Assembly (NCBI GenBank): GCA_963716175.1
Contig: OY970296.1
Location: forward strand, 1,952,001 to 2,016,000
DNA length: 64,000 bases
Reading direction: 5' to 3'
DNA from: an uncultured Armatimonadetes bacterium
GTDB taxonomy: Bacteria > Armatimonadota > Hebobacteria > Hebobacterales > Hebobacteraceae
In this document: positions 1-64,000 of the stretch, in pieces
How the letters are laid out: every line of letters begins with the position of its first letter
Numbering within the stretch: position 1 is the first letter of the stretch
The notes under the pieces: generated by a model
What the model saw: the letters and a program-made list of their open reading frames with translations, nothing else
The model's database searches: none
What the model was told of the DNA's origin: nothing
Program-made: the position numbers and the translations under genes

Positions 1-161
1 GTTCGGCCCTATTCCTCGCTGTGCGGGGATCGGCCCATCAGACTCGACAGGTAGTCTCAGAAGCGTCCTCGGACTGCGGAAAGAGCATAGTGGATACAGG
101 ACCGGGCGAATCCGGGATGGACCGGATAGCCAGGTCCTTTTCCATTGAAAACTGTTCGAAG

Positions 162-259
162 TGTCTCGATAAAGGCAAACCGGCCGAAAGGCCGGGACGC
201 AAAGCTCTGGGCCTAAGGTCTGCTTACCGCGGACGATGGTTGCCAGGCTGCCGAAGACG
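162..259 (+). ncRNA. c-di-GMP-I (GEMM) riboswitch
   Basis: AAAGGCAAAC-CGGCC-GAAA-GGCCG-GGACGCAAAGC...GGCCTAA...GGTTGCCAGGCTGCCGA matches the GEMM consensus (GNRA-capped P2, receptor-bearing P3, P1 GTCTCG/CGAAGAC). Confidence 0.9.
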
Positions 260-359
260 CTAGCCGCCAGCCGGGTCAGACGATGACCCACGCGGCGCGG
301 CCTTCTCGGCAGCCTGGCATTTGCGTTTGTGCTGTCAAGAGGCAGAAGGAGAAGTCGAG

Positions 360-746
360 GTGACAGCCGAGGCGCAGGAGCTCTTCTCCACGGAGGATGG
401 CCGCCTCGCTATGAGCGAAGGGGAAGGGTGGGTCCTGACTACGATTACGGACCTCGCCGGCAAGGTCGGACAGCAGGCCAGAATGGCACTCTCCGAGCTG
501 CTACTGAGCATGCAGGAACTCGCAGCTCGCCTGGAGGCCCTTGGCGACGGCGCAAACAGGCCCGTCGAGGTACTCCTGGGGTTCACACCCGAGGGTGAGC
601 AGGTGTACGCTACCGTAAGCGAACACGAGATGGCGTTCGTGGAGGTCGCACGCGATGGAGTAGGCCGTCGTCGTCTATGCGGACCCTACTCGGTAGAGGA
701 AGCCCACAGGATGGTGAACGCGGTGGGGAAGGCGAGCGCGGGGTAG
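360..746 (+). CDS. hypothetical protein downstream of the c-di-GMP riboswitch
   Basis: Within ORF 321..746; AGGAG RBS before the GTG at 360; no recognisable domain. Confidence 0.5.
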   Translation: MTAEAQELFSTEDGRLAMSEGEGWVLTTITDLAGKVGQQARMALSELLLSMQELAARLEALGDGANRPVEVLLGFTPEGEQVYATVSEHEMAFVEVARDGVGRRRLCGPYSVEEAHRMVNAVGKASAG

Positions 747-869
747 GAAGCCGGCCAGCGAAAGTGCCCTCGCTGGAAGGCCCAGAGCCCGTCGCATAGA
801 TGTACTGCGCTGCGTGGCTGAAACGGCATGAGCACTCGTCCGGTCACAAACTGACGGCGAGCCGTTCGA

Positions 870-1078
870 GAACGCCCACCTGCTGCGCCACACCTTCATG
901 CGCCTCTGGCGCATTCGCCACCCACGCCCTGCGCGCCCGGCCCAACCTGCGGGCGGTGCAGGAACTGCTGGGCCACGCCTGGGTGACCACGACCCAGCGC
1001 TACACTCACCTGGAGGTAGAGGACCTGCAGGCACAGCTGGCCGATCTCCCGGCCAACCGCTTACCGGGCGTCGGCTGA
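870..1078 (+). pseudogene. C-terminal remnant of a XerC/D-like tyrosine recombinase
   Basis: HLLRHTF|[31 protein letters not shown] (HxxR, LLGH, catalytic Y) after removing a 19-bp insert at 898-916; N-terminus absent. Confidence 0.85.
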
Positions 1079-1137
1079 ATCCATACGACGCACTATGGGC
1101 CCAATTCATCAGCCGAGCAGCGCGTCTGACTCATGGG

Positions 1138-4100
1138 TCAGAGGGGCAGCTTGAAGGCCCGGGCGATGTAGACGGCCATCTGATCCCGCGTCACGTGCTC
1201 ATCCGGCCTATAGCTGCCGTCGTCATAGCCGCGCACCACGCCGTTATCTACGCAGGCTTTGATCGCGGTGCCCGACCAGAAGCCGGCCGGCACATCAGAG
1301 AAGAGTTGGGGCGCGGCCGCCATGTCATCGCCAATCTTCGCCCAGCCTTGAGAGCGAGCCACGAACACCGCCATCTGTCCGCGGTCCACCACGACCTCCG
1401 GCCGGTAGTGCGTCGGGTCGTAGCCCTCCACCACCCCGTGTCCCACGGCATACTCCACGTACCTGTAGGCCCAGTAGTCGCTCGGAACATCCGTGAACGT
1501 GGCCGCGGCCGGCCCACTCGGCACGTACGCGTCTCCGCCGGCCATAGCGCGTGATATGTAGACCGCCATCTGGTCGCGAGTCACGGGATCGGCGGGCCTA
1601 TAGGTGCCATCGGAGTAGCCCTTGACGATGCCGGCATCCACGCATGCCTTCACGGAGCCGAACGCCCAGAAATCGGTCGGTACGTCGGCGAACGTCTGCT
1701 GCGCGAGCGCCAGCGTGAAGTAGGTGGCGGACGTGCTCCGGCCGGCAACCACTCGGTCATCCGCGGCGAGGGCGCGCGTAATGTTTCGCCAGCGGCCGTC
1801 TTCCCAGGCCAGCAGCCGCACGGTCGACTCAGCGCCCGTCGGCACTTCTACGTCACGGTACGCCAGCACCAGCGACAGGCCGTCGGTGTGTGCGCCATTC
1901 GTGAGCAGCTCCCAGCAGTCGCCCAGGAAGGCGTAGCCGTCCGGCGCCGGCCCCAGCACATCGGGCGTCACGCACATCGCGGTGCTGCCTTCGGCCGTGA
2001 CCGTGTCGAAGGTGACGGTGGCGTCACCCTTGATAATGGCGACGCTGCTGCCAGTGGGGGTGTTCGGCGCCCACCAGGCGGCGCTCGCGACATACGAGTA
2101 GTCGTAGGTCAGGCGGGTGGGCTCTCCGCTGCCGTCTGCGCTGATCATCCACAGCTCGAGTCCGGGCTCGATAGCGCCGTTGCCCCAGTCCGGGTTCACC
2201 GGCAGATGGTGGGCGGAGGAGAAGACCACCGCCCCGCCACTCGGCGACCAGCACAGAAAGCTGGCTGCCGCGCAGCAGACGTAACCCGGCGGGTTGATGA
2301 AGACAGGTGTCACCTCGCCACCATCGGGGGAGATGATCCCGACGCCGGCGAGGGAGGCGCCGCCGTCGGGCGAAGTCGCCGAAAAGTTCACCCCGAGTCG
2401 GGTCGCGTCCGCTGACCAGCCGACCGAACTCCCGAGCCAGCGTACTGTCCAGCCCGGATAGCCGGCCAGCGTGGTCGGGAGCACGGGATGATCCTGCGTG
2501 CCGTCGGGATGGATCAGCCAGAGGTTGCTGCCGCTCGGGTCGCAGCAACTCAGGTAGGCAATCCACTTGCCATCCGGGGACCAGTGCGGCTTGGAGGTGT
2601 ACTTGCCGCGGTTCGCCACCAGCAGCGTCCGCGTGGGCGCGTAGAGCTTCTGGGTGTAGACGTTCAGCGGCGGGGTCCCCTGTATCTCGGTGTCGATGTA
2701 CGTCATCCAGGTGGCGTCGGGGGAAAACTCCGCGCTGTCCCAGCCCCACATGTTCGGCAGTCGCACTGGGTCGCTGCCGTCGGCGTTGGCCACGCGGATC
2801 CCCCAGTCGGAGATGCGGTAGGCGATCTTCGTGCCGTCCCAGGAGTAGCTCGGCGTGTGGGAGGCATCGGGGCCGACCCACTTGCGCTCCGAGGGAGTCG
2901 TCCCGTACTGCAGGATGGCCTGGAGGTTGTAGGGGTCGTTCTCGTTGCCGTACATCGTCTGCTCGTAGGCGAGCTTGCCGGGGAGCACTGGCAGGGCCGG
3001 CCAGGTGGTGTCGACGGTGAAGCGGTGGCGGGACGTCTGGTCGTTCCAGACGCTCACGCGCGGATCGCTTACTCGGTCGTCGACCGGAGTCCAGTCGCTG
3101 ATCTGCCAGAAGTAGGTTCGGCCCGGATCGAGCGCGGGCCCTTTGCCGTCGAAGTTGTAGACCGCCGAGGCCGGCCCGGTCGGCGAGAGCGGCACGCGCC
3201 AGATCTGGCCGCAGTCGTCCTGGTCCGGGGCGGGGCCGGTATAGGTGGTGTCTCCTTCCGCGCGCACCTGAAGCGTGCCCTTCGCGCCCGAGAGGGGAAG
3301 CCACTGGAATGTCGGGACTGCGGTTTCAATCACACTGTCCGCTGTCGGGCCTGTAAGCGTCGGCACCGCGTCGGGAACGGCCGGGAGGGCCGGCGTGGTA
3401 AGCGAGATCTGACTGCCGGCGCTGCCGACGACCGTCAGCTTGTACGACCCGGCCGGTATCGGCCCTTCCTTACGCGCCTCATAGTAGACGTAGGTATAGG
3501 TGTAGTTCGGGCCGGGGATCACACGGCAATCGACCGAGCCCCCGGGATTCGTGCCGGCGGGGTCATACCAGTCGCTGCCATCGGTGTTGATCACATGGCG
3601 GCCGCCCTGCATGTCTTCGACCCACAGCATGGAGGGCTGCTCGTACTGCGAGCCATAGACCTGGACGGTGAAGCGCGCATGCCACATCGGCCAGTCCCAC
3701 CAGTCTGCATCGCGGCCGCGGTCGATCACTACGTCTTCGATCACCGGCGCGGTCGTGACCACCTCTCCGGAGTTCACCTGGAAGTCGTCGAAGGCGACCA
3801 CGACCTCCCGGTCAGTCTGCGCCCAGGAACTGAGGCTCACCAGCATGTCGCCCGAAGGCACTACACTGGCTGCGAGTTGGAACCACGCCCCACCGTTTGT
3901 GGACCGTTGGTAAGCGCTCAGCAGGGAGTCCGCGTCGCGGACCAGTCGCAGGGTCCCCGTCTGGTCCTCTGTCCCGACCGATGCTCCGCAGATGCAGCTC
4001 GACATCGCGAGGTAGCTAACGAGGTAGGAGTTGTGGCCATCTTCCGAGCAACCCCGTTGGACACTACACAGGTCGCCGGGTGGGTCGGCGAACAGGCCGA

Positions 4101-4422
4101 GCGACCTGGGGCCGGTCGCTGGCCAGCCGATCAGCTGGAAGTCCACCTGGATATCGAACGGCCCTCGCAGCCGCCACAGTGACGCGAGATCGTCGTGGTG
4201 CTCCACCTCCGTCGGCTCCAGCGTCATAACCAGCTTGCCATCGCGCTCAACGATGGACCCACCTGCGCCGGGCCAGCAGTAGGCTCCCCACTTCGTAGTG
4301 TCTATCACGCCGTCATCGAAGTTGTCGTTGGGGTCGATGGTCTGGGCAAAGCCCACTATGCCGGCGAGGAATAGGACGCCAAGGACGGACAGCAAGACAA
4401 GCGAGGAGCGCCACATCACCAT
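1138..4422 (-). CDS. secreted SLH-domain protein with TolB/PD40-like beta-propeller
   Basis: Signal peptide; FSPD/WSPDGK repeats; three C-terminal SLH repeats (FxDVPxxFWA...GYxDGxYRP...TRDQMA). Confidence 0.9.
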   Translation of the reverse strand: MVMWRSSLVLLSVLGVLFLAGIVGFAQTIDPNDNFDDGVIDTTKWGAYCWPGAGGSIVERDGKLVMTLEPTEVEHHDDLASLWRLRGPFDIQVDFQLIGWPATGPRSLGLFADPPGDLCSVQRGCSEDGHNSYLVSYLAMSSCICGASVGTEDQTGTLRLVRDADSLLSAYQRSTNGGAWFQLAASVVPSGDMLVSLSSWAQTDREVVVAFDDFQVNSGEVVTTAPVIEDVVIDRGRDADWWDWPMWHARFTVQVYGSQYEQPSMLWVEDMQGGRHVINTDGSDWYDPAGTNPGGSVDCRVIPGPNYTYTYVYYEARKEGPIPAGSYKLTVVGSAGSQISLTTPALPAVPDAVPTLTGPTADSVIETAVPTFQWLPLSGAKGTLQVRAEGDTTYTGPAPDQDDCGQIWRVPLSPTGPASAVYNFDGKGPALDPGRTYFWQISDWTPVDDRVSDPRVSVWNDQTSRHRFTVDTTWPALPVLPGKLAYEQTMYGNENDPYNLQAILQYGTTPSERKWVGPDASHTPSYSWDGTKIAYRISDWGIRVANADGSDPVRLPNMWGWDSAEFSPDATWMTYIDTEIQGTPPLNVYTQKLYAPTRTLLVANRGKYTSKPHWSPDGKWIAYLSCCDPSGSNLWLIHPDGTQDHPVLPTTLAGYPGWTVRWLGSSVGWSADATRLGVNFSATSPDGGASLAGVGIISPDGGEVTPVFINPPGYVCCAAASFLCWSPSGGAVVFSSAHHLPVNPDWGNGAIEPGLELWMISADGSGEPTRLTYDYSYVASAAWWAPNTPTGSSVAIIKGDATVTFDTVTAEGSTAMCVTPDVLGPAPDGYAFLGDCWELLTNGAHTDGLSLVLAYRDVEVPTGAESTVRLLAWEDGRWRNITRALAADDRVVAGRSTSATYFTLALAQQTFADVPTDFWAFGSVKACVDAGIVKGYSDGTYRPADPVTRDQMAVYISRAMAGGDAYVPSGPAAATFTDVPSDYWAYRYVEYAVGHGVVEGYDPTHYRPEVVVDRGQMAVFVARSQGWAKIGDDMAAAPQLFSDVPAGFWSGTAIKACVDNGVVRGYDDGSYRPDEHVTRDQMAVYIARAFKLPL

Positions 4423-4845
4423 ACCTCCCGACTGCTCAGTTTCGGGCCGGTCCTGGATGATCGTGGGGCGTGAGCCTGCAACTCCGGCTCGGGTGTCGAC
4501 CCCTCGTACCCTTCATAGGTTCGGCTCAGGCATCGCCTTCCCTTCTGGCTCCAGCCTGGGCCGTAACCTCCAGCACTGGGGAGAACGCGGACTTCAGAGG
4601 TGAAGTGGCTGTCTCACAATCCAGTTTCCCAGACGCAGACCGGCTCGGAAGGCAGTGCAGAGGGCGTCTCACATCTGGCAGAGCCGATCATGAGACGCCC
4701 TCTGGACACCCCCGGGATCCGGGCCAACCCCCTCGGCTCTGGTCCCTCGTCCGGGGGTCTGTCGCTTCTGGGGGAGATAGTCGCACCTTTGCTCCACCCC
4801 GCTCCCGAGCGCGGCCCTGAAGCCCACTGGGGTGCCGTTTTGGGC

Positions 4846-5268
4846 TTACACGGTCCCCGGTCGCGCGTTGGCCCGGTCAGTGAGTTCCCGCTGCCGCTTC
4901 TGCCGCTCATACTCCGCGAAGTACTGCTCTTCGCGCCGTCGGCAGTACTCGTCCTGCCCGGCATACCTCTCCTCCCGGATGCTCTGCAGCAGCCGGGCCG
5001 CCTCCTCGGCCTGCGCGGGAGTGGCGGCGGTGATCAGCTTCTGGATTGCAGACCGGCCCTCCCAGGGCTCGAACTCCTCCGGTGCCGTGCGCCAGCGTTC
5101 GGCGATCCGGCTCGAGTGGGCACGGAACTTCGCCGCTGCCTGCTCGACCTCGCCCACCACATCCTGGTTGGCGAACGGATTCGGCTCCTCCCCCGGCGCG
5201 GGCGCGAGTCGTGCCTCCAGGTTGGCGATGCGGGCGGTCAGCGCGGTAGAGGTGTGCCTGCGCATCAT
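4846..5268 (-). CDS. hypothetical helical protein
   Basis: GGAG RBS before the ATG at 5268; same operon as 5294-5707. Confidence 0.55.
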   Translation of the reverse strand: MMRRHTSTALTARIANLEARLAPAPGEEPNPFANQDVVGEVEQAAAKFRAHSSRIAERWRTAPEEFEPWEGRSAIQKLITAATPAQAEEAARLLQSIREERYAGQDEYCRRREEQYFAEYERQKRQRELTDRANARPGTV

Positions 5269-5293
5269 GGGCTCCAGGACCTCCTCAGCTCCA

Positions 5294-5707
5294 TCAGGTG
5301 AAGATGCGCCTGCCGTAGTGCCGGTAGACCGCCTCCAGGAACTGGGGATTGGGCTGGTTGGCGATCCCTTCATAGACCGGGAAGTACTTGCCGGTCTGCC
5401 AGAAGAGGGAGGTGAGGAACTCGGCGATGCAGCCGTTGTGCTCCGCCAGTTCCGGCACGATCGTGCTGCGCTTGTCCCAGCGGCCAGGCTCGATCTCGAA
5501 GGATTCCTCCGTGCGGCTGGGGTCGGTGATGGCGCGGTAGCCCTCCGGGGTGCGCTCGACGTAGCCGCGCGCACAAGCGGCCAGCAAGGACCGGCAGGCC
5601 TGCGCTTGCTCCTCAACGCTCCAGCCGAGGCCCTCCGCCGGCGGCCGCGCCCGGGCCTCCAGTTGCGCCACCTGGCGGGCCGTCTGCCTGAGATGACTAC
5701 GCAGCAT
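5294..5707 (-). CDS. hypothetical protein
   Basis: 137-aa ORF whose start overlaps the upstream gene's stop; GC3-rich codons. Confidence 0.6.
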   Translation of the reverse strand: MLRSHLRQTARQVAQLEARARPPAEGLGWSVEEQAQACRSLLAACARGYVERTPEGYRAITDPSRTEESFEIEPGRWDKRSTIVPELAEHNGCIAEFLTSLFWQTGKYFPVYEGIANQPNPQFLEAVYRHYGRRIFT

Positions 5708-6287
5708 TCAGCTTCTCCTCCAGCGACTGGACCCGGACGAGCAGGTCCTCCTCGACGACGCCCTTGCGGTCATGCTCCAGGATCACCTCCGCGGCGCGGA
5801 TGCGGGCGGTCTTGGGGGCGTCGGTGTCCTGCATCACCTTCACCAGCACGGTGATCGCGGCGTTGGCCGCCCGCCGCAGCAGCCGTAGGGTCTCCCGGTA
5901 GCTCTCCTGGCGAGCCCGCTGGTAAGCCTGGGCGAACGCCTCCAGCTTCAGCCAGCGCCGCAGGGTCGGCTCGCTCACCCTGGCTTTGGTGGCCGCCGCC
6001 GCGATGGTCGCCTCCGAGAGCAGGCATGCTATCGCCCGTCCTTGCCGCGGCGACAGGCCGGAATTCTCAGTCGCCCCGCAGAGTAACGCACCTCCGGGAA
6101 GTGCTGCTCCATCACTGGCTTCACGCCTTCGTGGTAGAGCCGCTCTGCCAGCACTATGCCTTTGACGAACCGGTATCCATTCATAGTCGTTCTCGCGCCG
6201 GAACAGGGTCGGTCTGCACGTCGTGCGTGCAGACGCTCTGCCCTCTGCCGTAGGCCTCAGGGGCGTGAGCGCCATCCTTGCTCTCAC
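5697..6287 (-). CDS. HTH protein resembling phage terminase small subunit (true start uncertain, probably ~6090)
   Basis: LSPRQxRAIACLLSEATIAAAATKARVSEPTLRRWLK...AYQRAR...RIRAAEVIL pattern. Confidence 0.6.
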   Translation of the reverse strand: MRARMALTPLRPTAEGRASARTTCRPTLFRRENDYEWIPVRQRHSAGRAALPRRREASDGAALPGGALLCGATENSGLSPRQGRAIACLLSEATIAAAATKARVSEPTLRRWLKLEAFAQAYQRARQESYRETLRLLRRAANAAITVLVKVMQDTDAPKTARIRAAEVILEHDRKGVVEEDLLVRVQSLEEKLNAA

Positions 6288-6825
6288 CGAACGCCTGGCG
6301 GAAAGTCAAGCGGTCCGAGGTGTCGCCGTTGGAGCTCTGCCATGGTTCGCGCTTGGTGCACTCGAATCCTGAAGACTCATAAAGGCTAACTGCAGCCGCG
6401 TTGGTGGCGCTCGTGTGTATGCCGAACATCCTGACGCAGCCGGAATTGCTCGCTTCGGCTGTCAGCAGTTCCAGGATGCGTCTGCCATGACCGTGCCCTC
6501 TCCGCCTCGGCGCGACACAGAAGAACGTCAGCCATAGGCATCCCGGTTCGTTGAAGGGATACTCCAGGCGCAGGTAGGCGACCAGCTCGTGGCAGCGCGC
6601 GCTCTCGACCACGAGGTGGCGAAGGCCGGTCGTAGCCGGCTCTTCATACCAGAGCCGTCGCAGGGTCTGCTCAGCGTACTCCGCTGTCTCCCCAATCGCC
6701 ACGAGAGTGGTTGGATCGAGCAGCATGCTGAGAATCCCCGGCAGATCCGTCTCTGTCGCCAAACGCAGTCGCAGGTCACCCGACTCAGCGCCGTCCAGAT
6801 GCAGTGCGTCCCAACTGCTCTCCAT
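6181..6825 (-). CDS. GNAT family N-acetyltransferase
   Basis: VAPRRRGHGHGR acetyl-CoA motif A and NAAAVSLYESSGF motif B; GAGGAG RBS. Confidence 0.85.
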   Translation of the reverse strand: MESSWDALHLDGAESGDLRLRLATETDLPGILSMLLDPTTLVAIGETAEYAEQTLRRLWYEEPATTGLRHLVVESARCHELVAYLRLEYPFNEPGCLWLTFFCVAPRRRGHGHGRRILELLTAEASNSGCVRMFGIHTSATNAAAVSLYESSGFECTKREPWQSSNGDTSDRLTFRQAFGESKDGAHAPEAYGRGQSVCTHDVQTDPVPARERL

Positions 6826-6949
6826 AGGGTTCTCCTCGGGCTTGTGCCCTCTAGGGTGTCTTGGGTCAGGAACCTCGAGGAGGCCGGCCACGGAAAGCGC
6901 CACAGACCTGCTGGCCCGTGGCGCGCGTGGTCGGGGAGCGGCGGTTAGC

Positions 6950-7024
6950 TCAGGTGAGTGTGGCTCCAGGCCGTGCAGGCAGGTGATGACCGGTCTCTCT
7001 CGGGTTACGAGTTGTCGTCTTCAT
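6950..7024 (-). CDS. putative 24-aa leader peptide (MKTTTRNPRETGHHLPARPGATLT)
   Basis: AGGGAGGT RBS 7 nt before the ATG, just downstream of a consensus promoter. Confidence 0.4.
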   Translation of the reverse strand: MKTTTRNPRETGHHLPARPGATLT

Positions 7025-7060
7025 GGTCACCACCTCCCTTCTGCTAAATAGAGTAGCGAT

Positions 7061-7089
7061 AGTCTACTCATCCGATTGGTTGCTGTCAA
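7061..7089 (-). promoter_or_regulatory. sigma70-type promoter with overlapping inverted repeat
   Basis: TTGACA-17 bp-TAGACT on the - strand; GAGTAG-N7-CTACTC palindrome overlapping the -10. Confidence 0.65.
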
Positions 7090-7472
7090 CTGCGAGATGA
7101 CCTCTCGCGATGGTCCTTCCGAAACCTCCGCTGCAGCTCCCCCGGCGTCCGGTTCAGCACGGTAGGTTCAGGCACTCGCGCCTTCTGCTCCTCCATCGCC
7201 AGCCGCTCGACAAACGGCGTAAGCACGTGCACACGGCTCGGGTGAAACGGCGGCCGCCCTGATGGCCGAGAGCGGATCGCGGCACCGTCTGCAGAGCGAG
7301 AAGCGAGTAACCTCTGACGGGCGCGCCTCGTGAGCGCGAACACCGGAAGTGCCCGCCTCATCGTCGGGTGCCAGTGGGCAGCATGCAGTTACAGGTCTAT
7401 GCTATCGCACCCGGGTCAGATGTGAATACCCTGTCTTCGCGCGGAATGGGCGAGGAACCCGCCGTTACGGAG

Positions 7473-8351
7473 CTAGTGCACCGGGGTGCCCCACCTCGCC
7501 TTGTAGACATGCTCTCCCGCCCAGTTGACTACCCGATCGGGTTGCATGAGAAGCACTCGTTCAGCCCACCACTTCTCACCCCCCCCTTGGACATAGGCTA
7601 TCTGGCCAGTCACCGGGTTGGTCGAGATGCTGTTCACATGGCCGGTTTCTCTGAGCTGCGGATGCAGTTTGAAACTCCGCTTATCCCGGTCAAAGAGCCA
7701 GCAGTGACTGCCGGTCGTCACGGTCATCAGCGGGCTGTCTGGCACCGGATACAGGTCATGCCCTCCGCCTTCAGGGAGATCCACTATGAAGAACATCGCG
7801 AGCGAGGGATTACCTGAGTCCCAGTCTACCAGCCGGTAGGCCCTGATGTCGCGGTGCGCAAGTGCCCATAGGACTCCCCGGGCTTCATCCCATACAACCC
7901 CGTGTCCCTCGGGTAGTGCCGTGCTGAACAGCTCTTTCTCGGAGGTATTGGCATCGTAGATGATGAGCTGGTCGCAGTTCCGCGGTGGCCCGCTGCCCTC
8001 GTGACCCGAAGTGGCCACGGCCACCCGGCCTCCAGGCAGCAGGTCTGCCGAGTGGGCGTTCTCGGCCACAGCCCAGAAGGATGCTCTGCCCGTTCCTCGC
8101 TCCACCAGCGCCACGCCGGAACCTGAGGATGTGATGAGTATCCACTTCCCCCCGCCCAACGGCTTGCATTCGTCGGTGCTAGCGAACTGCCATTGCTTGA
8201 GTTCCGCGGGCAGTTCAGGGCAGTCCTTGGCCCGCCATCTCCACATCTTCTTTGGCTTCCCGTTCTCTTCCCGGGGAAGGTCGAGAATGTACACCTCATC
8301 CCCGCCGCACACTATCAGCTCCTGGGATGCTGCCGCTGTCTGGCCTCCCAC
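7473..8351 (-). CDS. DUF6528-like beta-propeller protein, 5'-truncated by IS3
   Basis: STDECKP, ENAHSADLLPGG, GHGVVWD, GGHDL, VYKARW motifs; frame runs into the IS IRL at 8352. Confidence 0.75.
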   Translation of the reverse strand: MGGQTAAASQELIVCGGDEVYILDLPREENGKPKKMWRWRAKDCPELPAELKQWQFASTDECKPLGGGKWILITSSGSGVALVERGTGRASFWAVAENAHSADLLPGGRVAVATSGHEGSGPPRNCDQLIIYDANTSEKELFSTALPEGHGVVWDEARGVLWALAHRDIRAYRLVDWDSGNPSLAMFFIVDLPEGGGHDLYPVPDSPLMTVTTGSHCWLFDRDKRSFKLHPQLRETGHVNSISTNPVTGQIAYVQGGGEKWWAERVLLMQPDRVVNWAGEHVYKARWGTPVH

Positions 8352-10081
8352 TGTACGTCGTCAGCGATTCTGGGACAAAGGCCAAGCTACAGGGTGAGCT
8401 GATCTGAGTCGGTGTTCCTGCTCCTGGGCGGCGAAATGTACAAGCGAGAAAGGAGCAGGGAGATGGAGGAATCGCTGAGGGCCGATGGCAGTGAGGGGCT
8501 AGAGCAACCGGTGGTGAGCCCGGGGCCGGCTCGCAAGCGAGGGGAGACCCCGCGGCAGCAGATGCTACTCTGCGAAGTAGCTTCGCTACGTAGCACGAGT
8601 CCGGAAGGCCAAGGGTGTCACCCGTCGGCACTTCACCGCCGAGGACAAGATCCGGATCGTGATGGAGGGCATCCAAGGGGAGATCCCGGTCTCGGAGCTG
8701 TGCCGGCGGGAGCGGCTGCACACCACGGTCTATTACCGCTGGCTCAAGGACTTCCTGGAGGGGGGCAAGAAGCGGCTGCGAGGGGATGTGCTGCGGGAGG
8801 CGGGTCGGGAGGAAGTGGCGGCGCTGAAAGAGGAGAATGCCCGGCTCAAGTGGCTAGGCGCAAGCGCCGCCATCCCGGTCCACAGGACCTAGGGACAGTT
8901 GGTGGCGGACTATGCCCTTGACCTGATGGCGCTCAAAAAAAGTCTGATGGCGGAGCGATGACCAAACAGCGCCGTCGGGAGATTGTGGAGCTGGTGGCCA
9001 AGTCACCCCATACGGTGGCGGCGACAGTGGCTGAGATCGGGGTCTCCAAGAGCAGCTTCTACCGCTGGCGCGCCCGGATTGAGTCCGGCTGGAGGCCCCG
9101 GCTGAAGAAGGCGGTCTGGAATGAGTTGCGCCCAGAGGAGCGCCAAATCGTGCTCCAGCAGGCTCTGGCGCAGCCCCACCTGAGCGCCCGGGAGCTGGCC
9201 TGGTGGCTCTGCGACCACGCCAATTTCAGCGTTTCTGAGTCCACCGTGGCGCGCCTCCTGAAGGCCCACGGGCTGCTGCCTAGGCGGGGCCCCGAGCAAG
9301 AGCCGGCCGGGAAGGAGTGGCGCCACAAGACCCGCCGCATCAACCAGATCTGGCAGAGCGACGCCACCCGCTTTTTCATCCCGGGCTGGGGCCACTACTG
9401 GCTGGTGTCGGTGCTCGACGATGGCTAGGCCTGCGGCCGCCATGGCGGTCACCCTCGGTGACCTAGCCACTACTCCCGGCGCCTGCTGGCCTGGGAACTG
9501 GTATCCGACATCCAGGCGGAGAGCCTGGTGGCGGTGATCCAGCGGGCAGTGGAAGTCACCGGGGTGACCGCAGCGCCCCTGGTGGAGCGGCCGGCGGTGC
9601 TCACCGACAATGGCTCAGGCTACATCGGCAAGGTGATGCAGAAGTACCTGAAGGCCCTGGACCTGCGCCATCTGCGAGCCCGCTCCCATCATCCCCAGAC
9701 CACCGGCAAGCTTGCCCGCCTCTGGCGGGATCGAGCGGGTGCACCGCACGCTGAAGGATGACGTGGAGCTGGTGGTGCGGATGAGCCCGGGCGAACTGCG
9801 GGCAGCGATCGCCCAGTTCGTGGCTTACTACAACTCCCAGCGCTACCACGAGGTTTACCCGCCTCTGGCGAGGCGCTGCACAACGTCACCCCGGACGACG
9901 TCTGGTTCGGCCGCAGGGAGGAGATTCTGGCCCGGCGAAGAGCGCTCCAGATCCGCACCGTGATCGCGCGCCGGGAACGCTACCGCCGGCTGAGGGGCCA
10001 GTGCAAGAATACAAGAGCGGGAACACCGGAGGTGTAGCTAACGCAAGACCCCTCTTGTCCCAGTCACGCTGACGCCGGACA
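8352..10081 (+). mobile_element. IS3-family element (inactivated)
   Basis: Terminal IRs TGTACGTCGTCAGCGATTCTGGGACAA / TTGTCCCAGTCACGCTGACGCCGGACA; orfA HTH, A7G slippery site at 8935-8942, orfB rve; no TSD seen. Confidence 0.9.
8463..10037 (+). pseudogene. IS3 transposase orfAB broken by five short palindromic insertions
   Basis: KIRIVMEG..ELCRRE..YYRW (orfA); WQSD, LTDNGS, GKIER DDE motifs; frames restored by removing 8564-8600, 8851-8895, 9422-9469, 9711-9729, 9853-9872. Confidence 0.9.
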
Positions 10082-10445
10082 ACTCGTGGCTCCAGTTTCC
10101 CCCGGGAGACCGCCCGCCGCACCACCTGCGTATGCCGCCGTGTCATCACGGCCCATTGCTCTCGCTGGCCTGCCGCCCGAAGGCCCGCCCGTCACCTGAC
10201 TCCTGGGCCGGTTTGGTGGGCCGATTCGGCGGCTCCATTCGGAAAGCGGCCAACGGCCGGCCTCAGCAGAAGCGCTCCTGGGGCATCCTGAACCCCGTTG
10301 GGCCCATTGGGCCGGATGGGCCGGTTTCTGCGGCATGAAAGACTGCTAAGCGGCGAGGAGATCGGTCCCCTTATGCGAGCGCCCGTTGGCCATGAGGGTT
10401 TCGATATCTGCATTTCGTAGGGAATTGTTGCCCACCGCGAGCTTC

Positions 10446-10563
10446 GGAAGCCGTTCGATGCAGAGAAGGTTCGATGACAGCAACATTCCCTCCACCACTT
10501 GGGAATTGAACCCCGGTCTGGCGACCCCTCGTTCCCAGGTCAGCTCCTCGATGGCCATAACCG
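10446..10563 (+). repeat. 118-bp direct repeat, copy 1, with att-like GGTTCGA-N15-CTCCACCA-N8-TTGAACC motif
   Basis: Highly similar to 17103-17220. Confidence 0.85.
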
Positions 10564-10639
10564 TCGTCCTCGGCCCAGTCGCAGGGCGCGGTGACCGGCT
10601 CGGCGAACCCCATTCCAGTATCTACGGGAAGGGAGAGCG

Positions 10640-11077
10640 ATGGCATTAGCACAGGGGCAAGAGAGGGACCGCCCCGGTGTAGCTTGGGCGCTGCTGGTAG
10701 CACGAGTCACCGTGGGGGTCATCTTCATGGCCCACGGCTCCCAGAAGCTGTTCGGGGCGTTCGGCGGACTGGGGCTGGCGGGAGTCGTGAAGATGATGGG
10801 GCCCATTGGCTATCTCGTGACCGTGGATGAGTTCTTCGGCGGGCTCGGGCTGCTGGTCGGGGTCTTGTCCAGGTTCTCGGCCTTCTGGCTGATCGTGGAT
10901 ATGATCGGCGCGATCGCACTGGTTCACGGCAAGAACGGGTTCTTCCTGGGAGCGAAGCCCGGCTTCGAATACAACCTGGCGCTGATTGGCCTGCTCGCGG
11001 CCATCCTGCTCGCGGGGCCGGGAAGGTTCAGCCTGGGGCGGTGGTTGCCCCTGCCCCGCCATGTCGTCCTGGAGTAA
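10640..11077 (+). CDS. DoxX family membrane protein
   Basis: RVTVGVIFMAHGSQKLFG...EFFGG...GFEYNL...GPGRFSL. Confidence 0.9.
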   Translation: MALAQGQERDRPGVAWALLVARVTVGVIFMAHGSQKLFGAFGGLGLAGVVKMMGPIGYLVTVDEFFGGLGLLVGVLSRFSAFWLIVDMIGAIALVHGKNGFFLGAKPGFEYNLALIGLLAAILLAGPGRFSLGRWLPLPRHVVLE

Positions 11078-11133
11078 CCGCGAGACCGGATTCGCGGAGC
11101 TGCAGATTCTGGCCCCTATTGGTCTGCTCTACC

Positions 11134-12114
11134 ATGCGATCATCTGTACGCCGGGTCCGGACAGCCTTACTGCTACTCTCTATGCTGCTGTGCGCCGTGC
11201 TGTTCGTGTGCTACTTGTGGCGTCCGGACCGGGCGACTGCCGTCACGGTTATCCCGCCGCTGATCTGGGTTGCAGCGGGCCTCAGCCTGGCCATGTTGGG
11301 CCTGGGCCGCGCACGGCTACTGGCGGTCCTGCTGTGGGTCGTATTCCTGCTTGCGTTCGCGGAGCCCTTCAGCTTCGTGCGCGGGCTGCGCGGGCCGGAG
11401 GCCGGGTTCAACGTCGCGCGGACACAGGGGAAGGCGGTGCGGGTGATCACGATCAATGCGGCGGGGGCGGCAGAGGCGCTGGAGCAGGTGGTGCAGTATG
11501 CCCCTGACATCGTTGTAGTGCAGGAGCCGCCGGCCCCTGAGCACGTGGAGGAGGTGGCGAGGAAGCTGTTCGGCCTGCAGGTGGGGGTGGTATGCGGCAC
11601 CGATTGTGACATCCTGTATCGGGGCCGGCCGCCGGCCGACAAGAGGCGGCGGACGACGGCGCGAGCGCGGGTGGAGCTGGGCTCCGGGGAGGAGATCGCG
11701 GTGCTCGGCACGCACCTGGCATCGACGCGGCCCTCTTTCCACCTGTGGCGGCGCGACCGGTGGCACCGGCTGGCACAGGACCGCCGGATGCGGCGCGAGG
11801 AGATGCGAGAGGTGGTGGGAGCCGTGGACGCGGTGCCGGCCGGCAGGCCGATCATCTTGGCCGGCGACTTCAATGCACCGGCCGGAGACGCGGTGTTCCG
11901 AATGCTTCGCCCGCGGCTGCGGGACGCGTTCGCGGAGGCCGGGCGGGGCTGGGGGAACACCTGGTCGAGCAACCTGCCACTGGTGCGGATCGACCAGGTG
12001 TGGATCAGCAGGGAGTGGCGCGCGGTGAATGTGGTAACGCATCGGGCGGGGCCGTCGGATCATCGGATGGTGCTATGCGATCTAGAGCGGAGAGAGGAGA
12101 AAGGGTGGAGGTGA
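11134..12114 (+). CDS. membrane-anchored endonuclease/exonuclease/phosphatase family protein
   Basis: PDIVVVQE, AGDFNA, RIDQVW, SDHR motifs; N-terminal TM helices. Confidence 0.9.
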   Translation: MRSSVRRVRTALLLLSMLLCAVLFVCYLWRPDRATAVTVIPPLIWVAAGLSLAMLGLGRARLLAVLLWVVFLLAFAEPFSFVRGLRGPEAGFNVARTQGKAVRVITINAAGAAEALEQVVQYAPDIVVVQEPPAPEHVEEVARKLFGLQVGVVCGTDCDILYRGRPPADKRRRTTARARVELGSGEEIAVLGTHLASTRPSFHLWRRDRWHRLAQDRRMRREEMREVVGAVDAVPAGRPIILAGDFNAPAGDAVFRMLRPRLRDAFAEAGRGWGNTWSSNLPLVRIDQVWISREWRAVNVVTHRAGPSDHRMVLCDLERREEKGWR

Positions 12115-12148
12115 TGCTGCCCAGGAGAGGTACCGTGGTGAGGTGGCC

Positions 12149-12313
12149 GACGGCCCCGGCCACCCCCGACTCCGGCTGCCCCCTCGGCTGGGAGGCATTG
12201 CCAGGGTCTCCGTCACCACCCATCGTAGACGACTCTTCCCCGACACGCGAGTCACAGCCTTCCGGTTGGCGGCGTGATGTCAGGCCGGCTTCACCGGTGC
12301 GTGACAGGGACAC
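12149..12313 (+). repeat. junction hairpin repeat copy 1 (G-type left flank, type I extension)
   Basis: GACGGCCCCGGCCACCCCCGACTCCGGCTGCCCCCTCGGCTGGGAGGC plus ~100-bp extension shared with 24381 and 37857. Confidence 0.9.
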
Positions 12314-12367
12314 GTAGACTCATGACGCGCCGGTAAGACTGAGAGAATCCCGACGTCTGCCCGCCGA

Positions 12368-15300
12368 TCACACGGTGGCTGGGGCCGCGTCCACGGCGAG
12401 CAGCGCTTCCGCGTGCACAGCGAAGCGTTCGAATTCCTCTCTCACTCGTTCGAATTGTTCGCGCATCTCGGCAAGAGACCCACTGCGACTCACGCCCTCC
12501 AACACAGCCGCGGCCGCGCTCAGCGCGTCCGCTGACACCATCGCCGCTCCCCCCTTCAGCCTATGGCCGAACGCTGAGACGGCCGTCGCGTCCCCTCGCG
12601 CCAGCGCGTCCCCGAGTTCAATCAGCTCATGCGGAGTGCGTGCGACAAACACCCCAACGACCTTCCGCAGCAAAGCGAGATCCCCCGCGCAACGCGCCAG
12701 GGCGCCTTCGTAGTCAAAGGAAGCCGCCACTGTCGAGGAGCCCGAGGGTCGGCCGATCGCCTGCATCGGGAGAGTTCGCGCCTGCGTGGACAGCGACAGA
12801 GTTCCTTTGCTGGAGGGGGCCCATTTGGCGATCATCTCAAGCAGACTCTCCGGCGAGACCGGCTTAGTGAGGTAGTCGTCCATGCCCGCGGCCAAGCACT
12901 CCTCGCGGTCAGCGGTCGTCGCAGAGGCCGTCAGGGCGATGATGGGGAGGTGCGTGCTAGGAGTGAGGGCGGCGCGGGCGCGGATTCGCCGCGCGGCGGT
13001 ATAACCATCCATCTCCGGCATTTGGCAGTCCATCAGCACAAGGTCGTAACTGCGGCTGGTGGCAAGGGCAACCGCCTCCACACCATTGGCAGCGATATCA
13101 CACTGCAGACCTTCGCTCTTCAGTATCCCCTGAGCCACCAACTGGTTGGTCTCGTTGTCCTCAGCCAGCAGAATGCGCAGGTCGCGCGGCAAGGAAGGGG
13201 CATGGGAGGTGGACGCCGCACGAAGCGGCGATGGGTGGCCAGGCCGCCCGCCTGAGAGATGCAGCGCGTCCATCAGCGCGTCGAGCAGGGCTGACTGCCG
13301 TACCGGTTTGGTCAGGAACCTCGATACGCCGAGGGCCTGGTACTGCCGCCGGTCCAGACCAGAACCGATCGAAGTGAGTATGATCAGGACAGTCCCACTG
13401 ACCTTCGGATTGCCACGGACTGCCTGCGTCAGTTCCAGACCATCCATCCCAGACATCTGGTCATTGACCAGCGCGATGCGGAAGGGATTCCCTTGGTTCG
13501 CGGCCTCCAGCAGGAGATCGAGTGCCTCAGATCCATGAGCCGCGGCTACGCTCGTGATGCCCCAAGTTCCCAGTTGAGCCTGAAGAACCTGACGCTTGAT
13601 CGCATTGTCATGGACTATAATCACCCTTGCCTTGCGGAGGTCCGGGCTCCCGTCAGCACCCTGGGATGGCTGTGCCGCGGCCCCGCGCCGGAGAGGAAGC
13701 GTGAACCAGAACGTTGTCCCATGAGAGAGAACGCTCCCCACTCCGATCGTCCCCCCCATCAGCTCGACAAGGCGTTTGGAGATCGCCAGTCCCAGCCCAG
13801 TTCCACCGTACTTCCGCGTGGTTGAGGCATCCGCTTGAGAGAAGGACTGGAAGAGCCTGTCGAGTCGGTCTGCCTCGATGCCCGGTCCCGAGTCTTGCAC
13901 TGAAAGGTGAGCCACCCCATGCTCTTCGTCGATTGCCTCCCATCGGCATCCGAGCACCACCTGCCCCTGCTCGGTGAACTTGAGCGCGTTCCCGATGAGG
14001 TTGCTCAACACCTGCCGCAGACGGTGGCTGTCGCCGACCATCGGGCGCGGCAACTCGGGGGGCAGATCAGGTATCAGCTCGAGCTTCTTCTTCTGCGCCT
14101 GCTCGGCGAAAGCCTCCAGGACGCTCTCCAACGTGTCACGCAGATCGAACGTCGCCTGCTCTACCTGCATCATCCCGGCCTCGATCTTGGAGAAGTCGAG
14201 GATATCGTTGATCAGGCTGAGCAGCAGATCGGCGGAGTAGACGATGGTGCTGGCATACTGCTTCTGCTGTTCATCGAGTTCGGTCTTCAGCAGGAGCCCG
14301 GCCATGCCGACGACCCCGTTCAGGGGCGTGCGGATCTCGTGGCTCAAGTTGGCCAGGAATCGGCTCTTCGCTTCCGTTGCTGCTTTCGCTTGCTCGGCCA
14401 TCTCCTCCGCGTGCTGCCGGGCTTCGGTCAGCTCGGCGTTCGACTCAGCTAGTCGACTGTTCAGCAGGCCAACATCTTGGTACAGCCTGATGTTGTCGGA
14501 GTAAGCCAGTACCTGCCGGATCATGACTAACGCCATGAATGCGAAGCCGATCAGGACTACCCCTAACGAGACGAAGCCGTCTTCCTGTACGTCCTGAGTA
14601 AGCACGAACGCGAATGCGGAGAATGCCAGGAGGTAAGGCAGGATGGAGCGGAGAGAGTCGCCCCGGTGAACGTGAATGGGAACCGTAAGAAGCGCCGTCG
14701 GAGCACCTGTCGAATTGGCTGCGGCGCGCGCCGCAACGAGAGGAGCGCACGCAATGAGAGTGCACCCGACGTTCCAGCCCAAGTCGCCCCACTGCCCGCT
14801 CTGGTACCTGGCTGTCGCGACGGAGAACCAGTAGATAGCATCCGCAACTGACATCGCAAGCATGCCCACGGCAAGGGTCCCCATCGCCAATCGCACCCCC
14901 CGTGCCAACCGCGCCGTTGACATGAGCGCGGCCACGCACACCAACACCGCGAGATCGCCGAGGCAGTACGCGATGTTGACGCTCTTGCCGAATACCGAGA
15001 TCTCGGACTGGCGCCAGAGCGGCCCCACCAGGTAGTACCAACTGAGGACCCCCGCGGCGCTTGTGAGCAGAGCACTGTCCAGGAGGAGACGCGCTTTGCC
15101 GGCGAAGGACAGCGGTTTCAGAAAACACAGGGTGCCTGCCAACAGCGGGACGTAGAACGCGACGTAGAAGAGATCGGCCCAGCTTGGAGTCAGGACACTG
15201 ACGTGTCGTATGACCTCGTAGTACGTCCAGACAAGATCGCCCAGCATGTAGATGAAAACGGCGATCCCGATCAGCAGCCAGCCCGAGCTTTGCCACGGTG

Positions 15301-15529
15301 AGTGACGCCTGATCTGCCGGGCGCACCACAGGCACGTGACTGCAGCCCCAAGCTGAATCGGGATCGCGATAGGATCCCAGTACGCGAGGAACACCTTCTC
15401 TGACCCAGGCTTGAACAGCGCCAACACCACGGTGCCCAGTAGGTACAGACCGAACAGGACGAACGGAACGACCCAACTGCGGCCGCTCCTCCTGAGGCCG
15501 GTCCATGCACCATGGAGTGCTGCGATCAT
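12368..15529 (-). CDS. hybrid sensor histidine kinase (multi-TM, HisKA, HATPase, 2 REC, Hpt)
   Basis: [43 protein letters not shown] motifs. Confidence 0.95.
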
Positions 15530-15660
15530 CTCAGTGCTCTCGCGTTCATCCGGTCACTCGCGAGCGGCTCCCCATTCTGATCGTGGTCTCCGGCGGCGCG
15601 CACGCGCGCCTGGCTCTCTGGCGCGCGTTGGGGCGTTCTCGTTGCCTTCCACACCAGTTG

Positions 15661-16293
15661 TCACCGCAGGGGGTGGGTCCAAGCGACGTTCAGTATGACC
15701 AGATTCGATTCGCTGCGTGTATTCGGCAAAGCGTAAGCTAGATTCACAGCCACACCCGGGCGAATCTCATGGTAGATACCAAGACCCCTGTAGCCGACAG
15801 ACCAGCTGGCGCAATCCGCGAGCAGGTAGTCCTTCTCTCCGATCTGCTTGTCGACCCCGAATAGCGTCGCCCTGCTTCCCCCGGACGCTGCGCCGCCGAA
15901 GTGCAATCTCAGGCCCCGCCCTATGTCCTTCGTCGCAACCAGGTAGCTCGTTGGCGGGAAGCCAGACCCGAGTTCCATACAGCCAACCGCCACCGCCGGC
16001 CGCCCGTGCTTCTCCGAGCAGGCAAGCCACTTTCCGTTGAATACGATGTCATTCGATGAGCCGACTGAGTACAGGTCAGCTCCCAGCTCGAGTCGCGGAT
16101 TCTGTGCGTATTCGAGCAACATGCAGCTCTCAGCTGCTGGACCGAACAGGTGTGGGGCCCCGTCATTTTCGAGTTCGATTCTCAGGTTGCCGACCTCCAG
16201 CATGTCGGCCGTGGGGATGATGTTCGACGAGGTCGGAAAGCCCCAGACGACCGTTGTCGTCGTCAAGAGCGCGAGAGCGACGAGCAATCTCAT
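15661..16293 (-). CDS. secreted hypothetical protein (beta-barrel-like)
   Basis: Signal peptide MRLLVALALL; NIIPTAD motif; alternating beta-strand pattern. Confidence 0.7.
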   Translation of the reverse strand: MRLLVALALLTTTTVVWGFPTSSNIIPTADMLEVGNLRIELENDGAPHLFGPAAESCMLLEYAQNPRLELGADLYSVGSSNDIVFNGKWLACSEKHGRPAVAVGCMELGSGFPPTSYLVATKDIGRGLRLHFGGAASGGSRATLFGVDKQIGEKDYLLADCASWSVGYRGLGIYHEIRPGVAVNLAYALPNTRSESNLVILNVAWTHPLR

Positions 16294-16400
16294 TCCCGCT
16301 CCTGTTCCTGGCAACAGCAGTTCCGGCGGCGGCTGTTCGATCCCCCAGGTCCGAGGCGCCGGATATGGGGGAAGACGCACGAACGCTGTTAAGGCGCTTG

Positions 16401-16766
16401 CTACTCGTTGAGAAGAACGGCCAGGACCTCCGATACCATTTTGGAGTCGAAAGGCTTCAGCAGGCAAAGGCCAGCGCCAGCGGACAAGGCCTCACCCACA
16501 CGCTCGTCATGCGCCGAAGCCGTGATCATGACGAAGGTCGCCTTCGGGAGGACCGGGCGGATCGCTCGAAGGACCTCGAGTCCGTCCAGTTCGGGCATCT
16601 TGATATCGAGTAAGACGACATCGAACGCTTGGCTACGGGCCGCGAGGATGCCGAGTCGAGGCGATGTGTGAGTGGTCACCTGATGGCCCTGCTTGGTCAG
16701 AATGTCGCTGAGCAGTGTGCAGACGATCTCGTCATCATCGACCACCAGCGCCTTCAGCGAACGCAT
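16401..16766 (-). CDS. single-domain response regulator (CheY-like)
   Basis: VVDDD, LLDIKMPELDG, MITA, KPF. Confidence 0.92.
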   Translation of the reverse strand: MRSLKALVVDDDEIVCTLLSDILTKQGHQVTTHTSPRLGILAARSQAFDVVLLDIKMPELDGLEVLRAIRPVLPKATFVMITASAHDERVGEALSAGAGLCLLKPFDSKMVSEVLAVLLNE

Positions 16767-17102
16767 GTTCCCCTCTTTCCCGAGTAGACTGGGCCACTAC
16801 CGTATTCATCTTCATCCACTTAACCATTCTCTGATTCCATACCTGAGCCCCAGGATGACGTCAACTGGCGACGAAACCCCGTGGGTGTGTCACGTCGTTG
16901 AGACACTGATTCCTAGGCAGATGCGGGCTTTGCTGACCTCAGAGGCGCGGGCACGGGAACGACACAGCCGTGGGGATGGGACGGCGATCATAGAGCTGGC
17001 AACGCCTACCAGGGCGCGGCCGGGGGCCCGGAGTCGCGAGGCGCGGCAGAGCGCGTTTCGAAGCGCACGAGTCCCTACCAAACGTCCCTGGCATCGAACT
17101 CC

Positions 17103-17220
17103 CGAAGCCGTCCGATGCGGAGAAGTTTCGATGACAGCAACATTCCCTCCACCACTTGGGAATTGAACTCCGGTCTGGCGGCCCCCCGTTCCCAGGTCAG
17201 CTCCTCGATGGCGATAGCCG
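17103..17220 (+). repeat. 118-bp direct repeat, copy 2
   Basis: Highly similar to 10446-10563. Confidence 0.85.
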
Positions 17221-17318
17221 CTGTTGTCGGCCTAGCGCCAGAACTGGCGTTATCGGCCCAGAACGAGCGTTCCCCGTCGAGACGGATGCAGCGCAAGGGG
17301 GTGGGTCAGTTTCCGATG

Positions 17319-18719
17319 AACTATCATAGAAGCGGCTTGCCCTCGCGGTGCCGAATCAGAGGCCTGACCGATAGCCTCAGAGGAGGACAAGCCAGAGATG
17401 CTCTATGTGGGATTGGATGTGCACAGCCAGTGGACCACGCTCCGGGGCTTCGATCCCGAGACCGGCGAGATCGTGGAGCGTGCGCGCATCAGCAATGAGC
17501 CGGAGGTGATGGCCGTCGTGCTCGGGGAGCTGCCCGGCCCTTTGCACGGGGTGATGGAGACGGGAACCAATGCCTGGTCCATGTATCGCGTGCTGAAGCC
17601 CTACTTCGCCCGCCTGGTGATCGCGGACCCGGCGCAGTTGTGGGATCGCAAGCGGGATCGTAGTGCGAAGACGGATCGGCGAGATGAGATGCCCTGCGCA
17701 TGGCGCAGAAGCTGTATCGGGAAGAGATCAAGGGGATCTATGTACCGGACGAGCATACCCAGGATCTGCGGGTATTGGTGCGGGGCAAGGTGCGAGCGAC
17801 CCGGTGGGTGACGAAGCTGGTGAACGAGATCGGATCGTTGTTGCGGTGCTGGGGGGAGGTCGAGTCCAAGAGCCTGCTCTCGAAGCGGGGGAAGGACCAC
17901 TTGGACGCCGCGCAGTTGCCGGGACATTCGGCGCGGGTGCTGGAGCTGTGGCGAGAGATGCTGGAGAAGGCGCAGGAGATCGAGGCGGAGCTGGAGGTGG
18001 CGATCAAGGAAGAGGCCGAGCGTGACGCGGTTTGCGCGCAGTTGCGCACGATGCCCTCGGTAGGGCCCTTCACCGCGTTGGCGGTGCGAGCCGAGATCGG
18101 CGACATTCGACGCTTCCCCAGTTCGGCGGCATTGATCTCCTATGCCGGCCTGGCACCACGCGTCTTCCAGAGCGGAGAGCACTGCCGCTATGGGCCCTTG
18201 GGACACCGGGGCAATCCCTGGCTGCGGTACGCACTGGGCCTGCTGGCGAACCGGATGGCCTGCCAGGGCAAGGGCAGTCGCCTGCATCAGCGCTACTGGC
18301 GGATCCAGCTGCGGGGGCATCGCAATGGCGCCAAGATGGCCGTGGCGCGAAAGGCCACGCATCTGATCTACCATCTCTTGCGCACCGGGCAGCCGTGGCG
18401 GGAACTGGCACCGGAGGAGCACGTGCAGGTCACGGTTTGATCGCGAGCGGCTGGAGCTCGCACCCTTGGCGGGAGCACTCCCCCTCAATCGGCTAGCCGC
18501 GCAGACGGCTCTCGATGAACTGGGAGGCTCCCCATCCGCGACGATAGCATGCGCCCCGGAGCGCCGATAGCGAACTCGCGAGAAACCAGCCGCGCACAGA
18601 TCCTGGGCGAGCCACGGCGGGCTCCACCACAGCGGGGGTTCCGCCCTTGCGGCTCGCGGAGAACGCATGTGACGTGAGGAAAGAAGGCACTGATGAGGAC
18701 TTGACGCCGCTTCTATAGC
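17319..18719 (+). mobile_element. IS110-family, IS1111-type element (ends approximate)
   Basis: Sub-terminal IRs ATAGAAGCGGC (17326-17336) / GCCGCTTCTAT (18706-18716); TTGACG at the right end, TATCAT at the left end; ~260-bp downstream non-coding region. Confidence 0.8.
17398..18440 (+). pseudogene. IS110 transposase frameshifted by a GAGAT duplication (17681-17690)
   Basis: YVGLDVH, VMETG, KTDRRDA, YAGLAPRVFQSG, AVARK; removing 5 bp joins the two ORFs. Confidence 0.9.
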
Positions 18720-19111
18720 GCGCCGATTGACAGTCCGTTGCGCCCGGCGTCTCCCACTTCGTCCCAGACCCACTCGATTGGACCAGGCTGGCGCGGATGT
18801 ACAGCCTCCTCGAAGGGTACGGCAAGGGCAACCGAGTGGAGACGGTCGCGGTCGGAAGGGGTGCTTTCCTGGTTCCCCGGTCGGTGCCGGTGCCCTCGCT
18901 TCCCTAGCGGGGATAGGCGACCGCATTCGCGGGCACTGCCCCACAGCTCTGTGCAGATCACTCAGCGTGCTGATGAGCGATGCCAACGACCAACCGGCCC
19001 GCGGTGCCGGATCCCACACCCAGCCTCCCCGGCTCGTCCGGCCCGCTTCCCATACCCCTGCGGCCGCCGGGGTGGAATGCGCCGGTGAGGGGGCGGCCGA
19101 GTTGGCGGCCG

Positions 19112-21460
19112 TTACATCGGCAACTCGAACGCGCGCTGCACATATGCCGCCATCTGGTCCCGGGTCACTTGCGCGCTGGGCCGGTAGGTGCCGTCGTCGT
19201 AGCCCTGCACCACGTCGTTCTCCACGCAGGCCTCGACCGCGGTGCCGGCCCAGAACCCGGCCGGCACATCCGGGAACAACTCCGGCGCCGTGTCCATCGG
19301 CTCCCCCAGCTTCACCCACCCCAGGGCGCGGGCGATGAACACAGCCATCTGCCCCCGGTCCACCACCACCTCCGGCCGGTAGTGGGTGGAGTCGTAGCCG
19401 GCCACCACCTCGCGGCTCACCGCGTACTCGATGTACTCGTAGGCCCAGTGGGTGCTTGGCACATCGTCCGGGAACGAGACCTGAGCGGGGCTGGTAGGGA
19501 CATGCTCCTCCCCGCCGGCCAAGGCCCGCGAGATGTAGACTGCCATCTGGTCGCGGGTGACCGGGAGGTCGGGCTGATAGCTAGCATCCGGATAACCCCC
19601 GACGATGTGGGCAAGGGCGCAGGCTCCGATCTGATCGTAGGCCCAATGGTCAAACGGCAAGTCCGCGAACCAAGGGACCCGAAAGCGGACCATCTGACCG
19701 TTCTCGGTGTCCGTTACCCACACAGAGTCATCGTTCGGATTCACGCACACGGATCTCGGGCCAACAAGGTCCCCTCCTCGCCACAGTTCAGCGCCGCTTG
19801 CCGCCAGATGAACGAGTTGGCTGTTCTCCTTGTCGGCCACCCAGCAGGAACCATTTGTCCAGTTGGCCGAGAGTGCCACGAACCCGGTTGCCGCGTAGCC
19901 GCTTCCTCTCCACAGCTCGCTGCCGTCCGAGGCAAGATGCGCGATCCCGTTGGCGTCCACGATCCAGCAGGAGCCGTCGCTGGCGTTGACCGCAACGAAC
20001 CGGGCACCGGATCCCTGCCACAGGATCACGCCGTCGCGTGATAGGTGGACGAGTTCGCCGCCTGCCACCCAGCAGGAGCCGTCCACTGGGTTGACGGAGA
20101 CGGAGACGGGACTGCTGAAGCCGGCTCCTCGCCAGAGTTCCGTTCCGTCGGGAGCCAGGCGCACCACCTCGCTGGTTGACGCAATCGTCCAGCATGAGCC
20201 ATCGGTCGGATCCACGGCGAGGCGCGTTCCGGAGTATGGGACCGGAGGAGGGCCGCCTCGCCACAGCTCGTCACCATTCTGCGCCAGATGGACAATCTGG
20301 TGGTGCAGGTCATCAGCAACCCAGCAAGAGCCATCCGCCGGGTTCGCTGACACATCGTCTGGCTCGTAGAAGTCTCCTCCCCGCCAGAGTTCAGCCCCAT
20401 CCGCCGCGAGATGCACAACCTGGTCGTTGGAGGTATCGGCTACCCAGCACGAGCCATCCGTGGGGTTGACGGACACGGCCTCAGGCCAGTTGCAGCCGCT
20501 GCCCCGCCACAGTTCGGCCCCGTTCGCCGCAAGATGCACGATCTGGTTCTGGCCCACGTTGGCCATCCAGCAGGATCCGTCTTGCGGGTCTGAGGATACG
20601 GACACGGGGCCGAAACCCATTGCCTGCCACAGTTCCTCGCCGCTCTCGCTCAGGAGCAGAATCTGCCGGTGGTATTCGTCGCCGACCCAGCAGGACCCGT
20701 CGACCGGGTTCACTGCTACGCAGTAGGTCGGGGAGAGGCCGCCGCTCCACAGCTCGGCACCGTTTGCCGCTAGGTGCTTGATGTGGGCACCTCCGACCCA
20801 GCAAGATCCGTCCGTGGCGTTGACGCTGACGGAGGAGGCACGGCCATCTACTCGCCACAGCTGTGTCCCGTTGGCGTCCAGGTGTGTGATGCCAGTAGAA
20901 TCCCCAACCCAGCAAGAGCCATCGGCTGAGTTCACGCAGACCGACTTTGGTGCAGGGAATCCAGGGCCTCGCCACAACTGCGACCCGTTCGCAGCCAGGT
21001 GCACCACCTCGTCGCTGCCCCAGCTAGCCACCCAGCAGGAGCCGTCCGAGGGGTTTGCGGACACCGCCATGGGATAGGTGAAGCCCTCCCCTCGCCACAG
21101 CTCAGAACCATCTGCCGCCAGATGCACCACCTGATTGTGGTAGGTGTCAGCCACCCAACATGACCCATCCGTCGAGTTGGCCGAGACCGAGGTAGTAAAG
21201 GCCTCGCCATCCGGGCCGAGCCAGATGGCATTGCGGAACCCATTGGTCTGACTCAGGATCACACCGCTGTCGGCTAGATGCATCACGCTGTTCCCAGTGG
21301 CCGCCCAGCACGAGCCATCCGTGCGGTCCAGCGACACTGCGAGAGGGGTTCCGAACGGGCTGCGCCAGGCCTCGATGACTTCTTCGGCTGGTGCAGGACA
21401 GGCCGCAAGGCAGAGGATGAAGCAGAGTGTAAGGCCGAGCAGCAGGCGACGCGTTCTCAT
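19112..21460 (-). CDS. secreted SLH-domain protein with ~14 NHL-like repeats (SVNPxDGSCWVAD)
   Basis: Signal peptide; ~40-aa tandem repeats; three C-terminal SLH repeats. Confidence 0.9.
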   Translation of the reverse strand: MRTRRLLLGLTLCFILCLAACPAPAEEVIEAWRSPFGTPLAVSLDRTDGSCWAATGNSVMHLADSGVILSQTNGFRNAIWLGPDGEAFTTSVSANSTDGSCWVADTYHNQVVHLAADGSELWRGEGFTYPMAVSANPSDGSCWVASWGSDEVVHLAANGSQLWRGPGFPAPKSVCVNSADGSCWVGDSTGITHLDANGTQLWRVDGRASSVSVNATDGSCWVGGAHIKHLAANGAELWSGGLSPTYCVAVNPVDGSCWVGDEYHRQILLLSESGEELWQAMGFGPVSVSSDPQDGSCWMANVGQNQIVHLAANGAELWRGSGCNWPEAVSVNPTDGSCWVADTSNDQVVHLAADGAELWRGGDFYEPDDVSANPADGSCWVADDLHHQIVHLAQNGDELWRGGPPPVPYSGTRLAVDPTDGSCWTIASTSEVVRLAPDGTELWRGAGFSSPVSVSVNPVDGSCWVAGGELVHLSRDGVILWQGSGARFVAVNASDGSCWIVDANGIAHLASDGSELWRGSGYAATGFVALSANWTNGSCWVADKENSQLVHLAASGAELWRGGDLVGPRSVCVNPNDDSVWVTDTENGQMVRFRVPWFADLPFDHWAYDQIGACALAHIVGGYPDASYQPDLPVTRDQMAVYISRALAGGEEHVPTSPAQVSFPDDVPSTHWAYEYIEYAVSREVVAGYDSTHYRPEVVVDRGQMAVFIARALGWVKLGEPMDTAPELFPDVPAGFWAGTAVEACVENDVVQGYDDGTYRPSAQVTRDQMAAYVQRAFELPM

Positions 21461-21970
21461 CCGACCCGCCTCTGACGTCAGAGTCCGCGCAGGGCGCGGT
21501 ACTGCTGGAGAGGAACCGAACTGCTGATGCCCCATACCACGCGGCACTCAGTTCGCCTGCTGCTAGTGCCTGAGATGGCACCCAGGAACGACCTCACAAC
21601 CCAGAGGGGACAGTGTCTGGCTGTCACACGGGCTTGAGGCATCCGCTTCGCGGCACATGTCAGCCCTCTGCACCTGAGAGCAGGAGTGAAGGACCGCGCC
21701 GACGCTGAGAACAGATCAGGAACTCGGGCCTGTCGGGATCGTGGTTAGCAGAGCGATGGATGAAGACGCGGGGTGGACCCGGGCCCCACGCCGTGAGATG
21801 ACCACGGGCGCCCTTGCAGGAGAGTCAGGCTACTAGCCGGTAGGCGGTGATACCGGTGTCGGCAGCGACGCGTCGCTCGAGATGGCGTGCGAGAGTGTTG
21901 GCTGGCTTCTCAGGTTCAGTCCGCTCTTCGACGTGACGAAGGCCCCGGGCACCCCCCGACTCCGGCTCCC

Positions 21971-23263
21971 TGTGCGGACCGGTTACATGGGTAACGGATG
22001 TGCCGAGTACATAGGTAACACTTCTACTCCGCCTTCGGGCACTCCCCTAGTGTCAGGCGTTTGATCACCTGATGGCAGAAGAGCACCTCCACCAGGCCGT
22101 CGATATCAGTGGCGCGCACGGCCACCGGCTGACCGCGGAAGGCCTTGGAAACGGGCAGCAGACGCCCCCCGAAGTGCACCTCGCCCCCACGCTGCACCTT
22201 GCGCACCGGCAGCCCCGGCGGGTACTGGATCGGCTCCAGCTGCGCGGGGTAGGCGCGCAGGCTGGGCTGGTAGCGACTTGCCGGCACCTCCAGCGCGAGC
22301 GCCTCGTGAGGGCGCAGGAAGTTATATTGCTCCCGCCACGGATCCAGGTGCGCCTGCAGGTGCTCCCCGTCTCGCCACTGGTGCCGCGCCAGCAGCTCTC
22401 GCTGCAAGCTGCCATGGAAGCGTTCATCCTTGCCCACGGTCTGGGGATGGTAGGGCCGAGAGTGAGTCACGTATATCCCCAGCCGCATCAGCCACACCGC
22501 CAGCGCCCCATATGCGTCCGCGGCCAGATCTCCCCAGGGACCTCCATTGTCCGACAGCATCGCCTCCGGCACCCCATAGTGCCGGAAAGCGGCCACTAGC
22601 GCCGCCTGCACGGAGCACCCGTCCTGCTTGGGCAGCGCCTGCAGAGAGAGGGCAAAGCGAGAATGATCGTCCAGCACGCTCAGCACGTGCTGGGGACCCG
22701 TCTGCGTCGCTACCGGCGCCTTGAAGTCCATCTGCCAGAGGTCGTTGGGCAGTGGGCGCTCGAAACGCACCCAGGGGCGCTGACCCGCAGGCGAGTCCGC
22801 ACCGATGAGCGCGTGCCGATGCAGGGTCGCGGTAATGGAGCTGGTGGCTGGCACGGGGTGGAGGCCCTGGTTGCGGAGCAGCCGGCGAAGCTTGCGGGCT
22901 CCCCAGCACGGGTGCGCCTGGCGGAGCGCCACGATTGCCTGCTGGGTGGCTGCCGGCAGTTGCGGGCGCCTCCGGTGGGGCCGGCGGGAGTGATCCCGCA
23001 AGCCCACTTCCCCGGCCTCAGCAAAGCGATAACACCATTTGTAGCCGATCCTGGGGCTGATGCCGAAGCGGCGGCACAGATCCCGAAACGGCACCCTCCC
23101 CTGCTGGGCGAACATCACAAACTCCCGTCGCTGCTGCTCCACGGTAACTGGCTCCCAGGGCATGGCCCCTCTCCTCTAGGAAGAGATGCATGCCTCTATA
23201 GTAACCGCTTGCCCGTTACCTATGTATCCGGTACGAGTGTTACCTATCTATCCAGTCTGTACA
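21971..23263 (-). mobile_element. IS481-family element
   Basis: TGT...ACA ends with repeated ATAGGTAAC boxes; 5-bp TSD CTCCC (21966-21970, 23264-23268). Confidence 0.95.
22024..23163 (-). CDS. IS481 family transposase
   Basis: MPW start, WQMDFK, SDNG, GKDERFH, RPHEAL. Confidence 0.95.
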   Translation of the reverse strand: MPWEPVTVEQQRREFVMFAQQGRVPFRDLCRRFGISPRIGYKWCYRFAEAGEVGLRDHSRRPHRRRPQLPAATQQAIVALRQAHPCWGARKLRRLLRNQGLHPVPATSSITATLHRHALIGADSPAGQRPWVRFERPLPNDLWQMDFKAPVATQTGPQHVLSVLDDHSRFALSLQALPKQDGCSVQAALVAAFRHYGVPEAMLSDNGGPWGDLAADAYGALAVWLMRLGIYVTHSRPYHPQTVGKDERFHGSLQRELLARHQWRDGEHLQAHLDPWREQYNFLRPHEALALEVPASRYQPSLRAYPAQLEPIQYPPGLPVRKVQRGGEVHFGGRLLPVSKAFRGQPVAVRATDIDGLVEVLFCHQVIKRLTLGECPKAE

Positions 23264-23621
23264 CTCCCCCCTCGGCCGGGAGTCACTGGGCGGGGTCCCG
23301 TCGCGTGTGGGTGGGCGGGCTGCGCGCATCTGGTGGTTCCAGCCTCCAGCCAGATCGAGTGCCCACGATAGACGGGGGGATGCCGTCAGGGCGAGGCTGG
23401 GGCGGCTCTAAGGCGAGGTGACCCCTACAGCTGGGCGCAGGCGGAGAGCATGCTGATCTCATCCTGGGTCTCTACGCCCAGGGGCGCGGCAGCGGCGCCG
23501 AGTCACAGGTGGGATCGTCTCGCCGTTCGGCCGTTCGGCTGTAGTTGACGCCCTCCCCGCGGCCTGTTAGCATCCACGTCGCAGTTGCTCTCTCCACTGC
23601 CAAGGGGGAAGGAGGGGTGCC

Positions 23622-24335
23622 ATGCGTACAACGCTGCTTATCGTTTTCCTCGCGATGGTCGTCTGCGTCTGTGGCTGTGTTTTCGTCGTCAACTCTGTGC
23701 AGCCGTTCTACACCGAGAGGGACGTCGTCTTCGAGCCAGCGCTGATCGGGTCGTGGGAGCAACAGCCGGAGAAGGGCGAGCAGGCGGCCGAGAAGTCCCC
23801 CGTTATCTGGACGTTCAAGAAGAGCGAGGAGGCGGCGGAGAACGATGCCGCCAGCTATGAACTGAAGATGAGCCAGGGGGATCGCTGGGCGACATTCAGC
23901 GTGCACCTCGCCAAGCTGGGAGAGGATCGCTTCCTCGACCTCTACCCCGAGGACATCTGCCCGCAGGCGCTCGGCGAGAAGCCCGGAGACACTACCACCG
24001 ACGGTGATGGCTCGGAGGGCGGTTTCGTGCTCCTCTCCTTCTTCCTCCACTTTGCGCCCACTCACACCGTCTCGCGGATCCACCTTTCGGGCGACGAGCT
24101 GAAGATCGCGCAGTTGAATGCGGACTGGCTGGCTGAGAAGGCCGGGGAGAAGCCGCTGAATCTTCCGCACGTGGACAGAGAGGGCGCGCTGATACTGACC
24201 GCCTCGCCGGAGCAGCTCCGCGCGTTTCTGCTGGAGCACGCGAGCGAGGATAGAGCGTTCAAGGCGCCAGTGGTGCTGAAGCGGCAGAAGCCGGGGGCTT
24301 CCGGGCAGACGAAGGGACGCGAGAGCACGAAGTAG
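23622..24335 (+). CDS. putative lipoprotein
   Basis: GGAGG RBS; lipobox-like VCGC. Confidence 0.8.
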   Translation: MRTTLLIVFLAMVVCVCGCVFVVNSVQPFYTERDVVFEPALIGSWEQQPEKGEQAAEKSPVIWTFKKSEEAAENDAASYELKMSQGDRWATFSVHLAKLGEDRFLDLYPEDICPQALGEKPGDTTTDGDGSEGGFVLLSFFLHFAPTHTVSRIHLSGDELKIAQLNADWLAEKAGEKPLNLPHVDREGALILTASPEQLRAFLLEHASEDRAFKAPVVLKRQKPGASGQTKGRESTK

Positions 24336-24380
24336 CGCGCACGCGTGAGTCAGCCACCGGCCGGCGCCACGCTCGTGCGT

Positions 24381-24545
24381 ACGGCCCCGGTCACCCCCGA
24401 CTCCGGCTATCCCCTCGGCGTGGAGTCACGGCCCGGGGCTCAGTCGCGGGTCGTCGTGCGACGGCGCTTCCCTGACACGCGGGTCACAGCCTTCCGGTTG
24501 GCGGCATGATATCAGGCCGGCTCCATGGGTGGCTGACAGGGACAG
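24381..24545 (+). repeat. junction hairpin repeat copy 3 (G-type left, type I extension)
   Basis: Aligns with 12149-12313. Confidence 0.9.
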
Positions 24546-24676
24546 GGTGCCCGGCACCGCCGGTGGAACGGTGGTGGGTGTGAAGGTGGGACGGAACGGA
24601 GCTGTGGCGTGGCGGCGAGTTCGTGGAGCCGAACGCAGGTAGGCGCTGGCCTACCCGTCAGCAGCGAAGCCCGGGG

Positions 24677-26356
24677 TCACCTGTCGGTAGCAGCTTTCCC
24701 ATCTCCCCACGCCTTTTCCGCCCATACATCCATAGCGCCGTACTTGTTGTGCCAGGTGGTGTACATGGCGCCGATTATGCCCGGCACGTTCTTCGTGGCT
24801 TCTCTCCACTTGGCGATGGTCGAACCGTCCTCATCGCCGTCATAGTAGCCCGAGAGGATCTGCCGCAACCCCAGCTTCGCGAAGAACGGCGAGTTCTTCC
24901 CCATCAACTCGCCGTACCAGTTGACCAGGACGACGTCCTTATCCAGCCCTTTCCAGGAGCCCTCGAGGCTGCCGTTCACGAGATAGTAGCCGCTCTTCTT
25001 GGCATTGTGCATGGGGTCGAACATGTCGCTCCAGACGTAGATCTCGGCATCCGCACGAGCTTTGCGGATGATCGCCGCCGCCTTATGCACGTTGTCCGCC
25101 AGGAGCTCGCCCGGCGTCATGTGCCGGCTCTGGCAGAGGGCGCATTGGTCTGCCACGCGCAGTTCGTCATGCTGCATGAAGAAGCCCTTCGGATGGAGCA
25201 ACCCCTCGGCCTCGCGCACCTGCTGCTCCCATTCGTCGAAGATGGCGGGTTCGCTCAGGCAACTCGTCAGCCGGTCGTCGTAGATGATCGCCGGGTGGTA
25301 GTAGCTCACCCGCAGCCGCTCGCCCCGCCGGATGCGAGTACCGGGGGTGAGCTTGATGGTGGGCATCTCGTGCGAAGGCTCGGAGATCATCAGCTTGGGG
25401 TCCACGAGCTTCTCGAAGTCCTTGCCCTCGGTGTAGGTGGTGCCGTTCTCGCCTCGCACCGTGACAGGGCAGCCCGGCCGGCGCACGACGTTGACAAGGC
25501 CCATCTCCTCGACACGCAGGTCATCGAGCCAGAGGCGTCCGCCTCCTTGTCCCCACTGGACGCCCACGGAGATGAGGGCCTCGCCGCTTCCGAGGCTGTT
25601 GAAGGCAATGGTATGCTGTGTCCAGTCCTCGGTCTCTTTGATGCCGGTGTTCTCGTAGCAGAGGCGGGTGTCGGAGTCGGGATCGATGACGGCGATACCA
25701 GTGCCCTGCCGGTTGGCGCGGATGCCCTCACTCTTCGCCCAGATCGAGGCGCGGTACTGGCGGTGCGCCTGTAGGCGCACGGGCTGGAGGAGGACGCAGT
25801 GGCCCCCGTTGGGCTCGATGCGCACTGATGTCTTGCCGCCGTGCACCACCTCGTGATCGGCGAAGAGCGGAGTGCCCGAGCTGCTCTCCAGCTCCCAGCC
25901 GCGGAACTGGTTTCCGGTGACGTCCTCGAAGCCGGCGTTCGTGACGAGCGTCGGGTTATCGGGCTGGAAGGAAGCGACGCCGTCCCCGGCGACGAAGAGC
26001 GAGTCCCTAACGGGCAGGCCCTCGGTCATGTTGGGGTCGCGGGACCCGTCCATGACGCAGGGATAGAGGTCGAGGTGATACTGCTCGGCGGCCTGGCGGA
26101 GCGCCATCGCCTGCTCTGCCGACATGCCCCCGACGGGAAAGACGATGCCGTTGTAGCCGTCCCGCTGGGCCTGAGGGAAGCGAGCGATCTCGGCGGGGCC
26201 CATGGAGGTCCAGAAGAAGAGCCAGCGCTTCTCCATGCGCGGGCTCTGCAGCTCTGTCCCAGGCTCCGGCCGCGCCGCGGCCAGGGCGAGACCCGCGCAG
26301 AGCAGCAAGAGGACCGTGACGGCAGCACCGAAACGCGGCGCTTGCGGTAGCATCAT
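24677..26356 (-). CDS. secreted glycoside hydrolase-like protein with carbohydrate-binding module
   Basis: Signal peptide; NAGFE CBM4/9-like insert; MQHDELR and WSDMFDP (GH20-like HDE motif). Confidence 0.75.
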   Translation of the reverse strand: MMLPQAPRFGAAVTVLLLLCAGLALAAARPEPGTELQSPRMEKRWLFFWTSMGPAEIARFPQAQRDGYNGIVFPVGGMSAEQAMALRQAAEQYHLDLYPCVMDGSRDPNMTEGLPVRDSLFVAGDGVASFQPDNPTLVTNAGFEDVTGNQFRGWELESSSGTPLFADHEVVHGGKTSVRIEPNGGHCVLLQPVRLQAHRQYRASIWAKSEGIRANRQGTGIAVIDPDSDTRLCYENTGIKETEDWTQHTIAFNSLGSGEALISVGVQWGQGGGRLWLDDLRVEEMGLVNVVRRPGCPVTVRGENGTTYTEGKDFEKLVDPKLMISEPSHEMPTIKLTPGTRIRRGERLRVSYYHPAIIYDDRLTSCLSEPAIFDEWEQQVREAEGLLHPKGFFMQHDELRVADQCALCQSRHMTPGELLADNVHKAAAIIRKARADAEIYVWSDMFDPMHNAKKSGYYLVNGSLEGSWKGLDKDVVLVNWYGELMGKNSPFFAKLGLRQILSGYYDGDEDGSTIAKWREATKNVPGIIGAMYTTWHNKYGAMDVWAEKAWGDGKAATDR

Positions 26357-26423
26357 AGCACCCTTCCCGGACGGGCTAGTAGCGTCTTGCCTTCGGCAAG
26401 GTGGGCAGGCGACCCTTTGTGCT

Positions 26424-26510
26424 TGCCAACCGCCCGTGAAGCCGGCCTGAGGCCACCCCCGACTCCGGCTACCGCCCCGGCTTGGAGTCACTGGCCGGGG
26501 TTTCGTCGCG
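26424..26510 (+). repeat. junction hairpin repeat copy 4 (A-type left flank)
   Basis: TGCCAACCGCCCGTGAAGCCGGCCTGA followed by the core. Confidence 0.9.
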
Positions 26511-26618
26511 CATATGGGAGCTGGGTCGGCTTGCCGTACCGGCCTACGGCCCTTGGAGGTCCCTCAACGGCGGCAGGGATAGAGTCCACCCCGGCGAACA
26601 GCCCCGCAAGTCGGCACG

Positions 26619-26741
26619 GTGACCGTTCGCTGCGAACGCTACCGATGGCTGAGGGGAGAGTGGGAAGATACAAGAGCGGGAATGCCGGAGGTGTAGCTAA
26701 GCCAAGAGCCCTTTATGCCCCAAGACCGCTGACGATTCACA
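26619..26741 (+). mobile_element. solo right end of an IS3 related to 8352-10081
   Basis: Aligns with 9960-10081 (…CCGGAGGTGTAGCT…GCTGAC…ACA). Confidence 0.75.
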
Positions 26742-26859
26742 GCATCACCTACGTGAGCAAGGAAGCTTACGGCCCCCAAGAGGATCAACACCTGGAGTTC
26801 GGGCATTCGCTGGAGCAGTTCGCTGATGCCTGACGTCGCGGTGCAGGAGGTGCAGCGGG

Positions 26860-27936
26860 ATGCGTGACTTCCACATCGGTCGTCTTGCTGCCGTGATCTG
26901 GCTGGCATATCTGTGCGCTGCTGGCGCTCGATGCTCGTCGGCAGACATGAGCTCTCTCCTGGGCATCGGCGGCACATATCAGCCGATGAGCGGTGAATCC
27001 CCAGTCCGCCTTCTTCGCGAGTTCATCCGGATCGAGTTCTCCCCTCGCCTGGCGCGCACGGTCGTCCAGTTCGAGTTCCGCAACGAAGGTCGGCCCCAGA
27101 CGGTCGTCATGGGCTTCCCGGAGCAGGTCATGTATGAACGCGGGAGGTACCAGCGCTTCCGGGCCGAGGCTGACGGATGGCCACTGGCCGCCAGGCCAAC
27201 GCCATGGGTGGCGGAATCATCCGAGCAGCGTTGGGCGCGATGGTGGGTGAGCAAGGTGCACTTCGCCCGCGGGGAGCGCCGCATCATACGAGTACGTTAC
27301 CAGGAACCCCCTGGCATAGACGAGACGGACTGCTACGTGTACCGCTACCTGTTCGGGACCGGGCGCTCCTGGAAGGGAAGCATCGGCAGCGTGCAGGTGC
27401 TGATGATCCTGAAGGTTTTCCCCCTGGATGCCACGGTCACGGCCTACTTGCGGGGCGCGACACGTCATGGTGATCGGATTGCGTGGCAGTTCCAAGACTG
27501 GGAGCCAGACGAGGACGTCGCTCTTGACGTGGCGGTGTCGCCCTACATCACGGACATCGTTTTCGACGGCCACTACCCGAGCCTGTCGATGGAGAAGGAG
27601 CTAAACTTACGGCACGGCCATCTCGCTGGGCATCTCCGCAGCATCGCGGACTGGGCGGAGGGGAGTCTGGCGTGGTCTCGCGGTGAGCGGACCGGCTTCA
27701 TTCATCGGAGGGCTAAGACCCTTGCTCTGACGGTCGACTCAACCCAGGCGTTGCTACTCCCTGAGAAGAGGGAGATCCGGCTTCCGTTCGCTGCCTATAT
27801 TGAGCATGGTTTGCTCCGCGTGCCCGTTCGCGCGGTCTGGGAAGCGCTCGGCTTTTGCGTGGATATGAAGAAGGACGCGATCGGCAACTGGTCCGTGCGT
27901 GTTTGCGATCCACAGAAGCACGGGGCGGCTTTGTGA
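26860..27936 (+). CDS. DUF4424-like secreted protein with C-terminal copper-amine-oxidase N-terminal-like (stalk) domain
   Basis: FEFRN...VMGFP, YRYLFGTGRSWKGSIG, VPVRAVWEALG. Confidence 0.75.
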   Translation: MRDFHIGRLAAVIWLAYLCAAGARCSSADMSSLLGIGGTYQPMSGESPVRLLREFIRIEFSPRLARTVVQFEFRNEGRPQTVVMGFPEQVMYERGRYQRFRAEADGWPLAARPTPWVAESSEQRWARWWVSKVHFARGERRIIRVRYQEPPGIDETDCYVYRYLFGTGRSWKGSIGSVQVLMILKVFPLDATVTAYLRGATRHGDRIAWQFQDWEPDEDVALDVAVSPYITDIVFDGHYPSLSMEKELNLRHGHLAGHLRSIADWAEGSLAWSRGERTGFIHRRAKTLALTVDSTQALLLPEKREIRLPFAAYIEHGLLRVPVRAVWEALGFCVDMKKDAIGNWSVRVCDPQKHGAAL

Positions 27937-27980
27937 GCCGGGGTATGCACTCCCGCCCAATCGTCGGCTGACCAGCCTCG

Positions 27981-28035
27981 CTCCCCGCCACCCCCGACTC
28001 CGGCTACCCCTCGGCTGGGAGTGAGTGACCGGGCC
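27981..28035 (+). repeat. junction hairpin repeat copy 5
   Basis: CCACCCCCGACTCCGGCTACCCCTCGGCTGGGAGTG. Confidence 0.85.
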
Positions 28036-28164
28036 GAAACGCGCTATGCGACGATACGTCCCAGGAAGACGAGACTGAGACCTGGGACCATCCCCCTATC
28101 GGTCCTGACGGCCATTGCGGTATGCTGATCAGGCATGCAGACAGTGCGCAAGGAGGTAGAACCG

Positions 28165-29034
28165 ATGAACGTGTGGCGTCAGCTTGCATTCGCGGTGAGC
28201 ATGTTGTTGGTCTGCGCATTGGGGGCCGCCACTGCTGCTCGCGCTCAAGACGCTTCCTCCATGATTCTGGCCGGCATCATGGAGGTGATAGACCAGGAGC
28301 TCTCCATGCCTTCACTCGGGGGCCCGACTGGGGTTGTGAGCCTACCGAACGCAATCACCATGCCTGCAGATGGGTGGCAGGCGGCCCTCAGCTACCAGGG
28401 GATGCGAGCATCATCCTGGGGCATGTACCAGGCTCCCGATGATCTCGGAGTGTGGTCTCTCCAGGCGGCGCATAGAGTGAACGACACGTCCGAGCTGTGG
28501 GCAAGTTACTCCTCTGCAACCGATCACGTGGGTTCCCGCACGTGGGGACTCGGCGGCAAGAAGATGTTCACGCATTTCCAGGGGGAAGGACCCTTCGTGG
28601 CCGTAGGCGCCAGCCACCACAAGTGGGGTGATGCCTTCGGCGAAGGATGGTCAGCAGATGATCCGGCCCGGCCTGACGCGAATGTGACCAAGGCCTACGC
28701 GGTGGTGACAGGATCTCTGGCACACGAGGGCTGGGCCTCTGGGTTGTTAGGGACCGGGGGCCTCATGGGCCTCGGCTTCGATCCCAATCGCGGCCGTAGC
28801 CGGAGCCTGATGCGACCATTCGTCGCTCTGCAGTTCGTCGGCTGGGGTACCGTGCTGGGCCTCGACTACCGCTGGCCGGACGCTCCCCTGGATGCAGAGC
28901 CGGTTCTCTCCGCAGCCATTCGTCAAGTGTTGTCGCATGAGCTTACGGTCGAACTGGGCACTACCAACGCCAGCCCCGTCGGTACCGGACTTTCAGCTCA
29001 ACGGCTGTTCCTGCGGCTAAGCCATACACTCTAG
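28165..29034 (+). CDS. secreted hypothetical protein (beta-barrel-like)
   Basis: AGGAGG RBS; signal peptide; GPTGVVSLPNA motif. Confidence 0.75.
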   Translation: MNVWRQLAFAVSMLLVCALGAATAARAQDASSMILAGIMEVIDQELSMPSLGGPTGVVSLPNAITMPADGWQAALSYQGMRASSWGMYQAPDDLGVWSLQAAHRVNDTSELWASYSSATDHVGSRTWGLGGKKMFTHFQGEGPFVAVGASHHKWGDAFGEGWSADDPARPDANVTKAYAVVTGSLAHEGWASGLLGTGGLMGLGFDPNRGRSRSLMRPFVALQFVGWGTVLGLDYRWPDAPLDAEPVLSAAIRQVLSHELTVELGTTNASPVGTGLSAQRLFLRLSHTL

Positions 29035-29089
29035 AGACGGCATCGCCGGGGCGTCGTCTGTTGCTCCCCGGCGTAGGTAACGGGGTGCC

Positions 29090-30730
29090 ATGAGATGCGC
29101 TCGACTGGGTCTGAGCCTCCTCTTCGTGCTCGCCATCGTGCCGCTAGGTGCATTCGGCGAGGGCACGAGTCCGCCGCCTGGTCTGCCACTGCCCAGCACC
29201 GGGCTGGTGCTCGATCAGAAGCTCACCGTCGGCGACATCACTGTCAGTTATCCCCAGGGCCTGGAGTCGCAGGCGAAGGAGCTTGCTGACATCTGCCAGC
29301 AGGTCATCCCACCTCGCAAAGCGAGGTACCTTGTCGCGGCGCGGGCGTTCTCCGATGAGAAGGCGATAGCACAGCGGGTGGTCGATCTACTCGGTTGCGC
29401 GGACTGCACCGACTCCACCTATCGCGCGCTCTCTCGACTCGCGCAGGACAGCGGGGCCCTGGTTGACACCCTGTTCCTGCCGATGCTCAGCGACGTGCGG
29501 ATCTACCGCGAGGCCGACCTCAGGATCCCCGGCGGCCTACACACCGGTGTGGTGGACTTGGTCTACGACCCGAGTGCGGACCGATTCATGTTCAGCATGG
29601 GCGCTCGGATCACCGGTGAGGGGGCCAGGGCGCCCGCCGGCAAGGGGTTTATGCCAGTCATCGTGAGGGACGACGGCACGTTCAGAAGCGCAGCAGGACT
29701 TGGCCCCGCGGAGGACCTCGCGGGAAAACTGGATGAGACCGCGGTGAGTGGGGCGATTGTGACCCGCGCCGCGCTTATCCACGAAGAGGCAGAGATCGTG
29801 CTGGGGGTTTCGGGCTTCGACCATCCCTTCGCGCGATGGTTCAACGAAGGGGTCGCCAACTGGGTGGCGCTCCAGGTCGTCGCTCAGGTTGCGCCGGAGT
29901 ATCTGCAGCTCTGCCGGGAGCACTTCCTTCCAGGGCGAGAGGCGGACCCATTGCGAGAGAGGATCAACCTGCTCGCCTGGACACAGCTCAGCTATGGGAG
30001 AGGGTTCGTCGTCGCCGGGGATAGCGGTCTGGACGAGGCGCACTACCCCTATGCTACCGAGTTGGTCGAGCGTCTTCTCGATCGGCAGCCACCAGGCACC
30101 CTTGCCAGGGTGGTGGCAAGGGTGAAGGGATCACAATCGCCCGATAGTGATGCCATCTGCCAGGCGTTTCGAGAGGTCACGGGCAAGGATGCCAGGAGTA
30201 TGCTGCTCGAATACGTGCCGACACATGTCCGGGACGGCCTCGCGCAGGGCCTACCCAGCACGAAGCTGCAAGAAGGCTACGCGGCGCTCTCGGCAGACCA
30301 GCTCCCTCAGGCTGCCGCGCGACTCAAGGAGGCGCTTGAGATGAGCCCGTCTGACCCCGACGCACACCTCAACCTGGCGATCATCATGCGCAGGGCCTTA
30401 CGCGGGCCTCAGGTGCCAGACCCAGGGACTGAGCAGCGGCGATGGCAGGAATCGCAGCGCCATATCGCTATCGCTGCCGTGCTCACCAAGCGCGATGCGA
30501 GCCGCCAGTTCCAGATCCATGGGCCAGTTGACGATGAGGCGCGGTACGCGCTTGGCCGGGCGGAGCAGTTCCGGGGACGCACAGAAGAGGCGAAGCGGAT
30601 GCTCTCGAACCTGCCCAAGGACCACCAGGACGCGCAGGCAGCGCTGAGGGAGATCGCAGAGGAGGAGAGGGCGCCCGCGCCGAGCCCGGCGGGCCCTGCG
30701 ACTGAGCCGGCGGCGGGGGACCAGCGATGA
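29090..30730 (+). CDS. secreted TPR protein with degenerate gluzincin-like motif
   Basis: LIHEEAE...WFNEGVANW; C-terminal TPR helices. Confidence 0.7.
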   Translation: MRCARLGLSLLFVLAIVPLGAFGEGTSPPPGLPLPSTGLVLDQKLTVGDITVSYPQGLESQAKELADICQQVIPPRKARYLVAARAFSDEKAIAQRVVDLLGCADCTDSTYRALSRLAQDSGALVDTLFLPMLSDVRIYREADLRIPGGLHTGVVDLVYDPSADRFMFSMGARITGEGARAPAGKGFMPVIVRDDGTFRSAAGLGPAEDLAGKLDETAVSGAIVTRAALIHEEAEIVLGVSGFDHPFARWFNEGVANWVALQVVAQVAPEYLQLCREHFLPGREADPLRERINLLAWTQLSYGRGFVVAGDSGLDEAHYPYATELVERLLDRQPPGTLARVVARVKGSQSPDSDAICQAFREVTGKDARSMLLEYVPTHVRDGLAQGLPSTKLQEGYAALSADQLPQAAARLKEALEMSPSDPDAHLNLAIIMRRALRGPQVPDPGTEQRRWQESQRHIAIAAVLTKRDASRQFQIHGPVDDEARYALGRAEQFRGRTEEAKRMLSNLPKDHQDAQAALREIAEEERAPAPSPAGPATEPAAGDQR

Positions 30731-32304
30731 GGTGGGCAACGGGGATTCCGGGCTTCGCGGTTCTTGCGGGGCTGGCCGGTCTCCAGCCCGCCGTCGCGGC
30801 GGCCGATGTTGGCACCAGACTCCTGGCGAGCGAAACCTGCCTGTCGAAGCTGCCACCCGGCCTCTCCCAACTGGCTATCAGCCCAGATGCCCGTCGTGTC
30901 GCATATGTCCTCCATCAGGGAAGCGGATCGGTAGTAACAGTGGATGGCCGGGCCGGAAGGCGCTATCAGGACGTCCGCGGCCTGGCCTTCAGCCCCGATA
31001 GCAGGCGGCTCGCCTTCGCCGCGAGGAAACGGGTGAAGTGGCTAGTCGTGGCCGACGGGGTCGAAAGCAGGAGCTACGACGATGTCTCCGATCCCCGTTT
31101 CAGCCCAGACAGCAGGCGGCTGATGTTCGAGGTCGGTCGCGGCGGAACCATTGGGCAATCCACTCCCTGGTGGGAGGTGGACAGGAAGAAAGGCCGGGCG
31201 GGGAGGTACCGGCTGGTGGTGAACGGCGTCGAGAGCCGGACCTACGACTGGATCGGCTACTGGGGTGACGTCTTCACCGATAGAGGAGTGGCCTACTGGG
31301 CCAGGAGCGGCCGCAGGCACGTGGTCGTCGTGAACGGTCGGGCGGGCAGGCAGTACGATTGGATCTGGGGGCCATACCTGAGCCCGGACGGCAGACGCAT
31401 AGCATATGTCGGCTCGCAGCGTGAGGGTGCAGATCTCCGCTTCTTCGTGGTGGTGGACGGCGTCCGAAGCGGCGCGTACAGCTTCGTTGGCAAGCAGTTC
31501 TTCGCGTTCAGTCCTGACAGTGAGCACTACGCCTACCTGGCTTACCGCGGCGGCGAACTGGTGATTGTGGCAGACGGCCGGGAACAGATGCTGGGGCCGC
31601 ACTCCCGCGAGAACTTCGCCTATGTGGGTTTCAGCCGAGACGGCAAGCACGTGGCCTACAGCGCGAGAGCATCCGGCGGGGGCCCGTGCGCTGTCGTGCT
31701 CGACGGCAGCGAAGGGAAGGAGTACGACGGGGTCGCGTTCGACAGTCCCCGGTTCAGCCCTGACAGCCGCCGCTTCGCCTACCTTGCCCTGGCCGACCGC
31801 GAATCCTGGGTGGTGGTCGTGGACGGGCAGGAGGGAAAGCACTATGCCGGTGTTGCCGCCGCTTCGCTCGTGTTCTCCCCCAACGGCAGGCACCTTGCCT
31901 ACATCGCGGGCCGCGCCGGGGAGCAGTTCGTAGTCGTTGACGGAGCCGAAGGAAGTGCTTACGACTCCATCGTGAAAGGTTCCCTCCTCTACGCTCCGGA
32001 CAGTAAACACCTAACCTATGTCGCCCTCCGCAACGGCCGTAGGTTCGTTGTTAGCGACGGACGAGCCGGCGGCGGCTATGAGCGCATCGTGGGGCCGGTT
32101 TTCGGTCCTGACAGCACACATGTGGTGTACGGTGCTGTGACCGGGACAAGCGGGGTCCTCGTGGCGGACGGAGCGGAGATGCCCGCGCGGTATTCCGACT
32201 TCCCAAACGCTCGCATCGCCTTCGACACCGCGAACCGCTTTCACGCCGTGGCTCGCAGAGGCAACGATCTTCTGCGCGTCGAGGTGGCAGTCGCTCCGCG
32301 ATGA
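30727..32304 (+). CDS. TolB/WD40-like beta-propeller protein
   Basis: Repeated VVVDG.EG..YD...FSPDSRR; ATGA overlap with the upstream gene. Confidence 0.85.
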   Translation: MRWATGIPGFAVLAGLAGLQPAVAAADVGTRLLASETCLSKLPPGLSQLAISPDARRVAYVLHQGSGSVVTVDGRAGRRYQDVRGLAFSPDSRRLAFAARKRVKWLVVADGVESRSYDDVSDPRFSPDSRRLMFEVGRGGTIGQSTPWWEVDRKKGRAGRYRLVVNGVESRTYDWIGYWGDVFTDRGVAYWARSGRRHVVVVNGRAGRQYDWIWGPYLSPDGRRIAYVGSQREGADLRFFVVVDGVRSGAYSFVGKQFFAFSPDSEHYAYLAYRGGELVIVADGREQMLGPHSRENFAYVGFSRDGKHVAYSARASGGGPCAVVLDGSEGKEYDGVAFDSPRFSPDSRRFAYLALADRESWVVVVDGQEGKHYAGVAAASLVFSPNGRHLAYIAGRAGEQFVVVDGAEGSAYDSIVKGSLLYAPDSKHLTYVALRNGRRFVVSDGRAGGGYERIVGPVFGPDSTHVVYGAVTGTSGVLVADGAEMPARYSDFPNARIAFDTANRFHAVARRGNDLLRVEVAVAPR

Positions 32305-32363
32305 TGTGCCTTCATCCTCTTCTTTGAGGGAGGCTTCTCCCGAACTCTTGGTGTACAGGAGAG

Positions 32364-35182
32364 GTGCTGATGGAGGTTACACCGAGTCTGGCCGGTCTCT
32401 GGGCGGTGGTGCGGTGGCTTTGGGCCCCGCGCACCATCGCGATGGGTCCCGTGTTGCTGGTGACCCTCACTGCACTGGTCGGCAGAGCGGTGCCGACAGG
32501 AACCAGCCTGCGGGCGAGCGTGGCCGGCGGTGCCCAAAGCGCCCCGTGGCGTAGCTATGGCCCGCCACTGCCACTGGGTATGCCATCGGGTCACCGGCGC
32601 AACCAGGGCGAGAGTTACGCGCCCTCCCTCAGCGCCGACGGGCGCTATGTCGCGTTCGCCTCGTCTGCCAGCGACCTGGTAGGTGGTGACACGAACGGCG
32701 CGAGCGACATCTTCGTGTACGACCGGCGGAGGGGAACGACGGAGCGGGTGAGCGTGGCCAGCGACGGCACGCAGGGAGACTTCGATCCGCCGCATACCGT
32801 CCGCGACGCCGGCTACGGCAGCTGGGCTCCCTCCATTAGTGCCAACGGCCGGTACGTGGCCTTCGCCTCGGATGCCAGCAACCTGGTGAGCGATGACACG
32901 AACGACCGCGGGGCATCTTCGTGCATGACCGGCGGACCGGGCGAACGGAGCGGGTGAGCGTGGCCAGCGACGGCCGGGAGGCGAACGGGGACAGCTACCA
33001 CCCCGCGATCAGCGGCGATGGGCGGTACGTGGCGTTCGCGTCGAGGGCCGGCAACCTCGTCGCGAATGACGCTGGCGGGTGGGACGTCTTTGTGCATGAC
33101 CGGCGAACTGGGCGGACAGAGCAGGTGAGCGAGGCCAGCCCTGGCAGGCCGGGCGACGGCAACTTCCCCGCGATCAGCGCCGACGGACGGTACGTCGCGT
33201 TCACCTCAGGCGCGGACAATCTCGTTAAGGGTGACACGAACGGCCGCCGGGACATCTTCGTGCACGATCGGCGGACCGGGCGAACGGAGCGGGTGAGCGT
33301 GGCCAGCGGCGGCAGACAGGCCAGTGCGAACTACCAGTGGTCATTCGTCAGCGCTGGCGGTGACGAGTTCCCGAACATATCGTACACCAGCGACAATGTG
33401 CGGCCCGCCATCAGCGCCCACGGGCGGTATGTGGCGTTCGTGTCGGACGCCAGCGACCTCGTCACGGATGACAGGAATGGCAAGGAGGATGTCTTCGTGC
33501 ATGACCGGCGGACCCGGAGGACGCAGCGGATGCGCGCCTTCGTTGACGGCGGGGAGGGCGAGGCCCGCAACTACTCACCCTCGCTCAGCGCCGACGGGCG
33601 GTATGTTGCCTTCCAGTCGAGAGCCGTAAAGCTAGAGGGAGCCTCCCGCGGGCTATACGGGGATATCTTCGTGCACGACCGGCGGACCGGAAAAACGACG
33701 CGGGTGAGCGTGACCAGCGACGGCACACGGAGGGACCACGGCGACAACTACTGCCCTTCCCTGAGCCGCGACGGGCGCTCTGTTGCGTTTGGCTCATCCG
33801 GCCCGGGCGACTTCCTGGCCGTCGACACCATCGGCTACGGGGACATCCTGGTGTACGATGGGCGGACGCGAAAGGCAGAGCCGGTGCCTACGGGCAAACC
33901 GGGCCGCCCTGGTCGGCTCTATCCCGGCCGCGAGAGCTATCACCCCTCCCTGAGCGGGAATGGGCGGTACGTTGCCTTCGTCTCGTCTGCCAGCAGCCTC
34001 GTGGCTGGAGACACCAACGGACGGCAGGACATCTTCGTACGGGACCGGCAGACCAAGGAGACGGAACGGGTAAGTGTGGCCACCGACGGCAGGCAGGGGA
34101 ACGGCAGCAGCGACTCCCCCTCCGTGAGCGCCGACGGCCGGTATGTCGTGTTTGACTCCTATGCGAGCAGCCTGGCACCCGGCGACAGCAACGGGGTGAG
34201 GGACGTCTTCGTGCGCGACCGGCAGACGGGGAAGACGGAGCGGGTGAGCCTGGCCAGCGACGGCGCCCCAGGCAACGGTGCGAGCCATCGCCCGGCCCTC
34301 AGCGCCGACGGCCGGTACGTTGCGTTCGCCTCTGCGGCCACCAACCTCATAGAGCATGACACGAACGGCCGGGAGGACATCTTCGTGCACGACCGGCAGA
34401 CGGCAAAGACGACGCGGGTGAGCATCACCAGCGACGGTGCACGGGTCGAATACGGCGATAGCTACTCCCCCTCCCTAAGCGCCGACGGGCGGTGCATTGC
34501 GTTCGGTTCGGATGCCCGTGGGCTGGTAGCCACCTACACCGGCAACTGGGGGAACATCTAGATCCACGACCAGCAGACCGGACGCACCGAGCTGATCAGC
34601 GTATCCAGCACGCGTAACATCGGCGGACAAGGGGGGGACACCCCCTGCCTCAGCGCCGACGGGCAGTGCGTGGCCTTCGCCTCCTTTGCGAGGGAACTCG
34701 TGCCCGAGGACAGGAACTTGGCCCGCGATGTCTTCGTGCGAGACCGGCAGCACAGACAGACGCAGCGAGTGAGTGTAGCCAGCACCGGCGCGGAGTCCAA
34801 CGCGGACAGCTACTCCCCCGCCCTCAGTGGGGACGGGAGGTACGTCGCGTTCGTCTCATCAGCGAGCAACCTTGCCGTTGGCGATGGACGTGGAAGACGA
34901 GGCGTCTTCGTACACGACCGGCAGAGCGGACGGACGGAGCGAATCGGCGTCCCCGGCGACAGCGCGAAGAGCGACGCCGAGAGCTACCACCCCTGTCTCA
35001 GTGCCGATGGGCAGTACGTCGCATTCACGGCGAGAAGCCGCGCTCCTGGGAGCGGCGCCGCGAAGGCCGCGAGCGATGTCTTCGTACGCGATCGGTGGAC
35101 GGGCAAGACTGAGCGCGTAAGCGTCGCCAGCGACGGCCCAGCCTTGGCCGCCTGTGTACCGGCTGCGGTCGGGCCGCGATGA
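32364..35182 (+). pseudogene. TolB-like repeat protein (SADGRYVAF) with a frameshift near 32912 and in-frame TAG at 34559-34561
   Basis: Repeats continue across ORFs 32364, 32921 and 34670. Confidence 0.85.
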
Positions 35183-35247
35183 CGTGCCTTCGTCCTCTTC
35201 GAGGGAGGCTTCTCTCGAGCTCTTGGTACACAGGAAGGAGGGCGGCG

Positions 35248-37479
35248 ATGCTGATGGCACGAGGTGTGGCTGATCTGCGAGTCAACGCGCGGCGATTCCG
35301 GTTGCCCGCGCGCCTCACCCTCCCTTCTGTCGTGATGGTGGCAGTTACTGTGCTGACGGGATTCACCACGCGCGAGAGCGTCGCCGGCGATGGCGCGCAG
35401 GGCAGGGGGAGCAGCTTCCATCCCTTCCTCAGCGGTGACGGGCGGTATGTCGCTTTCGAGTCAGGTGTCAGCCACCCTCCCCGCGCCGGCCGTGTACACA
35501 GCGCGACCGGCGTCTTTGTGCGCGACCTACGGACTGGGACGACGGAACTGGCGAGCACTGCCACCGATGGGAGCCCGTTCCGCGAGCCCTGCGGTGCTGA
35601 AGGCATCAGCGCGGACGGGCGCTACGTTCTGTTCTACCGCGATCCCATTGGCCTCTTCGTGCGCGACCGGCAGGCCAGCAGGACGGAGCGGGTGACCGAC
35701 AGCAGCTACTTCGGCGTCCTGAGCGTCGACGGACGGTACGTCGCGTTCATCTCGGATGCCAGCGACCTCGTGGCCGGTGACACGAACGGTGTGATGGACA
35801 TCTTCGTGCATGACCGGCGGACCGGCAAGACCGAGCGGGTAAGCGTTGCCAGCGATGGGACGCAAGGAAACTCGGGAAGTGACTCCCCGTCTCTGAGCGC
35901 TGACGGGCGGTACGTCGCATTCGAGTCGGAGGCCAGCGACCTCGTGGCCGGCAGCACAAACGGCAGGGGTGGCGTTTTCGTGCATGACCGGAGGACCGGG
36001 AAGACCGAGCGGGTGAGCGAGGGCACGTACCCTTGCCTCAGCGCCGACGGCCGGTACGCTGCGTTCGTGTCAGGGGCAAGCGATCTTGTGCCTGGCGACA
36101 CCAACGGCGTGAACGATATCTTTGTGCGCGATCGGCGGACTGGGAAGATGGAGCGGGTGAGCGTGGCCAGCGACGGTACGCTGGCCGACAGGGGCGGGTT
36201 CGTTCCTCGCGAGGGATTTCTGGGCAGCCTCAGTCCTGCCCTCAGCGCCGACGGCCGGTACGTTGCCTTCACTTCGCATGCGACCAACCTCGTGCCCGGC
36301 GACACGAACGGCGCGACCGACATCTTCGTGCACGACCGGTGGACAAGGAAGACGGAGCGAGTGAGCGTGGCCAGCGATGGCGCGCAGGCCAACGGCTCGA
36401 GCAGCGACCGCGAGCGTCCAGCCATCAGCGCCAACGGGCGTTACGTTGCGTTCACCTCTTACGCCAGCAACCTTGTGCCCAGCGACACAAACGGCCAGGG
36501 CGACGTCTTCGTACACGACCGGCGGACTGGAAAGACGGAGCGGGTGAGCCTGTTCCGCGATGAGAGCATCGTCGAGGCCTGGCACCGCGGCGGCTTCAGT
36601 AGTCCCGTCTCGCTGTCTGTCTACCCCGTAGATGGATCCTGCTGGGTGACTGACCCGGCCGCCGCGCGAGTGATCCACCTCGCCATGAGCGGGGAGACCC
36701 TGTGGAGTGGCGGGGACTTCCGTTCCCCCTGCTCGGCGTCCGTCAACTCGCAGGATGGCTCCTGCTAGATCGCTGATTCCCAGGGCAAGCAAGTCGCGCG
36801 CCTCGCCGCAGACGGTTCGGAGGTGTGGCGGAAGGAGGGTCTCACAGCCCCTTCTTCGGTCACGGTCAACCACGACGACGGCTCCTGCTGGGTGACCGAC
36901 GCGGGCGCGCTCATCCACCTGTCCGCGGACGGCACGGAACTCTCGCGAGCACCCGCGTTCGCGACGGGCTCTGCCGTCAACCCGATGGATGGGTCTTCTT
37001 GGGCAAGTGACTGGTCAGACCCAGAGAAAGCGGACAGGCCGGCACATGAGGTGCACTCCGCGCTGGTCCACCTGTCCGCGGATGGCCGGCAGCTCTGGCG
37101 CCTGCCGGCTCAAGGCTGGTATGCCGGCTTCGAGGCCACTGCAGTCAACCCCGTGGACGGGTCGTGCTGGGTCGCTTGGGTTGAACGACGCCACGATGTG
37201 GGGCGGTACGACAGCAAGGTGATCCACTTCGCGGCTGACGGAAGACAGCTCTGGGAGGCCACTGGGTTCGAGCCTGAAATGCGTCTCGCCGCGTCGCTCT
37301 ATGATGGCTCCTGTTGGGTCACGAGCGGGAACCGGCTGACCCACCTCGCTGCGGATGGCAGGGAGCTCTCGCGAGCCCCCGCCGCGGGCGACGAGATCGT
37401 TGCTCCCAACCTAGCGGACAACTCCGTCTGGGTGGCACGGCCCAGCGGCGGCGTGGTACTGCGGCTCTTGGTCTACTGA
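35248..37479 (+). pseudogene. chimeric TolB-like plus DGSCW-repeat propeller protein with in-frame TAG at 36766-36768
   Basis: GSC-TAG-IAD where sister repeats read GSCWVAD; same frame resumes to 37479. Confidence 0.85.
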
Positions 37480-37685
37480 ATCGCCCGCGGGCGAAGGCTC
37501 CACTGCTCGCCGCGGTGGATCACGTCAGGCATCACACGAGGGAGTGCGTTTCGGGATCGCATATCCTAAGCAAACGTTACTCAGGATCGAACCCTCGGAC
37601 CTCGTCCACATCTGGAGACGGTTAGATCCCGGGTAGCGCTTCCTCCACCATGCCTCTCGTTTCGAACCGTCTCTCTCCGGTCAGC

Positions 37686-37711
37686 GGCCGCCTCCGCAAG
37701 GGGCGGTTTTT
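37686..37711 (+). terminator. rho-independent terminator
   Basis: GGCCGCCTC-CGCAAG-GGGCGGTT hairpin running into a T tract. Confidence 0.65.
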
Positions 37712-37856
37712 GTCGTGTAATTCCCTGTCTTTTCGGCGTTTCTACACGCCCCAAACATGTGGACGAGCGGCACCCTTTCAGACGCCAATGCCAAACGTTC
37801 GAGTGGCGGGCGGGCATGGATGCCAGTCTGACCCCAAAGAAGGGACGCATCGGGCT

Positions 37857-38022
37857 GACGACACCGCCCACCCCCGACTCCGGCTACCCCCTCGGCTGGG
37901 AGTCACTGCTCGGGGTTCCGTCGCGTACCGTCGAGCGACGGCTCTTCTCGGACACGCGGGTCACCGCGTTTCGGTTGGCGGCGTGGTGTCAGGCCGGCTC
38001 CACAGGCGTCTGACAGGGACAC
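37857..38022 (+). repeat. junction hairpin repeat copy 6 (type I extension)
   Basis: Aligns with 12149 and 24381 copies. Confidence 0.9.
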
Positions 38023-38139
38023 AATGGCCATGCAGGCCGAGAAGCCCCGTTCTCGGCCTACTTAGGCCTGCACCACGTGGGGTTGGCAAGTACGCGCGGG
38101 TTCAAGTATCCCCTGCAGAACCAGATGCTGCGTTCACGC

Positions 38140-40329
38140 TCAGGAGACAGGCACGAAGTGGGTCCAGACCAGCTTGACCGCGATCCGGGCCTGCGTGGAG
38201 GCTGCGTTGGGGTCTCCCAGGATGAGGAAGATATCGCGCCCGTGCGCAACTCGCTGGCGGTAGGCGGCGTAGAGGTTGATCTTGCCGACCTGGGCATTCG
38301 GCGACGCGCCACTGAGCTCGCGGGGAAGCTGCTCGGCCTCGTAGTAGACCTGCGGCAGCCAGAAGTTAGAGTTCCCTCTCCGGTATACGGCCCGCGCGGT
38401 GATGCTCTTCTCGTCGGACAGATCGTAGGTCGCGGTCAACAGCGCCTGGACGCCGCGGAGATCTTCTGCTGGCTGCTTCGCCTCCAGCCGCACTTGCTCA
38501 AGCCGGACTTGCCAGGAAAAATCCTGCGTCGGCCGGTAGCCTTGTGATAGCTGCAGGAACCGGTATGGTCCACCCAATCGTGCCCCAAGCGTTCCGTCGA
38601 AAGAGCCCCGGGTGTAGAAGTCCTTGTTGTGCCATTCACGATCGAAGTTGAAGCTTCTCTCTGCGAACCCGGCCCGCTCCCCCGTGCCCAGACTCCAGTG
38701 CCACGAAGTGTCGTTTCTCCAATGCAGGTTGTACCCTCCGCTAACATCCCAGCGGGGGCCAGCAGGGTCATCAAAGACACTGCCGTCGACATCCCACCCC
38801 CGAAGTTCTACTGGCCCGGTGTCGGGGAGTCGGTGCATGTTCAGCGACAGGCCGCCACCTCTGATCCCGGTCTCCGGCACATAGCCTACCCCCACCTCAC
38901 GCCGAACTGGGCCCGACTCGGTCTCCTCGGTGACGGTCTGGAAGCTCCTACCAATCTCCTGGTACCATCCCCACCACCCAAGACCGTTCGGCCGGTCGCG
39001 CCCGGCGTCGATGGTCAGGGCGCGCCCGTCGCCACTGGGGCCCTCGGTGTTCCCCTGGAAAACGCTCGCGGCGAGGGAAGCGGACCCGTCGGGCTTTGGC
39101 CAGGTCCATTCTGTCCCGACGTGCATGGCCACGTTGTCTAGGCCCGCGGGCTCGCGATGGTTGACCAGGCCGACTCGCACCTTTCCGCGGTCACCTAGGT
39201 CGTATCCATAGGCCGCCACAAGGTCGTTGGTTCGGTCGGGCTCCAGTGCGTCCAGTAGGCCGACGCTGTGTCGGCCTAGTTTCCCGAAGGTCTTGGCCCC
39301 CAGGTTCACCAGGGCAATACGGCGGCTGTAGAAGATCATCGTGGGCGGGTAGTAGGAGCCAGCGGGCTCGCCCCACTCGGTCTTCTGGCCTCCGCCTTCC
39401 ATGAAGAAGGGCCGGTACTCGGGGAACTCCCGCTCAGTGTAGGTGAAGTCAATGCTCTCCACCACGTCTTCGATGTTGCGGAAGTCCGGCTTGTAGCTGA
39501 GCACCGAGACCAGACCGTTGGGCATCACGTACTTGGTGTCGAGTCCGCCCGAAACCGCCTTGTCCTCGCTGCTGCCGCCAAGGTCGGCCACAAGGTATGG
39601 CATCAGGATGAGTGGTGGGCTGATGGCGGGAGCCGCTATGCCCACCCAGTCTGCATCCCGAGTCAAGTCCAGCGTCTCGCCGCCCTGACCGAGGTCGGGC
39701 CAGCTGCTCCAATCTGACATCCGCGCCAGGTAACGCGCGAAGTGCACCCCGAACGTCTTCTGCCCAGTCGGGTAACGCAGGATGCCGAAGGGGATGGCCA
39801 TCTCCGCGGTCCAGCCATCGGGGACGATCCGTGCCGCGCCGGTCCAGTCTCCTCGCCACTCGTACTTCTCAGCGGACCCGCCAGGGATCTCCTCTCGCTG
39901 CGTGCCTCGAGGAGTTAGCTGGAACGAGTAGGTGGTTCGGTGGTCGTGGCCGACATCCAGCGAGAGCAGAACTGAATCATCCTTGCTGATGTCGCCATTG
40001 CGCTTCCGCTGGAGTGCGTGAATCTGTTGGGGATGGGAGTCATGGCAGTAGAAGGCCGCGTAGACGTTCCGGGAGTCGTAGCAGATCCAAGCCTCAGTTC
40101 GCTCGAATCCCCGCCCTCGTTTCGTCATACGTGAGAAGCCTTCGACGTGGGTGGCCTGCTGCCAGCAGGGGTCATCCAGAGCGCCGTCAATCACGGGCAT
40201 CCTGTCAATGGCTACGGCCTCCGACCGAGGTGGGCCTTCACCCTCGGCCCAGGCCCCGCTTGACATGAGCGCAGCCACCATCGCTGTCAGGAACGCGACG
40301 ATGCAGCGCAATGACCTCATGACCGGCAT
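38140..40329 (-). CDS. CBM9-like / DUF5916 outer-membrane protein
   Basis: PVIDGALDDPCW, WTAEMAIPF, PEYRPFFMEG, FYSRRI. Confidence 0.85.
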   Translation of the reverse strand: MPVMRSLRCIVAFLTAMVAALMSSGAWAEGEGPPRSEAVAIDRMPVIDGALDDPCWQQATHVEGFSRMTKRGRGFERTEAWICYDSRNVYAAFYCHDSHPQQIHALQRKRNGDISKDDSVLLSLDVGHDHRTTYSFQLTPRGTQREEIPGGSAEKYEWRGDWTGAARIVPDGWTAEMAIPFGILRYPTGQKTFGVHFARYLARMSDWSSWPDLGQGGETLDLTRDADWVGIAAPAISPPLILMPYLVADLGGSSEDKAVSGGLDTKYVMPNGLVSVLSYKPDFRNIEDVVESIDFTYTEREFPEYRPFFMEGGGQKTEWGEPAGSYYPPTMIFYSRRIALVNLGAKTFGKLGRHSVGLLDALEPDRTNDLVAAYGYDLGDRGKVRVGLVNHREPAGLDNVAMHVGTEWTWPKPDGSASLAASVFQGNTEGPSGDGRALTIDAGRDRPNGLGWWGWYQEIGRSFQTVTEETESGPVRREVGVGYVPETGIRGGGLSLNMHRLPDTGPVELRGWDVDGSVFDDPAGPRWDVSGGYNLHWRNDTSWHWSLGTGERAGFAERSFNFDREWHNKDFYTRGSFDGTLGARLGGPYRFLQLSQGYRPTQDFSWQVRLEQVRLEAKQPAEDLRGVQALLTATYDLSDEKSITARAVYRRGNSNFWLPQVYYEAEQLPRELSGASPNAQVGKINLYAAYRQRVAHGRDIFLILGDPNAASTQARIAVKLVWTHFVPVS

Positions 40330-40481
40330 GGAGCATCCTCGCCCAGAAGGAGTGGAGTGCCAGCACCAGGCGAGTTGTAGGCGCGTTCCCCTCCATCCGC
40401 CCTCTCGCCCGCTAGTTTCTTCCTCTCGGGCGCATCTGTATCCTTTCGAAGCGCGACCCGACACACTGCCGTCGGAGGTCG

Positions 40482-40577
40482 CGGCTGCCCCCTCGGCTGG
40501 GAGTCAGTGTCTGGGGTTCCGTCGCGGATGAGGACAGCAGCCGCGCCACGGTGGCGATCACAGGCAGCCCCAGCCAG
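40482..40577 (+). repeat. junction repeat copy 7 (right half only, type II extension)
   Basis: CGGCTGCCCCCTCGGCTGGGAGTCAGTGTCTGGGGTTCCGTCGCG plus GCAGCCGCGCCACGGTGGCGATC. Confidence 0.8.
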
Positions 40578-40763
40578 CCCAAGCGCCACCCGGCATCCTT
40601 CTCCGCCCTCCGCGCTCCCCAGAACAGGGGTGTCAGCGACTGGAGAGAATACCGCTACTGAGGCTGCAGCACTGCCTTGGGATGCAAATAAGTTGCTGGA
40701 CACCGCGGGATGCAGGACGCTCCCAGGCGCGGGCGGAGCTGAGGCAGGGGAGGACCGCCGCAG

Positions 40764-42572
40764 ATGAGTTTCGCCTTAGGTCACAGGTCGCACCGATGGA
40801 TCGTCGCTTCGATCCTGGCGTTGTTCGCAGGCGCCGCCGTCGTCTGGGCGCAGCGCGCGCATGTCGATGAGGGCCCACCTGCGCCTGCCGAACTCAGCAA
40901 TCAAGCGTCAGTTAGATTATGGGATACGGTTGCGCCGCTGCAGAGCCAGATCGGCCTGACGCGTCGAGAGAGATGGCGCGCCGTCACGGCCGGTGCGCCG
41001 GGCCGCCTGCAGGGCGACCTCGTGGTAGAAACTAACACGCTGGCGGCCGCCTTCCCCTCGCGACTGGGGAAGGTAGTGGTGTGCGCGCTGGGAGAGCCGA
41101 CCCGCAGCAGAGTGGAACTGGTCCCCTCCGAGTTGCGCGGGAAGCAGACGATCCTCGAGTCCACGAAGATCACCCGGCCGTCAGCCGGCGTGGTGATGGT
41201 GCACGCGGGCTTCGCGGCGCCGGAAGCGAAGAGCCTGCCCATCGCGTTCTCCTTCACCGGCAATCGCATTCTCGCGGTCACTCCAGAGGGAGGCACGCGC
41301 GGGATCAGTGTCATCGCGCCCATTGACCTGGCACTGGTGCCGAGCTTCGTCGGGGATGACCTCATCTACGACCCCCGGGACTACCCCTCGGCCAAGGCAC
41401 TGTCGGTGCCCTCCGAGCATCTGTTACTCGGGCTCCTGAAGGGCGAACGCAGCATGTTCATAGTGACCTGGCAAGATGACAGGCCGCCGGTCAACTTGGC
41501 ACTGAGCGATCCCGGCGGTAACGCGAGCATCCAGGCGGCTGACTTCATGGGTGGCGGTGGCCTGTCGCTGGCCGTGCTGAATGCTCGCGGCATCTGGCAC
41601 TGGGAACCGCTGAAGCCTTCCTATCTCGAGCGGGATGTCGCCATTCAGTGGAAGCCGCCGTACCCTGCCATCTGGCTGACGCAGTTGTACGAGGACGAGG
41701 TGAAGACGACCTTCGAGTTCAGGGACGCGCGGGAAGAGGTGTGGCGCGGCGGGGTGGGCTCGTACATCTTCCCCACATGGTTCTCGGGCGGCAAGACGAT
41801 GCTGTCGCTGGGCAAGAGCATCCCGCCGGAGGGCGAGGCCATCATCTACTTCCTGGAAAGAAGCGACGCCACGCCGGAGCAGGCGCTCAGCCCCATCGAC
41901 GTAGTGAAGGCCACGCTGACCGGCGACGTCCTGGACCGCATCCTCGATGTGGAAGCGCGGCCGTCCTGGTATCCGCAGCGCGCTGATCCGGTGCTCGGGG
42001 GTGCCACCTGCGGCGTCACCGACCAGCTCAAGAAGATCTTCGACGAGGGGCAGGAGGTGGAGAAGCAGGCCATCGTCAAGGGCGGAGTGGAGGACATGTA
42101 CTTCTATCTCGAGGGGATGTTCAGGCTCGATGCCCGCTACTACCCCTTCGCCAAGGACATGCTCGCCTACCTGGAGGCGCAGGAGAAGCAGCAGCCGAGC
42201 CTGGCCCCGTACAGCCGCGAGATGCGGGGCATCGCCGAAGAGATCATCACCACCTACGACAACTCGCGAGACACCATCAGGGATATGAGCTACGCCCATG
42301 AGCTTGGCGACAAGACCATCGCGCTGGCTGCCGAGCATCGGCCGGACAACGCGCAGCGCATGGTGGATCTGAAGCAGGACTGGACCGGCATGGGCGGCGC
42401 GCTCGAGGAGCTGGCGCGGAAAGAGCACACGCTGACCAGGAAGCTCTTCCAGCAAGCGGCATACCGCGCCGCCACGAGGCCCGAGGCAATGGCGGTGGCC
42501 GAGGAGATCAGAAGACGGGCCCGGCAATGCATGGAGAAGCCGGGAAGCTATGAGATCTGGGCGAACTACTAG
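40764..42572 (+). CDS. secreted hypothetical protein
   Basis: 602-aa ORF, signal peptide, strong GC3 bias. Confidence 0.8.
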   Translation: MSFALGHRSHRWIVASILALFAGAAVVWAQRAHVDEGPPAPAELSNQASVRLWDTVAPLQSQIGLTRRERWRAVTAGAPGRLQGDLVVETNTLAAAFPSRLGKVVVCALGEPTRSRVELVPSELRGKQTILESTKITRPSAGVVMVHAGFAAPEAKSLPIAFSFTGNRILAVTPEGGTRGISVIAPIDLALVPSFVGDDLIYDPRDYPSAKALSVPSEHLLLGLLKGERSMFIVTWQDDRPPVNLALSDPGGNASIQAADFMGGGGLSLAVLNARGIWHWEPLKPSYLERDVAIQWKPPYPAIWLTQLYEDEVKTTFEFRDAREEVWRGGVGSYIFPTWFSGGKTMLSLGKSIPPEGEAIIYFLERSDATPEQALSPIDVVKATLTGDVLDRILDVEARPSWYPQRADPVLGGATCGVTDQLKKIFDEGQEVEKQAIVKGGVEDMYFYLEGMFRLDARYYPFAKDMLAYLEAQEKQQPSLAPYSREMRGIAEEIITTYDNSRDTIRDMSYAHELGDKTIALAAEHRPDNAQRMVDLKQDWTGMGGALEELARKEHTLTRKLFQQAAYRAATRPEAMAVAEEIRRRARQCMEKPGSYEIWANY

Positions 42573-42596
42573 TGGTCGGAGAGTCGAAGAGGCGAG

Positions 42597-42766
42597 AAGA
42601 TGCTATGCTATTTGTCAAGCGGCCTGAGGCGCCAGCATGCGTGTCCTGCGACGCCTGGTTTCGCAGTCCGGATCGAACGGGCGGCCCGTCTCCAGGACGG
42701 CGAAGATGATCCGAAGCAGCTTGCTCATGCAAGCGATGATGGCTGCCTTAGGCCGCTTGCCCCCGG
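42597..42766 (-). pseudogene. C-terminal remnant and right end of an IS110 element
   Basis: GKRPKAAIIACMSKLLRIIFAVLETGRPFDP; TTGACAAATAGCATAGCATCT end. Confidence 0.75.
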
Positions 42767-42808
42767 CTGTCCATGTCAACCGCCCTTGAAGCCGGCCTGA
42801 GGGCACTC
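42767..42808 (+). repeat. isolated A-type flank module
   Basis: CTGTCCATGTCAACCGCCCTTGAAGCCGGCCTGAGGGCAC. Confidence 0.8.
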
Positions 42809-42989
42809 GCAGGCTTGTGTGCCCGATCCTGTTCCTGCATCATCTGAAGCCAGGATTAGGTGACTTCGGGCGCCGCTTTCGCGTTGAGGAGTGGAACCGG
42901 CATGGAGGTCTTCCCTGCATCCGTCGGGCCGGTCTTCCTGTAGCGGCCGAAAGGACAGAGTGCGGCTCATCGCGGAGGACCCATGGACT

Positions 42990-43058
42990 GACGGCCCCGA
43001 GCGGCCCCGACTCCGGCTACCGCTTCAGCTTGGAGTCACTGCTCGAGGTTCCGGCGCG
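42990..43058 (+). repeat. junction hairpin repeat copy 8
   Basis: GACGGCCCCGAGCGGCCCCGACTCCGGCTACCGCTTCAGCTTGGAGTCACTGCTCGAGG. Confidence 0.9.
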
Positions 43059-43444
43059 TGTACGGCTGATCCTCGCCCGCACGCAAGCTCAGAGGCCGCT
43101 CAGGGGTGTCCCATCGCCATTTGAAACCGGCAACGATGTCCATGTGCCCCCTGCTTCCAAGCTTTCCGTGCCCAAGCCGACTTCTCACCGCTCGCCTGCC
43201 CTCCTGCCAGTGAGCGGGCCGGCCGCGCTTCGGGAAGGTCCCTGACGCCTGGGGCACAGGTCAGCCCCAGGCCCATGACGAAGGAGAGGCCCCGGTTCTG
43301 CTCGCGGCAGACCAGTGGACCGCCTGCCGAGGTCCTTGTGCTGCCTGTAGTTGGGCACGAAGCTCCTTCCCAAAGGCGCTCGGAAGGATGATGCCGTACG
43401 CCCACGGCAAGATCGTCAGCAGTCCGAAGTACGGAGGTGACCAC

Positions 43445-46201
43445 ATGCGTTGCATCGCACTCCTGGCTCTGGCATCCGCCGCCTTCCTGTTGCCGATCGC
43501 GGCGGAGGCGGGGGAGCGGCTCGGCAGCGATGCCTTCGCCGCCGCGGATGACGCGGCCGCGGCCGCCTGGACCCCCTTCGACGGATCGGGCCCAGTCGCC
43601 GCGGCGCCGGAGCGGACACCGGATGGCGAGCCAGCCGTCGCCTTTCGGTTCGACATGTCCCGCCTGAAGGAGCGCGCCTACTGGGACCGCGCGGTGGCGC
43701 TGGATCTGTCGCGCTTCGGTCGGATCGCGTTCTGGGTGAAGGCCGAAGGAGACCGGTCGGCCATCGGTCACTGCAGTCTGTACCTCCACGCCGGTGCCGG
43801 CTGGTATGCGGCCAGCTTCGGGCTGCCCGACGAGGGGTGGGAGCGGGTGGTGATCGATCGCGGGAGCTTCAGCACCGAGGACACGCCTCAGGGCTGGAAC
43901 GCCATCGACACCATCCGCGTGTCCTTCTGGAAGGGCCAGCCCCGGCAGGCGACCATCTGCCTGGGTGGACTCGAGGCGACCGCGAGCGATGTGGTCGTGG
44001 TCCGGAACACGCGCGCAGGCGGGGAGGCGGAGGGCTACACCAGCGAGATGGTGAGCACTCTGGCGCGTGCGGGCGTCGAGGCCGGCACGGTGGACGATCT
44101 GGACGTGGAAGCCGGCGTGCTGACGGGCAAGCACATCGCCATCTACCCACTGAACCCGCTCCCCTCGGACAAGGAGATGGAGGCCCTGGAGGCGTTCGTC
44201 AGAGCGGGCGGCCGGGTGGTGGTGTGCTATTCGCTGTCGCCCCGGCTGGCCGCGCTGGTCGGCGTGGAGCCCCTGGGTCATCAGTCCAGCGAGTATCCGG
44301 GACAGTTCGCGCGCATGCGGTTCCTACCGGGAGGGCCTCCGGGCCTGCCGTACGAGGCGAAGCAGGATTCCTGGAACATCGAGAAGGTGCGACCCGCGGC
44401 GCCGGGAGCGCGTGTGATTGCGGAGTGGCTGGACACGTCCGGCAAGGACACCGGCTGCCCCGCCGTCGTCCTGAGCGACACCGGTGCCTACATCTCTCAC
44501 GTGCTACTCGATGACGACCCAGCAAACAAGGACCGCCTGGTGAGGGCGCTGCTGGGTCACCTCTATCCGGGCCTGTGGGAGGACATGGCGCAGCATGCGC
44601 TGGCTCAGGTGGGGCCGGTGGCGCGCTGGGCGACCTTCGCCGACGCCGAGGCCGGGATCCGCCGGACTGCGCAGTCGGCCGGCCGGCTGAGGGTGATCGA
44701 GAAGGACCTGGCACGGGCTCGACAGTCACAGGCCGAGGCTGAGGGGTGTCTGCAAGGAAGGCGCTATCCCGAGGCGCTGGAGCTCGCCTCGCAGGTGCGG
44801 CAGCAGTTGCTCGAAGCCTATGCGCGCTGTCAGCCGGCGCGGGAAGGCGAGTTTCGCGCCGGCTGGTGTCACTCTGGCTATGGCGTGACGGGCCTGACCT
44901 GGGACGAGACGATCCGGCGCCTGAAGGAGAACGGCTTCAACGCCATCGTGGTGAACGCGATGCGGGCCGGCATCGCCGACTACCAAAACGAGCTGCTCCC
45001 GGTGCGCGACCGCGTCGCGAAGGAAGGGGACCAGATCGCACTCGCGGTGGCCGCCGGGAAGAAGTACGGGGTCGAGGTGCACGTCTGGAAAGTGAATTGG
45101 AATCTCTCGGACGCGCCGCAGGAGTTCGTGGACCGCATGCGCGCGGAGGGCCGGCTGCAGCGGACGCGCACCGGGAGCGAAACGGACTGGCTCTGCCCCT
45201 CCAACCCGGCCAACTTTCAGCTCGAACGTGACTCTATGCTGGAGGTCGTGCGCAAGTACGACGTGGACGGGATCCACTTCGACTACATCCGGTACGAGAA
45301 CCAGGACAACTGCTACTGCGATGGGTGCCGACAGCGCTTCGAGGAGAGCGCGGGCCTGAAGGTGGCCGACTGGCCCAGGGACGTGATCGAAGGCGGGCCG
45401 CAGTTCTCCGCCTATCAGGAGTTCCGCCGCGCGAATATCACGCGCCTGGTGAAGGCCGTGAGCGAGGAGGCCCACCACATCAAGCCCTGGATCAAGGTAT
45501 CGGCCGCGGTGTTCAGCGACTGGCCGCAGTGCCGGGAGGAGGTCGGCCAGGACTGGGGCGCTTGGGTGGAGCAGGGCTACCTCGACTTCGTCTGCCCGAT
45601 GGACTACTCAGCCTCGGATGCCGAGTTCCGCACGCGGGTGCAGGTCCAGCGCGATGTCGTTGGCGGGCGCATCCCCCTCTACCCCGGGGTGGGCGCCTCG
45701 GCTCCGGGCCTTCCTCTGGGTCAGGTGATCGACCAGATCCAGATTGCCCGCGCAGAGGGGGCGGACGGCTTCATCATCTTCGAGTATCAGGGTGGCGTGG
45801 CCGCGGACTACATCCCGGGCCTGGGCAAAGGCGTCACCCGGGGCACGACGTACGTGCCGCACGACGCACCGGTGGTGGAGTGGCAGGTGCGCCAAAACGG
45901 CAAGCCGCTGCAGGGCGCGGCCACTCCGGAGGCGCCGGTGGAGGTGGAGGCGGTGCTCACGCTTCGCGGACACTTCCAGCAGCCGCCGCGAGAGGCCTGG
46001 GCCACGGTCACGGTGGACAGCCTGGCCGGTGAGCCCATGCGGGAAGTCGGGCGCACGCGATCAGGCGAGCGCGGCACAAGAGGCGCGGTTCGCCTGGCGA
46101 GAGGCCTCTACCGCGTGGTCGCGCGGGGGGAGGTGACCCTCGCCGACGGCACGCGCCAGCAGTTCGTCGTGCGCGGACCGTTCGTGCGCGTTGGAGGATA
46201 G
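43445..46201 (+). CDS. GHL10 / DUF187 (YddW-like) glycoside hydrolase family protein
   Basis: EFRAGW, GVEVHVW, YDVDGIHFDYIRY, QDWGAWVEQGYLDFVCPMDY; signal peptide. Confidence 0.88.
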   Translation: MRCIALLALASAAFLLPIAAEAGERLGSDAFAAADDAAAAAWTPFDGSGPVAAAPERTPDGEPAVAFRFDMSRLKERAYWDRAVALDLSRFGRIAFWVKAEGDRSAIGHCSLYLHAGAGWYAASFGLPDEGWERVVIDRGSFSTEDTPQGWNAIDTIRVSFWKGQPRQATICLGGLEATASDVVVVRNTRAGGEAEGYTSEMVSTLARAGVEAGTVDDLDVEAGVLTGKHIAIYPLNPLPSDKEMEALEAFVRAGGRVVVCYSLSPRLAALVGVEPLGHQSSEYPGQFARMRFLPGGPPGLPYEAKQDSWNIEKVRPAAPGARVIAEWLDTSGKDTGCPAVVLSDTGAYISHVLLDDDPANKDRLVRALLGHLYPGLWEDMAQHALAQVGPVARWATFADAEAGIRRTAQSAGRLRVIEKDLARARQSQAEAEGCLQGRRYPEALELASQVRQQLLEAYARCQPAREGEFRAGWCHSGYGVTGLTWDETIRRLKENGFNAIVVNAMRAGIADYQNELLPVRDRVAKEGDQIALAVAAGKKYGVEVHVWKVNWNLSDAPQEFVDRMRAEGRLQRTRTGSETDWLCPSNPANFQLERDSMLEVVRKYDVDGIHFDYIRYENQDNCYCDGCRQRFEESAGLKVADWPRDVIEGGPQFSAYQEFRRANITRLVKAVSEEAHHIKPWIKVSAAVFSDWPQCREEVGQDWGAWVEQGYLDFVCPMDYSASDAEFRTRVQVQRDVVGGRIPLYPGVGASAPGLPLGQVIDQIQIARAEGADGFIIFEYQGGVAADYIPGLGKGVTRGTTYVPHDAPVVEWQVRQNGKPLQGAATPEAPVEVEAVLTLRGHFQQPPREAWATVTVDSLAGEPMREVGRTRSGERGTRGAVRLARGLYRVVARGEVTLADGTRQQFVVRGPFVRVGG

Positions 46202-46598
46202 CATATCGGCGCCGCTCAGCGCGGAGTTCATTTCGTAACCGCGTGCCTTCAACACTACTCGGTGAGATACTCGCCAGTGCCGAGGCGCCGCTCGCCGTGT
46301 TACTGGCGGCGATGTTCGTTGTGGCGCTGGGGAGGAAGTACGTCAGGGGGTGGACTGGATGGAGGACCATCTGCAGTCACCCGGCCATGGTCGCAGGTTC
46401 GAATCGAGGTCGCATAGAGGCGCTTACTTGGAGAGTAAGGACCCCGCTACCAACCTGCGACCTTGGGGCATTTCGGGACTCATTTTGCCTTCGCGTCGCC
46501 CATCCGCCAGGCCCTCGAAACCGTCCCCAGGAGCTTCTGAGGCATCCTGAAGGCGGTTTCGACGATCCAGCGCCGGGTGCGCGTCTTCTTTTCCACTA

Positions 46599-46619
46599 CG
46601 AATCCTGCCCCCGCTACCA
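46599..46619 (+). other. tRNA-Met-like 3'-end fragment (probable att scar)
   Basis: CGAATCCTGCCCCCGCTACCA with no 5' tRNA body. Confidence 0.65.
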
Positions 46620-46793
46620 TCAGCAGACAGCTCCTGCAGGGGGCTTATGGATCCCTTCCCGCTCTATTTCGTGGTCTGGGGCGCCCTGCCAGGTTCGACA
46701 TCCGACCGACTCGCCGACGGAATTTTGTCAATCGCGATGTGAAAACGTACCAATTATCGCGGTGTGAATATGTACCACCCGCGGCCGTCGCAG

Positions 46794-47561
46794 TCAGCTG
46801 TGTGGCATCACCTCCTGCGCCCCGAGTTTGTCCTTCAGCCGGTAGCTGTTGCCCTTGATGTTCACCACCGTGCTGTGGTGGAGCAGCCGGTCCAGGATGG
46901 CGGTGACGATCAGCGGGTCGTGGAAGAGCTCCGACCACTCCTCGAAGGCCTTGTTAGAGGTGATGACGGTGCTCATCTTCTCGTAGCGCATCGCCACGAA
47001 CTGGTAGAAGAGGTGGCATTCCTCCCGGTCGATCGGGGTATAGCCCACCTCGTCCACCACCACCAGACTCGAGGTATAGCAGCGGCGCCCCCGGCCCATT
47101 CGTCCTGTAGTTTGGTCCACCCGCAGCTTGGCGATGAGCTCCGCCATGGTGGTGAACTGGATGGTCTGGCCGGCCTGCGCCGCCTTCACCGCCAGCGCCA
47201 CCGCCAAGTGGGTTTTCCCGACCCCTGGTGGGCCAAGCAGGACGAGATTCTCCTTCCTGGCGAGGAAGGTCAGGTCAAGGGGGCTCAGGATCTGCTGCCG
47301 ATTGAGGCTGGGCTGGAAGGTGAAGTCGAACTCGTCCAGGGTCTTCAGGTAGGGCAGCCCCGCGCCTTTGAGGGCGTGCTCAATGCGGGTCTGCTCGCGG
47401 GCCGCCACCTCCTCCTCGAAGAGCGCATCCAGCAGTTGGGAGTAGCTCCAGGCCTGACCTTCCGCCGCCTTCAGCAGTTCCGGCAGACTCTCCCGCAGGC
47501 GCACCAGCCGCAGACGCGTCAGATTCTCTGTGAGGCGCTCCAGCAGCAACTGCTCAGGCAT
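46794..47561 (-). CDS. istB: IS21 helper ATPase IstB
   Basis: GPPGVGKTHLA, VVDEVGY, AILDRLLHH, GNSYR. Confidence 0.95.
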   Translation of the reverse strand: MPEQLLLERLTENLTRLRLVRLRESLPELLKAAEGQAWSYSQLLDALFEEEVAAREQTRIEHALKGAGLPYLKTLDEFDFTFQPSLNRQQILSPLDLTFLARKENLVLLGPPGVGKTHLAVALAVKAAQAGQTIQFTTMAELIAKLRVDQTTGRMGRGRRCYTSSLVVVDEVGYTPIDREECHLFYQFVAMRYEKMSTVITSNKAFEEWSELFHDPLIVTAILDRLLHHSTVVNIKGNSYRLKDKLGAQEVMPHS

Positions 47562-48430
47562 GCGCCACCTCCCCTCCGATCCGCCCGTACACTGACAGAG
47601 GCCGGCGCTGGACCTCGATCGCATACCGGCCCAGGTGCGGGCTGAGGGTGGCTTTCGCCTTGCCCTTGGGAGGCGAGGCGTACTTGCGGGCATTCATCTC
47701 CCGGTCCGCCAGCATCGCTTCCCGCAGCCCCGGCAGTGCCACCAGTCGACCTTTGGCAGCAGACTGCGCGTGCGTCGCCATCAGCCTGTCCCCATCGAAG
47801 ATGCGCAGCACTCCCTCCTGGAACCGGATCAGGATGCGCTTGCCCACCAGCGTGTGGGGTACCTGATAGCGACAGCCCTCGAAGCTCAGCGTGCAGTCCT
47901 TATAGACCTTGCGGTGGAGCCGCTGCGATACATCACAACGCACCAACGGGAGCGGCAACAGAAAGGCCCGTTCCGCCGCAAAGCGATCGCAGACCCGCTC
48001 CCCGGTGGTGCCGTGGACACGCTGGGCTTTCTCTTCCAGGAAGGCCCTCAGCTCCTGGCTGGCCGACCCAACATCCGTGAAGTGATAGCCCCGCCAGAAA
48101 CCTTCCCGCACGAAGTCCATGGGCCGCTCCACCTTGCCCTTCACCCAAGGCGAGTAGGCGGGCGCCACCCGGGGCACAAAGCCATAGTGGTCGGCGAGCG
48201 TCATCAGGCCCTGCGTGAACTCCGTCTTGCCCGCCAGTTTGCGTAGGAAGACGTTACGCATCCGGTCATAGAGCAGCTCCGCCGGCACCCCTCCGAAAAA
48301 GGCGAAGGCCCGCTGGTGTGCCTCCAGGAAGCTGACCAGGTCGCAGCGTGTCAGGTACTCCCCGTAAAGCTGCCGCGAGTAGCCCAGCACCATGCTGAAG
48401 AGGTAGTAGCTGCGTTCGCCCCCTTCCTCA

Positions 48431-49884
48431 GATTATGTCCCGCCCGTAGTGTAAGGTTGGGCGGTCCCTCTCGCGTATCTTAGGCCGCGACACGGCCCTC
48501 GTCAACTGAGATCTGCGACCGGTCGCTAAGCGACTGGCCTTCGTCCAGCACGGCCTTCAGCATCCAGAGGCCCTTGTGCCCCATGATCTTGCGGAAGCTG
48601 CGCTCGGTCTCCAGCGCGGCCGCCCCGGCCCAGCGCAAGGCCATCTCTCCCGAGCGCCAGCGGGTGACGCGGCCGGTGCGACCCTCCACCCCCGAGAGCG
48701 AGCTCTCGATGATGTTGGTGGTGGTCAGGCAGGTGCGCAGCATCGGCGACAGCCCCAGTCGGGCGATGGTGAAGGTCTCCTCCAAGCCCTCCCGCAGGCT
48801 GGCCGCGGCCTTGGGATGAGTTCGCTCCAGCCACTCGATCTGGGTGTGCAGCCGCGCCATCCCTTCCTTGGGCTCCAGCTTCCACGCCGCCCGCAGCGCC
48901 GCCGCCACCTGCCCCTGCATCTCTTTGGGCAGGTAGCCCAGCACGTTCCGGCGCTTGTGCGCCTGGCAGCGCTGCACCGGATGCTGCTTGCCGAAGACAT
49001 CATCAATCGCCTTGCGCAACGCCTTCGAGCCATCAATCACCAACAGCCGTCTGCGCTCCGGGCGCACCCCTCGCTCCACCAGCTCCTCCAGCAGTCCCTT
49101 CACTACCACCGCGTTCTCCGTGGCCCCCTCGGTGAGGCCCAGGACGTGTTTGCAGCCCGCTGCGTCCACTCCGATGGCACTCACCACCTGGTGGCCCCCG
49201 AAGTGCTTGCCGTCCAGGTAGATCACCAACAGGTCAAGGTCATCGAAGCGCCGCTCGCACAGCTCCCGCAGCGCCTCCGCACTCGCCTCTTGCAGCTGCC
49301 GGCTCACCGCCGAGCGCGATACCCCGCAGCGCTCCGCCAGCTCCGGCACCACCTCCTGGTAATGGCGCGTGCTCACCCCTCGCATCACAATCGACAGCAT
49401 CCGCTCCCGCAGCCTCTCATCGGACTGCATCGCGGCATAAGCCGGCACCGCCACCTCAGCCCCCTCCCCGCCGCCCTTCCGGCGCAACCGCGGCTTGCTC
49501 ACCCGCACCTTCTGGCCCCCCAGCGCGACTATCCCGCCTTGCTCGCCATGGCGCCGGATCACCCCGCCCGGCCGGCCCGGATGCGCCGGCCCCGCCACCT
49601 CTTCGGCTGAGATCAGCAGCACCGCCTCCAGCGCCGCCTTTCCCATCTCCCCCACTAGCTCTTCCACGGCGAGTTGCCCCGCCTCCAGCAGTTCCATCAT
49701 CGGCACCAGCGCCGCCCCCTCCCTCGCCAGAAACTGGCGCAGCGCGGCACTACCCTTGCGACCCACAACCTGATACTCTCTTCTCACGGCGGTTCTCTCC
49801 TTTTCAAGCTTTGGGTTACCCGATTCTATCAGAACCGGGCTGGAGAGAGCCGCCTCAACCTTCAACTATGAACGGGACACCATC
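48431..49884 (-). mobile_element. IS256-family element
   Basis: IRs GATTATGTCCCG.. / GATGGTGTCCCG..; 8-bp TSD CTTCCTCA (48423-48430, 49885-49892). Confidence 0.93.
48480..49787 (-). CDS. IS256 family transposase
   Basis: GVSTR, YLDG, IDG, QRCQAHK, TTNIIES. Confidence 0.93.
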   Translation of the reverse strand: MRREYQVVGRKGSAALRQFLAREGAALVPMMELLEAGQLAVEELVGEMGKAALEAVLLISAEEVAGPAHPGRPGGVIRRHGEQGGIVALGGQKVRVSKPRLRRKGGGEGAEVAVPAYAAMQSDERLRERMLSIVMRGVSTRHYQEVVPELAERCGVSRSAVSRQLQEASAEALRELCERRFDDLDLLVIYLDGKHFGGHQVVSAIGVDAAGCKHVLGLTEGATENAVVVKGLLEELVERGVRPERRRLLVIDGSKALRKAIDDVFGKQHPVQRCQAHKRRNVLGYLPKEMQGQVAAALRAAWKLEPKEGMARLHTQIEWLERTHPKAAASLREGLEETFTIARLGLSPMLRTCLTTTNIIESSLSGVEGRTGRVTRWRSGEMALRWAGAAALETERSFRKIMGHKGLWMLKAVLDEGQSLSDRSQISVDEGRVAA

Positions 49885-50433
49885 CTTCCTCATCCACCAC
49901 TTTGAACTCGCCAAAGTCCACCTGCGCCTGCCGCCCCGGCTCGGTCTCGAAGCGCAGATAGGCGATCCGGCCGCGCTCCTCTTTCCGGTCGCGCACGAAC
50001 GCCCTGACGATGGAGTACCCCCCGCGGTAGCCCGCCTTCCTCAACTGATCCAGAATCCAGCTCGCTCGGTAACGGGGGTCTTCCTGCAGCCAGCTCTCGA
50101 TCAGGGGGGCGAAGCGATCCAGCTTGCTGGGCCGCGCCACTTTCCCCCGCTCCCTCGCCCGCAGCTCCGGGTGCTCCGCATAGCGCTTCACAGTCCTTCT
50201 GTCGTGCCCCGTCTTGCGACTGATCTCGCGATAGGAAAGCCCTTGATGCCGAAGGTAGCTGATGTCCACTCTGATCTCCCGTGATACCATGACTCCTGAC
50301 TCCGTGGTGGGTCGCTTCCGACTCAACTCTACGGAGTCACCAGGCCGGAGACTCTTTCCCGGCCCATCCCAGGCTCACGGGTGGTACACTTTCAGACCGC
50401 GATTATTGGATCATTTTGCCACCGCCATTGACA

Positions 50434-50938
50434 TCTGGCCATCGCCCGCGGCGACGGCCGCTATCCCAGAGTGCTGGCCGCGCTCCTCCGCACGGAACTC
50501 ATCGTGCTCGACGACTGGGGGGCGGCCGCGCTGGTCCCCGAGCAGTGCCGAGAACTGCTGGAGATCCTGGAGGACCGCTACCAGCGCCGCTCCACCCTGG
50601 TCGCCTCTCAACTGCCGATCGCCAACTGGCACGAGTACCTGGGCGATCCCACCCTCGCCGACGCCATCCTGGACCGCCTGGTCCACAATGCCCACACCAT
50701 CACGCTGAAAGGGGAATCCATGAGAAAACGTCACAAGCCTTTACCCGCCGGCCGTCTGGAGGGCTTGCAGGCCGACGGAAAAACAGCTACAACAGACTTG
50801 CCCGCCGGCCGGGTGGCGGGGACCAAGTGAACGACCCCGCGTCGTCGCTTCGCTCCGACCAGAATGGGTGATCACTTTCAATCGGAACGCGCGGTTACTT
50901 TGCTTCGGAACGCGTGATCACTTTCGCCGGAATGCGCA
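50434..50938 (+). pseudogene. istB: 3' remnant of a second IS21 (truncated istB plus right end)
   Basis: LDDWG, ADAILDRLVHNA, GESMRK; end with repeated ...CGGAA boxes terminating in GAATGCGCA. Confidence 0.85.
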
Positions 50939-51050
50939 GCCTCCCGGAGCGATTTGGCGAAGTGCTGGCAGTTGTGGAGCCGGATTCTCGCGTCAGATGC
51001 GAGCAGAGCCAGCTACCACAGGACTGAGGCCCGCCCGCAGGTGGTGGGCC

Positions 51051-51113
51051 GCCGGTCCCGGGTAGCCCCGACCCCGGCTGCCCCTTCGGCTGGGAGTTAT
51101 CGCACAGGGACCC
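51051..51113 (+). repeat. junction hairpin repeat copy 9 (degenerate)
   Basis: CCCCGACCCCGGCTGCCCCTTCGGCTGGGAGTT. Confidence 0.75.
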
Positions 51114-51165
51114 TTCGGGCAGGGAGGCGATCCTCGACTGGCGAAGAAAGCTTCAGATCCGTACC

Positions 51166-51296
51166 ATGATCGTCTGCCGGGGAAGCTAGCGAAGGCTGAG
51201 GGCGAGTGCAAAGGTACAAGCGCAGGAACGCCGGAGGTGTAGCTGGCCCCAGCCCCCTTCTGTGCCGGAAGCGCTGACACTCTGCACGTTCTTTGG
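51166..51296 (+). mobile_element. solo right end of an IS3 related to 8352-10081
   Basis: Aligns with 9960-10081 and 26619-26741. Confidence 0.75.
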
Positions 51297-51323
51297 GGGC
51301 AAGGCCAGTCTCACCCACCACTG

Positions 51324-52867
51324 ATGCGGAGGCCGACTGTCATGCTCGTGGGTGCCAATCTGGTGATGATTCTCTTTCTGTTCATGGCATCTAGCGCCCT
51401 TGGCGCGACCCACTACCTCGACTCCACCGCTGGCGATGATGCTAACGACGGGACTTCCGAGACCTCTGCCTGGTGCACACTCGGAAGGATCAACGCCACC
51501 ACGTTCTCCCCCGGCGACAAGATCCTCCTGAAGGCCGGCTCGTCTTGGAACGGGCGCTTGTGGCCCAAGGGCTCCGGGGCGCCCGGCAGGCCGATTGTCA
51601 TCGGCTCCTATGGCGAAGGGCCACCTCCCGCCGTTCACGCCGAAGGGAGGCGCTTCGAAGCTCTCCACCTCCACAACCAGGAGCACTGGGAGATCGCGGG
51701 CCCTCGAGATCACCAACCACGGCCCCGACGGTCCCGCGCCCCGTGCTGGCGTCCGCATCCTCGGCGAGAACGCTGGCGCCCTGAACCACATCTACCTCCG
51801 TGACCTGGAGGTGCACGACGTCAACGGCCACAACAGAGAGGGGCGCGACTCGGGCAAGTGCAACGCAGGCATCCTCTTCGATGTGATTGGGCTCGAGACG
51901 CGCACGTGGTTCGACGACGTCCTCATCGAGGGCTGCTATGTGCACCAGTGTGACCGCTCGGCCATCAAGACCTGGACCGACTGGAGCCGCCTCCGACCCC
52001 GCGACTGGGCCCCCCATATCCACCTCGTCATTCGGGGGAACCGCGTTGACGACATCGGCGGCGACGGCATCATCGCGTGCATGGCCGACGGCCCTCTCAT
52101 CGAGCGCAACGTCGCCTCCCGCTGCAACATGCGCTCCGGCCTCTGGAACGTCGCCATCTGGGTCTGGGAATGCGACGACGCCATCATCCAGTTCAACGAA
52201 GCGTTCCTCACCAAGACGACAAAGGACGGCCAGGGCTTCGACATAGACGGCATGTGTCGGCGCACGATCGTGCAGTACAACTACTCCCACGACAACGAAG
52301 GCGGCTTCATACTGCTCTGCGAGACCGGCGATCCCGATCCTCGACTCTTCAACGACGGCTCCATCGTCCGCTACAACATCAGCCAGAACGATGGTGCGCG
52401 CATCTTCCAGGTCGGGGGAAAGGTCACCAACGCACGGATCTACAACAACGTGATCTTCGTGGATGAGCACCGCGGCGATCCCCTCATGGTCTGGCACAAC
52501 GAGGACGGGATGTGGCCGGACCGCATCCGCTACGTCAACAACATCTTCGCCAACCACGGATCCGGTGGCTTCGATCTCGGCAATAGCAGCAACACCGTGT
52601 TCGACTACAACGTCTTCTTCGGCTATCACGACCGCACCGAGCCCGAATGACGCGCACAAGCTTGCTGACGATCCGCAGTTCATCGCGCCCGGCACGGGCC
52701 AGACTGGCCTCGACACCGTTGGCGGCTACCGGCTCGAGCCCCACTCCCCCTGCATCGACTCCGGTGGAGCCATCGCTGACAGCGGCGGCCGCGACTACTG
52801 GGGCAACCCGGTGCCTTCTCGATCTGTCCCGGACCGTGGTGCACACGAATGTCCACAGGTGCCCTGA
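51324..52867 (+). pseudogene. right-handed beta-helix secreted protein with two +1 frameshifts (~51701, ~52643; may be sequencing errors)
   Basis: YLDSTAGDDANDGTS..PGDKILLK; DGQGFDID..QYNYSHDN; DPQF..SPCIDSG..PDRGAHE spread over three frames. Confidence 0.8.
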
Positions 52868-53123
52868 CTCAGCGAGAACGAAGCAGCGCCATCCCACCGC
52901 GGAGCGGACCTCTGGCAGCGGCCCCGTCGCGGTGCCGAGCACCGGCGGGCGCACCCATTTGAATCCCAGCGAGGTATCCTTCATCGGCTCGGCGTAATCC
53001 CGGACCAGGGCTGTCAACGAGCGCAGGGAATACCACCCATGGGCTCTGCAGGGGCCCTGAGAGCCAGATAGGTTTTCGGACAGCGCAGGTACAGGCGGCG
53101 CCACGAGACGAGAGAGTCGAAGA

Positions 53124-54869
53124 ATGAGAGCGGTTATCTTCCTGAGCTGTGTGGTGGGCCTGATGGCAATGCCCGCGGGCTGTGCGGCCGCAACGGATGC
53201 GGTCAAGTCACAGAAGCTGGTGCTGGAGGCGCCGACAGTTCATTGCCTGGGGGTGAGATGGTATGTGGCCGGGGATGAGAACGGGAACGCCTCGGTGCAG
53301 GTGAGTTATCGAGAGAAGGGGGAGAGCAGTTGGCATCAGGCGATGGACTTGTTCCGTGTGGGCACCGGGCCGGATTCGCAGGAAGGCGAGAAGCGACTCG
53401 AAAGCGGGGGCCGAGACGAGTGGCCGTTCCCGCTGGGCAACTTCTTCGCCGGAAGCGTGTTCGATCTGAAGCCAGACACGGTGTATGAAGTGAGGTTTGC
53501 CCTCTCTGATCCTGACGGCGGGAGGTTCGTGGAGAAGGTGCAGGCCCACACGCGCATGATCCCCGTGTCGCCGAAGCCGGAACGCACGCTCCATGTGGTA
53601 CCCGGCGCCGGGGGCGGAAGTGGGACACAGGAGGACCCGCTGCGCGGGCTGGAGGCGGCGGATGCGGTGGCCAGGCCGGGCGATCTACTCCTGGTGCACC
53701 AGGGCGTGTACCAGGGGCCGTGGGAGACCGACAAGAGCGGGAAACCGGGCGCGCCCATCGTATGGCGAGCGGCGGGAGACGGGGAGGCGGTGGTGGACGG
53801 CGGCGGGGCGCACCGGGCGGTGGGGGCAAACCAGACCCATGATCTGTTCTTCGAGGGGCTGGCGTTCCGCAACGCAGACTTCGTCTTCGTCGCGCACGGA
53901 GCTTCCAATCTCTCCGTGCAGCGGTGTCACTTCTACCAGTGTAACTACGGCTTCACCGCCCACAACAACGAGCCGCCCATGGGCGGCTTCTACATCGCCG
54001 ACAACCTGTTCGAGGGGCCCTCCACCTGGCCGCGCACGAAGGGGATCGAGGATGCGCGGGCGATTCAGGTGTCCGGTGAGGGGCACGACATCTGCTACAA
54101 CCGCATCCGCGGCTTTGGCGACGGCATTGACATCATGGGCTCCCCTCCCGGCCGCGCCATTGACTTCTACAACAACGAGATCTCCGAATGCACCAATGAC
54201 GCCATCGAGCTGGACTACGGCCAGACCAATGTGCGCGCATTCAGGAACCACATCACCAACTGCTTTGAGGGCATCAGCACCCAGCCGCTCTATGGTGGGC
54301 CCGCCTATATCTTCCGGAACGCTATGTACAACCTGGAGTACACTCCCTTCAAGATGCACAACCGTCCCTCTGGGGTATTGCTCTTCCACAACACGATAGT
54401 GAAGAGCGGCATCCCGTGGCCCCTCTACTCGGGCGCGCCAGTCGGGAAGGCGATGTCCTGCAACAACCTCTTTGTGGGCGGGCCGGCGGACTATGCGATG
54501 GAGTTCAGCCCATTGGTTGAACAGGCTCACTTCGACCACGATGGATTCGCGGGCGGACCTTTCGCCATGTTCGCCAAGTGGCGTGGCGAGCGATATGTCA
54601 CATTTGGTCACTTCCGGAGCCAGAGCGGCATCGAACGCCACTCGGTCTGGCTGGGGAACGGATCCCCCTTCGCCTCCGGGGTGAAGGTGCCGGCCAATCT
54701 CAGCGAGCAGTTCCCGATCACCGCCAACGACCTCCGGCTGAAGCCGCAGTCACGGGCTGTTGACGCAGGTCTGGTCCTCCCGAACCTGAATGACGGCTAC
54801 TCGGGCAAGGGACCGGACCTGGGGGCGTACGAGCTAGGGCAGGCGCTGCCACACTATGGGCCCCGGTAG
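53124..54869 (+). CDS. secreted right-handed parallel beta-helix protein
   Basis: Signal peptide; PGDLLLVHQGVY; Asn-ladder repeats; PDLGAYE C-terminus. Confidence 0.85.
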   Translation: MRAVIFLSCVVGLMAMPAGCAAATDAVKSQKLVLEAPTVHCLGVRWYVAGDENGNASVQVSYREKGESSWHQAMDLFRVGTGPDSQEGEKRLESGGRDEWPFPLGNFFAGSVFDLKPDTVYEVRFALSDPDGGRFVEKVQAHTRMIPVSPKPERTLHVVPGAGGGSGTQEDPLRGLEAADAVARPGDLLLVHQGVYQGPWETDKSGKPGAPIVWRAAGDGEAVVDGGGAHRAVGANQTHDLFFEGLAFRNADFVFVAHGASNLSVQRCHFYQCNYGFTAHNNEPPMGGFYIADNLFEGPSTWPRTKGIEDARAIQVSGEGHDICYNRIRGFGDGIDIMGSPPGRAIDFYNNEISECTNDAIELDYGQTNVRAFRNHITNCFEGISTQPLYGGPAYIFRNAMYNLEYTPFKMHNRPSGVLLFHNTIVKSGIPWPLYSGAPVGKAMSCNNLFVGGPADYAMEFSPLVEQAHFDHDGFAGGPFAMFAKWRGERYVTFGHFRSQSGIERHSVWLGNGSPFASGVKVPANLSEQFPITANDLRLKPQSRAVDAGLVLPNLNDGYSGKGPDLGAYELGQALPHYGPR

Positions 54870-55016
54870 CCGCCGCCGGGCGCGCCGCCAGCGGGGGCGG
54901 AGGGTGGAGCGTTCATGCCCAAGGGGCAGTCGGCGAGAGTGATCGTAGAGGGAGTCGGCCTGGTCCACCAGGACCGCGGACAGGACCGGCCCCTCGTTCT
55001 TATTCACGGCTCTGGA

Positions 55017-55171
55017 TGTCCACCGCTCGTGAAGCCGGCCTCAGGGCACCTCTCGACTCCGGCTGCCGCTCGTCTTGGAGTCACTGGACGGGGTTCTATC
55101 GCGCAGGCAGGGAGGACACCACGGCAGGTCCGGGGCCGGCGCTCGCCGCGGTCACCCGTGCATACCGGACC
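55017..55171 (+). repeat. junction hairpin repeat copy 10 (A-type left, type III extension)
   Basis: A module, core, then GGTCCGG...CCGGACC hairpin. Confidence 0.85.
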
Positions 55172-55195
55172 TGGGATTGCCCCGCAAGCCCCCGA

Positions 55196-55750
55196 TCAGT
55201 CATGGTGGCCTATGGTCTGCTCGTCTCTCTTCGCTAGGTCGAGGACCATGTGGATGTCCTCTGGTTCGCGCTCGTATAGCTCCCTGTTGACATCCAGCGT
55301 CGGGCGGAAGCCGCGGCTGCGGTAGAACCCGACGGCCGAGCGCGACGGGGTGGCAGAGACGTACAGCGCGGCCGACCCCGCGTCTCGGGCAAGCCTCTCC
55401 ACCTCCTGCGCCAACCGCGTCGCAACACCCCGACGACGGTGAGTGCGACTGACCCACAGTCCCCCGAATTCGGACATGCCCGGGCTCAGGTGGGCACGGA
55501 AGATCGCAAGGCCCACAAGGAGATCGCCCTCGAACGCGCCGATCATCACGTCCCCCCTCACCAGGCGCTGGCGGATGCGTTCGACACGTCTGCTGCACTC
55601 CTCATCACTCCATCGGGCTCTAGTCCACTCCTCGGGTACGGCCACCACCTCGCCGTCGATCCACTGGTAGACGATGTCTCCATGCTCGGAGACATCCAGC
55701 TCGCGGAGGCGCTTGGCCTCATCTGGCCCCATCCATCTGGTCTCGATCAT
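55196..55750 (-). CDS. GNAT family N-acetyltransferase
   Basis: LWVSRTHRRRGVA, SATPSRSAVGFYRSRGF, EPEDIHM. Confidence 0.9.
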   Translation of the reverse strand: MIETRWMGPDEAKRLRELDVSEHGDIVYQWIDGEVVAVPEEWTRARWSDEECSRRVERIRQRLVRGDVMIGAFEGDLLVGLAIFRAHLSPGMSEFGGLWVSRTHRRRGVATRLAQEVERLARDAGSAALYVSATPSRSAVGFYRSRGFRPTLDVNRELYEREPEDIHMVLDLAKRDEQTIGHHD

Positions 55751-55875
55751 CGTAGATCTCTCCTGCCTCCGAGCGATGTGGCCTGCTCCCGCGCTATGTC
55801 TCCTCGCCGGTGAAAAGGAGACGCCTTCATTGCTTCGCCAACCTGCAAACGTGGCCCAATGGCGTCTGCTTCCCT

Positions 55876-56030
55876 CTGTCGCTGTCAACCGCCCGTGAAG
55901 CCGGCCTGAGGACACCCCCGACTCCGGTTGCCCCTCGGCTCGGAGTTGCTATCCGGGGGTTCGTCTCGTATGTGTCCGGTATGGCAGGGCAGCCGCCCCA
56001 CGCTGGCGATCTTGGGCGGGCCCGCCCAGT
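55876..56030 (+). repeat. junction hairpin repeat copy 11 (A-type left, type II extension)
   Basis: A module, core, then GCAGCCGCCCCACGCTGGCGATC. Confidence 0.85.
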
Positions 56031-56211
56031 TCGGGCCCCGACCAACTCCTAGCCCATCCCCAGTGCCTCCCAGACCAGGGATGTCCGCGAGGGCACAGAA
56101 TGGCACAAGAGGGGCTGTGCAGGGGGTCCGGGAGCCATATCGGCTTGCAGACATGATGATCTCGCCCTTCGCGGCGCTCACCATACCAACCACCTAGCGG
56201 GAGCCAACCGC

Positions 56212-57177
56212 ATGCGCGACATCCGCGTTGCCAGCGTCCAGTTCGAACACGCGCCCGGTGGTAAGCAGGCAAACCTCGACAAGATTCGTCACTTCGTCGC
56301 CGAGGCTGCCTCTCAGGGCGTGGAGATGATCGCCTTCCCGGAGTGCTGCATCACCGGCTACTGGTTCCTGCGCCACCTGTCCCACGATGAGATAGCCGCT
56401 TTGGCAGAGCCGCTGTATGACGGTCCGTCCTGCCAGGAACTGATGGCTCTGTCGCGGCGGTACGGGATAACGATTGGCGCGGGCATGATCGGGATCGAGG
56501 ATGGCCGGCGGATCTACAAGCCCTACGTGGTGGCGATGCCGAACGGCGAGTTCCGTCACCACCGGAAGCTCCACCCTTTCGTCCACCCCAGCATTGTGCG
56601 CGGCGGTTCCTACACGGTGTTCGACACTCCTCACGGCTGCCGCGTCGGTGTGCTCATCTGTTATGACTGCAATATCATCGAAAACGTGCGCATCGCCGCA
56701 CTGATGGGCGCGGAGGTTCTGCTCGCACCCCATCAGACCGGCGGCTGTCGCTCCAATGACCCCAACATCATGGGGATCATTGACCGCGCGCTCTGGGACA
56801 ACCGAAGTACCAACCCCGAGGCCATCGAGGACGAGTTCCGTGGCGAGAAGGGAAGAGGCTGGCTGATGCGGTGGCTGCCTTCCCGCGCCCACGACAACGG
56901 GATGTTCCTCATCTTCAGCAACGGGGTGGGGATAGATGATGATGAGGTCCGCACGGGCAACGCTATGATCATCGATCCCTATGGCCGTATCCTCTCCGAA
57001 ACCTGGAAGGCCCAGGACGATATGGTGGTGGCCGACCTCGACGCATCCCTGCTGCCAGAAAGCACCGGACGGCGGTGGATCCGAACACGCCGGCCCGAGC
57101 TCTATGGTCCGCTCAGGATACCCACCGGTCTTGAGCAGGACGCACGCGCGGTGCGGTTCGACGGCAAAGGCGCTTAG
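56212..57177 (+). CDS. nitrilase / carbon-nitrogen hydrolase family protein
   Basis: Catalytic E-K-C: FPEC, HRKLH, ICYD. Confidence 0.93.
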   Translation: MRDIRVASVQFEHAPGGKQANLDKIRHFVAEAASQGVEMIAFPECCITGYWFLRHLSHDEIAALAEPLYDGPSCQELMALSRRYGITIGAGMIGIEDGRRIYKPYVVAMPNGEFRHHRKLHPFVHPSIVRGGSYTVFDTPHGCRVGVLICYDCNIIENVRIAALMGAEVLLAPHQTGGCRSNDPNIMGIIDRALWDNRSTNPEAIEDEFRGEKGRGWLMRWLPSRAHDNGMFLIFSNGVGIDDDEVRTGNAMIIDPYGRILSETWKAQDDMVVADLDASLLPESTGRRWIRTRRPELYGPLRIPTGLEQDARAVRFDGKGA

Positions 57178-57508
57178 CCCAACTACGCCCGGCTCGGCCT
57201 GACCTGTTTCGTCTGGCTGTGCACCCCAATAGCCCTATCCAAGCACTCCTGGGCGGTTCTCTTCCCGGCTGAGTCGGTGCTATCCTTGCCTCATGAGTAC
57301 CGTTTCGAGCTTCCTGTCTAAGGGATGTTCCGTCAAACGTCGCCCGCGAGGCGTCGGACGCCCGCCGTGACCAGCCGGTCGCGGAACATGCGAGAGGCGG
57401 CCAGACACAAGGTCCGCTGTATCGTGGCACCCCGACCGGAGGCGCAGTGATCAGAGTTGAAGGGCCTGCCAGCAGCACCCTAGTGCGGGCCGCCGAACAT
57501 GCGTCGGC

Positions 57509-57642
57509 GGCGGCCCCGAGCACCCCCGACTCCGGCTACCCCCTCGGCTTGGAGTCACTGTCCGAGGTCCGGTCGCGGACGGGAGAGCGCATCGCGCGGG
57601 TCCGGTACCGGCGATCACTCGGCCGCCCGGGCATGCCGGACC
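57509..57642 (+). repeat. junction hairpin repeat copy 12 (G-type left, type III extension)
   Basis: Near-consensus core plus GGTCCGG...CCGGACC. Confidence 0.9.
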
Positions 57643-57657
57643 GACGGCGGCAGCCGC

Positions 57658-59643
57658 CTATCCGAACCAGACCTGGTAGCCCGCGACAAGATCGGGTACT
57701 GCGGCGCCCACCAAGCCCCAGACGACGCCCGCGGTGAACACGTGGCCCAAGGCGAAGCCGAGGAAGCCTGGAACGGCCGCCCGGTAGAGCTTCATCCCTC
57801 CGTACCGTAGGATCAGCACCTTGCACAGCCACACGACGAGGAACGGGAACCAGACCAAGTCACCATAGGCAGTAGCCACGGCAAAACCGAGAGGGTGGAA
57901 TGGGGACCATCCGAGGCGTTGCCGTAGCCAGATCAGCGCGCCGGTCGCGACCACGCCCCATCCGGTGGCAGCGATGCGGGCCGGATCGGGCGCGATAGGA
58001 GCCCGCATCGCAGCCATCACCTCTCCGAAGTCACCCTGCGCGAGGTCGCTGCCCCAGATTGCGCCGTCGCGCAGATGAACGGCGCCGTATCGGTAGTAGG
58101 GAACGAAGTGGAAGTAGTACGCCACACCCAGGCCAATGACGAGCGCTAACATGACCGCGACCGCCATGTGCGAGGGCTTCATGCGGGTCTGCTCCGCAGT
58201 CTTGAAGCTGTCCACCTGGTAGCCGATGAGGGCCGGGAAGTAGCCGCGGGACAGGAAAGCCAGCAGCGCAAGCATAGTGAGCGTCGCCGGGTGGCCCCCT
58301 TGCATGAACACTGCTGTCCCCAGGGTGTAGAGCAGGATCTTCTTCTGCATCCAGAAGGGGAAGGCCCAGACCAGGGGCATGCCCGCTTCCGCGCGGATGC
58401 GCGCACACACGAGTGCCACCAGGCCGAGGATGACCATGTAGGCGATGGCCACCCAGGCTGCCATCCCCGCCATACCGCAGAACAGCAGCACGAGCAAGGA
58501 GCTCACCACCAGGCCTACGAGCGCCCATCGGAGTGGGAACGGCGCGCCCGCGTCACTGGGGCTTCGGGCCCGGCTGAGCAGCTCAGCAAGAGCCTGCCTG
58601 ATGGTGCCGCGTGCCGACCACAGCAGCCCAAGCCCCAGGAGGAGGAACGCGCCAAGGCTCTGCTCTTGCGGGTATGGCACGTCGGCAGCCGCATAGCCAT
58701 AGGAGGCAATCAACAGGGCTTCGAGCTTGTAGACAAGGAAGAAGAACCAGATGGAGAAGCTGATCTCGGTGGAGACCAGGAACCCGAAGCCGATCAGAAC
58801 CGGGGTGAAGTAGATAGGGAGGGGGAGTACGGAACTCCAGGGCAAGCTCGGAGAGGCCGGTCCCACATAGCCATACCAGGCTAGGCCGGGTAGTGCCGGA
58901 TAAAGCGCGTGCAGGATATTGACGAGGTTGAAGAGGAAGGTCAGGCTGAACCCGACCCACATGACAGGATTGAGGAAGAATGGACGTCGGGTCGCACGTC
59001 CCATTGTCGGACTGGTCATCTCCAGGGCGAGCTCGACGATGGGGAAGCTGAGGCGTTCCTCCTGGACCCACCGCCTTCGCACCAGTGCCACCATGCACAG
59101 CATGGCGGTCCAGAATGCCGCAAGGAAGCCGCTCCAGACCAGAAGAGGAACCAGCCACGCGCCCCAGGGGACTGGGCCTGACCCCATATACAGACCCTCT
59201 ACGATCGCGGGGCTGTGGGGCGCCATCCAGTTGGGTATCCACCGCTGGAGTGAAACCAGATCGTTCTCCGGCCTGGCGAAGTAGAAGGGGTACGTCACCG
59301 AAGCCAGCCAGTACCGGATCACTCCAACCCCGGCCATCGAGATGGCAATCCCCACGAAGGTGTAGATCGCGAGGATCTCCACCCGGCTCAGTTGCGCCCC
59401 CCGCCGGATCGCGCGCAGGAGTGGGTTGATGGCCAGCAGGAGCATCAGCGCGCCCAGGGCGGGGATGGCGGGCACTGCCTCCGATATCTGGGTCGAGATC
59501 ACGACGATCTCGGCCTGCCGGACCCAGAGCCCGCAGGTGATAGTGAGCAGGACCGCGATTAGGAGGGCTCGCCAGGTCAGCGCCTCCGAAGCCTCCTTCG
59601 CAGTCTGCGTGGCGCGTGTTCGTCCCGGACCAGTCGCGGTCAT
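57658..59643 (-). CDS. DUF6785-like polytopic membrane protein (putative peptide transporter)
   Basis: WVQEERLSFP, RIRAEAG, PFHPLGF, LRYGG, PGFLG motifs. Confidence 0.85.
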   Translation of the reverse strand: MTATGPGRTRATQTAKEASEALTWRALLIAVLLTITCGLWVRQAEIVVISTQISEAVPAIPALGALMLLLAINPLLRAIRRGAQLSRVEILAIYTFVGIAISMAGVGVIRYWLASVTYPFYFARPENDLVSLQRWIPNWMAPHSPAIVEGLYMGSGPVPWGAWLVPLLVWSGFLAAFWTAMLCMVALVRRRWVQEERLSFPIVELALEMTSPTMGRATRRPFFLNPVMWVGFSLTFLFNLVNILHALYPALPGLAWYGYVGPASPSLPWSSVLPLPIYFTPVLIGFGFLVSTEISFSIWFFFLVYKLEALLIASYGYAAADVPYPQEQSLGAFLLLGLGLLWSARGTIRQALAELLSRARSPSDAGAPFPLRWALVGLVVSSLLVLLFCGMAGMAAWVAIAYMVILGLVALVCARIRAEAGMPLVWAFPFWMQKKILLYTLGTAVFMQGGHPATLTMLALLAFLSRGYFPALIGYQVDSFKTAEQTRMKPSHMAVAVMLALVIGLGVAYYFHFVPYYRYGAVHLRDGAIWGSDLAQGDFGEVMAAMRAPIAPDPARIAATGWGVVATGALIWLRQRLGWSPFHPLGFAVATAYGDLVWFPFLVVWLCKVLILRYGGMKLYRAAVPGFLGFALGHVFTAGVVWGLVGAAVPDLVAGYQVWFG

Positions 59644-59870
59644 GGCCTCTCTGTGCTCGCCCAGCGATCTGTCCTGCCGGTGGTCTGGCGATATGCGGCA
59701 CGGATGTCCAACAGGATGAGACGGCGTGCGATTGTCACATCGGCACGGAACGCCTGTCAAGGCGTGGATGGGCGCAGTCCCAGTCGGCCGACGCCGCTGC
59801 CTTCCGGGCAGTCGGGACCGGACTCTCAGCAGGGCACGTAGGGTCCGCCACAGTGGAGCATCCGGGCCCG

Positions 59871-59935
59871 CCCCCGCGCGTCGACCCCTCGACTCCGGCT
59901 ACCCCCTAGCTGAGAGTCACCGTCAGGGGCCTCGT
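59871..59935 (+). repeat. junction hairpin repeat copy 13
   Basis: ACCCCTCGACTCCGGCTACCCCCTAGCTGAGAGTCAC. Confidence 0.85.
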
Positions 59936-60147
59936 GGCCTGTAGGATGGCGATCTTCCCCATCCAAGAGCGGCAGACTGCCTCAGGAGGTATAGGGGGCA
60001 GCGGGCCGAAGAGGTCCCTCTGTGGTGGGTGAGCAGCTGGGCGCACCAGGAGGACGATGACCTTCACCTTGGGCGCGGCGCATCCTCTGCGGAGTTGCAC
60101 GCTTACTCAGGAGCTTGTGACGCCCAAGGCACAGGGACGGGCTAGCG

Positions 60148-62805
60148 ATGAGAACCAGTAGTGTCGTTGCTGCAGCAATCCTTGTTGGTCTGCTCGCCAC
60201 GTCTGCGCAGGCGGAGTGGGAATCGTTCGGGCCAGGCGGCGGTGGCTGGCTGTGGTCACTGACGGTCGCGCCCGATGCCGCCGGGACGATCTACGTGGGG
60301 TGCGACGTCGGGGGCGTATACCGTAGCTCCGACCACGGCAGCTCCTGGTCGATGGTCACCACGGGCCTCCAAAACTACTACGTGCAGGCCCTCGCGGTCG
60401 ACGCAGCGCGGCCGTCCACGGTCTACGCTGGCACTCGTGGCGGCGTCTACAAGAGCGTGGACGGCGGCGACCATTGGGCGATGAAGCGAAGTGGCTTCCC
60501 TCCGCTCGCGATCTGGGACACTACGGCGCCCGTCGCCTCGGTGGCGATCGACCCAACGGATAGCCGCCACCTCCTGGCTGGCATCGGCGACCCGCCGACC
60601 AGGCCGATGGGCTGCCGGCGCGGTGGCATCTATGTGTCGCACGACGCCGGCGAGACCTGGAGATCGGTCAGCTCCCCAGCGACATTCTCCCAGGCACAGG
60701 TCTACTCCATCGTCTTCTCTCCCCACAGCCCCAAGCTCGTTCTTGCGGCGACGTCCAGCGGCGTCTTCCGCAGCCGCGATGGTGGTTGGACGTGGGCGAA
60801 GTCCGGAAGAGGGATGCCGTCCCTCGCCGCGGTCGGGCTCTGTCCCGACGGCCGCCGACCTGGCGTGTTCTACGCCACTTTCCTCGATGATCGGACGCGT
60901 TCGGGCGGAGTCGCGAAGAGCGGCGACTTCGGCCTTACTTGGCGCGTCGTCCACTCCCGGACAGGCGAAGGCTACCAGTTTTGGCGTGTCCTCGCCGACC
61001 CCACGAAGCCAGACACCGCGTATGCGGCGGTCGCCACCGACCCAGGCATTCTCAGGACGAGTGATGGCGGCAAGAGCTGGCTGCGCGTCACCCGCGACGA
61101 TAACGTGCGTTCCGCCTGGTTCGGCCGCGGCTTCATCTGCACAGCCTTCGCGATCGATCCCAGAGACCCGCAGCGGCTCTACTATGCCAACGACATGGAC
61201 ATCTACGCTACCGACGACAGCGCTCACACGTGGCATCAGATCGCCACCGACCAAGTCAGACAGCCGGGTCCCGATGAGTGTGCCTCCTGGCGAGGCCGCG
61301 GATTCGAGACCACCTGCAGCTCCGCCATTGCGGTTGCTCCGGGGTACCCGAACCTGCTCTATCTCGGGTACTGGGACACTGGCCTTTGGGTGAGCTTCGA
61401 TGGTGGCCGGACGCTGAGCTGGAGCACGGACTGGATGAGCTATGGCAAGGCGGCGGCAGTGGCCGTTGACCCCAAGTGCCCCTGGCGAGCGTGGATGAGC
61501 TTCGGGCCGAACGAGGGCCCGCATCGCATCTGGCGCACGGACAACTACGGCAAGGACTGGAGGCTGGTCGGCTACGAAGACACCGGTCTCCCCTCCGGCG
61601 CGATCTTCTCACTCGCAGTTGACGGGTCCAGCCCATCCGAGAGCCGGATTCTCTACGCGCCGGTAGCCGGCAGGGGGGTCTACAGGTCTCAAGACGGGGG
61701 CGAGGCCTGGCAGCGAGTAGACGACGGGCTGGGCGGCAATCTGCAGTTCACTGCTTTGGTTCTGGACCCGCGAGACCCGGATGTGATGTACGCTGGGATT
61801 GCCACCGATGAGGGACGACAAGGGTCAGGCGTCTGGCGAAGCGAGGACGGCGGCCGACACTGGTCACTGATCGCCAGCATCCCCGAACGGCCTACCGTCG
61901 CGGTCGCTCCGTCCGATCCGAACGTCATCTACGTCGGCGAGCGGGACTACTCCAGCGTTGGGAAGGGCGGCCTCTACCGCAGTTCCAACCGCGGCGGGAC
62001 CTGGCAACTGATGGCTGAGAGGGTCCAGGCCGGCGTCGGGAACCTGGCGCGCACCTACATCAGAGACCTGGCCGTCGACCCACGCGACTCTAACATCGTC
62101 TACGTGACCTCCATAGACGAGAGCTACGATCTCAGCTGCGGCAAGGGCGTCTTCGTGTCCCGCGATGGCGGCCGCACCTGGCAGGCGATGAATGACGGAA
62201 TCACCAACCTGAACGTCGAGAACCTCGTGCTCGACCCGAACCAGCCTGACCGCATGTACGCGGGCACCGGCGGCAATGGATTCTTCCGTTGGGGGAACTG
62301 GGCCGAGGCCAAGCCATTGCCGGCCGTGCCGGAGTCGCCACTACCGCCCGATCCCAACTGCCTTGCTGCGAACGGATGGACCTGTACGGCCGACAGGCGG
62401 CATGAGATCACGGTCCGCGACGAGGCCTTCTGGTGGGGCCGCGGCTATGTGCTCGCCCGCCTGGACGCTTCGTCGCCCGGGGCCAGCGTTAGCAGGGAGT
62501 TCGCTGACCCGCTCGACCTCTCCCGAGCGAAGGTGGTTTCTTTGCGTCTGCGCGGGAAGCCGGCTGACGACGAGGCGCTGTGTCTCTCTCGGATCGTGCT
62601 CTACGATGTCCACGGCCATCAACTCATCTATGAGCCCGATGTGGAGCTTCACACCACGTGGGCTCTGGTTGAGCTTCCGCTTCGAGACTGGTCCGGCGCC
62701 GACTTCGACCGTTCGTCGGTCAGGCGGATCGAGTTCGTTTTCTGGGTCCCCTACCCCGGCGGAAAGCCCTATGAGTTCGCCGTAGGCGGAATCAGGGATC
62801 GGTAG
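60148..62805 (+). CDS. secreted BNR/Asp-box repeat (VPS10/GH74-like) protein with C-terminal CBM-like domain
   Basis: Many SxDxGxTW Asp-boxes; GPGGGG N-terminal motif. Confidence 0.9.
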   Translation: MRTSSVVAAAILVGLLATSAQAEWESFGPGGGGWLWSLTVAPDAAGTIYVGCDVGGVYRSSDHGSSWSMVTTGLQNYYVQALAVDAARPSTVYAGTRGGVYKSVDGGDHWAMKRSGFPPLAIWDTTAPVASVAIDPTDSRHLLAGIGDPPTRPMGCRRGGIYVSHDAGETWRSVSSPATFSQAQVYSIVFSPHSPKLVLAATSSGVFRSRDGGWTWAKSGRGMPSLAAVGLCPDGRRPGVFYATFLDDRTRSGGVAKSGDFGLTWRVVHSRTGEGYQFWRVLADPTKPDTAYAAVATDPGILRTSDGGKSWLRVTRDDNVRSAWFGRGFICTAFAIDPRDPQRLYYANDMDIYATDDSAHTWHQIATDQVRQPGPDECASWRGRGFETTCSSAIAVAPGYPNLLYLGYWDTGLWVSFDGGRTLSWSTDWMSYGKAAAVAVDPKCPWRAWMSFGPNEGPHRIWRTDNYGKDWRLVGYEDTGLPSGAIFSLAVDGSSPSESRILYAPVAGRGVYRSQDGGEAWQRVDDGLGGNLQFTALVLDPRDPDVMYAGIATDEGRQGSGVWRSEDGGRHWSLIASIPERPTVAVAPSDPNVIYVGERDYSSVGKGGLYRSSNRGGTWQLMAERVQAGVGNLARTYIRDLAVDPRDSNIVYVTSIDESYDLSCGKGVFVSRDGGRTWQAMNDGITNLNVENLVLDPNQPDRMYAGTGGNGFFRWGNWAEAKPLPAVPESPLPPDPNCLAANGWTCTADRRHEITVRDEAFWWGRGYVLARLDASSPGASVSREFADPLDLSRAKVVSLRLRGKPADDEALCLSRIVLYDVHGHQLIYEPDVELHTTWALVELPLRDWSGADFDRSSVRRIEFVFWVPYPGGKPYEFAVGGIRDR

Positions 62806-63023
62806 TTGTGCACCACAGACGCGCTATCTGGGCGTTCCGGGCGAATGCGAGCAGCTGGTGCCGCGGTCAGGCCGCTAAGTGTCAGCCGCCTCCTGATGTA
62901 GACCACCGCCGCCGAATCCGAATTCCTGCGCGCAGGGACCAGTGACCGCTCTTCCGGGCCTGATCCGGTGTTTCCTCAGGCCTACCGCAGGGCGTCCGGC
63001 CGCCCCGCCGAACCATCCTTGCC

Positions 63024-63091
63024 GACGGCCCCGGCCACTCCCGACTCCGGCTACCCCTTCGGCTGGGAGTCAGTGTCCAGGATGCGTCGCG
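63024..63091 (+). repeat. junction hairpin repeat copy 14
   Basis: GACGGCCCCGGCCACTCCCGACTCCGGCTACCCCTTCGGCTGGGAGTCAGTG. Confidence 0.9.
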
Positions 63092-63224
63092 GATGGCCTG
63101 CCGGCACGGAGCGCGCCCAACGGCTGAGGTTGGGTACTAGCGCTGGCGACGAGCGGGATGAGCCACCACCAGAGCAGAAGACTGTCTGCAGCGCCGCGGC
63201 CGGGCCAGGGACCCGGGCACGCAC

Positions 63225-63530
63225 GTGATAAGGACACCGGACTTGCAGGAGGTGACAATAGGACTTGCCACCCGCCGTAGGGACGAGATGGCCAGCAGGG
63301 AAGTGGAGTCCTACCTGAAGGAGGGTGGTGACCTGGTCTTCGTCCCCTTCGGACCGATCAGCGGCCACGGGGCGTTCATCCCGATGGGGATGCACGGCCA
63401 CTGGGCACACGCGTTCAGCCTGCTGCTGGCTGAGAAGGCGAATGGTCTCGTATTCCCGGTGACCTGGTGCTGCTACGCGGGCGCCACGCGCACCTTCGCC
63501 GGCACCGTGTCATTCCCGATCGCAGAGTAG
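63225..63530 (+). pseudogene. N-terminal fragment of a creatininase family protein
   Basis: VPFGPISGHGAFIPMG...FAGTVS; ends after ~100 aa. Confidence 0.7.
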
Positions 63531-63612
63531 CCCGATCTCCGCACTCACCTGACGAAGGTTCTTGAGAGGCACAAAGGTGTGCTCTGTCATGGTCTCCGGT
63601 GGGGCGGACGAG

Positions 63613-63621
63613 TGCTATAAT
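63613..63621 (+). promoter_or_regulatory. extended -10 promoter element
   Basis: TGCTATAAT 30 bp upstream of the ATG at 63651. Confidence 0.5.
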
Positions 63622-63650
63622 CCACCATCGCAGTGGATGAGGAGCGAGAG

Positions 63651-64000
63651 ATGAAGAGGCTATGGCCGATGCTGTTGGTGTTGTTGGGGACGGGGACGCT
63701 TCGGGCGGCGGGCGACCAGGCGTACCTGGGGGTGTTCGCGGAGACGCGAGTGCAGCAGATGGCGGGGATGCCCAAGATGCCAGCGTTGCCTCCGGGCATG
63801 GATTTGTCCAATCTACCGGGGGCGGGGGCGATGATGGGGATGGGGCGGCCGATGCGGAGTCTGGAAGTGCGGCTGTGGTCTCCGGGGATCGCGCCGGCGA
63901 ACGCGTCGGCATTCCTGGAAGTGCCGGAGGGGCTGGGACAGGGAAAGCGGCTGAACTTGGATCTGTACCGCCCGAAGCCGGGACAGGCGGAGCCGGAGGC
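63651..64000 (+). CDS. secreted hypothetical protein (runs off the window)
   Basis: GAGGAG RBS; MKRLWPMLLVLLG signal peptide; open to the window end. Confidence 0.7.
   Translation, partial: MKRLWPMLLVLLGTGTLRAAGDQAYLGVFAETRVQQMAGMPKMPALPPGMDLSNLPGAGAMMGMGRPMRSLEVRLWSPGIAPANASAFLEVPEGLGQGKRLNLDLYRPKPGQAEPE

Follow-up and report, generated by a model that had tools for sequence, protein, structure and literature searches.

Does a short repeat that recurs between genes of an Armatimonadota chromosome serve as a recombination site around which gene cassettes are arranged, or is it carried along by rearrangements of another origin? The initial annotation took the former view, describing 14 co-oriented hairpin sites in the window, that is, the whole 64,000-nt stretch analysed here (contig OY970296.1, 1,952,001 to 2,016,000). 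Positions refer to this stretch, and genome-wide coordinates are those of the genome to which it belongs (G000). We tentatively regard the repeat as a recombination junction that organises a cassette-like array, a reading held at slightly less than even confidence and for which the catalyst is a candidate only. The array is integron-like, yet it is not an integron.

Repeat copies in the 64-kb window

The repeat is carried, on the + strand, by all 14 reported sites: 12 full copies, one 5' half split off by an IS481 element, and one 3' part. A regular expression for the core gave 13 matches on the + strand and 0 on the − strand, which agrees with the reported strand bias. The sites at 21935 and 40482 are only partial. 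A stricter gapped pattern matched 4 times versus 0.00 expected (100 shuffles). Every window copy is intergenic, as had been proposed, according to a crude codon-usage gene caller on which the gene counts and orientations per interval also depend. The sites at 26424, 55017 and 55876 open with an extra 24- to 27-nt module (T-module), their core starts being 26439, 55032 and 55898, and a 3' half at 23264–23311, absent from the earlier list, pairs with the half at 21935. Among the cargo genes named earlier, Pfam recovered GHL10, GNAT, CN_hydrolase, DUF6785/DUF6784 and BNR/Sortilin; the lipoprotein, DUF4424 and DUF5916 were not recovered at E ≤ 0.001 from the ORFs submitted. The features of the window are as follows.

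893–1063, +: C-terminal fragment (residues 258–314) of the array-associated Xer-like tyrosine recombinase subfamily
12146–12223, +: full repeat core, then a 115-nt R2 extension ending in an inverted T-module (12283–12306); nhmmer E=1.4e-14, R2 family alignment, T-module
21935–21970, +: 5' half of the IS-split repeat core; ...GACTCCGGCTCCC abuts the IS left end
21971–23263, −: IS481-family insertion sequence in the repeat loop, with a 379-aa transposase (22024–23163) and a 5-bp target duplication, CTCCC; Pfam rve/HTH, NCBIfam transpos_IS481 261 bits (cut-off 224), ends and flanks
23264–23311, +: 3' half of the core split by IS481; nhmmer profile positions 32–75
24377–24454, +: full repeat core with R2 extension (inverted T-module 24515–24538); nhmmer, R2 alignment, T-module
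26424–26516, +: T-module (26424–26447) fused to repeat core (26439–26516); regular expression, nhmmer, T-module
27974–28050, +: repeat core with diverged 3' arm; regular expression, nhmmer
37854–37931, +: repeat core, the window's best copy, with R2 extension (inverted T-module 37992–38015); nhmmer E=1.9e-17
40455–40532, +: 3' part of the repeat core (real match from ~40482), then a 190-nt R1 extension; profile positions 28–76, R1 alignment
42987–43064, +: repeat core; 213 nt upstream, a solitary T-module (42774–42797) with a truncated transposase-like start; nhmmer, T-module
51048–51125, +: repeat core; nhmmer
55017–55109, +: T-module (55017–55040) fused to repeat core (55032–55109); nhmmer, T-module
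55883–56170, +: full composite element of T-module, repeat core (55898–55974) and R1 extension; nhmmer, R1 alignment, T-module
57506–57583, +: repeat core; nhmmer
59868–59945, +: repeat core; nhmmer
63021–63097, +: repeat core; nhmmer

Architecture and folding of the repeat

The repeat is an asymmetric, clade-specific element of ~78 bp, best conserved in its central 30 bp (CGACTCCGGCTaCCcCCTCGGCtkGGAGTC). Its identity across genera is ~85%, where orthologous proteins are 70 to 90% identical. Other repeated modules (T, R1 and R2) combine with the core in a mosaic, and the fullest form, composed of T-module, core and extension, spans ~235 to 300 bp. The extensions lie 3' of the core and measure 110 to 190 nt (R1, 190 nt; R2, 115 nt). 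The T-module (24 to 27 nt, 47 occurrences) immediately precedes the core on its 5' side, closes the R2 extension in inverted form, or stands alone. Solitary ones adjoin repeats of other types and the truncated start of an rve transposase, and in a few copies, e.g., those at 1951775 and 2067575, T-modules form TIR-like ends.

This modular build, with its TIR-like ends and transposase remnant, would fit a non-autonomous element of the REP/BIME or MITE kind that lies between genes and spread by transposition. Insertion bound to one strand of replication would then generate the polarity, and the cassette-like appearance would arise secondarily, through gene conversion, homologous recombination and horizontal transfer involving the many copies. 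We consider this explanation, the main rival, possible but doubtful. REP/BIME elements are preferred IS targets, and the repeat is such a target too, with the IS481 element at the same loop position and in the same orientation in four of four full copies. IS families behave likewise at attC and pdif sites (for pdif, PMC10132070), so the same observation also speaks for a recombination site. No target-site duplication of the repeat element itself was identified.

The evidence for the reported hairpin is partial. The consensus is an imperfect palindrome with an RNA minimum free energy of −38.7 kcal/mol. Five real copies folded as DNA were no more stable than shuffled sequences (z = +1.16, +1.35, −0.26, +0.85 and +0.90), covariation was absent (pairing of 76.8% versus 76.3% in shuffled alignments of 47 copies, with 100 of 500 shuffles as high), and RNAalifold found no consensus fold for 64 cores or for 29 R1 extensions (−4.6 and −2.4 kcal/mol). 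Copies that decay without compensatory change are in line with a REP- or MITE-like element, whereas hairpins of ordinary stability are not.

As the initial annotation had stated, the consensus lacks the RYYYAAC/GTTRRRY boxes of integron sites on both strands: its 3' end reads GTTCCGT, with TT bulged and no AAC partner, and the ACGGAAC of the opposite strand lacks a GTT to pair with. A dif-like 11-6-11 core is also not evident, the inverted arms being only 6 bp long (GACTCC/GGAGTC) and 17 to 18 bp apart, with direct GGCT repeats inside.

The R1 extension could instead point to a cis-acting expression element (terminator or insulator, leader, small-RNA or type-I-toxin-like locus), whose repetition would reflect a need for self-sufficient transcription units in plastic regions. 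On its − strand, an extended −10-like TGGTATTCT is followed by GGAGG and ATG, which open a conserved hydrophobic peptide of ~20 codons (..ERGLDWAGLPVIATVARLL) that is intact in ~10 of 30 copies. A + strand gene begins shortly 3' of the extension in 23 of the 30 R1 copies, and the loop ACCCCCTC, read as sequence, resembles an anti-Shine-Dalgarno. However, frame and stop of the small ORF are not conserved past ~20 codons, the core also occurs without R1, and core and R1 lack a conserved fold. Moreover, neither the repeat nor the extensions matched Rfam at gathering thresholds or at E ≤ 1, none of the 6 copies between 50000 and 64000 was called as a terminator (there is no T-run, and the consensus tail is GCGnATGGG), and the orientation of the repeat is independent of the adjoining genes. 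A role in expression is thus very improbable as the explanation of the repeat.

Distribution across the genome and its relatives

Genome-wide, nhmmer detected 102 copies, which are confined to about 8 tracts totalling 0.39 Mb, or ~9% of the chromosome. Scatter over both strands, which would have spoken against the initial reading, is not what the genome displays. The copies occupy 12 of 46 100-kb bins, 88 of the 101 gaps are shorter than 15 kb (28.8 expected; shuffle maximum, 43), and the strand switches only 8 times along the chromosome, where 10,000 shuffles gave 43 switches on average and never fewer than 27. The spacing has a median of 1.8 kb and a 75th percentile of 4.1 kb, with intervals of up to 14 kb, and the repeat is present at only 79 of the 269 gene boundaries within tracts, a point against the recombination-junction reading. 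Restriction to such a small part of the chromosome is unlike REP- or MITE-like families. The location of 98 of the 102 copies between genes (crude gene calls), on the other hand, is what such a family would show.

Local co-orientation extends to relatives. In G005, each of the 12 contigs that carry two or more copies has them all on one strand; in G011, tract A has 14 of 14 copies on the + strand and tract B has 13 on + and 3 on −; and among 34 metagenome contigs with two or more copies, 32 keep to a single strand. G005 and G011 are congeneric and a number of the metagenome contigs are duplicates, which limits the independence of these observations. A contig pattern that fixed 18 bases lacked specificity: most of the matches listed were single chance hits in GC-rich genomes, and it served solely to assign the clade to Armatimonadota.

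With an origin at ~1.15 Mb and a terminus at ~3.55 Mb, as placed by GC skew, 92 of the 102 copies follow the direction of replication, which would suit strand-tied insertion of a transposed element; at the level of tracts the agreement is only 8 of 11, which speaks against it. Given this figure and the noisy GC skew, little weight is placed on replication polarity.

The composite element also occurs as single copies at non-syntenic places in four other genera, a pattern that looks like that of a mobile intergenic element, as the REP- or MITE-like explanation would have it. The central motif had no exact match in viral contigs, and the composite element had no blastn match in plasmids or phages. 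A search for a cognate Y1/HUH transposase returned five weak PF01797 (Y1_Tnp) matches (23 to 36.8 bits, at 0.96, 1.20, 3.13, 3.63 and 4.05 Mb), none of them in a tract or adjoining a copy, which counts against that explanation.

Gene modules and rearrangement breakpoints

The genes flanking the 102 copies are arranged (+,+) 40 times, (−,+) 28 times, (+,−) 20 times and (−,−) 14 times. Where an interval holds a single gene, that gene has the orientation of the repeat in 24 cases and the opposite one in 21, in agreement with the claim that cargo faces either way. One example module has its own ribosome-binding site and a terminator-like hairpin. The nitrilase module is an example of a single unit, at window positions 55975–57505.

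Modules recur as units. Four whole repeat-to-repeat units are found again at 92 to 98.7% identity; their neighbours differ at every occurrence, and for one unit this is seen three times. Between genera, a repeat in G011 joins two genes, A and B, that are apart in G000: A lies to the left of the copy at 2258926, and B to the right of the copy at 2093646. Four links between a repeat and its downstream gene are kept between genera while the upstream side differs, and the repeat travels mostly with its 3'-side module, namely, the core, the extension and one or more genes. Cargo is thus seen re-ordered and duplicated at repeat boundaries, as first suggested, at three levels: inside this genome, across genera and among environmental strains.

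The strains were compared through breakpoints between environmental contigs at least 92% identical. Of 50 breakpoints, 15 fall within the repeat ±20 nt, which makes up 3.6% of the bases, an enrichment of ~8 times over chance in these near-identical contigs; 12 further breakpoints lie within 200 nt of a repeat. A single fixed crossover nucleotide was looked for and not found: the junctions form a 5'-edge group (positions 0 to 13) and a 3' group (positions 50 to 92). Such variable positions are expected from homologous exchange and hence fit the REP- or MITE-like explanation. Copies ~80% identical over 78 bp are, however, poor RecA substrates, and simple presence or absence of the repeat accounted for none of 5 indel polymorphisms, a small sample; both points count against it.

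Two of the recurring families, Fam2 and Fam4, have modules that are 94.5 to 98.7% identical, but the repeat that flanks them upstream is far less alike. The same is true of the downstream flanking repeat of Fam4, and the downstream end of Fam2 lacks a clean repeat, which counts against the recombination-junction reading. "Joints" between repeats in sequencing runs were considered as excision products and rejected: their sides measure 25 to 33 nt and depth is high at every repeat bin, i.e., they are cross-matches among copies (short Logan contigs, four best holders).

Candidate recombinase

Only one enzyme stands out as a candidate, an Xer-like tyrosine recombinase that is present in several copies and lies 5' of the arrays and divergent from them. 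One copy, at 808875–809825 in G000, has a small divergent neighbour gene. The subfamily, whose members share at least 84% identity, is multi-copy in precisely the three genomes that bear arrays and is also present in 3 of 28 array-less genomes (G008, G012 and G018). The protein scores 232 bits against the XerC model, below the cut-off of 335, and 63.5 to 66.2 bits against TIGR02249; its closest solved relative is XerD (1a0p). The initial annotation had proposed to look for a recombinase at the array ends. Of eight copies that are intact or nearly so, seven sit on the opposite strand and 5' of the repeat closest to them, but the intact copies are 7 to 34 kb from the arrays, with restriction-modification or defence genes between, and tracts B and C have no adjoining recombinase. 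A search beside five recombinase loci for an attI-like or degenerate site gave only E ≥ 0.064 with filters off, the best match being unconvincing. The repeat was also considered as the attachment site of a recombinase island, an idea that was rejected as no second junction was found.

An integron integrase is absent from the genome, in which the best TIGR02249 score is 90.1 bits against a cut-off of 265. The co-oriented imperfect palindromes that part mostly single genes, at a median spacing of 1.8 kb, resemble a canonical integron array or a CALIN (an attC cluster without integrase). That identification has almost nothing left in its favour once the missing integrase is taken with the lack of a box pair and of structural covariation, with genes facing either way (24:21), with modules that in some cases bear their own expression signals, and with the many gaps beyond the 4-kb clustering rule. 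Promoters are described as rare in integron cassettes (PMC4889954).

Comparison with known systems

Much of the organisation recalls attC/CALIN arrays: long arrays of co-oriented imperfect palindromes with mostly one gene per interval, shuffled modules, site sequences homogeneous within a lineage and a dedicated IS that targets the site. What sets the present arrays apart is the lack of IntI, of R/L boxes, of covariation and of a conserved fold, together with genes that point both ways, modules of which some have signals of their own, and intervals of up to 14 kb; in addition, the repeat, as drawn, stays with its 3'-side module, the junctions falling at no single nucleotide.

The pdif sites are 28 bp long and alternate in orientation. 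Like the repeat, the sites of pdif modules (Acinetobacter plasmids) and of IMEX bound gene modules that are shuffled between replicons; the recombinase there is of the XerC/D type, and the candidate here is Xer-like. Targeting of the site by an IS family in a fixed orientation is described for these systems (PMC10132070, PMC6449649, PMC13141974). In contrast to the plasmid-borne pdif sites, those found here are chromosomal, ~78 bp long, co-oriented, ~100 per genome and without an evident 11-6-11 core.

REP/BIME elements are extragenic, GC-rich imperfect palindromes in ~100 copies that form mosaics with other motifs and serve as IS targets, and the same applies here. The present copies differ from REP/BIME-RAYT systems in being gathered in few tracts as single, co-oriented units rather than dispersed inverted pairs, in separating divergent gene pairs at 28 of 102 locations, and in having no flanking RAYT and ordinary hairpin stability. 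Pneumococcal BOX, Neisseria NIME/dRS3 and Correia elements are composites of reusable sub-modules tied to rearrangement junctions and variable gene islands. T, core and R1/R2 form composites likewise; the sequences are, however, unrelated, and those elements are dispersed instead of forming directional arrays that bound gene modules. No published description of the arrangement was found in the literature searched, most subscription journals being outside its coverage.

Proposed mechanism

The proposal of a recombination-site array is supported in part, by the clustering and local co-orientation of the repeat, its independence of gene orientation, the recurrence of whole modules and the enrichment of breakpoints at it; it finds no recombinase tied to the site and no fixed junction, and the mosaic is as in REP/BIME or MITE families. 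Taking these together, we infer that the repeat is the cause of the junctions rather than their passenger. It marks the edges of independently transcribed gene modules in a few plastic tracts, and at its copies modules have undergone duplication, exchange and re-ordering. Conservative recombination between co-oriented copies appears the likeliest mechanism. By one route, a module would be excised as a circle and re-inserted at another copy; by a second, it would be replaced via two crossovers in the flanking copies. Both the circle route and the role of the Xer-like enzyme are putative, and RecA-type or structure-provoked exchange may operate instead.

A more specific proposal, which we consider unlikely as a whole, is that of an undescribed chromosomal cassette platform of Armatimonadota. 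In it, an Xer-like (non-IntI) recombinase, divergent at the tract heads, would act on directional double-stranded sites of ~78 bp with one-sided accessory arms. Self-expressing modules of 0.3 to 14 kb, with genes in either orientation, would be excised and re-inserted, giving arrays of 15 to 120 kb and ~100 modules per genome.

Biological significance

The genome layout of an Armatimonadota isolate has been termed "seemingly disorganized" (PMC4959169). For this poorly studied phylum, the present finding supplies a concrete, testable sequence together with a candidate enzyme. Should the repeat indeed function in recombination, integron-like capture of gene modules would have a second route, independent of the first and with rules of its own: neither a folded attC nor IntI would take part, and promoters would come with the modules. 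Even as a mosaic intergenic repeat, it would be a clear natural case in which a short repeat concentrates rearrangement breakpoints and structures ~9% of a chromosome.

Occurrence of the repeat in the window

The initial annotation had proposed 14 co-oriented hairpin sites bounding integron-like cassettes, and the ~78-bp repeat is present at all 14 positions on the + strand. The absence of − strand copies was confirmed with a regular expression for the core, which gave 13 matches on + and 0 on −; a stricter pattern matched four times, against 0.00 expected. At two sites the repeat sequence is present but partial: 21935 holds only the 5′ half, the loop being split by an insertion sequence (IS), and 40482 only the 3′ part. 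Three sites start with an additional 24- to 27-nt accessory part, the T-module, fused to the core.

Features of the window
21971-23263: IS481-family element in the repeat loop; transposase 261 bits (cut-off 224); 5-bp duplication
From 23264: 3′ half of the IS-split repeat
Cargo, Pfam-confirmed: GHL10, GNAT, CN_hydrolase, DUF6785/6784, BNR/Sortilin, beta-helix proteins
Further cargo, Pfam-confirmed: PD40 and SLH/NHL repeat proteins, hybrid histidine kinase
Transposases, Pfam-confirmed: IS21, IS256-type, IS110-type
165-256 (+): aptamer of a c-di-GMP-I-GGC riboswitch (RF03167; 74.1 bits, gathering score 59); a 128-aa ORF without Pfam family follows at 360-746, and a repeat copy lying just beyond the window is ~310 nt upstream
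17700-18440 (+): IS110-family transposase fragment (Transposase_20)
46794-50269: IS21-type element (IstB 46794-47561; IstA C-terminal part 47554-48393), which a Mutator/IS256-type IS (transposase 48480-49865) appears to interrupt

The Mutator/IS256-type IS (1,456 bp) has 100% identical copies elsewhere, for example at genome positions 2808801-2810256. A 1.7-kb IS110-family IS has four genome copies that are 99.6 to 99.9% identical, one of them (782976-784690) lying 224 nt from a repeat. Two very long, internally repetitive surface-protein genes (30940-36768 and 19112-21337), encoding a PD40 (TolB-like) protein (period 174 nt) and an SLH/NHL protein (period 123 nt), account for most of the window's direct-repeat listing.

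The IS481-family element has three further full copies in the genome (1725520-1726812, 1904479-1905771 and 1934793-1936085). All four occupy the same position in the repeat loop, face the same way and have 5-bp duplications of CTACC or CTCCC; the element is a site-specific IS with the repeat as its target.

Distribution and polarity

The genome is a single contig of 4.56 Mb with ~65% G+C. In it, a profile derived from 12 of the window copies found 102 repeats, 71 on + and 31 on −, and a covariance model found 96. The repeats are clustered rather than scattered genome-wide, being confined to 12 of 46 100-kb bins, and 88 of the 101 gaps between them are shorter than 15 kb (under random placement, 28.8 on average and at most 43). 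Eight clusters, or tracts, span 392,905 bp in total. Local co-orientation is evident: the strand changes only 8 times along the chromosome, whereas 10,000 shuffles averaged 43 changes and never gave fewer than 27. The direction of replication deduced from a noisy GC skew is matched by 92 of the 102 copies, but by only 8 of 11 when counted by tract.

On crude gene calls, 98 of the 102 copies are intergenic, and the orientation of the flanking genes (upstream, downstream; relative to the repeat) is mixed: (+,+) 40, (−,+) 28, (+,−) 20 and (−,−) 14. The 86 intervals between repeats have a median length of 1.8 kb (range, 0.3 to 14 kb) and hold one gene in 45 cases, none in 5 and 2 to 15 in 36. Cargo lies in either orientation, as had been claimed, with single genes running along the repeat in 24 intervals and against it in 21. 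Only 79 of the 269 gene boundaries inside tracts carry a repeat.

Among 31 genomes of the class, 24 have no copy, G001, G003, G009 and G014 have one each, and two genomes of the same family but a different genus, G005 and G011, have 66 and 26. The single copies in other genera are the same composite (core plus the R1 extension described below, one also with the T-module) at non-syntenic locations. In G005, 12 contigs carry two or more copies, and each of them is strand-uniform; G011 has one tract with 14 of 14 copies on + and another with 13 on + and 3 on −. Among 34 metagenome contigs with at least two model matches, selected by the exact central motif and including three that appear to duplicate others, 32 are strand-uniform and 2 mixed. 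The viral contigs, plasmids and phages searched gave no matches, and public sequencing runs containing the stretch yielded short contigs only.

Structure of the element

The consensus is an imperfect palindrome. From the outside inward it comprises a 5-bp stem, a TT bulge, a second stem of 9 bp, an internal loop (5/2) and the stem GACTCC/GGAGTC, which encloses GGCT-ACCCCCTC-GGCT. This agrees with the hairpin first described, but the fold is not the conserved feature. In a set of 47 copies drawn from three genomes, the paired cells amount to 76.8%, versus 76.3% with shuffled partners, 100 of 500 shuffles being at least as high. The DNA folds of five real copies show no gain in stability over dinucleotide shuffles, with z between −0.26 and +1.35. 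Conservation is highest in the central 30 bp. No Rfam family matches the repeat.

The core belongs to a mosaic of repeated parts. Similarity extends beyond it by more than 40 nt rightward in 365 copy pairs and leftward in only 25. A 190-nt extension, R1, is common to 30 copies and a 115-nt extension, R2, to 16; an inverted T-module terminates R2, and the T-module is also found alone, beside other repeat types. The repeat could be a REP/MITE-like mosaic element in which recombination is secondary, a reading that we consider unlikely but worth serious weight; tests for membership of the REP/RAYT systems and, by core structure, of the dif-type sites were negative. R1 has no conserved fold. Its − strand carries promoter-, RBS- and ATG-like signals as well as a short conserved frame for a hydrophobic peptide, which ~10 of 30 copies keep intact. 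The repeat itself has no T-tail, and 0 of 6 copies were called terminator-like. That it serves as an expression element seems very improbable.

Recurrence and reassortment of modules

Four whole repeat-to-repeat units, or modules, recur within the genome, with different neighbors each time; their order differs from tract to tract and has apparently been shuffled.

Modules recurring within the genome
394 nt: 92% identity
819 nt: 98.7% identity
714-778 nt: 97-98.5% identity, three places
1,035 nt: 94.5% identity

The 714- to 778-nt module starts with sequence resembling the end of the IS481-family element. Among the shortest modules is one outside the window (1917459-1917953) whose sole content is a lysine-rich ORF of 19 codons (MAGCKTKKTCGTKKKAAKK), together with its AAGGAGG site and a terminator-like hairpin.

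Reassortment is also seen between genera: of two genes joined by one repeat in G011, one lies to the left of repeat 2258926 in the genome under study and the other to the right of repeat 2093646. In four cases a repeat keeps its downstream gene across genera, with a different upstream side. Breakpoints, where both sequences continue but diverge, were collected from comparisons, at 92% identity or more, among environmental contigs and genomes. The repeat ±20 nt makes up 3.6% of bases and contains 15 of the 50 unique ones; a further 12 fall within 200 nt. In none of the five indel polymorphisms found is a repeat cleanly present in one sequence and absent from the other. With clustering, polarity, module recurrence and breakpoints taken together, the key predictions of the initial annotation, including cargo reordering at repeat boundaries, are therefore upheld, and what it had named as refuting evidence was not found.

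A stretch of 821 nt within a module (2092315-2093135) is 96.5% identical to G005 L155:693-1512. Orthologous proteins of the two genera are typically 70 to 90% identical, and the comparison suggests that module DNA moved recently between them.

The junctions themselves are imprecise, falling into a 5′-edge group (0-13) and a 3′ group (50-92) with no single shared nucleotide. In Fam2 and Fam4, two of the recurring module families, similarity drops sharply from the module to the repeat that bounds it upstream; the same is true downstream for Fam4, and the downstream end of Fam2 is not at a clean repeat. Variable junctions and dissimilar flanking repeats speak against a precise site-specific system, although later gene conversion among ~100 copies could blur the junctions. 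Our tentative reading, a little short of an even call, is that the repeat is a recombination-junction element, either dedicated to that role or at any rate causal.

Candidate recombinase

A canonical integron deserves almost no credence: the genome has no integron integrase (best score 90 bits versus a cut-off of 265), and the repeat system tested negative for integron membership. The only candidate enzyme is a subfamily of Xer-like tyrosine recombinases (SAM_1 and Phage_integrase domains). Its score against the XerC model is 232 bits, below the cut-off of 335, and XerD is its best solved relative. Copies at least 84% identical occur more than once per genome in G000 (the genome under study), G005 and G011. 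The repeat-free G008 and G012 have single copies with a stop codon, and G018, also repeat-free, has relatives at 68 to 71%.

Of eight intact or near-intact copies, seven are encoded on the strand opposite to the nearest repeat and 7 to 34 kb to its 5′ side, a placement that resembles the layout of intI and its array. It could equally reflect integrative defense islands and repeats sharing plastic regions; the genes in between are restriction-modification or defense genes that differ among loci. C-terminal recombinase fragments occur within and beside tracts, including window 893-1063. A full novel cassette system with an Xer-like enzyme is doubtful in our estimate.

Both intact copies in the genome are divergently paired with a conserved ORF of 51 to 64 aa (..MSLSK(L/F)L(Q/R)D(S/A)ILVY..GYEPGTSLANWTA..; 806126-806320 and 2243595-2243750), which has no Pfam or NCBIfam match; a role as partner or regulator of the recombinase is conceivable. 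Elsewhere, outside the repeat tracts, sets of two or three tyrosine recombinase genes in a row (2841-2843, 2959-2961 and 3032-3034 kb) look like “recombinase in trio” elements.

No published description of such an architecture was found in the literature searched. The architecture is real and strongly non-random, and it works in the manner of a cassette array in which shuffled modules are bounded by directional sites.

What the first reader, a model, noticed from the sequence alone, without database searches (positions are those of the whole stretch)
12149..57642. Left and right flank modules are reassorted around a constant core
Seen: two left flanks occur, G-type GACGGCCCCG (12149, 24381, 42990, 57509, 63024) and A-type TGTCAACCGCCCGTGAAGCCGGCCTGA (26424, 55017, 55876). 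Three right extensions occur: type I ~100 bp (12149, 24381, 37857), type II GCAGCCGCSCCACGSTGGCGATC (40482, 55876) and type III GGTCCGG..CCGGACC hairpin (55017, 57509). Combinations include G+I, G+III, A+II and A+III. Types I and III always precede a - strand gene, type II a + strand gene. Inference: strand exchange occurs inside the core, so each junction joins the end of one unit to the start of the next.
Basis: partly seen in the sequence, partly recalled or inferred. Interest (0 to 1): 0.7.

Follow-up and report, generated by a model that had tools for sequence, protein, structure and literature searches.

The report
Shuffled repeat built from transposon ends
In a family of uncultured bacteria, a ~70-base repeat sandwiched between leftover ends of insertion sequences separates single genes in long same-direction arrays; its two sides are freely mixed, most likely because copies recombine with each other without one fixed cut site, which would let genes be shuffled integron-style without an integron.

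Summary
The window has 14 co-oriented copies of a ~69-bp core, the genome 111 hits, and related genera carry it too. Left and right modules combine independently (chi-square p=0.72, n=265).

The modules are ends of IS3/IS481-like elements with their inner side facing the core. A-left is the inverted repeat of 'ISY'. Type I is ISY's last ~22 codons plus that repeat reversed. Type II is the left end of 'ISX'. G-type is the core's own left end. Type III is unidentified.

Duplicated cargo genes with new neighbours often break in the core (8 of 18 ends; cores are 1.9% of array DNA), but breakpoints are spread along it. Others fall in IS ends (3) or elsewhere (7). No integron integrase passes the cut-off and no attC boxes were found; the island XerC-like gene also occurs without cores. 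The gene-strand rule is only a bias.

Best reading: a MITE-like mosaic repeat whose IS ends capture neighbours and whose core serves as a short-homology recombination patch inside tRNA-anchored islands. The enzyme is not shown. The scan had already noted this repeat family in other windows of this genome.

The parts
12149..12217 (+). Core repeat with its own (G-type) left end
12218..12312 (+). Type I module: last ~22 codons of the ISY transposase (..FPDTRVTAFRLAA*) plus ISY inverted repeat
   Evidence: (full ORF in L052)
10335..12114 (+). Cargo (DoxX + endonuclease/exonuclease/phosphatase). Duplicated at genome 2087839-2089645 with the same core and type I module; identity ends inside the IS repeat
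21938..21970 (+). Left part of a core split by IS481 (5-bp duplication 21966-21970)
21971..23263 (-). IS481-family element, 1293 bp; all 4 full copies in the genome sit at this same position of a core
23264..23305 (+). Right part of the split core
23622..24335 (+). Cargo gene (237 aa, no Pfam hit); 99% copy at genome 1033605-1034334 joined to a different right module
24380..24448 (+). Core, G-type; from -7 onward (core plus type I) nearly identical to an A-type site at genome 2067597
24449..24544 (+). Type I module (ISY right end)
26418..26450 (+). A-type module: ISY terminal inverted repeat
26451..26510 (+). Core
27977..28043 (+).
37857..37925 (+). Core, degenerate G-type left end
37926..38021 (+). 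Type I module (ISY right end)
40482..40526 (+). Core, left part lost
40537..40702 (-). Type II module: left end, 5' UTR and first codons of the ISX transposase, reading toward the core
42768..42930 (+). ISY left end not fused to a core (shows the native continuation of the A-type module); right limit approximate
42990..43058 (+). Core, G-type
43059..43124 (-). R3 module: clusters with right flanks that match the left end of another ISY subfamily
51051..51119 (+).
52918..53082 (-). Type II module without a core; a duplicated cargo block starts inside it
53124..54869 (+). Cargo (beta-helix protein); 98% copy at genome 1912502-1914563, identity ends at core position about +10
55011..55043 (+). 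A-type module (ISY repeat, degenerate)
55044..55103 (+). Core
55127..55171 (+). Type III module; 11 members among 265 right flanks, origin not identified
55877..55909 (+). A-type module (ISY repeat)
55910..55968 (+). Core
55989..56153 (-). Type II module (ISX left end)
57509..57577 (+). Core, G-type
57599..57642 (+). Type III module
59867..59939 (+).
63024..63091 (+). Core, G-type with the longer left extension seen at other sites

Best explanation
The sites are a MITE-like mosaic repeat, a ~69-bp core often joined to short ends of IS3/IS481-like elements; the transposases of those elements likely attached the ends to new neighbouring genes, and short-homology recombination at the core (and at the IS ends) likely swaps left and right sides without a fixed cut, building same-direction gene arrays in tRNA-anchored islands. 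Shown: the identity of the A, I, II and R3 modules, their inward orientation, free reassortment, dispersed breakpoints, duplicated cargo with new neighbours, and the island setting. Inferred: transposase-made outer junctions (from sharp ends and a target consensus); circular or linear cargo-plus-repeat units integrating at a core, as translocatable units do; and host recombination (RecA, possibly on transforming DNA) as the catalyst. Unknown: where the core came from and how exchange tolerates ~72% mean identity between cores.
For: Module identity. Type I translates to the C-terminus of a 413-residue open frame of an rve transposase in L052, followed by the same repeat. Type II is the reversed left end of a full 373-aa rve element at genome 2861899. 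Both score below the IS481 and IS3 NCBIfam cut-offs.

Orientation. 129 of 272 right flanks and 72 of 272 left flanks hit a reference element near the junction; by my reading of the table about 124 and about 60 have the inner side toward the core.

Outer junctions. Conservation drops exactly at the IS terminus, and the flanks show a symmetric CC-NNN | NNN-GG bias (A: C 0.77 and 0.70, n=83; type I: G 0.58 and 0.67, n=33). Several native ISY copies show the same bias.

Reassortment and breakpoints. Left x right are independent. In 9 left-sharing pairs identity runs through position -1 (mismatch ratio 0.2-0.3) and then reaches background. In 18 right-sharing pairs it is only partial over +21..+49 (0.45-0.6). 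8 of 18 duplicate ends lie in cores (p=2e-7 against 4%), and exchange is also seen inside IS ends.

Machinery. A new junction to a recombinase gene shows microhomology (L095/L180). recA is present in 3 of 3 genomes and comEC in 2 of 3. All 6 genomes with a core match also carry ISY.
Against: Cores are short and diverged: the median longest identical run is 12 bp and only 10% of pairs share 20 bp or more, which is poor substrate for RecA. No RecT or ERF was found in 15 family genomes, and mutS is intact in G005, which has many cores. No empty site was found in the sequence held. None of the 12 A+core+type I copies has a matching 3-bp duplication (read; only 1 of 7 native ISY copies does, so this is weak). 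Most left flanks carry no recognised IS end. 99 of 111 cores point along the presumed replication direction (origin estimated only from GC skew), and IS481 hits one core position four times; both hint at a specific function the model does not explain.
Confidence: 0.55

Rival explanations
1. The core is the target of a dedicated but unidentified recombinase or transposase (possibly acting on a single-stranded hairpin, or the island XerC-like enzyme). This would be an integron-like system with non-attC sites, the spread of breakpoints coming from later conversion between cores.
For: 97 of 100 neighbouring cores within 20 kb share a strand, with a strong replichore bias. The consensus is an imperfect palindrome. 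The XerC-like gene lies opposite to and upstream of several arrays in G000 and G011. IS481 targets one core position.
Against: No fixed crossover fits: some left-sharing pairs differ from -10 onward, and some right-sharing pairs with 96-99% identical flanks differ up to +43/+48. No covariation, and individual copies fold no better than shuffles (mean z +0.26). The XerC-like gene occurs at 70% identity or more in G008, G012 and G018, where the core was not found, and was not found at that level in G003, G009 and G014, which have a core. Y1 transposases lie 71 kb or more from any core.
Confidence: 0.2
2. The repeat is selfish or neutral debris: MITE-like pieces pile up in island safe havens, flank mixing comes from occasional deletions, conversion and slippage, and gene shuffling is a by-product with no organised role.
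For: 7 of 18 duplicate ends are away from any module. Microhomology deletions trim some junctions. IS-end chimeras also occur without cores. A stand-alone A-core-type II copy sits between ordinary genes in G009.
Against: Median spacing of 1.9 kb, often one or two genes per interval, near-perfect co-orientation over 200 kb, enrichment of breakpoints in cores, and the same cargo between cores in other genomes (L122, L103).
Confidence: 0.2
3. The cores are attachment-site scars of small islands integrated in tandem at tRNA or tmRNA 3' ends by the islands' serine recombinases.
For: Two arrays start about 260 bp after tRNA-Ser genes. Others lie in islands with a large serine recombinase. 16 of 19 core bases match the tRNA-Cys 3' end.
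Against: That match scores 26 against a random 95th percentile of 25. Real tRNA 3' fragments occur separately (window 46389-46619; genome 2290260). The intervals carry no integrase, and the breakpoints are not fixed.
Confidence: 0.05

Closest known systems
MITEs, in particular TIMEs (PMC4133298, passages read; PMC10969869, passages read)
   Same: Short non-coding elements with IS-derived terminal repeats and no transposase. TIMEs too mostly lack paired target duplications (4 of 18 have them), which the authors attribute to homologous recombination between copies, and can mobilise neighbouring DNA.
   Different: Here the two ends come from several IS3/IS481-like subfamilies and are mixed or missing. 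There are about 100 copies in co-oriented arrays, whereas TIMEs are usually single copy. No empty site was found.
IS26 translocatable units and pseudo-compound arrays (PMC4196232, abstract and outline; PMC7885326, abstract and outline)
   Same: Unique cargo segments interspersed with directly oriented copies of one element, without paired duplications; units can move to new neighbours.
   Different: IS26 copies are complete and need intact transposases in both partners for the targeted reaction. Here no site encodes a transposase, the family is IS3/IS481-like, and exchange is mostly inside a short diverged core.
Integron cassette arrays / CALIN (PMC4889954, passages read)
   Same: Co-oriented imperfect palindromes separating one or few genes, in large clusters, with the same cassette found in different orders.
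   Different: No integrase over the TIGR02249 cut-off, no R boxes, cargo on both strands, no fixed crossover, IS-end flanks.
Neisseria NIME/dRS3 mosaic arrays and CGTC-tagged REPs (PMC1797815, passages; PMC3733652, passages)
   Same: A conserved short palindrome combined with many families of flanking modules, proposed to promote exchange of adjacent genes; no dedicated transposase known. Half of the cores (52 of 103) have CGTC near the right end.
   Different: The core is ~69 bp (REPs 20-40 bp, dRS3 20 bp), single rather than in dimers or dense intergenic arrays, strictly co-oriented, and separates whole genes.
Tycheposon / PICI-like tRNA-anchored islands (bioRxiv 10.1101/2020.12.28.424599, passages read)
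   Same: The host islands have an integrase at a tRNA or tmRNA, a primase, a small terminase subunit and variable cargo.
   Different: This describes the setting, not the repeat; in those islands elements are separated by partial tRNAs, which the core is not.

Membership tests
Integron / CALIN | Integron integrase in the genome | tested here: not met
   TIGR02249 best 90 bits vs cut-off 265 in 5 of 5 genomes (none of the 14 control genomes passed the cut-off either); candidates also below. CALINs can lack it.
Integron / CALIN | attC R boxes RYYYAAC / GTTRRRY at the ends (motif recalled) | tested here: not met
   0 of 103 cores on either strand
Integron / CALIN | Sites co-oriented in clusters | tested here: met
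   97 of 100 neighbours within 20 kb; 43 of 47 external loci with two or more cores
Integron / CALIN | Fixed crossover point; cargo mostly in one orientation | tested here: not met
   Breakpoints spread; cargo on both strands
Integron / CALIN | Conserved folded single strand | tested here: inconclusive
   Inner helix 94% paired but no covariation beyond shuffles; copies no more stable than shuffles
MITE / TIME | Ends derived from an autonomous IS, facing outward, no transposase inside | tested here: met
   met for sites with modules, while most left flanks have no recognised end
MITE / TIME | Cognate transposase in trans | tested here: met
   ISY: 11 matches in G000, several full length; ISX: one full copy. 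Activity untested.
MITE / TIME | Matched pair of ends from one element | tested here: inconclusive
   A+type I is 14 of 265 sites (2 in G000); most sites are hybrids or one-ended
MITE / TIME | Target duplication or empty site proving movement as a unit | tested here: not met
   0 empty sites in the sequence held; 0 of 12 matched 3-bp flanks. Low power.
IS26 translocatable units | Directly oriented copies between unique cargo | tested here: met
IS26 translocatable units | Intact IS26-family transposase in each copy | tested here: not met
   Sites are non-coding; parents are rve IS3/IS481-like
IS26 translocatable units | Circular unit or RecA-independent targeted integration | not testable with these tools
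   Only assembled contigs were available
REP / RAYT | Y1 transposase flanked by the repeats | tested here: not met
   5 Y1 hits in G000, nearest core 71 kb away
REP / RAYT | 20-40 bp palindrome with terminal GTAG or CGTC | tested here: inconclusive
   CGTC at +43..+46 in 52 of 103 cores, but the core is ~69 bp and shows no dimers
tRNA-att tandem island scars | Repeat is a tRNA or tmRNA 3' fragment | tested here: not met
   No tRNA alignment stands out: best scores 26-30 against random 95th/99th percentiles of 25/29

The most novel reading that the evidence does not exclude
A non-integron gene-collection system. IS3/IS481-like transposases working in trans clip IS-end modules onto new genes, and a dedicated mismatch-tolerant, replication-strand-biased reaction at the ~69-bp core chains and reorders those units inside phage-satellite-like islands. 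The core would be a new class of recombination site, already exploited as a landing pad by an IS481.
Probability: 0.2. Interest if true: 0.8.

Novelty: new variant of a known kind. Interest (0 to 1): 0.48.

Why it matters
It shows how an integron-looking array of about 100 sites can be assembled from transposon ends plus a short shared patch. This bears on how bacteria without integrons collect and reorder accessory genes, and on the open question of how cassettes are first made. It also warns against filing co-oriented hairpin arrays as CALINs. The practical reach is limited: the repeat was found only in one family of uncultured bacteria, and no enzyme or activity is shown.

Tried and rejected
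Rfam found no family at the sites; the only hit is a c-di-GMP riboswitch at 165-256. Structured RNA or conserved ssDNA hairpin: no covariation (one search used a mis-registered structure and is void).

Candidate enzymes. Integron integrase: rejected. Island XerC-like recombinase: attractive by position, but its distribution does not match (genomes are 74-95% complete, so 'not found' is not absence). Second tyrosine recombinase at tRNA-Thr: present in 6 of 14 family genomes, including some without cores. IS91-type Y2 transposase: 0 of 5 genomes, but the controls did not ring, so uninformative. RecT and ERF: 0 of 15. Loss of mismatch repair: mutS is split in G000 and G011 but intact in G005; other genes (XerC/XerD) are split in G000 too, so assembly indels are likely.

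Other ideas. The A/type I repeat as a tyrosine-recombinase site or promoter was dropped once it proved to be an IS terminus. A tRNA origin of the core was not significant. A coding origin of the core gave no clear codon pattern, and no transposase reads through it.

Distribution searches. No match in viral contigs or phages, and only chance-level hits in plasmids. Of 401 phylum genomes, 6 from the family matched, plus 2 borderline hits outside it that look like chance (that search scored only 2 candidates per genome).

Sequencing runs. No RNA holder listed. The four runs laid were contigs only, and their joints at cores most likely come from other copies of the repeat, so they are not used as evidence.

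The proposed left/right trees were replaced by contingency, Mantel and pairwise breakpoint tests, because the halves are too short and the flank classes are not alignable.

Literature: ten searches gave no paper describing this repeat. The library lacks most subscription papers, and no supplements were opened.


Full report
Observation. The window holds 14 co-oriented copies of a ~69-bp core, one of them split by an IS481. They separate one or a few unrelated genes on either strand: a histidine kinase, glycoside hydrolases, a GNAT acetyltransferase, beta-helix and SLH proteins. A profile finds 111 hits in the 4.56-Mb genome and 2 weak ones in the reversed control. Copies cluster in seven regions; 97 of 100 neighbours within 20 kb share a strand, and 99 of 111 point away from the GC-skew minimum near 1.15 Mb.

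Distribution. The core is abundant in G005 and G011 and detectable in G003, G009 and G014, all in the same family. It was not convincingly found outside that family among 401 phylum genomes. The one named genome hit is an Armatimonadota MAG; I did not test the taxonomy of G000 directly. Pooling everything gave 286 distinct sites, 272 of them well aligned.

What the flank modules are. Type I translates as ..FPDTRVTAFRLAA* at nearly all of 17 sites. In L052 the same peptide ends a 413-residue open frame of an rve transposase (ISY) and is followed by the same repeat. The A-type flank is that repeat in the opposite direction, and occurs without a core at the head of ISY left ends (window 42768, genome 4518676). 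Type II is the reversed left end, 5' UTR and first codons of a second rve element (ISX, genome 2861899-2863020). Both parents resemble IS3 and IS481 but fall below both cut-offs. Clustering found further modules (R3, R5, R6 and two small left groups) that are ends of other ISY subfamilies. 129 of 272 right flanks and 72 of 272 left flanks hit a reference element near the junction, about 124 and about 60 with the inner side toward the core (my count from the table). Conservation stops at the IS terminus, and the DNA outside shows a symmetric CC-NNN | NNN-GG bias that several native ISY copies share. This is what transposase-made junctions would look like (inference). The G-type flank is complementary to the core's right end and belongs to the core. 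Type III (11 sites) was not traced to a parent.

Reassortment test. A versus non-A is independent of right class (p=0.72 for 265 sites; p=0.45 within G000), and flank distances are uncorrelated. Adjacent thirds of the core correlate weakly, the distant thirds do not, and each flank correlates at most with its neighbouring third, so linkage fades gradually. Among 9 independent pairs sharing a left flank, identity runs through -1 and then falls to background. Among 18 sharing a right flank, the mismatch ratio is 0.45-0.6 over +21..+49 and background to the left.

Individual pairs exclude one cut site. Window 55055 and its copy switch near +10; 24399 differs from its left-flank twin from -10 on; and pairs with 96-99% identical right flanks differ up to +43 or +48. 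I curated the self-comparison by hand, dropping IS copies, IS-like repeats of uncertain nature and island-backbone repeats, and merging repeated pairings. That left 9 cargo families with 18 ends: 8 in a core in at least one copy (cores are 1.9% of array DNA; p=2e-7), 3 in IS-end modules, 7 elsewhere. Window 12149 is an example of exchange in the IS repeat rather than the core. The gene-strand rule is a bias: type I 10 same / 16 opposite, type II 42/12, type III 2/5.

Setting. Two arrays start about 260 bp behind tRNA-Ser genes. Others lie in islands with a large serine recombinase at a tRNA or tmRNA, a primase, a ParB-methyltransferase, a small-terminase-like gene and a XerC-like recombinase. 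That recombinase often points away from the array, but it also occurs in three genomes where the core was not found, and was not found in three that have it. No integron integrase passes its cut-off and no core has attC R boxes (motif recalled). The palindrome shows no covariation. All four full IS481 copies in the genome sit at core positions +8..+12 with a 5-bp duplication matching each site's own allele.

Mechanism. The most likely reading (0.55) has two steps. Transposases acting in trans join IS-end modules to new genes. Recombination over the shared core, or over the IS ends, then swaps sides, integrates units in direct orientation, and leaves hybrid sites without paired duplications. 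Microhomology creates or trims some junctions. recA and comEC are present. The weak point is homology: mean core identity is 72% and the median perfect run 12 bp, with no RecT or ERF found and mutS intact in G005. No empty site was found. A dedicated unknown enzyme (0.2), neutral debris (0.2) and tRNA-att scars (0.05) remain as rivals.

Comparison. It works like an IS26 translocatable-unit array or an integron array but fails defining tests for both. It is closest to MITE/TIME mosaics, for which recombination between copies has been inferred (PMC4133298, passages), and to Neisseria NIME arrays (PMC1797815, passages). Ten literature searches found no description of this repeat. Earlier notes of this scan describe the same family in other windows and had already called it a mosaic with one IS end and no fixed cut; I took the IS-end lead from them and tested it. 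Added here: the parents and inward orientation of most modules, the target bias, the quantified independence, the breakpoint census, the IS481 targeting and the island context.

Verdict: real, a new variant of a known kind, interest 0.48.

Noticed in passing
window 21971-23263; genome 1725530-1726825, 1904466-1905761, 1934780-1936084: All four full-length copies of a 1293-bp IS481 (99.7-100% identical proteins) sit at the same position in a core with a 5-bp duplication. Related end sequences appear at about +28 of other cores (genome 1058917, 1949167, 2026254, 2258949).
   Followed up: partly
genome 747667, 789636, 1072225, 2099497, 2279676, 2285183 (also 162056, 981231): Many tRNA-Phe-like copies, six of them inside core arrays and antiparallel to the cores, several preceded by partial duplicates of the 5' end.
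   Followed up: no
L191+L002, L192+L005, L199+L022, L200+L025, L194+L023, L196: A recurring satellite-like island: tRNA, large serine recombinase, often a primase, three unknown ORFs (113, 266 and 193 aa; no Pfam or PHROG family), ParB-methyltransferase, small-terminase-like gene, variable surface or signalling gene, XerC-like recombinase, then cargo. About 8 XerC-like copies in G011.
   Followed up: partly
window 46389-46619: Fragments of the tRNA-Met 3' end, probably the far end of an island, beside IS21 and IS256 pieces.
   Followed up: no
L095:1604-1945 and L180:330-629: A core fused directly to the middle of the XerC-like gene (codon ~192) through a short microhomology.
   Followed up: yes
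genome 3620960-3623537, 4482827-4483320, 3112541-3113069: mutS, xerD-like and xerC-like genes are each split in G000, and mutS is fragmented in G011; probably assembly indels, not checked against reads.
   Followed up: partly
window 30940-36768: Long PD40 (WD40-like) repeat gene in several pieces, with about 20 internal repeats.
   Followed up: no
window 165-256: c-di-GMP-I-GGC riboswitch (74 bits) ahead of a 128-aa ORF without a Pfam match.
   Followed up: no
genome 1879065-1879081: The tmRNA 3' end is followed by an inverted copy of its T-arm, and a 98-base copy of the tmRNA 3' part lies at 2476740-2476837.
   Followed up: no
L215 (G009): A stand-alone A-core-type II element between a small oxidoreductase-like gene and a catalase-like gene (both named by eye from the translation).
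   Followed up: partly
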